NCBI GenBank assembly: GCA_028023455.1
Contig: JAQFVV010000010.1
Span: 14,818,001-14,882,000, forward strand
Length of the DNA stretch: 64,000 bases
Source: Epiperipatus broadwayi
Taxonomy: Eukaryota; Animalia; Onychophora
Direction: 5' to 3'
The notes beneath the pieces were generated by a model. That model searched no databases. It was not told the DNA's origin and saw nothing but the letters and a program-made list of their open reading frames with translations. This document shows, piece after piece, positions 1 through 64,000 of the stretch (the stretch's first letter is position 1; every line of letters begins with the position of its first letter). The translations under genes were made by a program, and so were the position numbers.

Positions 1-2396
1 CTAGTGGACTAGTTATTCTAATACATAATGAGCTCCACTGAATATATCTTCATTCAGTACATATTAATCTGATCATGATTGAGTAATTTATAACAAATAA
101 TTATCACTTGTTTCTTTGGCTTCCTGAGTTTATACTAATACAACCCAAGTATTTCCTCTAAAATATATGCACAGTGCCAATGATATAGTAATGATAGAAG
201 TTAGAAATGAGTTAAAGATTTGTATTTTATTGTACACCATTAACTTTTATTAAACAGTAATTAGAAAGGTATTATGTGCAATACTATGTATAATTTTTAA
301 ACAAAGAAAATACATTGTATTTTTAACAAAAATCACACTAGAATAAATTATAAAATTAAACATTTATAAAATGACAAATTGCTATTTTTATTGAAAGAAT
401 AAAATGAATATAAATTTCCCCCCCCCCCCCCAGCATTTAGCTGACTAAAAAAAAACCTGGAGAGCAGATTTTTAAACATGTTTATAAATAGTTTTTTAAT
501 AAGATTTTTTATGACGTAACATAATTTAGATTGTCAATTTTAATGACTGATATATATATTGTACATATGCCATATTTAAATAAATATTATGATTGTCATG
601 CTATAGTTTCAATTAAACATTATTTACATCATTCAATTTATCTTGAATCATTTTTGCATGCTGTATTTTCAGAAGCTAAATTAAATGCTTTGGAGAAAAA
701 TAGTTGCAAATTAGCATTAGAACTTAATGATATTAACATTTCTAATGGCTATAAATAATTTCTTGCTAGGCAGGATTTTTTTTTTTACCAACCTTTTTTA
801 GAGGAACAAATTAAAGAAATCAACATTATTCACTAGCCTAGTTAATAATAATAATCCTCTAGCCTAGTTAATAATAATAAATTGTCAAATAACTGTTATG
901 ATTGGCTATGTTGGATAGGAAATAATTACCACAAAACATTCTAAGTATATTAAAATCTTCAACTATCTGAAAAGATTTACAAATTCCATGCAGATTAGAA
1001 TCTCAACTTGTAGACATGACATGTGGAATTGCTAATGTACCATGAAATTCTTTCTGTAATAATCTAGATGACTCCAAATATTGAAGTACAAGAATAAATT
1101 ACATTTAGGATATTAGAAGCATTAATGGGAAACTATTATTAATCTTAGAGAAATATTAATGCTTAGTTGTGATAATATTATCGCCTAATTATCTTTACCT
1201 ATTTTCAGGTGAACTTATCAAAAACTACTTTAAAATGGATGGAGTCCAGTTGTAGGAAAAGTGATAAAACAAATAAACAATTTTAGAAGAAACAAGTTTA
1301 TCAATTCTTAAATCCAACTCAGCTAGGTCTCTTATTAGGAAAAGAAATTTTTTAGGTGATTTTATTAAAAATAATTGAAGTTTTTTTTTAAAAAAAAAAA
1401 ACAACAACATAAAATGAATTATCTGTTTTTGTTTTAATTTTTTAAAACCATTTATAGTTCAAGTTATTTTTAAAATGGAAAACATTTATTGTAGGAACAG
1501 TGGAACAAAATTTAAAATTGAAGATTTTTAAAATTATTTTTTCAAGATGTTATTAAAAAGATTTTTTGTATTAATAAAATAACTTCATTATTTTGCAATA
1601 TATATCTAAGTAGGATATGCAAAAATCTTTTATTAAGGAGATGGCAAGAAAAAACAGACCACTAGAAAGGTTTTTTGTTCCTTGTTTATAATAGTATTTT
1701 ATTGATTTAATTTTACAAATATTTTTAATATTAATAATAAAAATAATTACTTCTTTTATTTACATTACATGTTACAAATTGTTAAAAAGTACAGGATATT
1801 TAAAGTTGTACAGTAACATGAAATAGTTAAATGATTTATTGCATGGCGGTTGTGATAATTACAACCCCCGATTTATGAATCTTGAATTCCAAGGTTCATC
1901 AATCTATCCTTATATTAAACCACACAGATCAAAGATATAGTTAATTTATACCATTAATGTTTGATAATTTTATATTTTATTAAATATAATGCATCTTATT
2001 CTGAATAATTCATTATAAACTGATCCCAGAATAGTAAAGAAAGAAAAATATTTAAAGAAAGTAATTTTTGTTGGGGTGTTGTTTTTTAATCTTGATATCA
2101 TATAGCAAAACTGTTAATGTTTTAATCATAATTTATTTATAATTTTGTTAAAAAACTTCTTTAGCTTGTTTAATAAAATCTGTTATCAAGATATTCCAAC
2201 ATTATTATTTTTCTCTTCATTTTATTCATATTGCAGTTCTAAAATAAAAACATAAAAATGTTCTATTTCAAATTAGAAGAATTTTGAAATAATAGTTTGC
2301 AATTATTATTATTATTTAAGGGGCCTACTTATATTGAAAATACACAATAAAAAAATCTAACATCATTACAATAATCCTAAAATTCTATATTAACTT

Positions 2397-2634
2397 ATCA
2401 CATTCATATCGGCTTTTTCAAACCAAATTGTGCAAACGCTTTTTGCGAGTGTTAAATAATAAATGAATACCCTCTGACCCATACAAGATATAGAATTTAT
2501 GCAGCAATAAAAGATTCCTTTTATTGCTGCATAAATTCTATATCTTGTATGGGTCAGAGGGTATTCATTTATTATTTAACACTCGCAAAAAGCGTTTGCA
2601 CAATTTGGTTTGAAAAAGCCGATATGAATGTGAT
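2397..2634. repeat. Perfect 238-bp palindrome (117-bp arms, 4-nt loop), core of fold-back element P1 (about 2399-2676)
   Basis: 2397-2513 is the reverse complement of 2518-2634, with loop ATTC. 2633-2670 continues as the reverse complement of the 5' part of the unit seen at 2696-2740. Confidence 0.95.
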
Positions 2635-2691
2635 TACAATTGTATACAGACGCTATAAAAAATAAATGCTGATTTATATATTAACTTATGT

Positions 2692-3459
2692 AAATGAAGC
2701 ATTTATTTATATAGCGTTATGTTTATAAATTGTAATAAACTAAAGATCAGCTTTTCAAGCTAACATACATGCGCTTTTTACGAATGTTAATACTAATAAA
2801 TGAATACTTTCATTTCCAACACAAGATAAAGTCTTTACAAAAGAATAAATGAATCCACTCATTCTTTCAACCCAAATGCTTATATATGGGCAAATCTTAA
2901 GTACTGGATATGAAAGCATGAGGATAAACCAATCACTTTAAATTACTGTTTACTATGTCTGAATGAATGACGTCCACGGAATTATCTAGAATTTACGAAA
3001 CGTCACTCTTAAATGAAACTAAACATATGTAAATGAGGCATTTATTTATATAGTGCTATGTTTATAAATTGTAATAAACTAAAGATCAGCCTTTCAAGCT
3101 AACGTACATGCACTTTTTACGAATGTTAATACTAATAAATGAATACTTTCATTTCCAACACAAGATAAAGTCTAGTTTCATTTAAGAGTGACGTTTCATA
3201 AATTCTAGGTAATTTCGTGGATGTCATTCATTCAGACATAGTAAACAGTAATTTAAAATGATTGGTTTATCCTCACGCTTTCATATCCAGTACTTAAGAT
3301 TTGCCCATATATAAGCATTTGGGTTGAAAGAATGAGTGGATTCTTTTATTGTTTCTTAAAGACTTTATCTTGTGTTGGAAATGAAAGTATTCATTTATTA
3401 GTATTAACATTCGTAAAAAGCGCATGTATGTTAGCTTGAAAGGCTGATCTTTAGTTTAT
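2692..3459. mobile_element. Fold-back element P2, structure A-B-A-B(rc)-A(rc), with 15-bp TSD
   Basis: A unit of about 146 bp at 2688-2833 is repeated at 3027-3173. 2735-3021 is inverted at 3174-3459. Direct repeat TATATTAACTTATGT at 2677-2691 and 3460-3474. Confidence 0.85.
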
Positions 3460-4321
3460 TATATTAACTTATGTGAGTTTGTACATGCGTATAAATATAT
3501 CCACATATTTTTCTACCATTTTTTCAAAAATCCAATCAACCTAAACAAATAAAATGCCAGCATCTACTTGGGTAATCAAAATTTTGAAGTCGAGATATTT
3601 TGTTTTAGACCAAGGTAATTTTAGATGTATGGCAAACCTAATGAGCAGTTTTTAATGTAATTCCTGTATAAATTATGAATTTGAAAAATCAGATATAAGC
3701 ATATGTAATGATTATTATATTGATGCTCAAACTGTTAATTATAATAGATAGACAAGTTATGCAGAATTTAATGTACTGCAATTATGATATCTCCTAGAAT
3801 ATTTTTTTAAATCTTAAATATACAGTATTTATATTTATTATATGTGTAACAAACCATTATTATTTTTTCTCTCATTTGCCAATTTCTTTTACTTTACTAT
3901 CTTCAGTCATTTAAGTTAGATTAGGGCCCATTTGTTGTAACTTATTATGCGTAGTCATCCTTTTCCATTAATTGTAAGAATGGTAATGCATTTCTGTGAA
4001 ACCATATTTTTACCCTTGACTCATATGCACAATAATTTATTCAGATTTTATGCATATTGAACTTGATTAAGCAAATTAATATTTTTTAAAAATAAAAAGT
4101 TCCATTAAAAGCAGTAATTAATTTTATCTTGCTTGGGTAGGAAACATATAAGAAAAAGACGGGGAAAACATAATGGAATCATTGTATCCATTATCTCAAT
4201 ATCAATCAATTCACTTAATTATAATATATTAAAATAAAACAATTAAAAATTTATAAAAAAATAAGAAATTTAAATTTTCTATTTCACTTTACAATTACTA
4301 AGTATTGTGGTTAAAAACATC

Positions 4322-4522
4322 TTAGTTTATTACTAATAAATAACTCAAGATATAGTGGATTTTTTTTTTTATATAGTTCAGTATGTAAATGAATGCATCG
4401 TCATTTTTTATGCAATCTATGCCACATAAATTCGCCAGGGTATGAGTCGAGGTGTTGCCTTGATGTTCCTCACTTCTGCCCCAAAGTCTTTCAATGTTTT
4501 GTGTGTGAACAACCACATGCAA
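4322..4522 (-). pseudogene. Merlin/IS1595 (ISXO2-like) transposase C-terminal relic
   Basis: Translation VHTQNIERLWG...G.S...L...(D)AF.IL..IK resembles the HTQxIExxW motif after the catalytic residues of IS1595/Merlin transposases (recalled motif, not searched). Confidence 0.5.
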
Positions 4523-5327
4523 AAATTTTTGTAACCGACATTAAGAAGTTATGAAAACAAAAAAAAAAAAAAGGGGGGGGGGATGAACACTACGTCTACT
4601 TGCGCACTTAAAATCAAATGAACTGGAGTAACTCAGAAGTAGAAGTAATGTAGAAACATTTGGATGAAGCAAAAATGAAATGAGGCTGTTGTCAGAAAGA
4701 AATATGGACAATTACTGAAATGTCGAAATATCAAAAAAAAAAAAAAAATTACATTTTGATAAAGAGAAACATGTTTTCACAGGAGATCGAATAACATCAC
4801 AGGGTTTATTTCACTTAAATTTGACGTAATGACAAGATTACACATTTATTGCAGATATGAAAAGGCTACCATCTCCCCTACATTGCAGGAGTAATACCTA
4901 AGTACCAAAAATAATTAAATAGAATAAAGTTTTAGCATAAAATCTGATCATTATGAGCTTCTCATACCATTGGTCATCTTGTCTGTTTGTACAACCATAT
5001 TTACATTTTTCAATTATGTGTTATTCGTTTTTTCTTGTTATAAATATGTGTTAGTGTATTTATATCACAAAATGTTTTCTATTCACCCCTCCCCCATTAT
5101 CATCAATGACATCATTGTATATACTTCATAATAAACTTAAATGTTTATCAATTTAAAAATCTGTTTTATTTTACTATCAAGAAATATTTATATATATATT
5201 TGTTCAGCTACTCTTGTTTTTCTCAGTATAACATTACTGGAATTTGCAAGATTTTAAGACTACACTAATAACAAATCTGCTATATTGATATAATAAAAGT
5301 TCTTATTGATTTGTAAAGAAATGTAGT

Positions 5328-5484
5328 TATATATTAGACTTGTTGCGCGTACTTGCTACCGCCGTATCTTTCTCCAGTAGGAGTGGGGGTGGGGTAGTGG
5401 TGAGTTTGTGACGTGAAAATGCTGTATTAAAAAATCGCAACTACGGCATCCCGTCGCAAACACGAGCAGCGGGTCTAATATATA
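5328..5484. mobile_element. 157-bp CpG-rich MITE-like element with about 40-bp imperfect TIRs in TA context
   Basis: TATATATTAGAC at 5328-5339 and GTCTAATATATA at 5473-5484; similarity continues for about 30 more bp (ttgttgcgcgtacttgctac vs ccgctgctcgtgtttgcgac). Confidence 0.55.
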
Positions 5485-5523
5485 TTAGTACCCTATTTTG
5501 TTATTGCTGTTCTCAGCAGACTG

Positions 5524-5563
5524 ACCATGAGTAGGATGTGAAAACATCGAAAGTATACTCTAT
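5524..5563 (+). ncRNA. Putative minimal type-I hammerhead, A3:U8 core variant, copy 1 (helix I 3' strand decayed)
   Basis: ACC-ATGAGTA-G-GATGT(GAAA)ACATC-GAAA-GTATAC-TC: perfect helix II with GNRA loop, GAAA, palindromic helix III AGTATACT, UC cleavage site. Part of a ~95-bp repeat shared with 37759-37855. Confidence 0.55.
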
Positions 5564-7040
5564 ACAATAAATATTATTAAATTTTATATTTAAACTCTGT
5601 GTGACTATTTTTTCACGTTGATAGTACATTATATATTTTATTCTTTATATATATTAAAAATTATTACAGTTATTGTACCAGTTTATCAAAAGTAAAATTT
5701 CTAAATTTATTGATCTTGTCACTTTTTGAAGGTTTCACGATATTTCCCTCTCCCCACCAAACATTTAATCCTTTTCATAGAGATCAAAGCAGATAGTTTA
5801 ATCTGTTCTTGAGAGTGGATTCTTAGCAAGAGCTTAAACAGTTTTCCATCCCCTTTTTAATTGATTCTTAGTTATCCTTCTATAGAAAGATTTCTTGAAA
5901 ATATTGAAACCACTTTGCATTCATTGAGAATAAAGCATTTTAGTCACCTCAGTTAAGAATCGTACTGCTGACATTTTAAGAATCCATCAGTAGAAACAGA
6001 GGAATTGATGAGAGTTTCTGGCAGCGAAATATATTGCTAAAAGTTTCTTTTTAAAAGATTAAACAGAATGAAACTACCATTTGACTTCTCAACTCAGTGA
6101 GTGCTTTCATGACATTTTTTTTTTATTATTGTTGATTTTCTCCTTTGACTATACTTCTTTCTCTTTCTTACCTGGCTCTATCTTACATTCAAAATAAAAT
6201 GATTTTATTGTATATTGAAATATAATATCTTAAGAGCTGATAGCTTTTAAGAAAAAAGAATAATAATAAAGTGGTCATTATTTGTTTTCTGGCAGACCAA
6301 TCTAATCTAGATTCAAGAAAAGTATTTTTGATATTAAAAACATTTGGACTTTTTAATATATATACTTCGATTTAGTGCTTGTATGTATATTATTTGTGTA
6401 TATAGATAATCTAATCAATATATATTGTTCTGCAGTTTAGTTAATTTAAATCAGCTTGGTAAAAGCTATTGCAGTACGTGGAAGTATCAAATAATTAAAA
6501 ATAAAAAAGGTAAATGTTTGTGTATAATGTAAGTTTGGAATTGTAATATGATCCTAAAATGACAAATATTGTAAGTTAAATTCTAATAGCAATATAGTTA
6601 TTAGGTAACAAGAATACTGCTGCCAAGAAATAATATTTGATCATCTTCTGTGTTAGTTTGTTCTATTTTTTATAGTCTTAATAAAATTAGGATTCTACAA
6701 TAAGTTATAGTAAGAGAGTGTGCGGCATGCCATTATTAAACCATCATGATTTTGATCAAGTTTTATCTCTTGATTATATTATTGTCTTGTTGTTACTGTT
6801 TGTCTTCAATAAAGAACTAATCTACTCTATCCAAAGATGATGTTTGAGTTGGGGTATTTTTTTCTTTTCAATAATGACTATATATGTATAGAACTGTGTA
6901 CATTTAATCAATAACTTTGAAAGTATACAACTAATAAAAAATGTAATTAAACTTATAATAAATAAAAATATTTTTTCACCTTATAGTTTTTATTATGCGT
7001 ATTGTTTATGCAGATTTTTTTTTTTTATTATGATCGAGGG

Positions 7041-7373
7041 CAGGGGGTCCCCAACCCTATGCCCGCGGGCACCATGGCGCCCGCAAAACATTTTATGTGT
7101 GCCTGCCGCTATCCTAACACAATAAAAAATTATTTATCTGATACAAATAAATTTAATTTTTAATTTTTTTTAAAAATTATTGTATTATATTGTAATCAAA
7201 TTGTAAGGCATACTATTCTTTTACAGCGTAAATAAATATTTTTTTGTACATTATGTTATGTGTATTATTAACAATATCCAACTATAAATTTACATTGAAA
7301 AAATAAATGGTGTCCGCCACCTGGCGGGTATTATAGAATGTGCTCTTAAGTGCAAAACGGTTGGGGACTCCTG
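7041..7373. mobile_element. hAT (Buster/Charlie-type) MITE, 333 bp
   Basis: TIR CAGGGGGTCCCCAACC / GGTTGGGGACTCCTG; 8-bp TSD atcgaggg (7033-7040) / atctaggg (7374-7381); homologous copies at 57270 and 62778. Confidence 0.9.
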
Positions 7374-8559
7374 ATCTAGGGAAAAAGGCAACCTTGTCTT
7401 CAATCAACAAAAAAACAATGTTTATTGCAACTAAATGGTGTCTTAATTTACTATTTTACATATCTATATTGGATCTATAGATCTAAATAAATTATTTATA
7501 GATAATATAGGCATTTTTGACCAATCTAAGATGAATAATCTTAATGATTATTTTTTTATATATTGTATTAATATTCCTATCTACTTAAAAATCAGAAATG
7601 CCTTTAAATAGCTCTATATTCCGTAAAAGCCTTTCCTACAGTTCTCCAAAAAAGAACTGTGGCAGAGAAGCCCTTATTACCAGATGATGTTGATTTAAGA
7701 TTTTTCATTCTTTCCTTTTATTTTCCAACTAGAAACAACTAGTTTATACTGTGGATCAGATATCTGAAAGAAAATTATGGCTTATAAGTTAAAAATTTCC
7801 AAGTGATTCACATTCCAAAATCATTAGTTGGCATGGAAATATGCTAACCTCTACAGCATGAAACTCTACATATTTATCTCTTGGTTATACAGTATATATT
7901 TTTTAAGAGTGAAAATAATTATCAATAATGATATGGTCCCGGTCTCAAAAGTAGGATATCTTCCAAACGTCCAAACTTGATTTTAAACTAATTTTTTTCA
8001 TTATAAATTATTATTTAATACAAGAGGATGATTATATTCTGCAATTTGAATTTTAAATGACTTCAAATTTAGGAATTGTTTGCAGAACATATATTTAGAT
8101 AATATTTTTCAGGTGACATTTTTTAAAGAAATATTTCCAATTATTAATAAATCATAAAAGTTATTATTAATTCAACCAGAGTAAATTTTTATTAAAAGTT
8201 ATCTATGTCTTAACTATAAATAGCTTTTTTTTTCAATGCTTGATACATTTTTTTTTTTTGCGTGGGTGTGTGTTTTTTTTTTTTAAAAAAAATGACAGGG
8301 AATTGTCATTTTTGTATCTAAGAAAATAATAATAATAAATTAGTTGTGATTATTTTAATTTCATTCTACACTTTCCCATTCTAAACACTCAGAAATGATG
8401 GATAAAGGGTGCCATCTGAACCACCGTTCAAATTTCATATCACTAAGCCAAATTACAGATAAAAATATATATATACTTTCCATAATTGCTTGGCATTTAT
8501 CACAATTTTTTTTATTCTAAAGTAAATAATCATGTGAAAATAAGGACAAAAATGAGAGC

Positions 8560-9000
8560 TAATTAATTGTTGTTGTCATTAAATTATCTGCCATAAATTT
8601 GCTTTCATACACCATAACAAATCATCTCCAAGATCATTTCTTATTTCATTTTTTTAATACTTGTAGCTAATCCATCTTTAAGATCCTTAATTTGCTCCCA
8701 TACTTCCATTTCTTTTTCTCTTACTCTTTGCAATTCTTTTTAATATCTTTCATAATTTCTTTAAATAATTTAATAAAAGACTGATTAACCATTGCAATTC
8801 TCATTCTATTTTTTTTTTCTTCATTATTTCCATCATTAATTATACAGCTTCCCAAACATTTAAAAACATAAACTTACTCTGTAACTTAATTGTTAATGAT
8901 TTTACCTAGCCACATTTTTTATTGCTTTAGTTTTATTTGCACACATTTCAATTCCAAACATAATACAAAGTTTTTTCAATATTTTTTTTTTAAACCCCAT
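8560..9000 (-). pseudogene. Highly decayed RTE-like LINE RT C-terminal fragment
   Basis: Frameshifted pieces GIEMCANKTK, VYVFKCLGSCIINDG and RIAMVNQSF resemble the FKYLGS.I..DG...EI..RIAMA..AF motif of RTE-clade RTs. Confidence 0.4.
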
Positions 9001-9540
9001 CCTCATAATCCACACCACCATTCTTGGTCATCTTATTACCAGACACTTGTAAAATAAATAAGTAAAAATAAGGATATGCACCATGTGGTTAAATTTAAAT
9101 TTTATTAGTAATTTATTTATAATAAAATATCAATCAATTTTTCTGTACCAAAGCAAAGCATCAGAAACTCCCTTCCAATTGACATCTACATTAAAAGCAA
9201 CAGCTCACTCTATGTTATTTGATCATAGAGCCAGGTACATGAATTTGAATAATCATTAGATAATTCAATGCTTTTCACTGAAGAAGACCAATAACAAGAA
9301 ATAAGCTTGAATGTTGTTAATTATCTCTGCTTACATACATGAATGTAGGGTGACCTATAGCGGATTACTGTTTTAATGAAATTTTGATTATAGAATAGTA
9401 ATAAAAATTGATTTAAGACTTACAATACATGATCAATTATATTATAATTATTTTTTTTACTTATCTAGCTGTTGCTATTATAGAAGGAATTTTTGGCTTA
9501 TAAAAGCTGCTCAGATCACTACGAAAATGTAGCAACTTTA

Positions 9541-9712
9541 CTCACACAATGGAGCAAGCTCTAGTAATCAATAGATGCTAGAAGGTTGTGCATATAATCC
9601 CTATCTACTGTCTACTCATCCAATATCTCCAGACTAGTTTTTAGTTTGTGGCTTTCATTGGTGAGGAGCCATGGACCTGAGAGCAATGCACTTAGATCTT
9701 TGGATCTAATGC
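9541..9712 (-). mobile_element. HHR family F copy (decayed core)
   Basis: Reverse complement reads ...ggctcctca-CCAATGA-aagccacaaacta-AAAA-ctag-tc-tggag..., then the same tail as 15088-15180. Confidence 0.75.
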
Positions 9713-10746
9713 TTGTGTAAGCATAAGAAAATGTGGTTATATGATGTTATAAAAATGTATTAATTTTAATATAATTGTCAGACGATTCTTGTGCAATCTT
9801 GAGACAATCATTTAGACTATGGATAATGGTGAATTTTGAGACTGACATATTGTGACAGCACTGTTTCACATAACTAATTTATTAGAAATTTATTATGCCA
9901 TCCAACTTTCTTGGCTGTGATCTGAAGTTCAATTGCAAGTTAGTTGAAATTTTTTTTAATGTGGTAAGCAGCTCTAGATTTTGATTTTCTGATAATCATA
10001 GCTAGCCATTGAGTTAGTTTTTAAATAAGAATGTATTTAACTACAATTAAATGTTACCAGATTAATCTGAATTAGTCACATTATTATCATTGCAATGATA
10101 TAAAAATATAAGATGCAGCCTTCATGTTTATGGATATATAGAAGTACAAAATATAGTACGTTTTTTTCTTTTTATTGTATGGATAACACAGTACAATATT
10201 TTAAAATGACAACATATACAACTTTTGGAAGTCTTTGTAGATTAAATAATATCTTGATTAATTGCCTATACTGTTTATAATTTTAAGTACGATATCACCA
10301 CTAATATAGAATCTGTTTTGATTTAATCCCATCACAGAAAATTAAACTTCTCTTACAATCTTTGCTTTTACTAACTCATTATTGTTTTAAAATACACCAT
10401 TACAAATTATTATTATTCTGTTTTCCATTACTTTTATCTACTATCATTAGTTCTGAAGCATTACTGTAAATGGATGTTTGACAGGTGTTGAAAAATTTGA
10501 GGATGAAGAAAGCTCACTTTTGTAGCAGATACAAGCTAAGAAAAGATAATAAGAAATTGTTGACTACTCTGATTACAATTGTCATCTACAGAAAGGTCCT
10601 GCATAAGAGGGATCAGAATGACTTGCAGTCACCATGGGTATGACAATAAAATTGGCAAACAAGATCTTTGAACATGCATCAGATTTTCAATGATATTGGT
10701 GGCTGAAGAGTGAAGAAGATTGAAGCCTGTCCATTATTATTTGAAA

Positions 10747-10960
10747 TTTGCTATCTTAATTAAACTGAGCACTGATTATATATATGTGTGTGGGTGTGTG
10801 TTGGAGATGATGTTCTGGATTAAGTGATGAGTGCTGGTTCAGCCCAAAATACATATATTGGAAATCATTTATCTTTTTCGTATTATGTGGTCATGGGTGT
10901 CTGTTGTAGAAGATGGAATGGATGACTAAAAGTAATTTGAAAATCTGGGTTTAAATCTCC
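10747..10960 (+). mobile_element. HHR family G copy (decayed core GTGATGA...AAAA)
   Basis: Aligns by eye with 40047-40584 and 50269-50490; taa-GTGATGA-GTGCT-ggttc-AGCCC-AAAA-tacata-ta-ttgg at 10821-10861. Confidence 0.75.
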
Positions 10961-12751
10961 TCTAATAACACTAAAGAAGTAAATAATATAGTGAAATATT
11001 AACTCATTAAATGAGTGAAAATTGTGAATATCATTTGAACCCCACACTTTGGCTTCATTGCAACTACAATTAGCAGCCATCACCCTCAATTGTTTTCTTG
11101 TTTGTGCTCTGTCATATCACTTGAAAGACTAATGACAGTTATTAAATAATGGTTATTTCAATTTTATTTTTCATTACATTTTAATTATAAATTTAACCAA
11201 CAGAACTTGTGTAAATAAATTCTAATTCTTTATTTTTATTCTATACAGTTTTTAATCTCATCATATTTTATACAATAGGTCTTCAGAACTTTGAACAGTT
11301 ATTTTCATTCTGCATTTTCCATTCTTGCAAATACTGGCCTTGCTTATTTTGTTTCATACTTTATAGTTTTGACCATGTAATTTTTATTATTATAAAACCA
11401 ATCAATCCGTTTAATTCTGAAATCATTTCATAATCTAAAGTTTATTTGGAAGAAGATTGCTTTAATATCTGACATGTTGGTATTGACATTTTTCCAGTTC
11501 TGAAACCAACAATAACACTTCAACCACTGTAGCAAGATTTTTTTTTTTTAATTTCAAGCTATAATATTATACTTCTAATATATATATATATATTATTTTT
11601 AAACAAATATTTATAATTTACAGAATACATTCCATCATATGTATGATTATTTGAAAAACAGATTGATGATAAAGTTTTTACTTATTGTAATTACTTCAAC
11701 ACATGTTGGTGTGTGTGTGTATATGTAGAAACCAAGGAAACAAATCAGATTACTCATTTTTAATATATATATAAATTTATACAGATCTGTCTTTATAGAT
11801 TCTAATAAACTTATATTAATAAAAAAAGAAACATTCATGTTGGGTATATATATATATGTTAGAAGCATCATGTTTATATAAGTTTAGTATCAGTGTTGTT
11901 TAGTTCCAAACTTTTACATAGTTACCAAAATTTATACATAATATCGAACATTAAATAATGTTTTAATATATATATATAGCACATGTTTTTAACATATACT
12001 GTACATGCATAACAATGATACAATGTAATTTAAAAATTATACATATTAAGGCACCAACTATATAAGGAAGGAATAGAATAATGCAATTATGAGAAAGACA
12101 GAAGAAGAATAAATTGAGAGAGGGTGTGCACATATGTTTGTTTAGATCTCAAATTTAGGTACTTTTATGTATTAATAGCAATAGACACATGAATTAGAAA
12201 AAGAAAAAAAAAATGTTAAATATTCCTTTGCACAAAACTGGTGATGATAACAATTTGTGCCTAAATTATGAAGTGTTTCATTTATAAAAGTGCTTTATAT
12301 GTATTTCTGATCTATATAAATATTTCCTGCAGTAAATGGCTGGATACCATTTGTTTCAGGAGATACTTTGATAAAATTTTTATATTTTTTGATGCAATGT
12401 GTTACTGTCTACAGATTATTTTTGTTTGTATTCTCAACCACAAGTTTAATGGTTTTTGAGTCTTCACTGAATATTTAGAACATACTATGGATGTAACTAA
12501 CAGTTTCAGAAGTATAAAGAAAACCTAGCATGATTTTTTTAATTATCAATTCCATGAATGCACAATTTGTTTTTATTGAATAACCAGTCAATTACAGCAT
12601 CAGTGGTTCTACTTCATACAAAATTTTGTTTCTTTCGGATTTGACAGAATTAATATGGATTAACTTTGTTATTCTATTAATTTTCAAGTTTACAGCAGCA
12701 AATGCTAGTACTACTGTTGCAGTAATGCTTATTGAGAGTATGAAACACTGC

Positions 12752-12857
12752 TTTTTTTTCCTCATGTGTCATAGCATCAGCTGGGAAGCAAACCCGCTAA
12801 CCCGGGACAACTGCTTGCAAAGCAGCCGTCGCTGGCGTCTCGACCACCAATGCTTGA
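12752..12857 (-). mobile_element. tRNA-Gly-derived SINE
   Basis: Reverse complement caaGCATTGGTGGTCGAG...GCTGC-TTTGCAA-GCAGT...GGGTTTGCTTCCC..GATGCTATGACAC plus A tail; strongly similar to 27228-27298. Confidence 0.8.
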
Positions 12858-14027
12858 GATAAAAAATGATTGCTGCTACATATATAAGCACTATATAAAT
12901 GAAATTAATGAATTTCTAAATTTTTTAAATTTTTATTTAATATTTATTTGAATCATAGTTTGAGACTGGAACATGGTAAAATTGTATACTGCATTTTTTG
13001 AGAAGAGAGAAAAAAGTAATACTACACATATTTGCTTAAAAAATAATAAATTAGTTGATATGAATATTAGCACTTTTTAAAAATATATTTAATAATAAAC
13101 TATTTTTCAAACCATTTATTTAAAAATTTTGAAAATTAAAATTGCTTAAATATCTGTAAATTTATTTTATTTCATTAAACATCCCATGATTTTTTTATTT
13201 ATTGCTTATGATAATTATACAATAATTATTTTGCAATCTTTTTTTTTTTAAAAAAATTTTTAATGTACATTAAATTGTGCAGTATGTCATTTATTTTAAC
13301 AGGTAAGATTTAAAAAAAATCTTGTTTGCATAATGTTCGAATTTATTATTATCTAAATCTCTGCCTATTTTAATGTTACAAGAGGTTTGATTTTTTCATA
13401 CTGTAATTCATGATATCAGAGATTATGAAAGATTATTTTATAATATAAAAAGGAATATATTGTGCTAAAGGGATAAATAATAAATTTCCACCTATGATAA
13501 TTATTTAATTATTTATAATACCCTATTTGCATATATAATTTTTATGAATATATTTAAGGAAAATCTTATTAAACTTTTTCTCCTAACATTACCAATAATT
13601 GATTATTATTATTATTGGCCAGTTATTATTTTATATTTACAAACTCTGACTATTTTTGATCAAACTGTTGCTTTTTTTACTTTCATCTACATTTTTTTTT
13701 TTTTAAATACATGTTGTATTCATCGATATATTTGACAATATTTATACTATTCATCATAAACTGAATGTTTAATTTTATTTGAAATTAAATTGATACTAGG
13801 AGTCTCTCTGTACAGTATTTTTAATTATTGTAAGCTTACAATCACTCAGTGTACGTTTAATCAGCTTTAAAAAATTTAATTATGTAATTCTAATCTGAAA
13901 AGGTCAATCAAACTATAAGAAAGTTTTAGCTTTCAGCAGATCATTGCCAGAACCATAGTGCTGAAAAAATATATACTATTGAAAATTTAATTATTTATAT
14001 ATAAAAGTAGGTTGAAGTAAAGAGATT

Positions 14028-14130
14028 CTCTCTTTTCTTCATAGCGTAAGCTTGTGTTTTAAGACCTATAGAGGTCCCTACCTTCGTATTTTTCAGACGC
14101 TTATTTCTAAGGTTACAGCCTTAGTAAATT
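14028..14130. repeat. Short interspersed repeat family Q, copy 1
   Basis: About 100 bp similar to 22063-22165 (gtaagcttgtg..taagacct.tagaggtcc.taccttcg.attt...gccttagtaaat). Confidence 0.75.
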
Positions 14131-14688
14131 ATTATTTATATAAGAAGACAAAATGTTTTAAATTGAATTCAAAATTATAAAAATTTAACATTATGTAAAG
14201 TGATAAGAAATTTGGATAAATAATGCATCAAACCATCAACACTGAATTACCCCCCCCCTTCTTTATTTTTGTTTTCTAGGAGCCTCTGAGTAGAATTTTT
14301 AATTGTTGTAAATAAATAGATAAGTTCTTTTACTAGGTATTAAAAATTTTAATTATTTAATTTAAAATTACAATATGCAATTTCAGGAATTTAAATTGAA
14401 TACTCATTTGGCATTCACAGTAAGTAAATAATCTTAGCATCTTTCATTAGAAGTCTATTTCCAGTTTTTTTATTAATTAGAGTTCTGAATTATTTTGAAC
14501 AATCAAATTAAAAAGCAGTAAACAACTTATAAAAATCAAAGCATGCTACTTTTTGAATTTTTTAGGTTTTAATCATTTTTGTATTCATTTCAAAGACTAC
14601 ACCTAGAGTTGATATTTCATAGTGCTTGTTTAGAAGTTAAGATTGATGGCGAAACCTTGTAAAATAAAATATCTATTGGTTGATGGGT

Positions 14689-15256
14689 TAAACAGGCAAA
14701 ACTCACTATATGTATTGCCACTCACTGCAAGCTAGAGCCATCAATGGATGCCAGAAGGATTGTGCATAAAATCCCCATCTAGTGCCTACTCATCCAATAT
14801 CCCCAGACTAGTTTCTGCCTAATAGGATAGTGGTGGATATGGTTATTAAAGAACCAAAGACACCAAAATGTATAGGTACTGATTTGACTTCAGACCTATA
14901 TGACTAGATAAGCTAATGAGCTTGGATTGAAAATATTAAGGTGTTTTCAATTTAAGACTCATAATTTTGTAGTTAAGTAGAGATAAAAGGTGGCTGCTGG
15001 AGGGTTGCAGTAGATCCTAAGATTTAGATGCAGTGCTCTCAAATCCAAGGCTCCTCACTGACGAAGGTCTCAAGCCAGAAACTAGTCTGGGGATATTGGA
15101 TGATTAGGCACTAGATGGGTATTTTATGTACGAGCCTTCTGGTATCCATTGATTACTCTGGCTTGCACTGAGTGGCAATACGTATAGTGAGTTTTGCCTG
15201 TTTTAATAACAGTTATAAGCAAGTATAAGAAATGGTGATCATGTGATGTTTATTGG
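14689..15256. mobile_element. HHR family F fold-back element with 15-bp flanking direct repeat
   Basis: 14689-14818 is an inverted copy of about 15078-15205; TATTGGTTGATGGGT at 14674-14688 and 15251-15265 (the first bases overlap the element end). Confidence 0.85.
15052..15093 (+). ncRNA. Type-I hammerhead ribozyme motif, family F, core intact
   Basis: TCCTCA-CTGACGA-A-GGT(CTCAA)GCC-A-GAAA-CTAG-TC-TGGGGA: 6-bp helix I, CUGANGA and GAAA boxes, palindromic helix III ACTAGT, UC site at 15087. Confidence 0.8.
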
Positions 15257-16690
15257 TTGATGGGTAACAGAGTTGTCTTTAGTGGTCTAAGGATTTTTTT
15301 CTCCCTAGTCTTTATTTTTTCAGCCTTTCCTTCCATTTTGCTCTGTTAAAATCATATTATTCTGCATGTTAATTGTTTTTGTTTTTTTTGTTATTGTTGT
15401 TCTTTTTTTACTATTTGCTGTTTTATATCCCATAGATATTTATAAATTTGTTTTATTCAGATTTAATTGAATTGTTGTGTGGGATAAACAAGTCATGCAT
15501 ATGCATCACTTATGATATTATACATTGATCTTGTATCATAATTTTATAATATCTTTCGAGTGTTTATTCAAATAAAGAATTTATTGCCAGTTACATCAGA
15601 TTTTTTATAGGGATTATCTAAGTAAAATCTTCATAATCAATGTTAGTTTTGTTTTTTATTCTTACAGAAATTACTTGAGAATGTTGGTGGGAATTATTCA
15701 ATTTAAAAAAAAAAAAACTTCATTGAATATTTGAATACTGTTTTAAGAAACTTAGTCTCCTTTCATAAATGATAAATTTGCATAAGCTAAATCTGAAAAT
15801 TGAACAAAGTCACGATAATAAAATATTAACAAGCGTTAAATAAATATTGATACTTCTTTCAATGAAACCATCAGTTGTAAATTAATTGATGATGATTGAA
15901 AAATGCTTGGATAAAAGAATTTATTTGGAAAAACAAGCTGAAGTTTCTAAATTTCACTAAATTTTATTGTTAGTAATCACTAATGTGCATCTTCCGGGCA
16001 ATAATTGAGCACAGTTATGTCTCATTGGTTGTTGTTTATAATATATATATATGTATATATTAAATATCATTTTAAAGAAAAAGTGATTTTCTTTAACCAA
16101 ATAATAGTTTAATTAATATTTAAAGCAATATATATGTATTTATTATTTTTAACATTATCATTTCTTGAATATATGAATTTTCAGTTGATATATTTCCAGT
16201 GAGAAGGATTGCTTGATTGTTAGCACATCTACCTACCATTCCCATGATCTGGGATTCATGTATGGACAAGTAACTTGGGATATACTTAGGCTACTCAACT
16301 AGCTACCCAATTTATTAGACAGTCAGTAAATGAATGTGCATCTGTTCTTGTCAGAGAGGAAAGTAGTAAATGAAATCTTGGAAAATTTATTATTTAATAG
16401 TTGGCTAGCCTTGTGAGTATAACTTTTTTCATTGAAGAAAGCTTTTCAAAACTATTTTCAGACTGCTTTACTTTATCACTTTCCCACATTGAGAAATTAT
16501 AAATTATACTATTTTATTAAAAAAATACTAAGTTACACTTCTTTTAAGAAATATGAAGAATATAACAATTTTTTTTAACATGTTAATAAAACAACAAAAT
16601 ATATAGCTATAATAGAAAATGTTTATATAGATAGATAGATAGATAAATTAATAGTTTTGGGGCTGAACTGTGGATTATTTTCCATTATAT

Positions 16691-16731
16691 ACCGATATTT
16701 CGATGGATTAGCATCCGCCTTTATCAAGGTT
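16691..16731 (-). ncRNA. Minimal type-I hammerhead at the Penelope 3' end, U3:A8 variant
   Basis: Reverse complement AACC-TTGATAA-A-GGCGGAT(GCTA)ATCCATC-GAAA-TA-TC-GGT; helix I ACC/GGT, palindromic helix III ATAT, helix II with one mismatch and one G-U, consistent with CpG decay. Confidence 0.8.
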
Positions 16732-16821
16732 AACTTTTGAAAGAAAAATCATTAGATCTCAAACAATAATGTGATTCAGTGCAAAATGAGAAATGAGATT
16801 CAACTTGAAGTAGTTCAGCAT

Positions 16822-17292
16822 TCACAATATGAGGCTTATCAAAATGTTTATTTCCTTCAGTTTTTCACCTATTAATTTTAAGTTAATATTAGATAAAATG
16901 AGAGGTTTCCACATAGCTGGAATATGATGTGCTTCATCAGCCCTATTTAAACCAGTAGGTCTCTTTAATATTTCAATTGACTCTCTCATGGTTCTTAAAT
17001 CATATCTTTCCAAATTAGCAAGTATTTTTGTATTATCAAAATCAGGTTTGTGACCAATTTCTAAAAAATGGAAAGTAAAAACTGATGTGCTAATTTTTTG
17101 ATTAAAAGCATTTCTCTGTTCCTTAATTCTGAGATTTATTCGTCTATTAGACTGACCCACATAGCTTCTTAAGCACTGCAAAAATGGAATTTCATAAACT
17201 CCTTGGTATTCCAAAAATATTCTGTCTTTAGGTTTATATAAAAAATCACCAATTTTTTTGCCAGAAGAAAAAGTAGTCTTTATATTAAACAA
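16822..17292 (-). pseudogene. GIY-YIG endonuclease domain of the Penelope-like element
   Basis: ORF with GVYEIPFLQCLRSYVGQSNRRINLRIKEQ...RESIEI...LNRADE. Confidence 0.9.
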
Positions 17293-18560
17293 GATAGTCT
17301 TCTACTGATTGTATCAGTAACCCCTTTAATATAAGGTAAAATTACTCTATTAAAAGAGGAATTGTCAATTTTATCCTTTTTTTTTTTTTTTAAAGCATTA
17401 ATGTTATATAAAGCCTTACATATGATGTTTTTATTATAATTATTAGAAAGTAGAATATTTTTTGTAAGTTCTATTTCTTGAGTAAAATGTTGTTTATCAG
17501 ATAAATTATAAGCTCTAGTCAACAGATTTTTTGCTACAGAAAAAAATTGTGCAGGATGATGATGAGAATTAAAATTAAGATATCTGTTTGTATGGGTAGA
17601 TTTTCTGTAAACTGATATTGATAATGTTTTATCACATTTTATTGCAATTAAAACATCTAGAAAAGAAAGTGATCTGTTATTTTCCACTTCCATAATAAAT
17701 TTAATATTTGGATGTCAATTATTTATAAGAACAAGAAAAGAATTTAAGGCATCAATGCCACGAGGCCATATGACAAATGAATTATCATCCAAATATCTAA
17801 GCCAAATAGGTTTTTTAATAGCTGCACACAATACTTGACTTTCAAAATTATCCATGAAAAGATCAGCAATTAGAGGTGACAGTGGAGATCCCATAGAAAG
17901 TCCTTTAATTTGTTTAAACTTTTGAGAATTATAAACAAAAAAATGTATTTTCAAGGCAATGCTTCACTAATGGAATAATAAAATCAGGTAAATCATTGTA
18001 TTGTGCTATTATACTTAATGCTTCTTCAACAGGAATATTAGTAAACATAGAAGAAACATCGAAACTAACCAATAAATCAGTTCCAGATAGTTTTAAGTTT
18101 TTAATTATAGAAATAAAATGACATGAATTTTTAATTCTTGATGGAATCTTATTCTGTCATTGGTTGTAAGCATTGGGCTAAATATCGAGCCAAAGCATGT
18201 GTGGGAGAACCTATAGCACACACAATAGGTCACAATGGTATCTCAGGTTTATGAATTTTAGGCAAACCATAAAATTTAGGATATAATGAAGAACCTTCTC
18301 TTGGAGAAATTTTAATTTTCATATCTTTATCTATACTAGAACGTTTGATTAGACATTTTGTCTTTTTCTCTAAATATGTCAGAGGATCTCTAATAATATT
18401 TTTATAAGTTCCATTATTTAATAAATCTGCAATTTTATTATTATAATCTAAATAATTAAGTACAACAGTCAAATTCCCTTTATCTGCTGGAATAATAACA
18501 ATAGAATCATCTTTTTTTAAATTTTGAATTGCAATAAATTTTCCTTTAGATTTTTGGTGG
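17280..18560 (-). pseudogene. Penelope-type reverse transcriptase and thumb, broken by frameshifts and stops
   Basis: ORF pieces 18230-18472, 17715-17954 and 17280-17693 plus the intervening SFDVSSMFTNIP are collinear RT motifs. Confidence 0.9.
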
Positions 18561-19144
18561 TTTCATATTTTTTAAGATAGCACAAACTTCAAATCTAATA
18601 AGATCAGCTGTGTGTAAGTCTTTATTTTTTGAGTTCAACCCAAAAACTATTAATTTATTTATATATGCATTATTGTAAATACCCTAAAACATCTAGTTAC
18701 ACCAAGAAGTACAATTTCCATTACATCAGGAAAAAAATACAAGATCTATTCACTTGCAACAAAGATGCATTGCCTACTTCTTTGAGATGTTTCCTAGCAA
18801 TAATCAGATCATGAACTCAAATTTCTCCTATCAGTTATACTCACATCTCTATCATTATATATATATATATATATATTGGTGTTCTTAGATAATGAAAAAA
18901 CACGGATGCCTGTTTGATCCACAGACTTATGTGTAGAGCGGAATGATAGGAAAAGAAAGATAAATGAGGCTTGATAATCACAAACCATAATAATGTGATA
19001 AATAAAAGAGCTAATAGCATCCAATTATCAAACCATTGGAATATGTAAATCAAGTTCATTTTCATATTATTAACAGTTACTATAAAGCTGCATACAGAAT
19101 GAATTGAAACAGATATGATTATGGTGCACAACATTGAAAATGTA

Positions 19145-19253
19145 ATCTTGCATGGGTGGTCGAGAGGTCAGTGCGACTGCATTGCACTTGCAGACAGTTG
19201 CCCGAGTTGCGGGTTCGCGTCCCGGCCGATGCTATGACACTTTAAAATAAAAA
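19145..19253 (+). mobile_element. tRNA-Gly-derived SINE with 15-bp TSD
   Basis: A-box-like GTGGTCGAGAGG, B box GGGTTCGCGTCCC, GATGCTATGACAC, A-rich tail; TSD AACATTGAAAATGTA at 19130-19144 and 19254-19268. Confidence 0.85.
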
Positions 19254-19760
19254 AACATTGAAAATGTATTAAGCTGAATGGAAAATCAAAATCATATCAA
19301 TATACACATGCAAAATTTATTATATATATATAATTTAGATGAACGCAAACTATCTTTCTCACATGCCTACGACTTAAGAGCATTTCCCATCTGTATTTAG
19401 AGCTTATTTTAAATAAATCAAGATTCGTTGACAATGCTATTAATAGTTTGTGATTTTATTATTAAATTGCTTGATGTTTAAATTATTTTATTATTAGTAA
19501 AGGTTTGAATAATCAATTCCAAGGAAGATAAAGTATCTCATTTTTGATTATTTGCGACAATGAACCACATTAGTTTAAATAGATGTAAATATTAAATAAA
19601 ACATAGTGTCTTAGGTATGCAATTTAGATGAAAGTAATGTACTGTTTACATATGCACTGTGAATTGTGAACACTCCCTATCAATTCATAGCATAACCATC
19701 AAAATATTATGTGATTACCATATCATATGCTTACACTGGCTGTTAATAATATGTGATGTG

Positions 19761-19881
19761 ATAGCAAACTCTGTATATAGTAGTGACACCAAGTGCAAGC
19801 CTTAGTAATCAATGAATGCCAAGCATCCATTGATTACTAAGGCTTGCACTTGGTGGCATTACTGTATGGAGAGTTTGCTAT
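19761..19881. repeat. Fold-back hairpin derived from the family F tail
   Basis: caccaagtgcaagccttagtaatcaatg / cattgattactaaggcttgcacttggtg perfect arms; outer atagcaaactc / gagtttgctat. Confidence 0.8.
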
Positions 19882-20967
19882 TGTTGTCGCATATGTGTGA
19901 AAGGTAGTCCGCTTCCTATATATATATAAATGCTGTTATTTAATATTTACACATTAAATATATATATATGTAAGTCAATACATATATAAATATAACTTTT
20001 GTTTTTCTCATCTTTTTTATCCTCCTAGAATTAGAATGGCTATAACTCATTTATAAGAGATTATTAAAGTGCCTCAATAATTTTTTATTATACTTTTTTA
20101 TAGTTGAAAGAGTTAATAGTCCTGAAGGCCTATGTTTGATTACTTTCAAACCACAAAATAGTAATTGAATGAATTTCAAGAATGCCAGACAAAAAAAAAA
20201 GACAGAGAGAACCGTCAGAAACTCTAAAACTGAAGTGTATTTTTCTAAGAATGAAAATGTTTGAGTAGAAATAGAAGCAATTTGAAGGTGGATTATGAAG
20301 ATAAAGAATATCTTTCATATAATCTTCTCACTCGCGTATGAAAAAAGCTTCATTAAAAAATGTTGTTTTCTATATATATTAATTCCTTTAAGATAGTATA
20401 AAAAGGTTTTTATTTTATCAATTTAAAAAATTGCAAGCATAGAAATGAGTTATTAGTCAGCTGGAATTATGACAAATGAACACTTTTTCTTGTCAAGATT
20501 GAGTATAAGATTGTTAATTGCAAAAACTCATCATTAGCAGCCAATCATAAATAATTATCGTCATTCTAACTAATTAATTAAAAAATGATAGAAGGACAAA
20601 AAAAAAAAAAACATAGAAAGAGAATAGATTGAAATCAGAATTGTTCTATATATAATTAAAAGATTGAAATGTGGTTGCAATAAACACCCAGTTCCATTGT
20701 CACAGTATTAAAAAGATGATTCCAAAGTACAAAAAAATTAGAAAGAAATAGAGCAGATAGAAAATATTATTATATAAATAGTCTTTAATGACACAACACC
20801 TAATCCTATAAACTAGTGAAAGACAATTTTGGTCAGGTATTGCTTATGGTTTTTAGCAATTAATCCATGTAGTCTGGAGTTATTTTATTATAAGCAGCTT
20901 CAGAAGGGTGAATGATTGTAAATCTGCCATATATATTTATTAGATAAAATTTCTACTTTATTTAAAT

Positions 20968-21082
20968 ATATTTAAACAAAGTTAAGTTTTTCTAAAGACA
21001 TTCAGTATACATAGTAGATGATGGAAATAGTCCAATATAAAAATACAACTAGAACACCATCATCACAAACCTTCAGGAAAAC
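20968..21082 (+). repeat. 3' tail fragment of HHR-SINE family H
   Basis: tttctaaagacattca...tagatgatggaaatagtccaatataaaaatacaactagaacaccatcatcacaaaccttcaggaaaaca matches 62545-62637. Confidence 0.8.
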
Positions 21083-22059
21083 ACACCATTTCTACATGTT
21101 GCACAAAATGGTATTTATGAAAAATCAAAATAACACCACCAGATAATAGAATGCACTATACCAACATCAAAAAGGGCATATAAAATAGTTGTGCATTAAA
21201 CCTTATTTCCTCAAAACAACATAGTAGTATACCATTCTATACAAATAGAAAAAGAAAAAAGTGTAATCTTGTACAAATTCATCCTTTTTATACATGGCAG
21301 GTTAGTCTATACAAATATAATAAATAATGGATAACTTTAATATACTACCATTTTGACTTTTAAATTTATACATCATAATTTTATTACCAATAAAAGTTAA
21401 GATCATATGCTGTGAGGATAATAGTACATAACATTAATAATATAAGCCCATTTTGAACTTCTATAATTAGATAGAAGCCTCTGATGGCTTCTAAAATTGT
21501 AGCTAATTTATTTTAAATATAATGTAACCATTTGTAAATTATTACAATGGATAGCTATTAAGCCATAAATATATGGTATAATGCAAAAAAAAAAAAAAGC
21601 CTTCTGGTAATTAATAACAAAATAACTAATGAAATTAAAGGGATATGCGATTATAATTGTAAAAAATTTTGTCATCTGCTGTTCTATAATATCATCAATC
21701 TCAGTTCCATAATTGTGACATCTAGGATTTTATTTTTTCAATAATTAACTATTATATAACATCTAATGAAAAATTTGATTCTATACTTAATGAAATAAAC
21801 AGACCTTTGTGTAGGTTTTTTTTTTTTAATTGAATAAGATTACTACAAAAGGTTTAAACAATTTCAGAATTCATTTTTTCAAATTGTACGGAAAGTATGC
21901 ATGCTGTCAGAATATGAATAAATCAGTAGTCCAGTATTTAAAATTGAAATATTGTTATTGTATTTATATATTGGACTATTTCCATCATCTAATATTAAGC
22001 ATTGAATGTTTTTTAAAAAAATTAATTTTATTTAAATATTTCAATTACATTCAACTGTT

Positions 22060-22203
22060 GTTCCCCTCTTTTCTTCCAATGTGTAAGCTTGTGGTTAAGA
22101 CCTGTAGAGGTCCATACCTTCGCATTTTCAACCGCACATGCTTTAGGTTTATTGCCTTAGTAAATATTACTTACGTAATCAATGTGCGTTAAATAAATTT
22201 ATA
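22060..22203. mobile_element. Family Q insertion nested in family H, 11-bp TSD
   Basis: ATTCAACTGTT at 22049-22059 and 22204-22214; the empty site is visible in the 62187-62639 copy. Confidence 0.8.
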
Positions 22204-22239
22204 ATTCAACTGTTAGTAATAACACAAAGTTTAGTATAT

Positions 22240-22283
22240 GCACAACATTTTGAGATATATTCTCTTCTTTTTTTTCAGGTATT
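22240..22283 (-). ncRNA. Decayed hammerhead motif, family H
   Basis: Reverse complement aatac-CTGAAAA-aaaagaagagaatatatctc-AAAA-TG-TT-GTGC; G8, G12 and CpGs mutated. Confidence 0.5.
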
Positions 22284-22535
22284 GCTGGCCTGACCAATGA
22301 CAGTAATAGCACAGGAATTGAATCTGGACTCTTAAATTCTTGAATATTGAATATTAAAGTAATGCTCTAACCAACTGAGCCATCTGGGCTATCATGGCTC
22401 AGTTGATTACAGTGTTACCTTAAAATTCAATATTGAAGAATCTAAGGATCTCAGTTAGAGCATTATCTTAAAATTCGAGAATCTAAGGATCCAGGTTCAA
22501 TTCCTATGCTAGTACTGTCACTAATTAGGCCAGTA

Positions 22536-22577
22536 ACACCTGAAAAAGAGAGAATAATATCTCTTGAAATATTGTGT
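22536..22577 (+). ncRNA. Minimal hammerhead motif, family H (G8A without compensation)
   Basis: ACAC-CTGAAAA-A-GAGAGA(ATAATA)TCTCTT-GAAA-TA-TT-GTGT; all three helices can form. Confidence 0.7.
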
Positions 22578-25084
22578 ATATACTAATCTGTGTGCTGTTA
22601 TTAAACAGTTGAATGTAATTGGAATATTTAAATAAAGTCAATTTTTTTCTAAAAAAAAACAATCAATACATTAGATGATGGAAATAGACCATTATATAAA
22701 TACAACTAAAATACCATCATCACAAACATTTAGGAAAACACTAATATTGTCATTCTTTATGATTTGTTTTTATATTGGATAGAATATGCAAGAATCATAA
22801 ATAAACATCTATTACGATGGTTTTTAAGTCACGTATCTAAAACTGTCAATGATATGCTTGCTTCAGTCTCATCATATGTTCTACTGGACATGGCTGATGG
22901 ATTATTAGTCGAGCTATGTTCAGAATAATATAGAGGATTTTGATAAGATGACATTTAGCTGTCATATTCCAAGTATAAAATCTCAGCTTTGCAAATTTTA
23001 TATGCAATTTTGTTTATTGTATGTGTTATATAAAATGTTTAAAATATTTATAGATATCATTTATATCTTTTAGAAACCTGCTGAGTAATTTAATGCAGGT
23101 GAAGGTGTGAAATAAATAATGGTATATTCAATTAAAATGTACTACTTAAAAGTTTTCATAATGAAATTGTGATTGCAGTATATATATATGTATTACTTAT
23201 ATGATTTTTGGCCTGTGAAACATATTTAGACATTTGCTCCATGTATAAATTTATATATTCTATATGTTACATATTTAATAGCCAAAATTTATTTATAGAC
23301 ATTAAAAATTATTAATCATTGAAAACCAGTCAACACTTAGACAGTATCAACAATTTCTAACTGTTGTCAAGGCAACCTCCTTTTAACAATAAGGATAGAA
23401 TCCCTTTATTAGTATTTCATCCGGTTTGCATTCGAAACTGTAAGCTTCCTTATTAATATAAAAGTTTCAAACTTTAGTACCATTGATGCTTGGTTTATTT
23501 ATTTACTAAGTGCTTGAGTATCAGATAAGGATGACCATTTTTTATCTGATCAATGAATTGCCATTAATGTGAAAGAGTGGGTTTGTGTGGTTATTTGGGA
23601 AGTTGACTTATGAATATATAGAATGTATTTACTTGATCCATGAATAAGTTTATATATTCTAAATATTACATATTTAATAGTCATAATTTATTTACAGCCC
23701 TTGTAAAAATTCACATGAAATAAATAAGCATTATTTATTAAAATTTACAAGTGGAAAGTTTTTTTTTTTTTTGTATAAGATGTCTGACTTACGATGATAG
23801 TTTCAGTCTGATGATCCCAGTTATTTTTATGGTTTACTTTATAATTTATTGCTAAGAATATTATTGAATTAGTACTGAAGGTAAACTATACAACTGCGAA
23901 AGTTATGTGATGTTTTTATCTTCATACATTTTACAGTAATTTGAAAGTTGATTTTTGAAATAATTTGTAGAATTATTTTTTTGTTTATATATACATTACC
24001 ATTAACATATAAAAATTTGAAAGAAAATTTTTGTTTTGAGTAAGAACAATCCAAATTATTGTGTTGATTACTTGTTATAATGATATGTATTCAGTAACTG
24101 AAGAAATCTTATAAACAGTTATAACTAACGCACATTTTTATTTAATAATTTGTGCAGAAATATCTCTCACGAGTTGCTTCAAACTCTGCAGATTGCCTTA
24201 CATTATAATTCCATGGCAAAATAGTTTATGAACAAGATAAAATGTTTTTGCATTACAGTGAATTTGTATCCCTATTATACTATTAACTTACATTCACCAC
24301 ATATATTCATCCCCACTGTGGAACTATGTTATATATACTGTATATTTTAATTCAATATAATGTTATTTCAAACTTAACCTAATTTGATAAAAAATGAGAA
24401 TTAAGATGTGGAATTTTAGAAGAAAAAAAAAACTATTCCTACTAAGCAACAAATTGAACATGTTTTTCAAGTACTTTATTAATAAATTGCAGGTTAGTTT
24501 TGAGCAAGCTTTATAAAATGACATTTCTTGCTAATAAAAAAAAAAAAAAAGAATAAAAATTCTTGCTAAATAATTCATTCTGTAAATGAAAGGTTTTAGT
24601 TTTTTGTTGTTGTTATTGTTGTTAATTGGTCTGTTTAAATAATTTATTTGATGTAAAGTCATTTGTTTATACTGTTTGTTCAAGGTATTTTTATATAAAT
24701 GTGATGTGAAATCTTAATAAATATAATTTAATATGGCAAAATGAATCACTTGTTTCACAATAATTCCATTTATATTTAATATAATAGAGAAATAAGTAAT
24801 AAGTACAGAGAAAGTGAGGTTTAAATAAATTTGTTTATTAATCTGCTGAATTAACTTTCAACACAGAGTGTTTGTTTCAAAGCATAACTGGTAGATAATT
24901 AGCAGGGGGTGATAGTAATTCCGATTATAAAAGATTAAACTTGCAGATTTGGAAAGATTTGCATGATTGCATATATTATAGGTAATTGCTAACATTGTCA
25001 GATTAAACAACCAATGCCTATCAAGAGGAACAGTATTGGCTTGTATATTTATTGTGTATGGAATTAATTATGTGACACACCTCT

Positions 25085-25640
25085 TTAATCTTATGGTTTT
25101 TGTCATTACTCTTGAGGCATACAATCCTGGCAGATGCGGATTTAAAAGGGTGGCTGGCAACTTTCTCATGTTCCAAAAAACTGCTTGATGAATTTGTTTT
25201 TGCTCTACTATATAAATAGGTGTGTTGAGAGATTCTTGATTTTAAGTTGGCTCAAGTCTCACCATAATGGGCAACCTATGGCATATACTAATTGTCATCA
25301 CTGCAAACTATCCTTCGAATGATTGATAAGTGTGTTGAGGGATGGAGGGCATGTGAAGCCAATATTGAAGTCTTCAGAAAGAATGGACTTTAATTTCGAG
25401 TGGAGGTTGGCATTGACATATTGATTGAGGGTTTCATGTCTGGCAATCTGACATATTTGTGCCTATTGTAGAATGCCCTAATTTGATTGTCTAGTATATG
25501 GGAGCCATGTAGCCTGCCTGAATTAGGTCACTCTTGTAAGCTTCACAGTTGCCATTGGTGTCTGCTAAAGCTTTGAAGCTGGCTGCTTGTATTAAAATGG
25601 GATTTTTGATTGTGGATGTGAGTAGCCTCTAATGCTGATG
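25085..25640 (-). pseudogene. Second, older Penelope-like fragment (thumb plus GIY-YIG), not in the ORF track
   Basis: Frameshifted minus-strand translation HPQSK...EAYKSDLIQAGY...YVNANLHSKLKSIL...PPSLNTLINHSKD...VYAIGCP..YGET..LKSRISQH...FLEHEKVASH. Confidence 0.7.
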
Positions 25641-26496
25641 GGTTTTGTCTATTACATATTTTCTACAGCTTTAAACTTCTGTTTTATATATTACATATAT
25701 TCAAAAATTAGCAAGCTAAAAATAAAAAATGTGCAAGTATACTTATACAAAAAGTATCTGCAATATCTTTCAAAATTTGTATCAATAAAAGCAGTTAAGA
25801 GCATACATTTTTAAATAATAGTAGTTGAATAAGAATAAAATAAATGATGCAATAATAAACTGGGCTTTCTTAAGATGCTGCCAATTCAGAAAATAAAAAT
25901 ATGTTTAAGCATTAGTTGCATAGTTTCTAAAAAAAGAAGCTAAAAAGATAAATATAGCATAAATATTTTGAATGAGATGTATGCTGAAGTTAGCATTGTT
26001 AGTGTGATATTTTTTCGTGTATTAAGTTAATAGTTGTCATTGGTTGTTTCACGATATGTATGAATGAGAAAGCTATAATATATAAGAATGAGCTTTATAT
26101 TTTCAGTATGAAGTCTTGTAGTTACAATAGCAAAGTACTTTATAAAAAAATTAACTTTGTAAGTAAAATTATCTAAAGAGAATGAACATAAACATTAGTA
26201 TAGATTATGGCAATAACAACAACAAAAAAAGTTGTTGTTAGGAATATAGGCAAGCCTTAAGATTTAACTTAATTTGAATCAATCACAGATATCAGTTTTG
26301 AGATCAAATATGTTTAAACTTTTAAAGTTTTCAAAATATTTTACATTTACATTTGAATCTTCCACAGCATCTTACAAAACATTCAGACTATTTTCCTAAA
26401 TCTTTTCTTTGATTTTAAAAATTCGTTTAATGGTTATATCAAACGTTATTTTATTTTTTTAACATTTTACTGTTTCCTTTAACTTCTCTTGATTAT

Positions 26497-27116
26497 AATG
26501 AATTAGAAGAAGTTAACAATTACAAATACCTTGGTCAGATTATTAATACAGATGGAAACTTAATGAATGAAATTAATCATAGAATTAAACTAGGTTGGAG
26601 TGATTTTGGTAGAAATAACTTGATTCTAAAAGGAAATATGCCTATGTGTTTGAAAAGGAAGGTTTTTAATAAATGTGTTTTACCATTTCTTACATATGGA
26701 TCTGAGACTTGGACACTTAGTAGAAGAGCAATACAGAGACTTCAGACCACTCAAAGAAGTATGGAGAAATGCATGTTGGGTGTGACAAGAAGAGATCGAA
26801 AACGCAATGTGTATGGGTAAGAGAACAAACAGGTGTTACTGATCTCATTGAAAAAAATTAAAAGTTTGAAGTGGAGTTGGGCTGGACATATTGCTAGAAG
26901 AGATGATAATAGATGGACAATTGAAATTTTTAAACTGAATTCCAAGAGATTGTAAAAGATCCAGAAAGAGACCACATGTGAGATGGATGGATGAAATAAG
27001 AAAGTGTGCAGGGGTGATGTGGAGGAGAGAAGCTAAAGATCGGAGAAGATGGACTGAACTTGGAGAGACCTTTATCCTTCAGTGGATTGATAATAGTTGA
27101 TGATAATGATGATGAT
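26497..27116 (+). mobile_element. RTE-clade LINE 3' end (RT C-terminus plus GAT/GATAAT tail)
   Basis: ELEEVNNYKYLGQ...EINHRIKLGW..F...LKRKVFNKCVLPFLTYGSETW...QRSMEKCMLGVTRRDRKRN/WVREQTGV.D....KWSWAGHIARRDDNRWT; 2-bp frameshift near 26810; ends in gatgataatgatgatgat. Confidence 0.9.
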
Positions 27117-27227
27117 TTTTTTTCTTTACTTCTGAGAGCATATTTGTTTTTTAATTTTTCAAAAATTGATCTTGTTTTATTGACTCTTTAATTAAGTCAG
27201 TATTTTAAATCGTATTACTCCAGTCAA

Positions 27228-27298
27228 GCATTGGTGGCCTAGTGGTTAGCATAGCTGCTTTCCAAGCAGCTGGCCCGGTTCGCTTTCCGGTCAATGCA
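27228..27298 (+). tRNA. tRNA-Gly(TCC) gene or pseudogene
   Basis: Acceptor GCATTGG/TCAATGC, D arm, anticodon arm GCTGC-TTTCCAA-GCAGC; T arm is one base short with altered B box (GGTTCGCTTTCC), so possibly non-functional. Confidence 0.75.
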
Positions 27299-30282
27299 TT
27301 TGACATGTGGAAAAAATCTTATCACTCCAACTAATTTGTTCCATTTTTTCAATACCCACATGTAAAAATTCTTCTACCATTTTTCTTCTCTTTTTCTAAT
27401 AGTTCATGTTTTTTTCTCCAGAAGCAAAAATAATGTTGCTTTTATTAAAAATCTGTTGAGGGAATTTTTATTATAATTTATTTTTTATTTTTCGTTTAAT
27501 TGGCTTAAATATATAAAATTTAAATTAGAAAATATAAGGAATGAACATTTTTTAATAATTGTCTTTAATAGTAATGGTTTATAATCAAAAGAATGGAAAT
27601 GATTAAGAATCAAGTGCAGATATGGAAAAATGATTATGAGTTTTCAAATAATATGCATACAGAATAAATAGGTATATATTTTTGACAGTTACTTTATATT
27701 TAATTATTTACAGTGAGAATGTGTTAATTTTCTGCCTTTAGATATCGTTTTTTATGTGCTCTTTCTAAAATAGAAAATAATCTGCGTATAAAATTTTTTT
27801 TTTTATAAAAAATAAATAATACTCAGTTATGTAAACATTTGATTTAGAACTAATAAAGATATGAAAACAAAATATACTGAATATGTATAATGGTTAGCAC
27901 ATCCATTTGCCAAGCTATGTCCTGATGTTAAGTCTGAGTTGGATGAACCTTCATATAGTTTCAGCTCACCAATAGACTTTTTTTTTTTCAAATAGTGCAT
28001 CGCCAACCAAGCTAAGTATATAATATTTGTTGGCAAATGTCTGCCTCTCTCAGATTAATGTGAGTTTATTAAATTAGTATCAATGTGTTGATTATAAAAA
28101 TAAAAAAATATGATTTTAATATGATATATATATACTTTTACTAATAATAGATGAGGTGTAGATTCCTATGATTGTTTAACTCATAGTTACCTTTATCTTA
28201 ACTTTAATTCAAAGATAAATATTTATTATTGTATAATACAAAAAGATAACAAATAAATAGGTGATAAATATTAACTGCTGTATTCAGCTTATAAAATATG
28301 TCCGATAACTTGATAGATTGGGGTTGGGGTGGAACATAGACTGCTTGAGATTTCTTGATTTTTTTCAGAAGCACAACTTGAATATTTTTCTCTTGGATTA
28401 TTTAAAAAAAGAATTTAAAAATAATTAAAAGGGATTTTTTTGAAGTTAAAGTAGCCTATTGAGATCACATTTATTTCTCTTCACTTTCTAATTGTGTTCT
28501 CTGAAGGAGTCTCCTAAAAGTATGACGGTAAAAGATATAGAATTTCAGAGCATTTTATTATAGTAAAATATAAACATAGCCTAATTAAGGCAGCATTTGA
28601 GGTTTGGAAAAAAGTACCAAAAATCAAAAGTATCAAGGTTTTTTTTTTGTTTTACCAACAGATCATAAATTTAAAATCCTGAAAAGTTGAATTACTAATA
28701 AGAGTGCAGATTAAGCTAAGTGGTTTTAAAACATTCCTAACTGAAATTTTTTAAAAAAAATCAGATTGATTGAAAAAAATGTAGTTTATCTGACAATTTG
28801 GTGCAAAAATTTCACTTGGTCTTATGATAAATAAATAATGAGTTTTAGTTCTTTCTAAGAAAACTTATTAAGATATAATTGTGTCTGTATAATAAAAAGA
28901 AAAACTGATCTTAGACTAAAATATTAGTTTGTTTTAAGTTCTTTCAGTAATGCCAAGATAAGAATAACTTAGAGTAAAGCAAAAATCACTAATACTGATC
29001 ACATCCTTCATAATTTATCAAAAATAAAAAGGAAATTAATTCTAAAAGGAAAATCACTTTGAAAAATTGGTTTTCTAAGAATCCATAACAGCTGCCAAAA
29101 ATGAATTCTCCATTTAAAAAAAAAAAAAAAGATCAAGGTTGAACTTCAATTCAAGAATCTTAAGCATATCCTTAATCTTGAAAAAAAATTGGGGAAATCT
29201 GTTTATTCAAATTAAATTTAATTGGTAGGTAATAAAATTATGATAAATATAAAAGAAGAAAAGAGAACAGAATTGCTTTTTTTTTTTTTAAAAAAAAAAA
29301 AAAAGGAATAAAATTGCTAAGTGGTATCTGGAAATTCCATTGTTATTATTTTTGAAACATTCTTTGTAAAAGGTTGTACTTACAGGGATTATTCTAATAC
29401 AATGCTCTCAACTCACATTATCTTTGTAACTTATTCATGTTATTTTATTCTAGAAATGCCATGCTTATCCAAAATTCATTTTCCATTTTAAAACTTACAT
29501 GACTTTTTAAAAGACGGGTGGGGGGGTAATATTTTTTGTTTAAATCTTGGAAATTACTTTGAACTAATTATGGATGTGATGTGATGTGATGTATTATGGC
29601 TTCTCCTTAAACGAAGTCAAGAATATCTCAGCAATTAAGCCCAGATAAACCTGTTAGCCACTTTCTTTTACATTCCAATAAAGAAAATAATTTATTTATC
29701 TTTATACCACCATGTCACATTCATATATATATTATTTTCTGATGGTATATTGAACGTATTTAATTTGTAACATCAGAAGAAGATAAAGCACATTTTTTCC
29801 AGCTTTATAGAATCGCATTTGTTCTATACAGGTGTGTTGTAATGTTTCTGGCCCCATTGCTCTATTTTCTTGTCAAATATTATTTATCAATATCTAGAGT
29901 GTATGGAACTTGTTAACTTAAACATTTTTTTAAAGATCATCTTAAAAGTTGAAAATGACAACTACAGGGCAATCCAATCTGGCAGATGTAGCAAATTGGA
30001 AAATTTGTTTTGCAAATAAAATTAAATGATCTGTGTTCTTTGTTTAATCTTGTATTTCAACATGGTTAAAAAAATTTCAGATTTTCATCAATACCTATAA
30101 CAGAAATAAATAAATTAGTTTATAATTTTAAAAAATCATTTAAATTTAAAGTGGAAAGTGTCTGTTGCATTATCCAGGTATATAAAATTAAAATAAATTG
30201 TAGTATAGAAAGAAATATTGATGAGGATTATCCAAAAGCAAAATTATATCAAAAGGCAACATCAGTAAGTGAAAATAATAGA

Positions 30283-30397
30283 TTTTTTTTTTTTTTCATA
30301 TGGTATAGCATCGGCCAGGAGGCGAACCCACAGACGTCTGCAACCAACTACTTGCTTGCAAGGTGGCTGCGGTGACCTCTCGGTTAACAACACTTGA
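30283..30397 (-). mobile_element. tRNA-Gly-derived SINE (subfamily with anticodon-arm insertion)
   Basis: Similar to 35764-35880 and 56185-56297; B box GGGTTCGCCTCC. Confidence 0.8.
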
Positions 30398-30879
30398 TAT
30401 CTCTATAACCAAACTAGAAAACATTACGATTAGATTTAAAGGCCATCAGTATAGTGTTTATTTACAATTGAAAAAATATTAAATTAATTGGAATGAATTG
30501 GAGCTCTAGGAGTTGACGATTTTCAAAAAAAGTTTGAACCTATTCTTTTTAAAACTTTAGCACATAAATTTAATTGGTATCTTTGTAAAAGTACATGTGA
30601 AATGACAATATTTTAAAAAAAAAAAAGTAATATTGGTGCAAATCTAAAAGCTGAAATCAACACTAAATAAAATGAATCATAACTGTTAGAAAGTGAATCA
30701 ATACAGTAAAAGTCATGCCATAAGTCTATATAAATACATTTATCTATTCAAAAAATTTAAAATATTAAACAAAATTTCATTGGCAATAATTAAAAGAATA
30801 TTACTGTCATGGATAACTATTATGATAAATTAGAATGTGGTTGTAATGATTAAAACTTTTTAAATACTAATTTAATCAT

Positions 30880-31020
30880 CATGAATTTATGGTTGGGAAA
30901 CATGGACTATAACAAAACAAAAAAAGAAAATGAAAAGAAATTTAAGAGGGAATTTATGATCGTTAAAAAAAAAAAGAATTGGGCAGGATATTTTTAGAAT
31001 CAAAATTAGAAGGTAACTAT
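30880..31020 (+). pseudogene. Old RTE-like LINE relic
   Basis: YGWETWTITK and downstream NWAGYF match the YGxETW and WAGH motifs seen intact at 26.7-26.9 kb. Confidence 0.35.
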
Positions 31021-32815
31021 GAGTTTATTCTAATGGTATGGTGATGGAGCTAATATCAGTTCTCATGGGCAATTATTACAGTTAAATAAATTATTTTTTA
31101 AAGAAGAATTTATCTGTATTATTAACATTGGCATTTATATTTTTAAATAAAATATAATAGCTATAAAACTATAGTAGTGCACACTTTTTAATCTGTAATA
31201 CCATTTAGGTGATAAACTTATATATGATAACAAGCAATTGTATTAATTTAAGTCAATGAAATAATTTAATAATCGAATACTAGCATATTAAGGAAAGAAT
31301 ATAATATAGTGCAGTTCCATTTATCAAATAATTGAAATTCCAACCATAGATTTGCTACAAATTTTAGATCTTAGCAAAAATTAAGGGGAAAAAACAAATA
31401 TGTTTGAGAATCGTATGTTTAGCAGTCAAAAATGAATATTTTTGTAATTGAGGTTTTTATATTTTAAAGCACTATAAATCTGTAAATGAATATTCTTTAA
31501 CCATTTTTGATAAAGTATTATTGCCATTAAATGTTTTTCCAAGCCTTCACTTAATCTTATGAAAAAATAATATTCTTACAGAAAATTTTTGCATCAGAAC
31601 TATGATTTGTCAATAGTTAATGTGATAAAATCACAGTTTGAGGTATGATAGATCCTGTAAAAATAATATCCATTTGGAGGAAAACAAAATATGCAGGAAT
31701 AAAATATAAGATAAACAACGAATTGATTATCAATATAATTTGTCAGGGAATAACAAGAATCAAATTATTAATAAATAAATAATGCAAACTAGAGTTGGGT
31801 CACCATATTTTTTTCAAAGCTCTGGTTTAATAATCACATCTATCCTATCACATTGTTGTGTTGCAATAACATTATTTACATTCCTGTTAATGCATTGCTG
31901 ATGTAAAATTGGAAATTAAGATTTCATGTAATATAATCCTAAAATGCAAATTTAATGAGCAATTCTGCCAACTCTTAAAAAATACAAAATGTTTTGTTTA
32001 TGTAATAAAATGAAAATAATTGATTCAATTTGAAAGAAAAAAGTCATATGCTGAAGATGATTTGAAATCTAAAAACAAATAAAATAAAATCATGAAGTAG
32101 TAAAAACTTTAAAAAGAAATTTGTACTAGTGTTACCTGAACTTCTGAAATTGCAAAAGTTATATTCTCTGGGTGTGATAAGTGTATAGTGAAGATTGAAA
32201 AAGTCTTAAATTTCTAAATGGAAATGTGAATAGAAAGAATATTTTATTAAGCAGAAATCAGTATGAATTTAAAAACCTCACTATGAATCTGTATCTCAAT
32301 ATCTATCTATGAATATGTATCTGTATTTCAGTATTATCAGATTTTCCCGCAAGAAGAATGAAATAGTAACTTTTTTTTTGTATAAAAATAATTTAATAGT
32401 ATTTTAAGTGTATATATATATAATCCCTATTTTCTCTGTTGTCTGATTGAGGGATGTATGTTTGTTCGTAAAGCTGCCATATGATCCATGTGAATGTTTG
32501 TTAAAGCAACCAATTAAAAAAAAATATTACAAAAACGGAATTTATTAATACTTTGCCAGATAAGCTCCAAACATTTTTTATTTTCAATTGTAAATTTCTC
32601 ACATTTATTTATATATTATTAAATTTTTTTGTTTAATCTACCTTAAATCTTTAAAAAAAAATTGTTAAAGCAACCAATAATTCAATTACAAAGCATTCAC
32701 ATATCAAAATGAGTTTTTCAAAAGGCCAGATACATTTCTGTATCATATTATAAAAGTTCTTATTCATTAAAATGCATTTGCAGGCATTATTTCAACTTTT
32801 TTTTTTTCATGCATT

Positions 32816-33539
32816 TATGAGGTGGGATCCAAAAGTAACTGGAATCGTTCTCTGGTTTGTGCGCCTGTTGTAGTATATGCTTAAGCTATTACATACTTTA
32901 TGCATGGATTCTTCTGCATCAATCTGCCAAATGACATAACCATGTGAAATCTTGAGTTCATGCAGCATTTTTTTTTAAAGTGTGTTTCATATTTGTAATT
33001 TTTTTTATAACGATTGAAATGTTAAAACTAATGCTGATTTTTTTTTATGCAAATGATATTTTCCTCTTAGATTTAGTTCATAAGAGTCACACATTTTATT
33101 TATAAGTTCTGAAATATTTGTGCGATGTGGTAAAATGTAAAAAAAAAGTGCAAACTTCACCCCAACACTGTCATCTCTCAAAGCTTTGAATGTGAAACAC
33201 TTTTTAATTTAATTCAGCATGTTCTAGCTTTTTTATCAACCATATTTGTTGTATTTTCTTGATCTCACTTCCTGCAATTTTTTTTTAAATCTCTTGATTG
33301 AAAAAATGTTTCAATTTTTTTTTTTTTGATTGAGGAGTGGGGGGTGGGGTGTCAAGAGATGTTAAAATGCATTGTTTTGCAAGTATTTCCAGAGTACTTT
33401 GAAAAATGAAAAACATGTTTAGATTGGTGTATTGCATCAAATGGATAGTAATTTGAAAAAGATTAAATGTATAACCCTTAAAAATAAATAAACATTTTTT
33501 TATTATAAAATTCTAGTTATTTTGGGGTACCCTCGTGTA
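32816..33539 (+). mobile_element. Decayed mariner/Tc1 element
   Basis: Mariner-like imperfect TIRs TATGAGGTGGGATCCAAAAGTAACTGGAAT (32816-32845) and rc TACACGAGGGTACCCCAAAATAACTAGAAT (33510-33539); internal K.ML..FF..N.I..L..V....T...Y.VLK-like stretch at about 33025-33120. Confidence 0.45.
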
Positions 33540-35763
33540 TTAACAATAATCATTTTTTTGCTACTATAATATGAATTGATTATTAATAAAATATTTATCT
33601 TTTAAGATTGAATTTTATTTTATTTATAAAATCCAGATTTGTATATTTAATAATTTTAAATTAGCAACTTTCAACTTAAATAAGTCATTAAAGAATAAGA
33701 AATGGGTTCAAAATAAGTTATCAGTGAATGAACTGAATTTATTTTTACTGAGGTGGGGGGCACCAAATTACATATACTATTTTTCATATAACTATTACAG
33801 TGTTTGTGTGTTTCACATTAATTAATAATCTTTAATTATTATTACTTGTGATATACAATGATCATAAAGTATCTGTTCAATTAACATTCATTTTATGTGA
33901 ACTATTTGTGTTAAACACTCATTTGTATTTATATAATAGAAATTATTTTATTTTGGCTTATTGAGTATACATGTACTGGCAAAGAACGAAACATCGGCAT
34001 TGCATAGAATGTCTAGGCATTCTATGCAATGCATAATGTTTTTGAATAAAGTATGAAATTTTATTTTGATTTTTTTACTTACTTTTCCTAGACGTATAGA
34101 ATACCTAATTCTAAAGAATGTCAATTAGATTTTCAGCAAAGTATGAAAAAGGCTTTAACAAAAAGATTCATGTGGAAAATGTAAGAAATCTGATTAGAAG
34201 ATGCAGATTATAATAAATGTTTACCTATATGTTAAATTTCTGATATTACCCTGGAGTTTTACTTTCTTTATTTTGAATATGGCACAATTAATATTTCTTA
34301 CTGATGAGCTCTCTGATGTTAAAACATAATAATAACAAATTAGCGCATGATAGTAGTGAAACGCAATTTTTCTCTAAACATTAAATAAGCCCGGTAAACA
34401 ATGGAGGGCACTTTCATTTTAGAAGTAAAGCTCCAAGAAGGAAGGATTTTCAAATCCAAAAATTTAAAGACAATTTTTTTTTTTTACTCATCATTATCCA
34501 ACTGTAAAAGAATATACATAAGATTTACTAACAATTTCAATCATTAATTTTACTAATCACTTGTTCGTAAAACTTAACATTGCTGTCATCTTTGCTGTCT
34601 CAAACATTTGTGCAAAGAGTGTGTTATACTTTGGTGGTTTTCATTTTGGCATGTTATAGAATGCCTAGGAAATGTGTGGAAATCTATGTATTTCATATTT
34701 GGATGTCTCACTTTTGTCATTGTATACAATTCCTAGGCAGTCTATACAATTTCAGTTTTCACACTTTGCCAATAACATATATATATATATATATGCTTTT
34801 ATATTGGTAGCATTATTAGTAATTCAAATCCATATTGTGAACAGTAAAGTCAATGCCAAATTGGGTTTAGGAACTATTTCTAAAACAATTTCTCATCCTT
34901 TTATGTGCAAGAATATTCATCTGTATCCAATTAGGAGACTTTTATTCTGTAAATATTGATTAAAATCTGGATACACAGAGACGTAAATATAAAATTTTTG
35001 GTTAAATTAGTTTGTTTGATTCGAAATGGAGCACAGCATCCCATTTGTTGTAAAAACTGAATGAGGAAGCTAAGATTTAGTATTCTTATAACTATTTTCC
35101 AATCTTTTATTAGGTGAAAATAGGACATTTGTATTTTTTAGTTTATCGGCAGACTCATTAGACTGTCTTTTAATATATATGTGTGTGTAGGAGTTTTTAT
35201 GAAGTCAGAAACTACTTGTGCAATAATTTTTAGAAGTTCACTGAATTTCTAGTTTGAAATAATAAATAACTGTGCTTTTTACAATTAAGTGATTTAAATC
35301 TAAAAGAAAAGTATTTGTCCAATTAATTAATTTTTCAGCTGGAATTGATTTTCATAACTGATTTAAATAACCAAAGTAATCTTTTGTAATTGAAGTTTGA
35401 TAATTTATTATCTACTTGAGATGAACTCACAGGTGCTTTCTAGAATTCACATTAAGAGTGAATGAGGTGGAAAACTCATTTGCTTCAAAGTTTTCAAATG
35501 ATTAAAGAGTCACACTTTTATATTCTTAATTTAAATTCATAATCATTGTTCATTTGACAATAAAATATATTCTCATATATTATCTATTTCAAAATTAATA
35601 ATTTATATAGAAAAGGATTTTAATGATCACATTAATTTATAATGTAAGATTAATCATTTATAGTAAATTTAAAAGTCATCAATTACATACACACACACAA
35701 TCTTACATTTTTAATTTACCCTTTAAAACTGTACTTTTACAACACAACATTATCAACAAATTG

Positions 35764-35880
35764 TTTTTTTTTTCTCTCCTATGTCATAGCATCGGCCGGG
35801 ACGCGAACCCACAACTGTCTGCAAACCAACTATTTGTTTGCAATGCGGCTGCAATGACCTCTCGGCTAACAACGCTTGAC
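35764..35880 (-). mobile_element. tRNA-Gly-derived SINE
   Basis: Reverse complement gtcaaGCGTTGTTAGCCGAGAGG...GGGTTCGCGTCCCGGCCGATGCTATGACAT plus A tail; AATTGTT on both sides. Confidence 0.85.
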
Positions 35881-37772
35881 TAATTGTTCTTACAGAATTT
35901 TATCCTTCTAGCATATTTCGAGAATTGTACCAAACACATTTCTGATATGTATAATTCAAAATAAATGTATTTTAAAAAGAATTTGATACCAGGTTTTAAA
36001 GGATTTTGTTGTTATTATCTTATGCAATGTACAGTAAATAAAGCATTTACTGTTAAAGAAATTCACAGGGAATTATTTTTAAATGTGTCTCTATTTAATG
36101 TTTATTCTAAGCATAACTTTATGATCCAACATAATGCATTCTGTGGAATGATTCAACTTACTCTACCAGAATAGATTTTTTTTTTTTTTTAACATCAAGA
36201 AATATATATTATATTAAATATTTTTTTATGATTTGAATTTTCGTATGTATTAACAATTAATTAATATTCTATATTAAATTTTAATAAACTGTTTGTAATT
36301 GTTGTTAGTATATACATATGCCTGTGTTAGAAGTTGTGGAATATTTCTAAATACATTGTTTCTAAATCTTGAAATAATTCAAAATTGTTTGTTTTATATA
36401 TTATTGTATGGTACTTAATACAGATAATACTATCATAATTCAGACAATTCATAGATAGTATCTGTATATGCTTATTGTTTCTTGAATGATATTCAGATAA
36501 TACTTTCTTAAAAAATCTTGCATGAGTATGGTTTTAGCAGGCAGTTTACCTATATATATATAATATTCATAAATTATTAAACTAATAATAAATCTTAATC
36601 ATTTCATTAATATAGCTTATGATTTATTTATTTTTCTACTTTTTTCTAAACATTATTGAGATACAGCCAATGCCTATATATTACTTTTTTTTTTCTTTTG
36701 CCAGTATTGTCGTGTGTTTTAATTAAAGGAAAATAGAATATTTTTTTTCCTAGTTGTATTATTTACTACATAAGCACTTACTTAATCTGGCTTCTATAGT
36801 ACAAAATGATTGTGTTGATAATTTTCATGGTTATTCTATATAAATAAGTTATAATTACAAAAAACAATTATCTATAACTTAATATTTTTAAGAGAATTGC
36901 CCTTTGTAGTTCAACATAATGGTAGAGGGATGGATTTGAACTAACGTTTTTTTTAATCAATTCTCAGTTAATGAATGTATCATAGTCTAGTTGAAAATAA
37001 TTAATAAATGTTGAAACTTAGTATGAGTAGCTGCTGCTTTTCAATAATTAAATTTGGGAATTTCAAGAATAGAAGATATCAATTTAAAAATTACAATAAA
37101 TAAACCATCTGTGGTCTCCTTTAATTTGATAAACTGTTATTTATTTTGTGGAGAGAAAGTGGTCTGAGTTTTTTTGTGAATGATTGCAATGTGATGGAGT
37201 TGAAATGAGAGATACACTGATAAAAATAAATTTAGTCAATTGAGAGGTCCTATTGTATTTACCTTATCTTTTTTTTTTTTGCTCAATTGTCTATTTATTG
37301 AATATTTGTATGAGCTTTATAACCTGTCTTTAATGCTCATTTTTTGGCTTGCATTCAATAAGTGCATTCTAGTTTTCTTTTATAGAAATGTATGCCTTTT
37401 ACTTATTGAATAAACTTTTTTTATATAGAAAAACTTATTAAGTACACCATCCTTCTCTCATGTATAATGGATCCTTATATAAGAATTCATCTTAGTCATT
37501 ATTAACAATTTGTATCCACTATTCCAATTCAAAATCTATTCATAATAGGAATCTTTCAAAAAAAAATTCTTTTTTTTTGAAAATGTGCGAAATTGTGAGA
37601 GAATGATGATGTCATAGGATAGCAATTTCGTGAAAGCAACATCATTGGAAAATGATAAAGTTGTGCCAAAAAAGTACAGTACAATGTGGTTCATTACACA
37701 AAATGAATATATAATGAATCAAAAAACTAATAGCATTCAAATCAGCAAAAAGTCAATGTTCTCAGCAGACCG

Positions 37773-37812
37773 ACCATAAATATGATGTGAAAACATCGAA
37801 AGTATACTCGGT
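37773..37812 (+). ncRNA. Putative minimal type-I hammerhead, A3:U8 core variant, copy 2 (G5A)
   Basis: ACC-ATAAATA-T-GATGT(GAAA)ACATC-GAAA-GTATAC-TC-GGT; helix I ACC/GGT intact. Confidence 0.55.
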
Positions 37813-39070
37813 ACAATAAATATTATTAAATTTTATAATTAAATTCTGTGTATTATTTTACATTAATATTTAGAATGGCAGAGTATGGAAACATAATGAT
37901 ATAAGAATTGTGTTTTGATCATACAATTAAAACATTTACTCAACTAAATTTCATTGAGTCCTTTTTAAAGACATCTTGTATTTTAATTTATGACACATCT
38001 AAAATAAATAAAACTTTTGTCATAAACAGTAAAAAAAAAAAATACAAATTTTATTAAGTAACAATGCATAATCAAAAACATACTCTGATCATATAACTAA
38101 CTCATTTCTGAAATATCCAAGATAATGGAATCTTTCGTTACATATGTCAGCAAAAAAATATAAATTTTATTCGTACATGACATTGTTTAATATATATATA
38201 CTCTAGCGATTTTTATTTAAATTTTTTTAAATACTAATTCCTTCCAAAGCAAAAATACTGCTATCATATATTTAAAATAGTTTTATTAAATAAGATATAA
38301 AAAAAATTATTTCATGTATTATGCAATTAATAATTTCAGGTGATCAAATAGTGTTAAACGAGAGTTGAAAATATTACTTAGTTGCTTAATTTTATCAGTT
38401 CCTTGTAATCCATTTTTTAGATATCAAAGGTAATGCACCTTTCATCACAAATGTAAAAAAAATATTGGGGAAAAAAAAGGCAAAAAACAAAACGTTTTTT
38501 AGTACAGAATTAAAAACAAACAGCCATATATATAATATATTCAACAGCAAAATGCATTGATAATAATTTTTCAAATGTGACATTACTCTAAAAAACAGTT
38601 GTTTATATTTTTTGCAACTAAAAATTTTAATTTTGCCCAGGCCAAAATGTGCTATTTTAATTGAAATTAATAAGGGCGAAAGAAAAAGATTTAATTATGT
38701 ATGCTATTAAAACTACAATGTACATTTTGTTTTGTGAAAAAGTCTATCAGCAGTGCAAAAAAACAAATCAAGGTTTTATTTGTTAGATAATTACAAAAAT
38801 AGAAATCTTTGATAACAGAACATAAAGTGCACCAAAAATAAATTGTAAAATTTATTATTTTTTTAAAATACTTCATTATAATTCAGGAAATATCAATCTA
38901 GTCCTGTGTAAGATTCCAAATGGTGGCTGTAAATTAAAAAAATATATTAAAAAAAAATTATACCAATAGAAGTATTTTTATCAAATTAATACTTTTTAAA
39001 AAAATTATTATTATTAAATCATTAAAGCATCACATGATCATTATTTCTTATGCTTATACAAATTGTTAAT

Positions 39071-39365
39071 ATAGTAGAAACTTTCCATGCAATAAAGCCA
39101 CCCAGTACAAATCTTATTAATCAATGAATGCAAGAAAGTTTGTGTATAAAATCCCTAGTGCCTAATCATCCAGTACTCACAAATGCTTCTTTCATCAGTG
39201 AGGAGCCTTGGATCTCACAGATGAAAGCCACAAGCTAGAACCTAATCTGGAGATATTGAATGAATAAGCACTAGATGGAGATTTTATGCATAAAGTCTTT
39301 TTTGCATCCATTGATTATTATGGCTTGCACTGGATGGCTCTACTGGATGAAGAAGTTTCTACTAT
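39071..39365. mobile_element. HHR family F fold-back (decayed)
   Basis: Arms atagtagaaactt / aagtttctactat; minus 5'-half ggctcctca-CTGATGA-A at 39191-39207; plus ca-CAGATGA-aagccacaagcta-GAA-cctaa-tc-tggag at about 39216-39252. Confidence 0.75.
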
Positions 39366-40046
39366 ATTATAAATATACTCAGTAAAATATTTATTCATTA
39401 ATTATCACTTTCTTTTATTTTTACTTTAGGCTTTACTTTTTAAATCAGATTTTAAATGTTTTAGTTATATATTTTGAATTTATAGTGATTTAAATTTTTT
39501 TGGCATAAGAAATCGTTATAATTGCTTATTTCTTATACACAATTTTTGATTTGTCAAGTGTTTTGGGGAATTAATTATATAAATAAATTTACATTTTATA
39601 TGTGAATCAAGGATTACTATGGTAAAAAGAGTATAAACTATGGTTTATAACACAATAAAAAGAATATATGTTAAAATATTTACAGTTGTGTTGGAATATA
39701 ATTAATTATTTATATGATAATGACAAAAAAGTAATGATTACATTGATAAATCTGGTTAAATGGATTGTAAACAAAAATCATTGTCACAATAAAAATGGTG
39801 TTGATTATTTTAATTGGGTATTCTTATTTCATGTAAGAATACAAGTTAATTTTCATTTTTAATTAGTTACTATATATTATTTCTTTTTTATTCAAATTTT
39901 TTTATTAATTGTGGTTTAAAAAACTAAAATATAAAAAATAAAAGCATGTACAATTATCCTATATTCTTCATCATATTATAAAAATTTAAACAATTTTATT
40001 TCATTTACATTATTCATAATGACTAAATGTTCAGTTTTTGTATTTA

Positions 40047-40584
40047 TTTAGATAATATATATATACATAACCCTAAGGAACTTGAACACCGACTTTGAAA
40101 TTCTCTTCAGCTATCTGCTTTATCTCATACAATCATTACACATGACTACATACATGTGTAAAATATAAATGATCTCCAATACACGTATTTCATGCTAAAC
40201 AGCACTCATCAATTTGTTCAGATTATCATCTCCCATACATATATATAATCAGTGCTTGGTTTATATTAAGATAGCAAATCTTTACATTTTAATTGACAGA
40301 TTTCAATCTACTCTACCCTCTAACGCTTTAGCCATTCATAATCTGATGATGGAACACCCAAATTTCTTGTTGATGCCTTTGGCTCCTCAAATATAGGAGC
40401 TTATGTGTGGGAGATGATGATCTGGACCAACTGATGAATGCTGGTTCAGCAAAAAATAAGTATATTGGAGATCATTTATCTTTTTGACATGTGTGTGGTC
40501 ATGTGGATTGGTTGTATGAGATAGAATGGATAGCTGAAAGGAGCTTGAATGTCTGTGTTCAAGTCCCTTATGATTATATCTAAA
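40047..40584. mobile_element. HHR family G fold-back element, one HHR per arm
   Basis: 40047-40240 is inverted relative to about 40400-40584. Minus HHR 40175-40217 (TTGATGA-GTGCT-gttt-AGCAT-GAAA-TACGTG-TA-TTGG); plus HHR 40427-40468 (CTGATGA-ATGCT-ggttc-AGCAA-AAAA, G12 lost). Confidence 0.85.
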
Positions 40585-43569
40585 CTCCAAGTATATAAAT
40601 TATACTTGTATTCAATCAAATAATATATATATATTGTTGGTTTCTGAAGGTGTATGTTTATGTAGAAAAAACCTGGCTACTAAAAAAAAAAGTGTAGAAA
40701 ATTTTTATATTAAATAGAACACTATTTAATATCATTTAATGATTTAGAAACTTGTTATTAAAGTTTGAATCTTTAATCCATTTTGATTTAAACTTTTCTT
40801 CAGACAGTCATTTTTAATATACAACCTATCTCAGGATAGAAGATGTTTAGAAGAAAGTCAAAAGAAATTACATATTAAAAGCTTTATGAAATAAAATAAG
40901 TAAATAATCAAAGAATGATTTACTATAAATTGATCAAAATATTAATTGTTATAACTTAACATTAAAGTAGACATAATTTTAACCCCTAAAGAAAAAAAAA
41001 TACACATTTGTAATTCTTTTAATTTCATTGTTTAAATACAAAGATTTAAAAACTATATCATAATTTTAGTTCTTTGATTTTTATAAAGTTGAACATGTGA
41101 TCATTCAATGCATGATGTTTTTATGATGATATTCACAGAGTAAATTTTTTTTTCTGCTTTGCAATAAGACGACTGTTAGAGAGTTAGGTGATACCTTGTT
41201 TTATTTATATTCAATGTCTATTCTGTTATGATAATGAGGCAGTTATTTTAACTAACAGCCATATCATCCATCACTTCTTTATTCTATCACATATATAAGG
41301 CTTTTTTTATATTTATTGTTTGATTGCTTATATCACTTCTAAATGGATTGAAGAAAGAAACTAACAATACAATAATTGCCACGTTTATTATTATGTATTG
41401 AGTCAGATTTTTCTTTTGGTAAGTTGATAATTGAAAGTAAAACTGTCATTTATCAGTGTATCTACTAATTTACTGATAAAAATACCACAGGTTAATGTAG
41501 CAAATTGCCTAATTGTGATCATTCTATTAGAAAATGCATAATATTAAAATCTGAAAGCAGATATCAATAAAAACTAGTTAATTATTCATAGCAACATTCT
41601 TTTAATAAAGCTTTATGGTTATTTTTACCTGAAGCACAAATATCAAAAGTGTTAGGTATTGGAATAAAAATGGTTAACTTTTTAAAACTTAGAATTATAT
41701 TATTGAAAATCTTTTGTTCAAATAAACCTAGCAGTAGTTAGAGTATTAAACTGATGGAGTATTAATCTGCAACTCTTATAGGAGTTATGATTTATTTGAC
41801 AACTAAAAGTTTCTAGGTCAGAGGCTCCTATTTTATTTTTTATTATATATAGATTATCCTGCCTACTCTTTATCTAATGGTGTTTGAATTTATATTACTA
41901 AATGCTGATCTCTATTTATGTAAATCCATACTTAAGTAAGTAATTAGAAAATGTAATATGTAAGTATTTGTTTCTTTCATGCTTTTTATGTCTATTTTAA
42001 TAATGCATATTTTTATTTGTTTAAAAATATGTAATTGGATGTAAAAAAATTCAACTTTAGCAACAAATTGCCAAAAAGCTTTATTTATTGAAGCAAAAAA
42101 ACTCATTTTAATAAGTCTGTCAGCCTTGCTTGGAAAACTTTACTTTCAGAACAGATTCTGTATATATATATATTAAGAGTGACATATTGATAGTAGAAAA
42201 AAAAACACATCAGTAATCAGATATTAGCCAAGAAGTAATTATACATTACATTCCTGTAGTATTAAACATTAACATTATTATGCATTTTTAATTAAAAGTT
42301 AGCAAATAAAATAATTTTTAACACTAATGGCACAAATTTAAAAAAGAATAAAAATAACTTTTTTTCCAAACATCATATGTATTCATGTATCCATCTTTAT
42401 TTGTTACACTCTGTTTAACATTTTCAGTATACTATGATTTGGTTTTTATATCAGCATTCAATTTAAATTATTCAAAAATATGATTATTCTTAGAATATAA
42501 GAATGTTGTTTTGTTTTTAATCTTATATAGTGTTTATAGAAAAATTAAAATATTATATACTCAGTTTGATCTTTTATTAAATAATTTTTGTAGATCTTCT
42601 ATGGCTTTATTATACTAGGGAAGAACAATGAAGTATCACTTCTAAGAACATTTTTTTTTGTAACAATTTCAAAATTAGAAGTATTTTCACTTAATTATTT
42701 TCTTATAAATGTGATATATGGTTTGTTATTGTAAGATATTTTTGAGGAGAACATTGCTTTTTTTTTTTTTTTAGTGTGCTTCATTTCAATAATTTTATTC
42801 TGTGAGATCAAATAACAAAGCTATTTTTAAAATCTATCCAGTTTATCAATGTACTTTAACCTCAGGAGTATCCTGTTACTGATTGTTAACTTTTTTATAA
42901 TCTTAATGATTTTGATTTAGCTTCACTACAGGAGCCTTTATTAGCTGTTGTCTATCTTGCTGCCATTGTGCTTAATTGTGCAAGGTGATAACATTTTTAT
43001 TATTTTTTTAATTCGATTTCCATTCAATTTTTTTTTTCTTTCATTTAAAAATGATCTTAGATTTGTCCTGTAAGTAAAAAGTGTCATATGTAATATTTAT
43101 TTCATTTTTTTTTTAATTATTATAATTTATTAGTGAGAAAAATAAATGGTTACAAATTTTATATTATTTTGAATATAATCAAAACAAAGATGTCATATAC
43201 ATACATATTGTATATTAATCTGTATAACCATGATTGAAATGTCATATTTTGTAATTACTTAAAAAAAAGTTAATTTTCGTGAAAAAAAACCGATTTAACA
43301 TGCAAACAGTCACTTTTAATTTTTAAAAAAACTGTCACTCATAAACATCCCAAAGAGACAGCGCCAGTCACTTTTATCAATATAGAAACTATTTAATTGA
43401 GTTCGGTAATGTTTTGCTTGCGTTATTAACAAGGACAGGCCCAATTGTTGTGCCCCTCTCTCACCCAGTATTGAACAGGGCCCATGTTACCTGCACCAGG
43501 TATTGTGGAGCAATTGTCTGGTTTCTGGTCCTAATTTTTTTTTTATTATTATTACAAAACACTGATCTC

Positions 43570-45130
43570 ATGCAATCTGACACTCAGTAGAAACACATTT
43601 TACATCTAATCCATCAAATCATGAAGATTAGAAAAATTGAAATTCTTATTAATGGGAATATGCCTTTTTCCAATCCTTCTGACAGTGATACTAAGACATG
43701 ATCTGTACTCTCATCTTCTTTGTGACAGAGTTGACATATTGGATCAACTTTTGTAATGAATTTTTTTTTGTGATAGAAAATAATTAGTGGAAAGAGCTGA
43801 TAAATTAATTTTAATGAGGAAATCCAAGTACTTTGGTTCTAAATGTCAGTGAATTAACCTCCTAATTAAGGATTTATTAGTTGTATTTAGATTTGTGGGA
43901 GATTGTGAAATTTGGAAGGAGTTGTTTATCATTTCATAGGCTTCCCAGAATTTAATCTTTGTTGTGAATGATTGATTATTGATGGTACTCCAAGAAACTA
44001 TAAATTTTATAGTTGTGCAAATAAACTATTTTTGGTAGCCGGGTATCTGTCGGGTTGACTGTAAGAAATTTTTTTAAGTTTGGGTAATTGTATATCAATT
44101 TCACAACATTGTTGTAAGCCTTTTTGAAAGTAGAATGTATGGATAGATTGGAGCGAAAGGCCGTTTTTTTGGAGTGCTTTTGTAGGTTTTTAATATTCAA
44201 TGCTACCACACTTTTATTCCAGAACACTTCTGTACAAAATGAATGTATTTTTTTACTAAAAGCATTTGTAACTTTGGTCACTGGCATATAGTAGTTTATC
44301 TTTGGGAATGTTAATATGTTGATCAGTGATATTTTTGCATGTAACGAAAGGTAAATGTTGTTTGATTATTTTTTCTGTAGTTGCAATTATGGAGTTTTGT
44401 ATTGCCATTCTCATCACACTTGTAAATTTGTATATAGGAAAACCTAGAAGGCCACGGGGTGAAGCAGTAAAATTTGACTGGATACTTGCACCATTTAATA
44501 ATCTCCAGGTAGAGGATTTTTCAAAATTGAATTTGAGCCCAAATTGAGTTGTATCATTTTCTGGGATAGTAATTAGTGATAGGAGGTATTTCTTTGATGG
44601 CAAAAACACTGCAATATCATCCGTATAAGATATATGTCTAACCGGTTCTCCAAGTACTGGAACCTCTATTCCCAGGAGTTTTCTTTCAATCGCCATTAAC
44701 AATGGGTTAATGTAAGTGACAAAAAAAAAGGAGAACTAAGTGGTGAGCCTTGCAGATTTGAGCTGCTAGGGATAAAACCTGGAGTGCTCTTTCTATTTAG
44801 TGTGATAATAATTTGTCTGTTATTTAGGAGATTGAATATTATATTTCTTATGGGTGTAGGTATGTTGTTAATTTTTAATAGCTCTATGAGTTGTCTATTT
44901 TGAATCAAAGGCTGCAGTTGTATCCAACTGCACTACCATCGGACCCATTTTTTTTTGTCTTAATCTGATCTTTTATTATATTGAAAAGTGTGATCACCTT
45001 GGTTGTGGAGGTACTTCTTTTGGAAAATTGGTATTTTGATATGTGCGATAGTAAAATTGGTTGAATTTTGTCCTTTATAATAGATTCAATAATTTTGATT
45101 TGGTGATTGATTCTTAAAATAAATTAGTTA
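43570..45130 (-). mobile_element. L1/Tx1-type LINE ORF2 relic (RT plus CCHC knuckle)
   Basis: VQLDTTAAFDS, LQGSPLSSPFF, HISYTDDIAVFL, FGLKFNFEKS, then PICQLCHKEDESTDHV; many frameshifts and stops. Confidence 0.85.
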
Positions 45131-45323
45131 CTGTTTTATTTACTGGGGGGGGGGGGAATATGATGGGTTCCCATTAGAGAAATGTCAACTATCTATTTAA
45201 AGTAGCCATCAGATTTTTGTAAAATTAAAATATACTGTATTTATTCTGTTGATTACCTTTAAATTTATTTTAGTTTTTTTTGTATGTGTGCATGTGCAAT
45301 TTATTTATGTATTACCAATATTT

Positions 45324-45509
45324 TATATAATGAGTGTGCCAATAGCTCTTAACAAGCTTTTCAGAATATTTCTATCCTCAGACTGGTTTCTAGCTTGGCT
45401 TTCGTCAGTGAGGGGCTAGGATATTCAAGCATTAGATTTAAAATACCAGATAAAGCCAGAACTAGAAAACGGTCTGAGGATAGGGATATTCTGAAACACT
45501 CATTATATA
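45324..45509. mobile_element. Family F-related short fold-back with two HHR arms
   Basis: Arms tatataatgagtgt...tatcctcagac / gtctgaggata...acactcattatata; the plus HHR at about 45445-45480 is decayed. Confidence 0.8.
45375..45414 (-). ncRNA. Type-I hammerhead motif, family F type, core intact
   Basis: Reverse complement CCCTCA-CTGACGA-A-AGC(CAA)GCT-A-GAAA-CCAG-TC-TGAGGA. Confidence 0.75.
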
Positions 45510-47368
45510 ACATTTGTAAACCAGGCTTATTAAATTAAATCACATGATATATGACTTCATTTTCTTGCAATTACAATATTTTGTATATGTATGTGTGTGT
45601 GTGTTTTTAAGTTACAGGTAGTCAATCCTATACTTTCCCAAATCTGATTTTTATATATCTGATCATACTTAAACAAATTATCACCTATATATATAAAGTG
45701 TACAAAAAATGCTTATCTTAGTTTATGTAAGGTTTTTTTTTTTTAGTTTTATTTGTTAAAAAGTATTTTCATATTCTGCACCATTACTACTGATATGTTT
45801 ATCCAAAGGGAAAATCTGACTTCTAAAATTCAACTTAGACAAAAATCACCTACATGATATTATACTGTGGGTATAACAGAAAAATTATCAATCAAATAAT
45901 CAAATGAATTTATTGCAGATGAGTTTATAAGAAGTTTGAACACCAAAGTGATAACTAGATATAATATCTATAGACCTTATATTCTTGAATTTGCCACTCT
46001 ACCACTTAATGTTTTTTTATCTATTTAAGGAAATGTATTACCTAAATGAGAATGTGCATTCTCTACATTATGATGATTTTATTATTAAAATCTATTTTAT
46101 ACTAGAAATCATTATTATCAATGTTATTCTCTACTGGAAGAATATGATGATTATTTCTAATCTCATTACCTAGAAATTGTTACTATCACTGGAATATTAT
46201 AATGATTTAATTTTATTTATACTACATATATTTTTATTACCATCCCCTTCCCCCACTATCATTTTAAAAAGATGTACATTAACAGTAAGTTTTAAATTAT
46301 TCATATATATATATATGGTCTGCCTTTATTTGTGTGTGTTATGACAGATAATATTAATGTAGGAATACATTTTTTTAATAGATTAATATCAAATGTTGCT
46401 GAAAGAAGTTAATATTGTTCTATTCATATCAGTAGTTTGTGGCATTGCATTTTCTTTTATTATTTTATAATATTTAGCTATATATAAATGTCCCAAATTA
46501 AGCACATTCTTATCACAGTCCTGTGTATTTTAGTTCACTGCTCTCAAGATTTGCACTTTTCTGGTTCAAAGCTCTATCACTTCTAGTGCAGGAACTTTTG
46601 ATTATTAAGTCCACAACTCTTGTCATTCTTTTAAACTGTATATGGTGAGAAATAACTATGTGAGTTAGTCAGGAAGTCAAGTGATGTATGAACTCCAAAA
46701 TGACTGACAGAATATAGTAAATTTCATAATTAACAAACAAATTTTATTTATATATCTTACTCCACTGGAAATCAATTCTTGAAACTTCAATTCTTGAGTT
46801 CAGTAATGTAAACTTCACATGGAAATTAATTGGTGAGAGGCTTGGAAGTTCTTTGGCACTTTGTTTTTCTTCATCATTTTTATTATTTTAATTTATACAA
46901 AGTTTTTAAAACACCTATTTTGTTTTTTAAGTGTAAGGTTGTACTTTTTTCACATTTCAGAGAACCTTTTTAACTGAAAAATTTTGAATAGAGAAGTGGA
47001 AAATGTTATAGAATCATTTATTTGTAAAGATAATGTGTCATCAATGGCATGATATTTATCAAAAAAAAAAAAAAAATCTGCTTATTAAATATGTTAAAAG
47101 AATATTTCATATGAAATGATTTTTTACTACCACAACAACAACAACAAAAAATGTTTTCTGGTCTTATGAAAAAACCTGCTTTATGATTTGCACCATATTT
47201 TAATGCATATACTAATTACAAATTGTTAAATTCTGCATTACATATACAGTTAAATATTATTCATAAAGTTTTGGATTATATAATTTTTAATCTAATGATT
47301 TAGTGATTTAATACATTTGTAAATTATCAGAATATTTTCGAGTTCTGTATTATTGTGTGCTTATATAT

Positions 47369-47517
47369 ATCATCATCATCATCATCAACCATTATCAATC
47401 CACTGCAGGATGAAGGTCTCTCCAAGTTTAATCCATCTTCTCCGATCTTTAGCTTCTCTTCTCCACAACACCCCTGCACATTTTCTTATTTCATCCATCC
47501 ATCTCACATGCGGTCTC
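47369..47517 (-). mobile_element. RTE LINE extreme 3' end (149 bp)
   Basis: Near-identical reverse complement of about 26967-27116, with a (CAT)n tail. Confidence 0.9.
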
Positions 47518-50268
47518 ATATATATATATATATATAAGATATGCATTAGACTCGCATGATATATGTATAAAGAATAAGTATCATGATTACTTATGAATTT
47601 GTTACATTTTAATAACAATATAGTATAGGTAGGTAAAAAAAATAAAACACTCTTTAAGTAGGCAATAGCATGGCAAAGATTTCATCAATTCACCAGTGAG
47701 GAACAGTGTAGGAGAACGACATCCATTTATCAAACAATATTACATTGTTAGCTGGATTGTTTTGGGGCTGTCTATTTGAAGGAAAATTTAAACCTAGTTA
47801 GAGTCTAAAAAAAAAATTATTTTACAAGCTTGAATTTAAATTTAGGTCATGGGCATGGAAAAAGGATATGCTGCTATGAGGCCTTTAATATAAATCTATG
47901 TGTAAATAAATGTAAACATGGTAATGTATATTAATTATATATTTTAAAGAAGAATGCAAATATGGTCAAAAAATTTTTTAAAAAGCATTAAAATATTATG
48001 CATATCTTTATTTACTTATATATATTATTTATATTCAGTGCCAAGAAGGATGAGATATTAAATTGTAAATATTAAATTAAAAAAATATGTTCTGCATTTA
48101 TTTTAAAATATCATCATAAGTATCTTCCTTATTAAATCATTTTTACTAAAATAATCTTGAAATGGTGAATATAAAAATATTCTGATGCATTAATAATTTA
48201 AAATGTCGGCTTTTTTTCTCAAAACTATTTTAAAAATCGATAATCACAAAGTAGTCTTAAACTAGTTGTATGAGTGTAATACTAATGTTAACTAATTCTT
48301 TTACATCTACCAAGTTTATTCAATTGTGCTATATTCTATGAATTCTTTAAATTCCTAAGTGTTACATAATAAATATAATTTTTGTTTTAATTTTTTTTTC
48401 TAGACTAAACAATTTGTATACAATCTTTTTTTTTTTTTTTGTGACTATATATCATTTTAAAGACTTCATTATATCTATCCTTTTTTTTTTTTGGATTTTC
48501 CCTTCATTTTTCTATGCATATTCACAATTCAAGGATTTTCTAATGCTTTTCTCTTGTGTAATTGATTGTTTATATCTGTGGTTTATATCTATCCTTTTTT
48601 AATTGTCATTTATCTAAATATTCTATGTTCTGTTGTACTTTTTATTTACATGAATATCATATTTTATTTCAAATTCTTTAATATATAATAAATGAATATT
48701 AAAAATAAGCATAAATAAATAATTGTTTCATTAAATTCTTCTAATTTGTTTTTTTCTTCTGTTTTCATTTTACATTTTATTAATAATTTTTCATTTTTTT
48801 ATTTAAAAAAAAAAATGCATATTGTCGATAAATAATGTATTAACTTTGCATCTTTTACTTTGTTTTGCGATAAAATATTTTTATCTTGTAGGTGACATAG
48901 AATAGCCTTATCTATTTATTTATTATTCAGTTGCTGACTTCTCCAAATTAGTATTTGTTTTTCCATGTACCCTTAAAATATGATTGCGTACATTATTTTT
49001 TGTTAAAAGACTTCATGGTGTAGTAGATAGCACAGTTACTTGCCTTGAACATAACCTGGGATTTGAATTTGGATTGCATAGACTTTGAAATATTTCCAGA
49101 TTATAATTAAGTTTAACAATTTTATTTTTTAGATTGTCAGCCTATAGACAATGGGTCAGAAAATGGGTATCTAATTATTCTCAATTAGAAGGTAAAACAA
49201 ACAAGGAAAATTTTAAGCTCTCACTAGCTAGTAATTGGCTAGACTAATAAGTAATGCTGTCTTCATTTGTTTCACTTTGGGAAACTATTGGAGAGGCCTT
49301 TACCAAACAGTGATTTATTTAAAAGCTATTTTATATCTTGCCTTTATATTATTTTTACAATAAATAAGCAAAATGGCCAGACTCTGATAGTGTTAACAAC
49401 ATTTTTGATACTGATAAGTTCTTCCATGCAAACAAACTTCAAAATTACAATCAGTTATCCAAGAAAAACAATGTATTATAATTGTTAGTACCAGTAGTCC
49501 ATAAATAAGGCTCAATATCATTTTAAAAATTGAATATGAACATTTTATCTTTAATGGTAATTTTAATGTGTTTTGGAAAGCAACGAGAAAAATATTTGAT
49601 TATAATCTACAGAAAACAAAAAATCTATAGGTCCAAAATCTTTAACAATCAATGTTTTCACAGTTTTTCATCCCATATATATAAATTTTGTATTAATCTT
49701 TTATACGTACTAGGAAATAATTTTTATTTTATTGCACTCCACCCCCACCCACCACCATTAGTTTCTTTTTTTAATAACTGTTTTTTAAGAACTTGGTTAT
49801 CAATATTATCAGATTCCTTGTGTCAATGGCTATTTTTTATTGTATTACTGCAATGATTTTTTCCCTCACAGATCATTGATTATATATAAGAATAATAATC
49901 AAATATTATTTTGATGTTAATTCTGGCGGAAAAACTTACCATTCAATTCTTTAGTTAAATTTTTGAAACTAGAAAATTAGATTGCTGGGGCATAATTGTC
50001 TATTTTGATTTTCCATGATTAAATATGAATTACATGTGTTTTGTTGGATTTTTTCTACGATTTATACATAATGTGTTTTTTTTATTATTATATGTATACA
50101 AAACATTTTATAATCATTAATACAAAATAGTCGTCACACATTATTTTTATTAATTGTGAGATCTTTCAAGTTTACTTAGACTTCTAATAATGCTGTTATT
50201 AATGAGACTAACATTTTTTTGATGAAGGCTTAATCTTGACTTTACTTCTTTAAAGTCAAGTATGAAGA

Positions 50269-50490
50269 TTGGCTATCTTAATATAAATTGAGCACTGATT
50301 ATATATATGTGTGAGGATAGTAATCTAGACCAACTGATGATTGTTGGCTTAGCATGAAATACGTATATTGGTGATTATTTATCTTTTCAACATGTGTGTG
50401 ATCAGGTGGGTCAGCAATATAAGATGGCACTGAGAGTAGTGGGTCGTGTGAAAGTCTGAGTTCGAATCCCGCATATATTACATATATAAA
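50269..50490 (+). mobile_element. HHR family G copy with downstream B-box-like GAGTTCGAATCCC
   Basis: Aligns by eye with 10747-10960 and 40400-40584. Confidence 0.8.
50329..50372 (+). ncRNA. Type-I hammerhead motif, family G, core intact
   Basis: ACCAA-CTGATGA-T-TGTT(GGCTT)AGCA-T-GAAA-TACGTA-TA-TTGGT; 5-bp helix I, palindromic helix III ATACGTAT, UA site at 50367. Confidence 0.85.
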
Positions 50491-52781
50491 TGCAGGTTTA
50501 AGCCTGTACAATGTATTTCTTTAAAGTAAATAAATTTTTAACTTACTATACATTTTTAGTACTATCTTCAAAACAGTGAATAGATTATGCTGAATAGTTG
50601 ATTCAGTAGTAAGAATAAATACTTCTAGAGCACAGTATTTTTTTTATTATTCCTGAATAATTAACTCGAGACGAAGAAAAAAAATCAGTCTTCCTAATAA
50701 ATGAAACTGAAGTGAGTTGCTTCTTTTTTCTGCTCTTTGGATCTTGCTTGTTTTCTCAGCAAATGATATTATAAGTAATTAACAGCAGGCATCATAATAT
50801 ATATATTATCTTAAACTTTATTATTATGCATTGTTTTAGATCTAACATTTTCTAAAATGATTTATCTAACACTTTGCAAAGAAACATTTTTGACCTTCAT
50901 CATATACAACAGCTGTGATAATTTACAAAAAGGCAGCAGCTTGTAGAAAAAGGTTACTGTAAGAATTTTAAAGATTTATAAATAAACATTTTTCATCAAA
51001 TTTCATGCAATTCTTATGTAGTCTTGCCAACCTCTAACTATCTTAAATATCAGTTGTTACTATATATATTTAATAAGATACGTTATAGTATATGATACAA
51101 TTTAACTACAAACCACATCTTACAAGTAAAAACTAGAAATAGATTTGTTTAAAAAAAAATTGCCAAATTTTTAGATATTTTGATTGAAAAATAATTGTAG
51201 TATTGTTTAGTTCATATATATTTATGTTTATAATTGTGATGTCTCTCTGTGTTGTATTTGTAATTCATAAGTTTGTGATTTAGCAGTTTCAAGGTGCCAC
51301 TTACATTTTATTTAATATAACCGATTTTAAACAATTTATTTAAATAGAAAAATTGAAATCTTCAACTACACAGCAGTTGTTGCATTTTAATGATATAAGA
51401 GATGGAATAGAATTGGTCAAAGAGGTGCAAGCAAATGGAAGTTACCACTAATGGGAATCATGCATTTTTCATTATTGAAGGATTACATTTTCTAGTTACC
51501 ACAACTTGCCTCATGCAGTGTTCATATATATATATTCACTGTATACTTTGAAAGTCACATAATTCTCACTTTAAAAAAAAAAGTGATGAAATCCACAAAG
51601 TAGTTTTTATTTTTAAACATTACTTAACCTTCCAAGTAAATTTATCATATAAATAAATGATAATAAACTTTAATCAGAATTCATTTTAAAAATGTAATTT
51701 GAAATGTAATTATGAAGACTACAATATTTCAAATGACTGATTCTAAATGCCTATCTACCATTGGTAAGAGTGATTATTGTTCAAATGGAAGAAATAAACA
51801 ATTTCTATAACTGTAAGAAATATCTGATTCACTTCACTATTGTTAGCATATTTGTGATTGTCGCTGATATACATGGTCAACCAAAAAAATCAAAAATAAC
51901 AAAGCTGAAACAGCATTTTAAATAGACCTCTTCAGAATATTATCATCACCAGTAGCTCTTCATTGAGGGATGGTGAAGGATAAGGAATTATTTACTGGTT
52001 TGGTAATTGTTAGCTGGGTATGTTAGAGTGGTTTTCTTATTTTTAATTCTAGCTGAGATTAAATTGACATAATTGTTTAGTTATATGTCATCAGTAAGAA
52101 GTCTGGGTTTAAACAGGGTTAAATTATAAGCATGATTATCATATGCTTAACATTTAATCAGTTACTTCTCATTATATATATATTTGAGAATTACATTGCC
52201 AGGAAGATTAATGTGAAGAACTTCAAAGTATTTTTGAAGGCATTTGATAGATAGGGAAAAAATAATACCTTTGCTTCACTTTAGATATGAGAACAGTATT
52301 TAGTAAAATATTGAATTTTGGTTTTGTATAGAGTAAGAAACTTTTCATGGAAGGAAGGAAGGAAGGGGGTGAGGGGGGGGGAGTTTATGTTCATGCCGAA
52401 AAGATTCATTAGAAAAAATGGTATTCATACTTATGACAATAACATCCCCCTCGATGGCACTGTTGCTAGTCAAAAACAAATAGATATAATGTTACCGGGC
52501 TGATTTTACCTTTTTTTATTATTTAAACAAATAAATATAACTTTGTTGTTTTATTTTTTTTAAATATTACATTTTTCTAATTATTTATTTATTCAAAAAC
52601 AAATAGATTTGACTTTGTTCTTTTATTTCTTTAAAACATTTTTTTTTAAAAAAAAATAACGCTTTCGTTCTTTTATTTCTTTAAATCATCTCATTTTTTC
52701 TCAAATAACGCTTTCACGGGTTTCTTTTTTTTTTCAAAATACGTATCTTGTTTTTAAAAAAAAACACATTATTTTCTAAAT

Positions 52782-52994
52782 TACAGTTTTTAATTACATT
52801 ATACATTCCAGCACAGTGTGCTGGAAGGTGCGGGGGAGGGGGGGGGACAGATGATGGTTTTGCCGACCCAAAGGATCATCCAATAAATCCACTACAGTTT
52901 TTAATTACATTATACATTCCAGCATGTAGCAATGAAATGTGCAGGGGGAACGGCAATGGTTTTGCCAATCCAAAGGATCAGCCAATAAATCCAC
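52782..52994 (+). repeat. Two diverged tandem units of about 105-111 bp, third partial unit at about 53109-53145
   Basis: tacagtttttaattacattatacattccagca...ggttttgcc.a.ccaaaggatca.ccaataaatccac repeated. Confidence 0.8.
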
Positions 52995-54319
52995 TACTCT
53001 GATCAAACCAAGCTTATGATTTCCGAAACAAACTTGCAACCGCAGACATTTGATTTCTTTTGTAGCTGTTCTTTATGAAACAACATTATTTAATCAAATT
53101 GAATAATTACGTTTTAAAATTACATTATACATTTCACCATGTAGTGCTCCACCACAGCCATTTTATTAGTCTCATAGCTATTCTCGTGCAAAACTGCCTT
53201 TACATGTGAATTTTTTGAAATGGTGCTGGGACATATCCTTTTGAAATTGTTTTCTCCTTCAAAGATGTATAGGAAAGCATGGCAATGGGCTTACAATTAT
53301 TATTATGTAAAAGTACATCAGGTAGGGTGTAACATCATTACTTCAAATCCACATTAAAACAGTTATGGCCAGTTGAATTCTATACACCCTCACATCGTAC
53401 AGTAGCGATCTGTGAAGTGTGTGCTAGTTATATAGTGTTGCAAAGTACATTAGCATGCCATAATAATTGTGTGCAATGCAATGTAAGCCTGCAACAGCTA
53501 ATATGAACACAACTGTTCTATAGGCCATAAGTTTGACCGCATAAATGGCATATTTCTGTGCTTTTGCATGGAAACAGTCCTATTGAGCAGGATGGATTGT
53601 CATAAGTATGAGTACCGAAAAAATAATATCTATATTGGAAATTTGGATTAAAATATATATATTCATATGGCTAATTGCTCGGGAAATGATATGATGTCTA
53701 AGGATTCAAGTAATAGTTGAGCATTTAAATTAATATTATCTAGTAAGTCTGAATTTAAGTTGTTTTTTACTTTGATCAGAAGAGAATCATCCCAGACAGC
53801 CATTCTGCCATTGGCGAATTACAAAATCTATAATTAAATCTAAGTTAGTGAAGCCATATATTTTTTAAAAAGTTGCATTTTAGAAGAATTGAAGTTTTAA
53901 CAAAATAGCATGCTCCATTGAACAATTTTGTATAGTTCATCATTTAGTGAAAGTAAAAAGTTCCAATAATATAGGAAATTAAATTCTAAGTGCTTGGAAC
54001 ATTTAAAATAAGAAAAACTTCAGTATAGACATATCTTAAATTGAACTAAGTACTTTCAATATCTTGGATATGATTTTTAAAGGAAAGTATGTATATACTA
54101 TAATAGTAAATTAAAAATATGTGTTGACATTTATATAAATATAAAACCCTGACACGTAGCAATTATAACTACTAAGTTATCATTATTTGATGTATTATTT
54201 ATTTAATAAGCTGGCTTTTTATAAAGAATTCTTAACACATTTAATACTTGTACTTGAATTAAACTATATACAGCTAGAAGTTTATAACAACCTCATGTCT
54301 ATATTACCATTTTTTAAGC

Positions 54320-54619
54320 CAGGGCTATCCAACCTTAAGTAATTCAAGGGCTGCATTCCAAATAGTAAATACAGTACATATATTAAATTATTGGAGAGTT
54401 CTACCATTAGTTAAGTTTAGCAGGCATTTCAAAAATATAAAAAATCAGATACAATAATAGTTTATAATCTCTAACAAAATGATTTGTGATAGAATTAAAA
54501 TATCTAATAAGCATTTGATTCAAATTATTTTATTTTTGCACTCGAAAAAATTAAACCTTTAGGCAAGCCGCACAAACCCTGACTGCATGCAGCCTACAGT
54601 AGTGTTTTGGGCCGTTCTG
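54320..54619. mobile_element. Decayed hAT/Buster-type MITE, second family
   Basis: CAGGGCTATCCAAC ... GTTTTGGGCCGTTCTG; 8-bp flanks ttttaagc / tcttaaac (nnnTAnnn). Confidence 0.55.
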
Positions 54620-55243
54620 TCTTAAACTAATTAATTATATGTATATTTTGCCTTTGAAAATTGTAGAAAATATTTTTCAATATCTATAGATCCTATCAAT
54701 AAAATACGTATGTCTTTATTGTTACTTCCATGATTAATGTCTCTATAAATTTATATAGGTGTTTTTATTTTTTACAATTATAATTTCAGACAAGTCTTTG
54801 TGATAGAATTTATTGTATACATGTGTCCATTAATAATTAAAGAGAAGTCTGAGATATATTTTTGAAATTATACATAGCTAAATAAAAATGTAAAAAGTCC
54901 CTTAAATAAAAATAAATATTTAATTAAATCAATATTTTTTTCTGAGATTATAATTTTTACTTCTATAGAGTATTTTATTTTAAATAGATAATATTAATTC
55001 TTTTTAGAATCAAATTCATAATATGAACCATAGATAAAATAATTTTTTATTCTATGAATGCATAAAAGAAATTATTTAATTGCAGGTAAAGTTAGATACA
55101 ATCAGATGTTTATCTTTTCTGCACACACTACCTTTTCTTGTAATATTGTCAAATATTCTTCAAAGATAGAAAATACAACATTATATACTTTTTAATGTTA
55201 CTGGAATTATATTTTTACATTCTATGCATCTTATTAAATATTA

Positions 55244-55509
55244 AAACAGGCAAAACTCACTATACTATGCCACACACAGCAAGCTAGAGTAATCAATGGA
55301 TGCCAGAAGGCTTGTGCATAAAATCCCCATCTAGTGCCTACTCATCCAATATCCCCAGACTAGTTTAGAGGGGGATTTTATGCACAAGCCTTCTGGCATC
55401 CATTGATTACTCTAGCTCGCTGTGTGTGGCATACGTATAGTGAGTTTTGCCTGTTTTAACAACAGTTATACACAAGCATAAGAGATGGTGGTCATGTGAT
55501 ATTTATTGG
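55244..55509. mobile_element. Family F fold-back, truncated inside the HHR, perfect 14-bp TSD
   Basis: About 85-bp near-perfect arms around a spacer ending in ccccagactagttt (HHR 3' half, minus strand); CTTATTAAATATTA at 55230-55243 and 55510-55523. Confidence 0.9.
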
Positions 55510-56094
55510 CTTATTAAATATTACTAAGACATGCACACATGATATGGCAGATCTTTTATAGTAAATTCATATATACTCTTACAATATATAATTAAACTAA
55601 TAACGCTCAAGGCTAGACAGATTATAAATGTAAATACTTAAAACAGTCAACACAACTGAATGAGATTGTTGTTTGTTATTGATATTGATATTGTTTGAGT
55701 CTTAACCATTTTCATGTATTTACAATATATAATAGTTATCAAGAGTATAGATATTTTTATTTGGCTCCAAGAAAAATGTAGAAGAATGCATCATTTCTCT
55801 TATTATTATCATGGACAAAATATGTATTTACTTAATAAATGATCTTTAGAGGAAATTATTTACTTTTAATGGTGAATATCATTATAACCATTAGTTTAAA
55901 TGAGAAATGTATTTCTCTTATTCTTTACTCTATTAACTAATAAATATAAAAACAATAATTATCAAACTATAATTTAATTACATATACTTATCTTGAAACA
56001 TTTATTATAACAAATGGTATATTATTATTACAATATTACACAATGATATATATGGGTTTAGTTTTTGATAAATCTGTATCTATCTACATATCTT

Positions 56095-56180
56095 TCTATA
56101 TTAATATATAAATGCAAAAATGTGGGTGTTTGTTTCCTTTATAATTCAAGAAACATTGCACCAATCTTGATGAATCTTAC
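56095..56180 (+). mobile_element. Helitron/Helentron-type non-autonomous 5' end fragment
   Basis: TCTATATTAATATATAAATGCAAAAATGTGGGTGTTTGTTT...CAAGAAAC.TTGCACCAATCTTGATGAA resembles DINE-1/Lep1-like 5' termini (recalled pattern); cut off by the SINE at 56185. Confidence 0.4.
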
Positions 56181-56184
56181 GTGA

Positions 56185-56297
56185 TTTTTTTTTTCATATG
56201 TCATAGCATCGTCCGGGAAGTGAACCCGCAGCAACCGTCTGCAACCAACTGTTTGCTTGCAAGGCGGCTGTGCTGACCTCTCGGCTAACAATACTTT
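56185..56297 (-). mobile_element. tRNA-Gly-derived SINE
   Basis: Similar to 30283-30397 and 35764-35880. Confidence 0.8.
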
Positions 56298-56987
56298 GTG
56301 GAGAATTTTATAGGCTATGAATTTTTATTTTATGATAATTGTTTTAAATTTTAGTAATTTGGAAAATAAAAGTGTGTCAGAATTTATAATATTATAGAAA
56401 GTGCAAAAAGATCACAGTGCTGATTGATATTGTGGTCTCAGCCATGTTATTTAATTTCTCATTTGCATGTGGAGTATAAAAAAAAATTCCACCAGGTTAA
56501 AATTTCATAGTAAAAAAGTATATTTTTTTGTGATACTGCTGTTGATAACTCATGGATTATTATTTGCAATACAAAAATGTATCAAAATCGTAATCATTTG
56601 CAAGGAAATATGTAAATATATAAGCTGCAGGAATAGCATTGTTATTTACAATCAGCTACATTGCTGAATTTGATAAAACTTTTAGAATTTCATTTGAAAT
56701 ATATTTCTCCTGTGATAAACTAAGTTTTAAAATGGCTTGAAATGATCATACTTAATTTATCTATTTCAAGAGAAATAGAAATAGGGTAAAATTTCATTGC
56801 ATAAATATAATTTAAATTAGTTAAATTTCATTTGGACTATTATGTATTTAATTTCTCACTTGCAAATGGAGTATGAAAAAAATATCACCATATTCAATTT
56901 TTATCATAAAAAGGTATATTCTTTACAATATTGCTGTTGTTATTTCATGTATCATTTGCAGTGAAGTATTATGTAAATATATAAAAT

Positions 56988-57030
56988 TAATATGACAGTT
57001 TCGATTGCTCCAGCAATCTTCTTCAGAAAT
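56988..57030 (-). ncRNA. Minimal hammerhead motif, family K, core intact
   Basis: Reverse complement attt-CTGAAGA-A-GATTGC(TGGA)GCAATC-GAAA-CTG-TC-atatt; helix I is weak. The partner at 57078-57120 (+) has CTGATGA but lost G12. Confidence 0.7.
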
Positions 57031-57221
57031 ATCTTTTATATATTTTTTTATAGAAAAAGAATGATTTTATATAAAAGAAATTTCTGATGAAGATTGCTGG
57101 AGCAATTAAAACTCATATTAGGTTGTAAAAAAAGCATTGTAAAAGAAATAAAGAACATAGATGATATTAATGTTATATGAATTTGGCAATGCAATAGGAA
57201 AGATAAAGTTATAATACTTTA
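56988..57221. mobile_element. 234-bp double-hammerhead fold-back element (family K) with perfect 14-bp TSD
   Basis: Inverted arms 56988-57042 / 57067-57120; TAAATATATAAAAT at 56974-56987 and 57222-57235. Confidence 0.85.
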
Positions 57222-57269
57222 TAAATATATAAAATGCAGGAACAGCATTGACATTTTGATCACTTAGAT

Positions 57270-57568
57270 CAGGGGTTCCCAACCCTATGCCCGTGGGCAT
57301 CCGCAGACCATTTTATGTGTGCCCGCCGCTATCCGAACACTATAAATAATTATTATCTGATACAAATAAATTTAATTTTTAAGATTTCTTATAAATTATT
57401 GTATTATATTATAATCAAATTGTAGGTCATACTATACTTTTACAGCGTAAAAGAGTCTATCATTAACAATATTCAACTATAAATTTACATTGAAAAAATA
57501 AGTGGTGCCCGCCACCTGGCCGGTATTATAGAATGTGCTTTTAAGTGCAAAAAGGTTGGGGATCGCTG
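57270..57568. mobile_element. hAT (Buster/Charlie-type) MITE, 299 bp
   Basis: TIR CAGGGGTTCCCAACC / GGTTGGGGATCGCTG; perfect 8-bp TSD ACTTAGAT (57262-57269, 57569-57576). Confidence 0.92.
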
Positions 57569-58625
57569 ACTTAGATTACTGAGTTTGATCAACTTTTAAG
57601 TTTTAAAATAGCTTGGTAATTTTAACATGTATAGGAATAAAATGTAATTAATATATCTATTTCATAAGGAATGTTAGAATATAAATTATTCATATTAAAA
57701 ACATTTCATTTTTATAAAAATGCATCACAATAATCATTTTTTGTTGCTGTTAATAATTCATATATTATAATTTTGTATGAATATTATTACTTAAATATAT
57801 TTTAATTATTACCTATATTATATTTTTTTAAAATTTGTAGTCAACAACCAGGAATAATACTAGAGCTTTAAAATAAAGAATTCAGAAATATTGTGCCTTT
57901 ATCATTTATCCTTGATCTATATATATAAATTTGAAAGTTGGTTTGTTACTTAAAATATTGTATCAATCTTAATGAATCCATGATTTTCTTTCTTTTTCTA
58001 TTAACATGAGCATAACTGTGGAGACATTTAATTTAAATATATATCAAGGATTATTTACATTTAAACTTCTTTGGATACTAAACATCAGCAAATTAATCTC
58101 TATATATTTATGTACATATTTTCTTCAAATTAAAACATTTTAGTAGTACTAAAAATAAGTATTCCATAATATGGCCCAAATATTTCAACTGTAAATTATT
58201 TTCCGTTTTTTAAAATATTAATTTTATAAAAAATAAAAAGTAATTTATATCATTATATATATGTATAACATTTTATATTACATGTATTTTATTGTAAAAT
58301 ATGTTTATATAATACAAATATTATTTAACTAATTGTGAGTTGTTAAAACTAAAGCACTGGGTTGATTCTCTGGATAGGTATTGAATAATGAAAATCAAAC
58401 TAATAAACAAATTTTACTCTTTGATTTATAACCACATCAATAAACTAAACTTAAAAGCATATGAAGCTAAAAAAAAAAAAAGGATGATATCCTTCTTTTC
58501 TTTTCATAGTTTATTATTGACGGTTGACTATTGATTAAGAGTAATTCAATTGGAGTTGCAGTTCTGTTTCAATTAAATATTATATAACTATATGTGTATT
58601 TACAAAGCAATTGCATTATATATTT

Positions 58626-58735
58626 ATCAGCCTTTTACAGCTATTGTACATGCGCTTTTACGTGTGTTAAATAATAAATGAATACTTCCACTGCCAATAC
58701 AAGATATAGCATTTAAGAAAGAATAAAATGAATAT
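58626..58735 (+). repeat. Dispersed diverged copy of the family P unit
   Basis: atcagccttttacagctattgtacatgcgcttttacgtgtgttaaataataaatgaatac...aatacaagatatagcattta matches 2404-2500 and 2745-2850. Confidence 0.75.
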
Positions 58736-59429
58736 TTATGAATATATTTATGAAATCAAACTAATATATAGATTTCATATTTCTGATTTATATATAATGT
58801 CAATAAACAAATTAAAATACTCACAGAGCATCATTCCATTCTTCTCCTAGTTTATTGATGTTTGATTATTGGTTAAGAATAAATAAATGGGAGTTGTTAT
58901 TTTATGTTTTATACACAACGCAAGTACTTATTTTAATTTATATATAAGCATGTGTGTTCAAGTAACTGTATTATTGACTTTTTTTTTTAATATTTAAAGT
59001 ATAAAAGCATAATGCCTTATTTTTTATTTTATTTAAATGTCCTAGATGGCATTCTTTACTGTTATCTTTTGTTCATATTCTATATGGAGATATTTTATTT
59101 TATAAACATTTTTTCTTCATAGTTTATATGGAAATATTTTATTGTATAAACCCTGATATTCCTTAAATTTCATTACCTTGTGTTAATTAGAAAAAGTACT
59201 TTCTAGAGGATAATTTTTAATTATAGCCATATGGAAGAAATATCCTAGAAGATAGATCTAAGTGGAATGATAGTCAAGTGGATAGGAAAAATTACCCCAG
59301 CATGTTTGAACACTTACTAAATTTTAATTTTAACTTTTAAGGTAATAGATAAAGTAACAAAATGTAAAACTTCATTAATTCACTTTAGTATAGTTTACAT
59401 AATCTCTGACTGAATTTCACATCTGTTGA

Positions 59430-60067
59430 ACTCACATATTGGCAGGTGCAATGTCACAATTTTTCAATCAGATGTGTAATGAAAGGATTGAATGGCATTA
59501 TATAAACAACAGAATAATTTTTAGCATTAAAAAAGACAAATCAAAACAAACCCCAACTTTCAAACACCTGAGAAACTTATCTATAGAGGATATTGATTCA
59601 AAAATCTTAGCTTGAATACTACTAAAAAAATTGAAAACTTGGTTAGAGATAAAATATCATCAGCACATCATGCTGTCAATGGTAAAAGAGCCATAAAAGC
59701 AGCTTTAAAAATACAAGAACTTAAGCTAATGCAGTACTTTGCAATACAAATTGATTTTAAATCAGCATTTGACACTAGTTAATTGGTTATATCTCTTAAA
59801 AGCCCTGAACAATCTGTTTAAAGAAGACATATATCTCGAGAATGTTATAGTGAATTACATAAGAAATAATAAAATCTGAAAAAATTATATGTGCAGATCT
59901 GAATTTTTCATCCCAGAGAAATATATTTTCCAAGGTTCTCCATTGGCAGCGCTCTTATTTGCAATTTATGTAGACTTCATGATTAAAGAAATAGAGACAT
60001 CTGTTAATGGGATCTATGTACTGCATTTGGGTGTCACAATAGGAGTCACAGCCTTTATTAATGATAT

Positions 60068-60164
<97 letters not shown>

Positions 60165-61310
60165 TAAAATAGTTATAATATTAATGTAGTGACGAATGTC
60201 CTAAAAAAGTTTCAAGAATTAACAGGTTCAGTAGTTCAGTCTAACAAATCAGCAGCATGACAATTGGCAACGGATAAAAAGATATCACCCAAATTTATAG
60301 CTCCATCAAAGTTATTTCTTGGATTGACATTACATATGTCAAAGACACATATGAATGGTCATTTAAATCGGCTAATTAAAAAAAAAATAGAAGAGAGGAT
60401 TAATAATTTCACATCGTTCAAGCTCTATGAAGTGATGAGAACTCAATTGTTCAATGCAATTGCAACAGGGGTCCTTAGTTATTACAGTCCATGGGTAAAA
60501 CTATGTAACAAAACAATATGTAATATAAACCAGATGACTAAAAAATTTATCTGGGGGAAGAAATCTAGGTTATTGTCAGTCGCAATATTACTGTTGTTCA
60601 TTAATGAGGGAGGGCTTAACTTAGTTAATCCAAAAGTATACATAAATTTTATTGCTGCAAGAACATTTTTAAATGTTATGGAGGATCAATGCTTTAATCC
60701 ACCAACTGGTGACATAAAAATATATAGTGAAATAAGAGTGAAGAGGAGATCTTATTTTGCAGATATATTTATTGCATATAAGGACATACAAGATGAGCTA
60801 GATGTGCAAAACTTGAAAGGCATTACATATAAAGACATAAGAAGGGAAATAAAACCTCAATACTCATGGGTAAATTACTCAATGAAAGGGGTCCTAGGTA
60901 AATTCCACTCAATTTATACACTACAGGCATAAATGAAATTCATATTCAAGTTGATCAGTGGAGTTTTACCGACTATAACATACATTAATAAAAGATTGGG
61001 AATGAGTTTAGAGGAAACTTGTTCATTTTGTAAAAATAAACATGAAACATTTCAACACTTACTCGAAGAATGCAGTGCTTTTGGAAGGCTAATATACAGA
61101 ATTTTCCACACCCCAATGATAAATCTTAAAATGTTACTGAAGCAATATGTAATAAAATTCAAACCACATAATTCAATGGTGATGATACATATATTGAAAA
61201 CTATATGGACAATCCGATGTTCTTTAATATTTGATAATAAAAAATTTAATTGGTTGAAGAAACTTGGCAAAGATTGGGACAACTATTTTGGTAGGTGTTT
61301 GAAATACTGA
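59430..61310 (+). mobile_element. L1/Tx1-type LINE ORF2 relic (RT plus CCHC knuckle)
   Basis: KDKS...LRNLSIEDIDSKILA, IDFKSAFDT, FQGSPLAALLF, TAFINDI, FQELTGSVVQSNKS, GGLNLVNP, CSFCKNKHETFQHLLEEC; ORFs 60264-60932 and 60933-61310 are in one frame, split by a single TAA. Confidence 0.88.
60071..60163 (+). repeat. (AAT)31 microsatellite
   Basis: 93 bp of perfect AAT repeats. Confidence 0.97.
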
Positions 61311-62186
61311 CCTAAGAAGGTTATGGAAAGAGTATGGGGAGGGACTGCTATGACCACTTGTGAAATGTGGGAGTAAAAATAGACACACAAATAGAGAATG
61401 AGATGGTAAAAGTATGTAAAGTGATAAAATAAAGGATTTCTCAAGAGTGAATAAAGGTTCCATGTTTAAACTAGGAGTACGAGTTGTATGGTATAACTTT
61501 AGGATTTAAATAAGGAAAATTATATTAACTTTATAACAATGAGAGACTTATAGACTAGCATTGTGGTGTTTTGAGGACAAAATTGGTAAATTTATGGTAA
61601 TGGATAAATATAAAATAAAATATCAATTTGTGTCAATTGTTAATTGGTAATGGATAAAGTGAATCAAAACTAATTTGTAGATATTTCCTGTGCATATTTA
61701 GAGGTTTGTTTAATAAAGCTTACTACTTAAAATAAAATTTTTTTTTTTCCTTTTCTGATATGAAACAAAGAATTGGATAATTTTTTAACTGTGATCACGT
61801 TGCCAACAATATTTTAAGAAAAATTCCAAATTTGATTTTTCATATATATGTGTTTACACTTTCAACAAAATTTTAATACATATTGTAAACATAAAAGAAA
61901 GATTACTATAAGAAATAGAAAAAAAGAGGGGGGGTATATATGTATGTTTTAATAATTATTATTATTATTATACATTTTTATTTTAACTCTAATCATATAT
62001 TTTCAATAAAATGCTGCCACCAGCAAAACACTGAACAGGATTGATTCTGATAGGAAGAAAGTATTTTATAGAAAGAAAAAAAAAAACTGGAGAAAAAAAC
62101 AAAATTCTAAAGTACACCAGCATCATAAAATAAAATACAATTCTCTCCAAATTCTGTGAAACTCTTTTAAAAAAGTTGTACTGTGT

Positions 62187-62639
62187 ATTTTTATATTGGA
62201 CTATTTCCATCATCTAATATGTATGTTGAATGTCTTTAGAAAAGTTTAATTTTATTTAAATATTCCAAATACATTCAACTGTTAGTAACATCACAGCAAA
62301 CAAGTTAGTATATGCACCAACTGTTAGTAATATCACAGCAAATGGGTTAGTATATGCACAACACAACACCTGAAGAAGAGGGGAGAAAAATACCTCTCGA
62401 AACATTGTGTATATATATATACTAACCTGTTTGCTGTGATAGTTGGTGCATATACTAACTTGTTTGCTGTAATATTACTAACCTGTTTGCTGTGATATTA
62501 CTAACAGTTGGATGTATTTGGAATATTTAAATAAAATTAAACTTTTCTAAAGACATTCAACACACCTATTAGATGATGGAAATAGTCCAATATAAAAATA
62601 CAGCTAGAACACCATCATCACAAACCTTCAGGAAAACAA
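62187..62639. mobile_element. Family H fold-back element with central hammerhead and 11-bp TSD
   Basis: Left arm 62187-62360 is inverted versus about 62405-62600; TTGTACTGTGT at 62176-62186 and 62640-62650; lacks the tRNA head. Confidence 0.9.
62366..62410 (+). ncRNA. Minimal type-I hammerhead motif, family H, core intact
   Basis: ACAC-CTGAAGA-A-GAGGGG(AGAAAAATA)CCTCTC-GAAA-CA-TT-GTGT; helix III ACAT is probably CpG-decayed ACGT. Confidence 0.8.
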
Positions 62640-62777
62640 TTGTACTGTGTCTTTAAATGTAGATAATATGGAGCTTTCTAAGAAATGATTTTTTGCAGGT
62701 TTTTGAAAGCCTAGAGATGTTAATAATTACTTTAATGTCCAAATTTTTTACTCAGTAGATTCAATTATCTGATAGAT

Positions 62778-63424
62778 CAGGGGTCCCCAACCCTATGCCC
62801 GCGGGCACCACGGCGCCCGCAGACCATTTTACATGTGCCCGCCGCTATTCAAACACGATAAAAAATTATTTATCTGATACAGATAAATTTAATTTTTAAA
62901 ATTTCTTATAAATTATTGTAATATATATCGTCAAACCGTGTGTTAGAATATATTTGTAATAACTTAATATTTGTGTTAATATTAAAAATGCACACGCATA
63001 TATAATTCGGCTATGTATAGATAACTCAAATCAAATAAATAAATAACAAACTTTTATTGATTTTTTCTAGTGCTTTCAAAGCTATAATCTTCATTTTCAA
63101 GAAGTACAGTATTTCTTCATTTTCACGAAGTGCAAATATGCAAAATAGGACAGATTAAATATGCAAATATGGGTAGGAAAATTTTTCAAATTTACTATTG
63201 TATTATATTGTAATCAAATTGTAGGGCATACTATACTTTTACAGCGTAAAAATATAAACATTAATTATATGTTAAAATTTTATTTTTGAAATATTTTTTT
63301 TGCACATTACGTGTATTATTAACAATATCCAACTATAAATTTACATTGAAACAATAAATGGTGCCTACCACCTTGCCAGTATTGTAGAATGTGCTTTTAG
63401 GTGCAAAAAGGTTGGGGACCCCTG
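62778..63424. mobile_element. hAT (Buster/Charlie-type) MITE, 647 bp, with 275 bp of extra internal sequence
   Basis: TIR CAGGGGTCCCCAACC / GGTTGGGGACCCCTG; TSD tgatagat / cgatagat; extra segment 62921-63195 flanked by TATTGTA. Confidence 0.9.
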
Positions 63425-64000
63425 CGATAGATGGACTATCTCATTTAGCAGGCTCACTTTTTGTAAATGATGGAAGAAAGAAGTTGAATTGTGAATATTT
63501 TTTCCACAACTTTAGAAAAGACCATAATTACAATTATGCTAGAAAATTTGCAGAAATGAACTCTGTTTTTGTTTTTTGGGCACTGGATTAAATGTGAACA
63601 ATTTCATCAAAACAATGTAAGAAAGCTTCTAGATGATTGTACACTGAAATAAATTTGAAGGCAAAATTTTTTAAAATAATGAAGTATAATGAGAAAGCTT
63701 TTTTAGCATTGAGATTTAAAATTTGTTGATAAATGGCTGAATATTATTATAGTGTGGAGAGGGAGGAAGGATATTGGTGTAGGTAACAATAACCATCAAA
63801 ATCTTAAAGTTATAGGCAAAATAATTTTTTTTTTTTTTAAAGAAGCTGCAGAAATATCACTATCTTTGGATGAAATGACCTGTCAGTAATCACTTTACTC
63901 CACACTCTCAATTGAGCTTAAAATAAAATAATTTTAAGATGTCTCTTTTAAAACAATTACATTAACTTCAGTAAAATAAAATTTCATTTTAATGAATTAG

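Follow-up and report, generated by a model that had tools for sequence, protein, structure and literature searches.

Within the window, by which we mean the whole 64-kb stretch of DNA analysed, we found about 17 sites with hammerhead (HHR) motifs, ranging from intact to decayed, as had originally been predicted. Comparison with family consensi showed that all of these sites are members of high-copy repeat families, and the consensus of every carrying family contains a minimal type-I HHR. Using a strict descriptor (CUGANGA; helix II of at least 3 bp with at most one unpaired nucleotide on either side; GAAA; A15.1...U16.1; H17; helix I of at least 4 bp), we found 4 intact motifs, compared to 0.23 ± 0.52 (maximum 2) expected from 40 dinucleotide shuffles. 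The descriptor-positive motifs are located at:

15052-15093, plus strand
45413-45376, minus strand
50329-50372, plus strand
62366-62410, plus strand

The other sites are decayed homologues, which were recovered by aligning the family consensus motifs back onto the window; their decay consists mainly of CpG changes. The Rfam Hammerhead models, suggested as a check on the motifs, gave no matches in the window, neither at the gathering score nor at E ≤ 10, as one would expect of minimal HHRs whose helix III has 1-4 bp. The window derives from a very large animal genome, and the public runs containing the repeat family are contigs of uncertain type.

Family F is a non-coding unit of ~455 nt, represented in the window by the following features:

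14689..14816, minus strand: inverted 5′-truncated F copy (unit ~389 to 259) with a short, tail-less 3′ end; its inner end lies in the GAAACTAGTC of the HHR
14815..15250, plus strand: forward F copy, 437 nt of the ~455-nt unit, including a 46-nt 'tail'
14674-14688 and 15251-15265: 15-bp TSD TATTGGTTGATGGGT flanking the F insertion at 14.7k
15052..15093, plus strand: intact F HHR; helix I UCCUCA/UGGGGA, core CUGACGA, helix II A-GGU..GCC-A, GAAA, helix III ACUAGU; predicted cut after the C at 15087
55244..55509: F fold-back insertion, inverted arm to 55365 and 5′-truncated forward copy from 55366; HHR incomplete, only the part from AAACTAGTC| on being kept
55230/55510: 14-bp TSD CTTATTAAATATTA flanking the F insertion at 55.3k
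9620..9670, minus strand: decayed F HHR (CCAAUGA, AAAA)
39150..39365: F head-to-head pair; decayed HHR at 39210-39258 (plus strand; CAGAUGA, GAAC) and a partial inverted copy (~39.18k) ending in CUGAUGA
45373..45416, minus strand: intact HHR of a diverged F subfamily; helix II AGC/GCU, helix III ACCAGU, helix I CCUCA/UGAGG
~45440-45500, plus strand: decayed forward partner of the diverged F HHR
19761..19881: F-related head-to-head pair of 3′ parts with 59-nt arms; HHR absent

Family G, also non-coding, has a unit of ~475 nt:

50257..50516, plus strand: plain 5′-truncated forward G copy with a B-box-like GAGTTCGAATCCC downstream of the HHR
50246/50517: 11-bp TSD TTCTTTAAAGT flanking the G copy at 50.3k
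50329..50372, plus strand: intact G HHR; helix I ACCAA/UUGGU, core CUGAUGA, helix II U-UGUU..AGCA-U, GAAA, helix III AUACGUAU, H17 = A
40062..40590: G fold-back insertion with 139-nt arms; decayed HHRs at 40221-40172 (minus strand, C3 to U) and 40422-40472 (plus strand, G12 to A)
40052/40620: 14-bp low-complexity TSD flanking the G insertion at 40k
10815..10865, plus strand: decayed G HHR (GUGAUGA, AAAA)

Both families form tandem arrays genome-wide. Repeat spacings are 452-456 nt for F, in which an 18-nt spacer between copies gives a 455-nt period and tandem joints are found in contigs (15258 back to 14816), and 473-476 nt for G. An extra base between A9 and helix II had been predicted for most motifs and is indeed present, but in F and G each flank of helix II has an unpaired nucleotide, at the place of the G10.1-C11.1 pair. 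This position is A.A in 83 of 100 F copies and U.U in 75 of 100 G copies. Between F subfamilies, helix II pairing is kept despite variation (GGC/GCC versus AGC/GCU; A.A versus U-A). For monomers of either family, MFE folding favours pairings other than the HHR.

Family K is short and non-coding, with the HHR near its 5′ end:

56997..57126: K head-to-head pair; 57026-56998 (minus strand) reads CUGAAGA-A-GAUUGC-UGGA-GCAAUC-GAAAC, and 57084-57113 (plus strand) is decayed (UAAAAC)

Both K copies had been put forward as HHRs. Neither window copy forms helix I; the module is nevertheless the family consensus genome-wide, and the main K subfamily has a 4-bp helix I. Across the genome we counted 45,689 exact intact F 30-mers, 49,151 exact intact G 28-mers and 9,528 exact K core-plus-stem matches, compared to 0-1 matches for each of the reversed-pattern controls.

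Family H is linked to a Penelope-like element (PLE). Its window copies are:

62187..62639: H fold-back insertion, an inverted copy plus a forward copy beginning just before the HHR
62176/62640: 11-bp TSD TTGTACTGTGT flanking the H insertion at 62k
62366..62410, plus strand: intact H HHR; CUGAAGA, extra A, 6-bp helix II GAGGGG/CCUCUC, GAAA, helix III ACAU (family consensus ACGU), helix I ACAC/GUGU (only 3 bp in the family consensus)
21950..22713: H head-to-head pair of full-length copies joined at their tRNA-like heads; decayed HHRs at 22290-22234 (minus strand) and 22528-22583 (plus strand, G8 to A)

At one genomic locus (L068) the stop codon of a 237-aa GIY-YIG ORF is followed 37 nt further on by the start of the H unit, and a second locus (L082) has the same layout. 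The H unit is thus the 3′ UTR of a PLE and not an independent parasite. It has a tRNA-like head with A-box- and B-box-like sequences ~100 nt upstream of the HHR, which is too diverged to be called as a tRNA by either ARAGORN or Rfam. A short, SINE-like form of H appears to start at this head.

The remaining motifs lie in the A3-U8 family and behind a decayed PLE:

5517..5568, plus strand: A3-U8 motif; core AUGAGUA, helix II GAUGU/ACAUC with GAAA loop, helix III AGUAUACU, helix I lost
37766..37817, plus strand: A3-U8 motif with G5 to A (AUAAAUA); helix I ACC/GGU, 3 bp
16822..18472, minus strand: decayed PLE with ORF fragments (N-terminal YGLPKIHK, RT RYLDD, GIY-YIG GVYEIP...YVGQS)
16691..16730, minus strand: HHR-like motif ~90 nt behind the PLE ORF, ACC-UUGAUAA...GAAA-UAU-C|GGU; U3-A8-type core, helix II disrupted

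The PLE ORF is disrupted by stops and frameshifts, and helix I of the A3-U8 family consensus is only 3 bp long. Neither the A3-U8 family nor the 16.7k motif is a separate RNA parasite; both are PLE 3′ UTR/pLTR sequence.

Families F, G, H, K and A3-U8 showed no mutual blastn similarity, all inter-family matches having E > 0.09, so the shared motif does not stem from common descent of whole elements. All five share the hallmarks of PLE minimal HHRs: A9 is followed by an extra base, and helix III is short and (quasi-)palindromic. The claimed helix III strings were confirmed (ACTAGT, ATACGTAT, ACGT, which is ACAT or ATAT when decayed, and AGTATACT), except that the ACNGT of K is not a true palindrome. 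Within a family, conservation of the HHR columns does not exceed that of the flanking sequence, so that only the recurrence of the motif across families shows selection on it.

We also examined how the copies are inserted. Adjacent copies were always oriented minus, plus and never plus, minus, that is head-to-head only (38:0 for F and 14:0 for H), and unbiased genome lists gave ~20:0 for F and at least 15:1 for G. The layout of an inverted partial copy plus a forward copy, predicted for most copies, was found at eight loci (F at 14.7k, 55.3k, 39k and 45.4k; G at 40k; H at 22k and 62k; K at 57k), the G element at 50.3k being the plain copy listed above. F and H each have two alternative 3′ ends 30-45 nt apart, at unit positions 437 (~60 copies) and 391-397 (28 copies) in F and at 380 (34 copies) and 343-352 (29 copies) in H. 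This corresponds to the optional 'tail' of PLEs, which has been explained by two internal RT start sites (PMC11167929, PMC8557442). The five predicted TSDs of 11-15 bp were all found (15 and 14 bp for F, 11 and 14 bp for G, 11 bp for H), and poly(A) is absent.

It is very probable that the ~17 window copies, four of them intact, are PLE-type minimal type-I HHRs in retroelements inserted by PLE RT and GIY-YIG. The sequence itself shows the motif, how the families are built, the footprint of insertion and that H is physically joined to a PLE ORF. The carriers would be of three kinds: PLE 3′ ends (the decayed PLE at 16.8-18.5k, the A3-U8 family and the H unit), the non-coding F and G units, which are tandem genome-wide and seem analogous to animal non-LTR retrozymes, and the short K family. 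Since F, G and K are non-coding, their mobilisation in trans by PLE RT/GIY-YIG is the best reading, although no autonomous partner was identified for any of the three. Of the original proposal of several unrelated families of non-coding parasites moved by PLEs, the unrelated families, the PLE footprint and the non-coding nature of F, G and K stand, while H, A3-U8 and the 16.7k motif turned out to be PLE 3′ ends.

We infer transcription, self-cleavage and circularisation of the units, as well as the identity of the PLE mobilising F, G and K. A PLE protein acting in trans would bind unit or multimer RNA, and staggered nicking by the GIY-YIG endonuclease would create the 11-15 bp TSDs. Reverse transcription could begin at either of two internal sites 30-45 nt apart, yielding the optional 'tail', and priming from both DNA ends could place an inverted 5′-truncated copy head-to-head with a forward copy. 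With its self-complementary helix III, the HHR would be expected to work in dimeric form on multimeric transcripts, freeing unit-length RNA that may become circularised.

It is possible, although we consider it doubtful, that the motifs descend from HHRs but are now catalytically dead, F and G keeping the RNA element for another use such as palindrome dimerisation, a PLE protein binding site or an RT pause site, with cleavage being irrelevant to spread. The A.A (F) and U.U (G) replacements of G10.1-C11.1 may cripple catalysis; yet these top subfamilies (83% and 75%, respectively) comprise tens of thousands of exact copies, and the G-C version of G is a rare minority (6%). Moreover, PLE insertion in vitro did not need HHR cleavage and Anolis showed no RNA ends at the HHR site (PMC11167929), and Naiad PLEs spread well without an HHR (PMC8557442). 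Among ~89 truncated F copies, 12 have their 5′ end at unit positions 259-273, directly 3′ of helix II, compared to ~3 expected; this modest enrichment would fit an RT stop at the folded motif. However, CUGANGA, GAAA and UH are retained in every family consensus, with N7 as the sole freely varying core position, and dimerisation or protein binding alone would not require such upkeep of the core. In addition, active known hammerheads tolerate a nucleotide after A9, according to De la Pena and Flores (2001) as cited in PMC4209133, and tandem unit arrays are a substrate suited to a processing ribozyme.

Mobilisation of F, G and K by a non-PLE RT, for example of LINE/RTE type, with the hammerheads as mere passengers, we regard as improbable. 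Fragments of non-PLE RTs with RVT_1 and zf-RVT matches are present at 44.3-44.7k and 60.3-61.3k, hammerhead SINEs using LINE partners are discussed in the literature (PMC6765202), and no PLE ORF adjoins copies of F, G or K in a 290-kb sample. Against this, head-to-head-only junctions, two 3′ ends and variable TSDs, with neither poly(A) nor microsatellite tails, form a specific PLE footprint; this footprint is identical in F and in H, which is physically a PLE 3′ UTR, and the motif itself is of the PLE minimal HHR type. That the fold-backs are DNA transposons (MITE or Foldback-like, with terminal inverted repeats) containing HHR strings by chance is very unlikely, for despite their long inverted repeats and short spacers, the hairpin matches of Rfam miRNA-precursor models to them and the lack of Rfam HHR matches, the arms are unequal with an extra tail on one side, the inner junction differs from copy to copy as 5′ truncation does, many copies stand alone in forward orientation or lie in tandem arrays, TSDs are of variable length (11 to 15 bp), and the motif exceeds its shuffled expectation and is the consensus in five unrelated families.

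Elements of the kind favoured here, HHR-bearing retroelements inserted by PLE enzymes, are already published in other animals (Cervera 2014, 2020; Li 2026). The novelty originally suggested is therefore not upheld for this kind of element, as both multi-family PLE minimal HHRs (PMC4209133) and animal retrozymes, described as non-autonomous PLE derivatives (PMC7229834; preprint 10.64898/2026.07.22.740005, Li, Clavereau & Pollet 2026), are known. The density of about one motif per 4 kb is of the same order as in Schistosoma mansoni with roughly 38,500 HHR matches by blastn (PMC2770079). The window motifs resemble PLE minimal HHRs (PMC4209133; Lunse et al. 2017, as cited in PMC6765202) in type-I topology, the unpaired nucleotide between A9 and helix II, short helix I, a palindromic helix III so short as to imply dimeric action, the presence in one genome of several consensus families of heterogeneous sequence, opposite-strand motif pairs 100-700 bp apart, pLTR location behind the PLE ORF and U3-A8 core covariation. 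They differ in three respects: the 2014 paper has only U3-A8, whereas one high-copy family here has an A3-U8 core; the 'highly conserved' G10.1-C11.1 is A.A or U.U in the two most abundant families; and exact motifs reach tens of thousands per family here, compared to 2,000-9,000 motifs per genome (PMC4209133).

Like animal non-LTR retrozymes (PMC7229834; 10.64898/2026.07.22.740005), which are proposed PLE pLTR derivatives, F and G are non-coding, AT-rich units of a few hundred nucleotides with one type-I HHR each, tandem arrays plus dispersed copies and TSDs of more than 4 bp. At 455 and 475 nt, their units reach or slightly exceed the upper limit of reported retrozyme sizes (150-450 bp). Invertebrate retrozymes mostly have canonical HHRs with loop-loop contacts, whereas F and G are of the minimal PLE type, and circular RNA has been demonstrated for those retrozymes. 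H is similar to Schistosoma Sm-alpha/Sj-alpha (Ferbeyre 1998, Laha 2000, as cited in PMC2770079 and PMC6765202) in being short and very high-copy and in combining a tRNA-derived Pol III module with a hammerhead. In contrast to Sm-alpha, the H unit doubles as the 3′ UTR of an autonomous PLE, its head escapes a tRNA call and its HHR is minimal, that of Sm-alpha being of the canonical type. Finally, known PLE insertions (Evgen'ev & Arkhipova 2005; Craig et al. 2021, PMC8557442; Frangieh et al. 2024, PMC11167929) share with those in the window the partial tandems and the inverted 5′-truncated copy on the 5′ side, as well as a 30-40 bp 'tail' at one end and cleavage and extension of both DNA strands. 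The footprint here is mostly found on short non-coding units, not on ORF-bearing copies, and the F tail measures 43-46 nt.

We searched the window for type-I hammerhead ribozyme (HHR) motifs with a descriptor that required a helix I of at least 4 bp, the CUGANGA and GAAA boxes, H17, a spacing of 2-10 nt from A15.1 to U16.1 and a helix II of at least 3 bp with at most one unpaired base on either side. The sequence is AT-rich (25-28% GC), comes from an assembly of 5.6 Gb in 18,588 contigs and contains no long ORFs except retrotransposon gene fragments. Four intact motifs were found with this descriptor:

15052-15093, plus strand, intact HHR motif
45413-45376, minus strand, intact HHR motif
50329-50372, plus strand, intact HHR motif
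62366-62410, plus strand, intact HHR motif

Forty dinucleotide-preserving shuffles gave a mean of 0.23 motifs and a maximum of two, so the count lies above the shuffle level, as had been predicted. An earlier, stricter descriptor that allowed the extra base on one side of helix II only had recovered a single motif in the window. All other sites listed in the original prediction are decayed homologues, as seen when the family consensus motifs were aligned back to the window. The damage typically consists of C3 changed to U or G, G8 to A or G12 to A, and many of these changes are CpG transitions. The motifs belong to high-copy repeat families that we call F (5-6 motifs), G (four), H (three), K (two) and A3-U8 (two; named for its core 3-8 pair), and one more lies at the 3′ end of a Penelope-like element (PLE). 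This tally matches the predicted number of about 17. The feature is thus real.

Neither the window nor 9.7 kb of family loci matched Rfam Hammerhead_1 (RF00163) or related models, whether the gathering score or a cut-off of E≤10 was applied. This is expected since helix III here has only one to four pairs, whereas the models expect a longer one. With tRNA models set aside, the only Rfam matches in the window and three family loci were to miRNA models; these are hairpin-driven and were disregarded. The CTGAGGA strings at 45471-45504 (plus strand) and 45384-45351 (minus strand) were also rejected as ribozymes: they passed with a helix I set to 3 bp, and they make up part of the F motif's helix I and its flank.

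The family consensi retain the hammerhead core, as originally proposed. In F, G, H and K (CUGANGA/GAAA/UH type), the conserved positions C3 U4 G5 A6 N7 G8 A9, G12 A13 A14, the A15.1-U16.1 pair and H17 are all intact, and A3-U8 carries the covarying AUGAAUA.

Consensus motifs of the hammerhead families
F (56 copies from fetched loci): UCCUCA (helix I), CUGACGA, A, GGC, loop CACAA, GCC, A, GAAA, CUAGU, C, UGGGGA
G: ACCAA, CUGAUGA, U, UGCU, loop GGUUU, AGCA, U, GAAA, UACGUAU, A, UUGGU
H: CUGAAGA, A, GAGGGG, 9-nt loop, CCUCUC, GAAA, CGU, U, GUG
A3-U8 (ten fetched copies): ACC, AUGAAUA, U, GAUGU-GAAA-GCAUC, GAAA, GUAUACU, C, GGU
K (module): CUGAAGA-A-GAUUGC-UGGA-GCAAUC-GAAAC

Genome-wide, the exact 30-nt F motif occurs 45,689 times and a 17-mer spanning the predicted F cut site 89,280 times, while the reversed-pattern controls for the F counts gave zero. 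Exact 28-mers of G number 49,151. With about 46,000-49,000 exact intact motifs each, F and G probably comprise several hundred thousand copies each. For K, the core plus stem has 9,528 exact matches, and 500 of 1,113 hairpin-sharing sites are exact 29-mers, the departures being mainly due to CpG decay. The main K subfamily has AGUU upstream and CUGU-A followed by AACU downstream, which gives a helix I of 4 bp; the K copies in the window form neither helix I nor helix III, whereas the family consensus, built with genome-wide flanks, forms both.

The core lies between helices I and II in all families, and the motif opens at helix I. Helix II has 3-6 bp; helix I measures 5-6 bp in F and 5 bp in G but just 3 bp in the consensi of H and A3-U8. 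The prediction of a very short, usually palindromic helix III was borne out: ACUAGU in F, AUACGUAU in G, ACGU in H and AGUAUACU in A3-U8, with ACNGU in K being a palindrome save for its middle base. When two G motifs were cofolded, the palindromes paired with each other. The helix sequences differ completely between families around the same core. Between F subfamilies we found a few compensatory changes (GGC/GCC to AGC/GCU, and U.G to U-A in helix I). Within families, no excess of per-column conservation was seen in the motif relative to its flanks, as expected for young copies that decay neutrally. Minimum free energy folding of the consensus motifs returned the hammerhead helices for H, K and A3-U8 and alternative folds for F and G.

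F and G also differ from the other families at the base of helix II. The G10.1-C11.1 pair is present in H, K and A3-U8, while in F and G an unpaired base stands on both sides of helix II in its place. Among the first 100 genome matches of each family, this position is A.A in 83 and U-A in 15 for F, and U.U in 75, G.U in 15 and G-C in six for G; canonical forms therefore exist in both families, as a minority.

Minimal HHRs of PLEs have been described with a nucleotide separating A9 from 10.1, palindromic 15.2-16.2 and loop 3 sequences, a helix I of 4-5 bp (2 bp in Drosophila virilis), a U3-A8 core variant, many heterogeneous consensus families per genome, motif pairs on opposite strands 100-700 bp apart and a G10.1-C11.1 pair termed highly conserved (Cervera and de la Pena 2014, PMC4209133). 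These features are matched exactly by H, K and A3-U8. F and G depart in one respect, the unpaired bases that replace G10.1-C11.1. The predicted extra base between A9 and helix II is accordingly a known PLE feature, but describes F and G only in part, as these have an unpaired base on both sides.

We then considered which elements carry the motifs. A blastn search (word size 7) between the units of F, G, H, K and A3-U8 and the 3′ region of the PLE in the window gave only matches with E>0.09. Common descent of whole elements therefore does not account for the motif they share. The PLE in the window is decayed and lies on the minus strand at 16.8-18.5k, with ORF fragments containing YGLPKIHK, RYLDD and GIY-YIG motifs. 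About 90 nt behind it we found the motif ACC-UUGAUAA...GAAA-UAU-C|GGU, which has a U3-A8-type core in the same frame as the A3-U8 family motif. For H, the link to a PLE is direct. In two fetched loci of the same genome, L068 and L082, the H unit starts 37 nt after an ORF with a GIY-YIG domain:

L068:651-1361, end of a PLE ORF with GIY-YIG (237-aa open stretch), then the H unit with tRNA-like head and hammerhead
L082:891-1334, end of a PLE ORF with GIY-YIG, then the H unit with tRNA-like head and hammerhead, same layout as L068

The H unit constitutes the 3′ UTR of a PLE. It starts with GGCTCAGTTGGTTAGAGCG, followed about 60 nt later by GGTTCGAATCC; these tRNA-like strings lie about 100 nt upstream of the H hammerhead. 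They resemble a tRNA D-arm/A box and T-arm/B box, respectively, and may represent a promoter. ARAGORN called no tRNA in the H, G and F loci and Rfam none in the H and G heads, so that such a promoter in H is only inferred by us. Moreover, 27 H copies begin exactly at the tRNA-like head and the arms of head-to-head copies meet there, which suggests that a short form of H is transcribed from this head. The Schistosoma Sm-alpha SINE combines a tRNA-like head and a hammerhead in the same way (PMC2770079, PMC6765202), but its head is tRNA-derived, whereas that of H is not called as tRNA by ARAGORN or Rfam.

F and G occur as tandem units. In F, tandem copies are separated by 18 nt, giving a period of 455 nt, and the period of G is about 475 nt. 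The genome lists show F copies spaced by 452-456 nt and G copies by 473-476 nt. Neither unit contains an ORF of at least 120 aa, and both are non-coding. Animal non-LTR retrozymes (PMC7229834) are organised alike, in non-coding tandem units that measure a few hundred nt and contain a single type-I HHR. The F family was also found in public-run contigs of uncertain type that are labelled with several different organisms; a joint in these contigs that goes back 443 fits a tandem DNA copy and a circle alike. In a 290-kb sample, no autonomous PLE sharing its 3′ region with F, G or K was found. K forms many head-to-head pairs only 29-106 nt apart, from which we judge it to be a short element with its motif probably a few tens of nt at most from the 5′ end. 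The original idea of unrelated non-coding RNA families thus holds for the F and G tandem units and for the lack of inter-family similarity, but not for H, which belongs to a PLE. The G unit also has A-box/B-box-like strings (GAGTTCGAATCCC, window positions 50440-50475), about 70-100 nt downstream of its hammerhead; with units in tandem, they would precede the next unit's ribozyme.

The copies bear the insertion footprint that Craig et al. 2021 (PMC8557442) described for PLEs and for which Frangieh et al. 2024 (PMC11167929) gave an explanation. Neighbouring copies in the fetched loci are arranged head-to-head or in tandem, never tail-to-tail. Junctions of the type minus-plus versus plus-minus numbered 38:0 for F and 14:0 for H in these loci. 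An unbiased sample, the first megabases of C1, a contig of the same genome, gave ratios of about 20:0 (F) and at least 15:1 (G). The inner junction point differs from copy to copy, like 5′ truncations. Two classes of 3′ end occur: in F, about 60 copies end at unit position 437 and 28 at 391-397; in H, 34 copies end at 380 and 29 at 343-352. They correspond to the optional PLE tail and the two internal reverse transcriptase start sites. In an F insertion in the window, the forward copy has this tail and the inverted arm lacks it. Head-to-head-only junctions, an optional tail and variable inner junctions make up the published PLE signature, in agreement with the predicted layout of an inverted partial copy plus a forward copy. 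The five insertions predicted to have target site duplications of 11-15 bp have duplications of 15, 14, 11, 11 and 14 bp, and one of 13 bp was found in another fetched locus, L062. No poly(A) was present at the insertions. The inverted arm terminates at AAACTAGTC in each of two F fold-backs in the window, at 14.8k and 55.36k.

Among about 89 truncated F copies, 12 have their 5′ end at unit positions 259-273 (window 15073-15087), compared to about three expected. The ends do not coincide with the predicted cut site but cluster about 8 nt upstream of it, immediately 3′ of helix II. The observation is weak, and it may indicate that the reverse transcriptase tends to stop at the folded F motif.

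The published model has dimeric HHRs cutting multimeric transcripts into units that may be circularised, and both the self-complementary helix III and the tandem arrays fit it. Several points argue that cutting is not strictly needed. The HHR motif is present whole in inserted copies, so that uncleaved or re-ligated RNA served as their template. HHR cleavage is dispensable for PLE insertion in vitro (Frangieh et al., PMC11167929). The dominant F and G subfamilies, which lack the G10.1-C11.1 pair, point in the same direction. A tentative reading, which we consider rather unlikely, is that F and G spread after G10.1-C11.1 had changed to A.A or U.U. They would then represent either an uncharacterised, naturally tolerated hammerhead variant, or a case in which catalysis is dispensable and the motif survives as a signal for dimerisation or reverse transcriptase handling. 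If catalysis were dispensable in F and G, the purpose of PLE hammerheads could be tested with the natural G-C, G.U and U.U subfamilies of one element.

As a kind, these elements are not new: minimal HHRs of PLEs were described in 2014, animal retrozymes in 2020 (PMC7229834), with a tie to PLEs in a 2026 preprint (10.64898/2026.07.22.740005), and Sm-alpha-type SINEs in 1998 (cited in PMC2770079, PMC6765202). The current picture of PLE and retrozyme elements is unchanged by our findings. They provide a clean, well-populated case of minimal hammerheads on Penelope-type retroelements, with families that reach tens of thousands of exact motifs in a 5.6-Gb genome. That the PLE footprint can be read in short non-coding units supports the published idea of animal retrozymes as PLE dependants. 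As standard Rfam searches miss all of these motifs, the ribozyme content of such genomes is underestimated. The natural variants at the helix II base (G-C, G.U, U.U; A.A, U-A) and at the core 3-8 pair (C-G, A-U, U-A) form a series that is ready material for asking if PLE hammerheads need to cut. This series, together with the very high copy number, may perhaps be of specialist interest.

Other repeats and gene fragments were also found in the window:

12753-12860, 19150-19255, 30287-30395, 35766-35877 and 56185-56296, copies of a tRNA-derived SINE-like family, head containing GGTTCGC(G/C)TCC
27228-27298, plus strand, tRNA-Gly(UCC), Rfam 31.9 bits (gathering score 29), ARAGORN in agreement
44256-44702, minus strand, non-PLE reverse transcriptase ORF fragment, weak RVT_1 match
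60264-61310, plus strand, non-PLE reverse transcriptase ORF fragment, zf-RVT match
7044-7379, 57296-57574 and 62780-63430, further dispersed repeat family, 86-90% identity, GC-rich start (GGCGCCCGCA...)

The non-PLE reverse transcriptase fragments show that other retrotransposon classes are present. The SINE-like family is unrelated to the hammerhead families, and its copy at 19150-19233 was called as tRNA-Cys(GCA) by ARAGORN. The tRNA-Gly(UCC) may be either a genuine gene or the head of a SINE; it adjoins a 149-nt repeat (26968-27116) whose inverted partner lies 20 kb away (47369-47517, 93% complementary). At 2386-3475, two adjacent fold-back insertions lack a hammerhead motif. In the first, the arms (2397-2513 and 2518-2634) are 100% complementary and form a perfect palindrome; those of the second are 292 nt long and 96% complementary. 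The string (T)ATATTAACTTAT occurs three times, at about 2387, 2678 and 3461, as if the target site had been reused or duplicated twice. These fold-backs may represent a hammerhead-less family mobilised by PLEs, and a related piece is located at 58672-58727.
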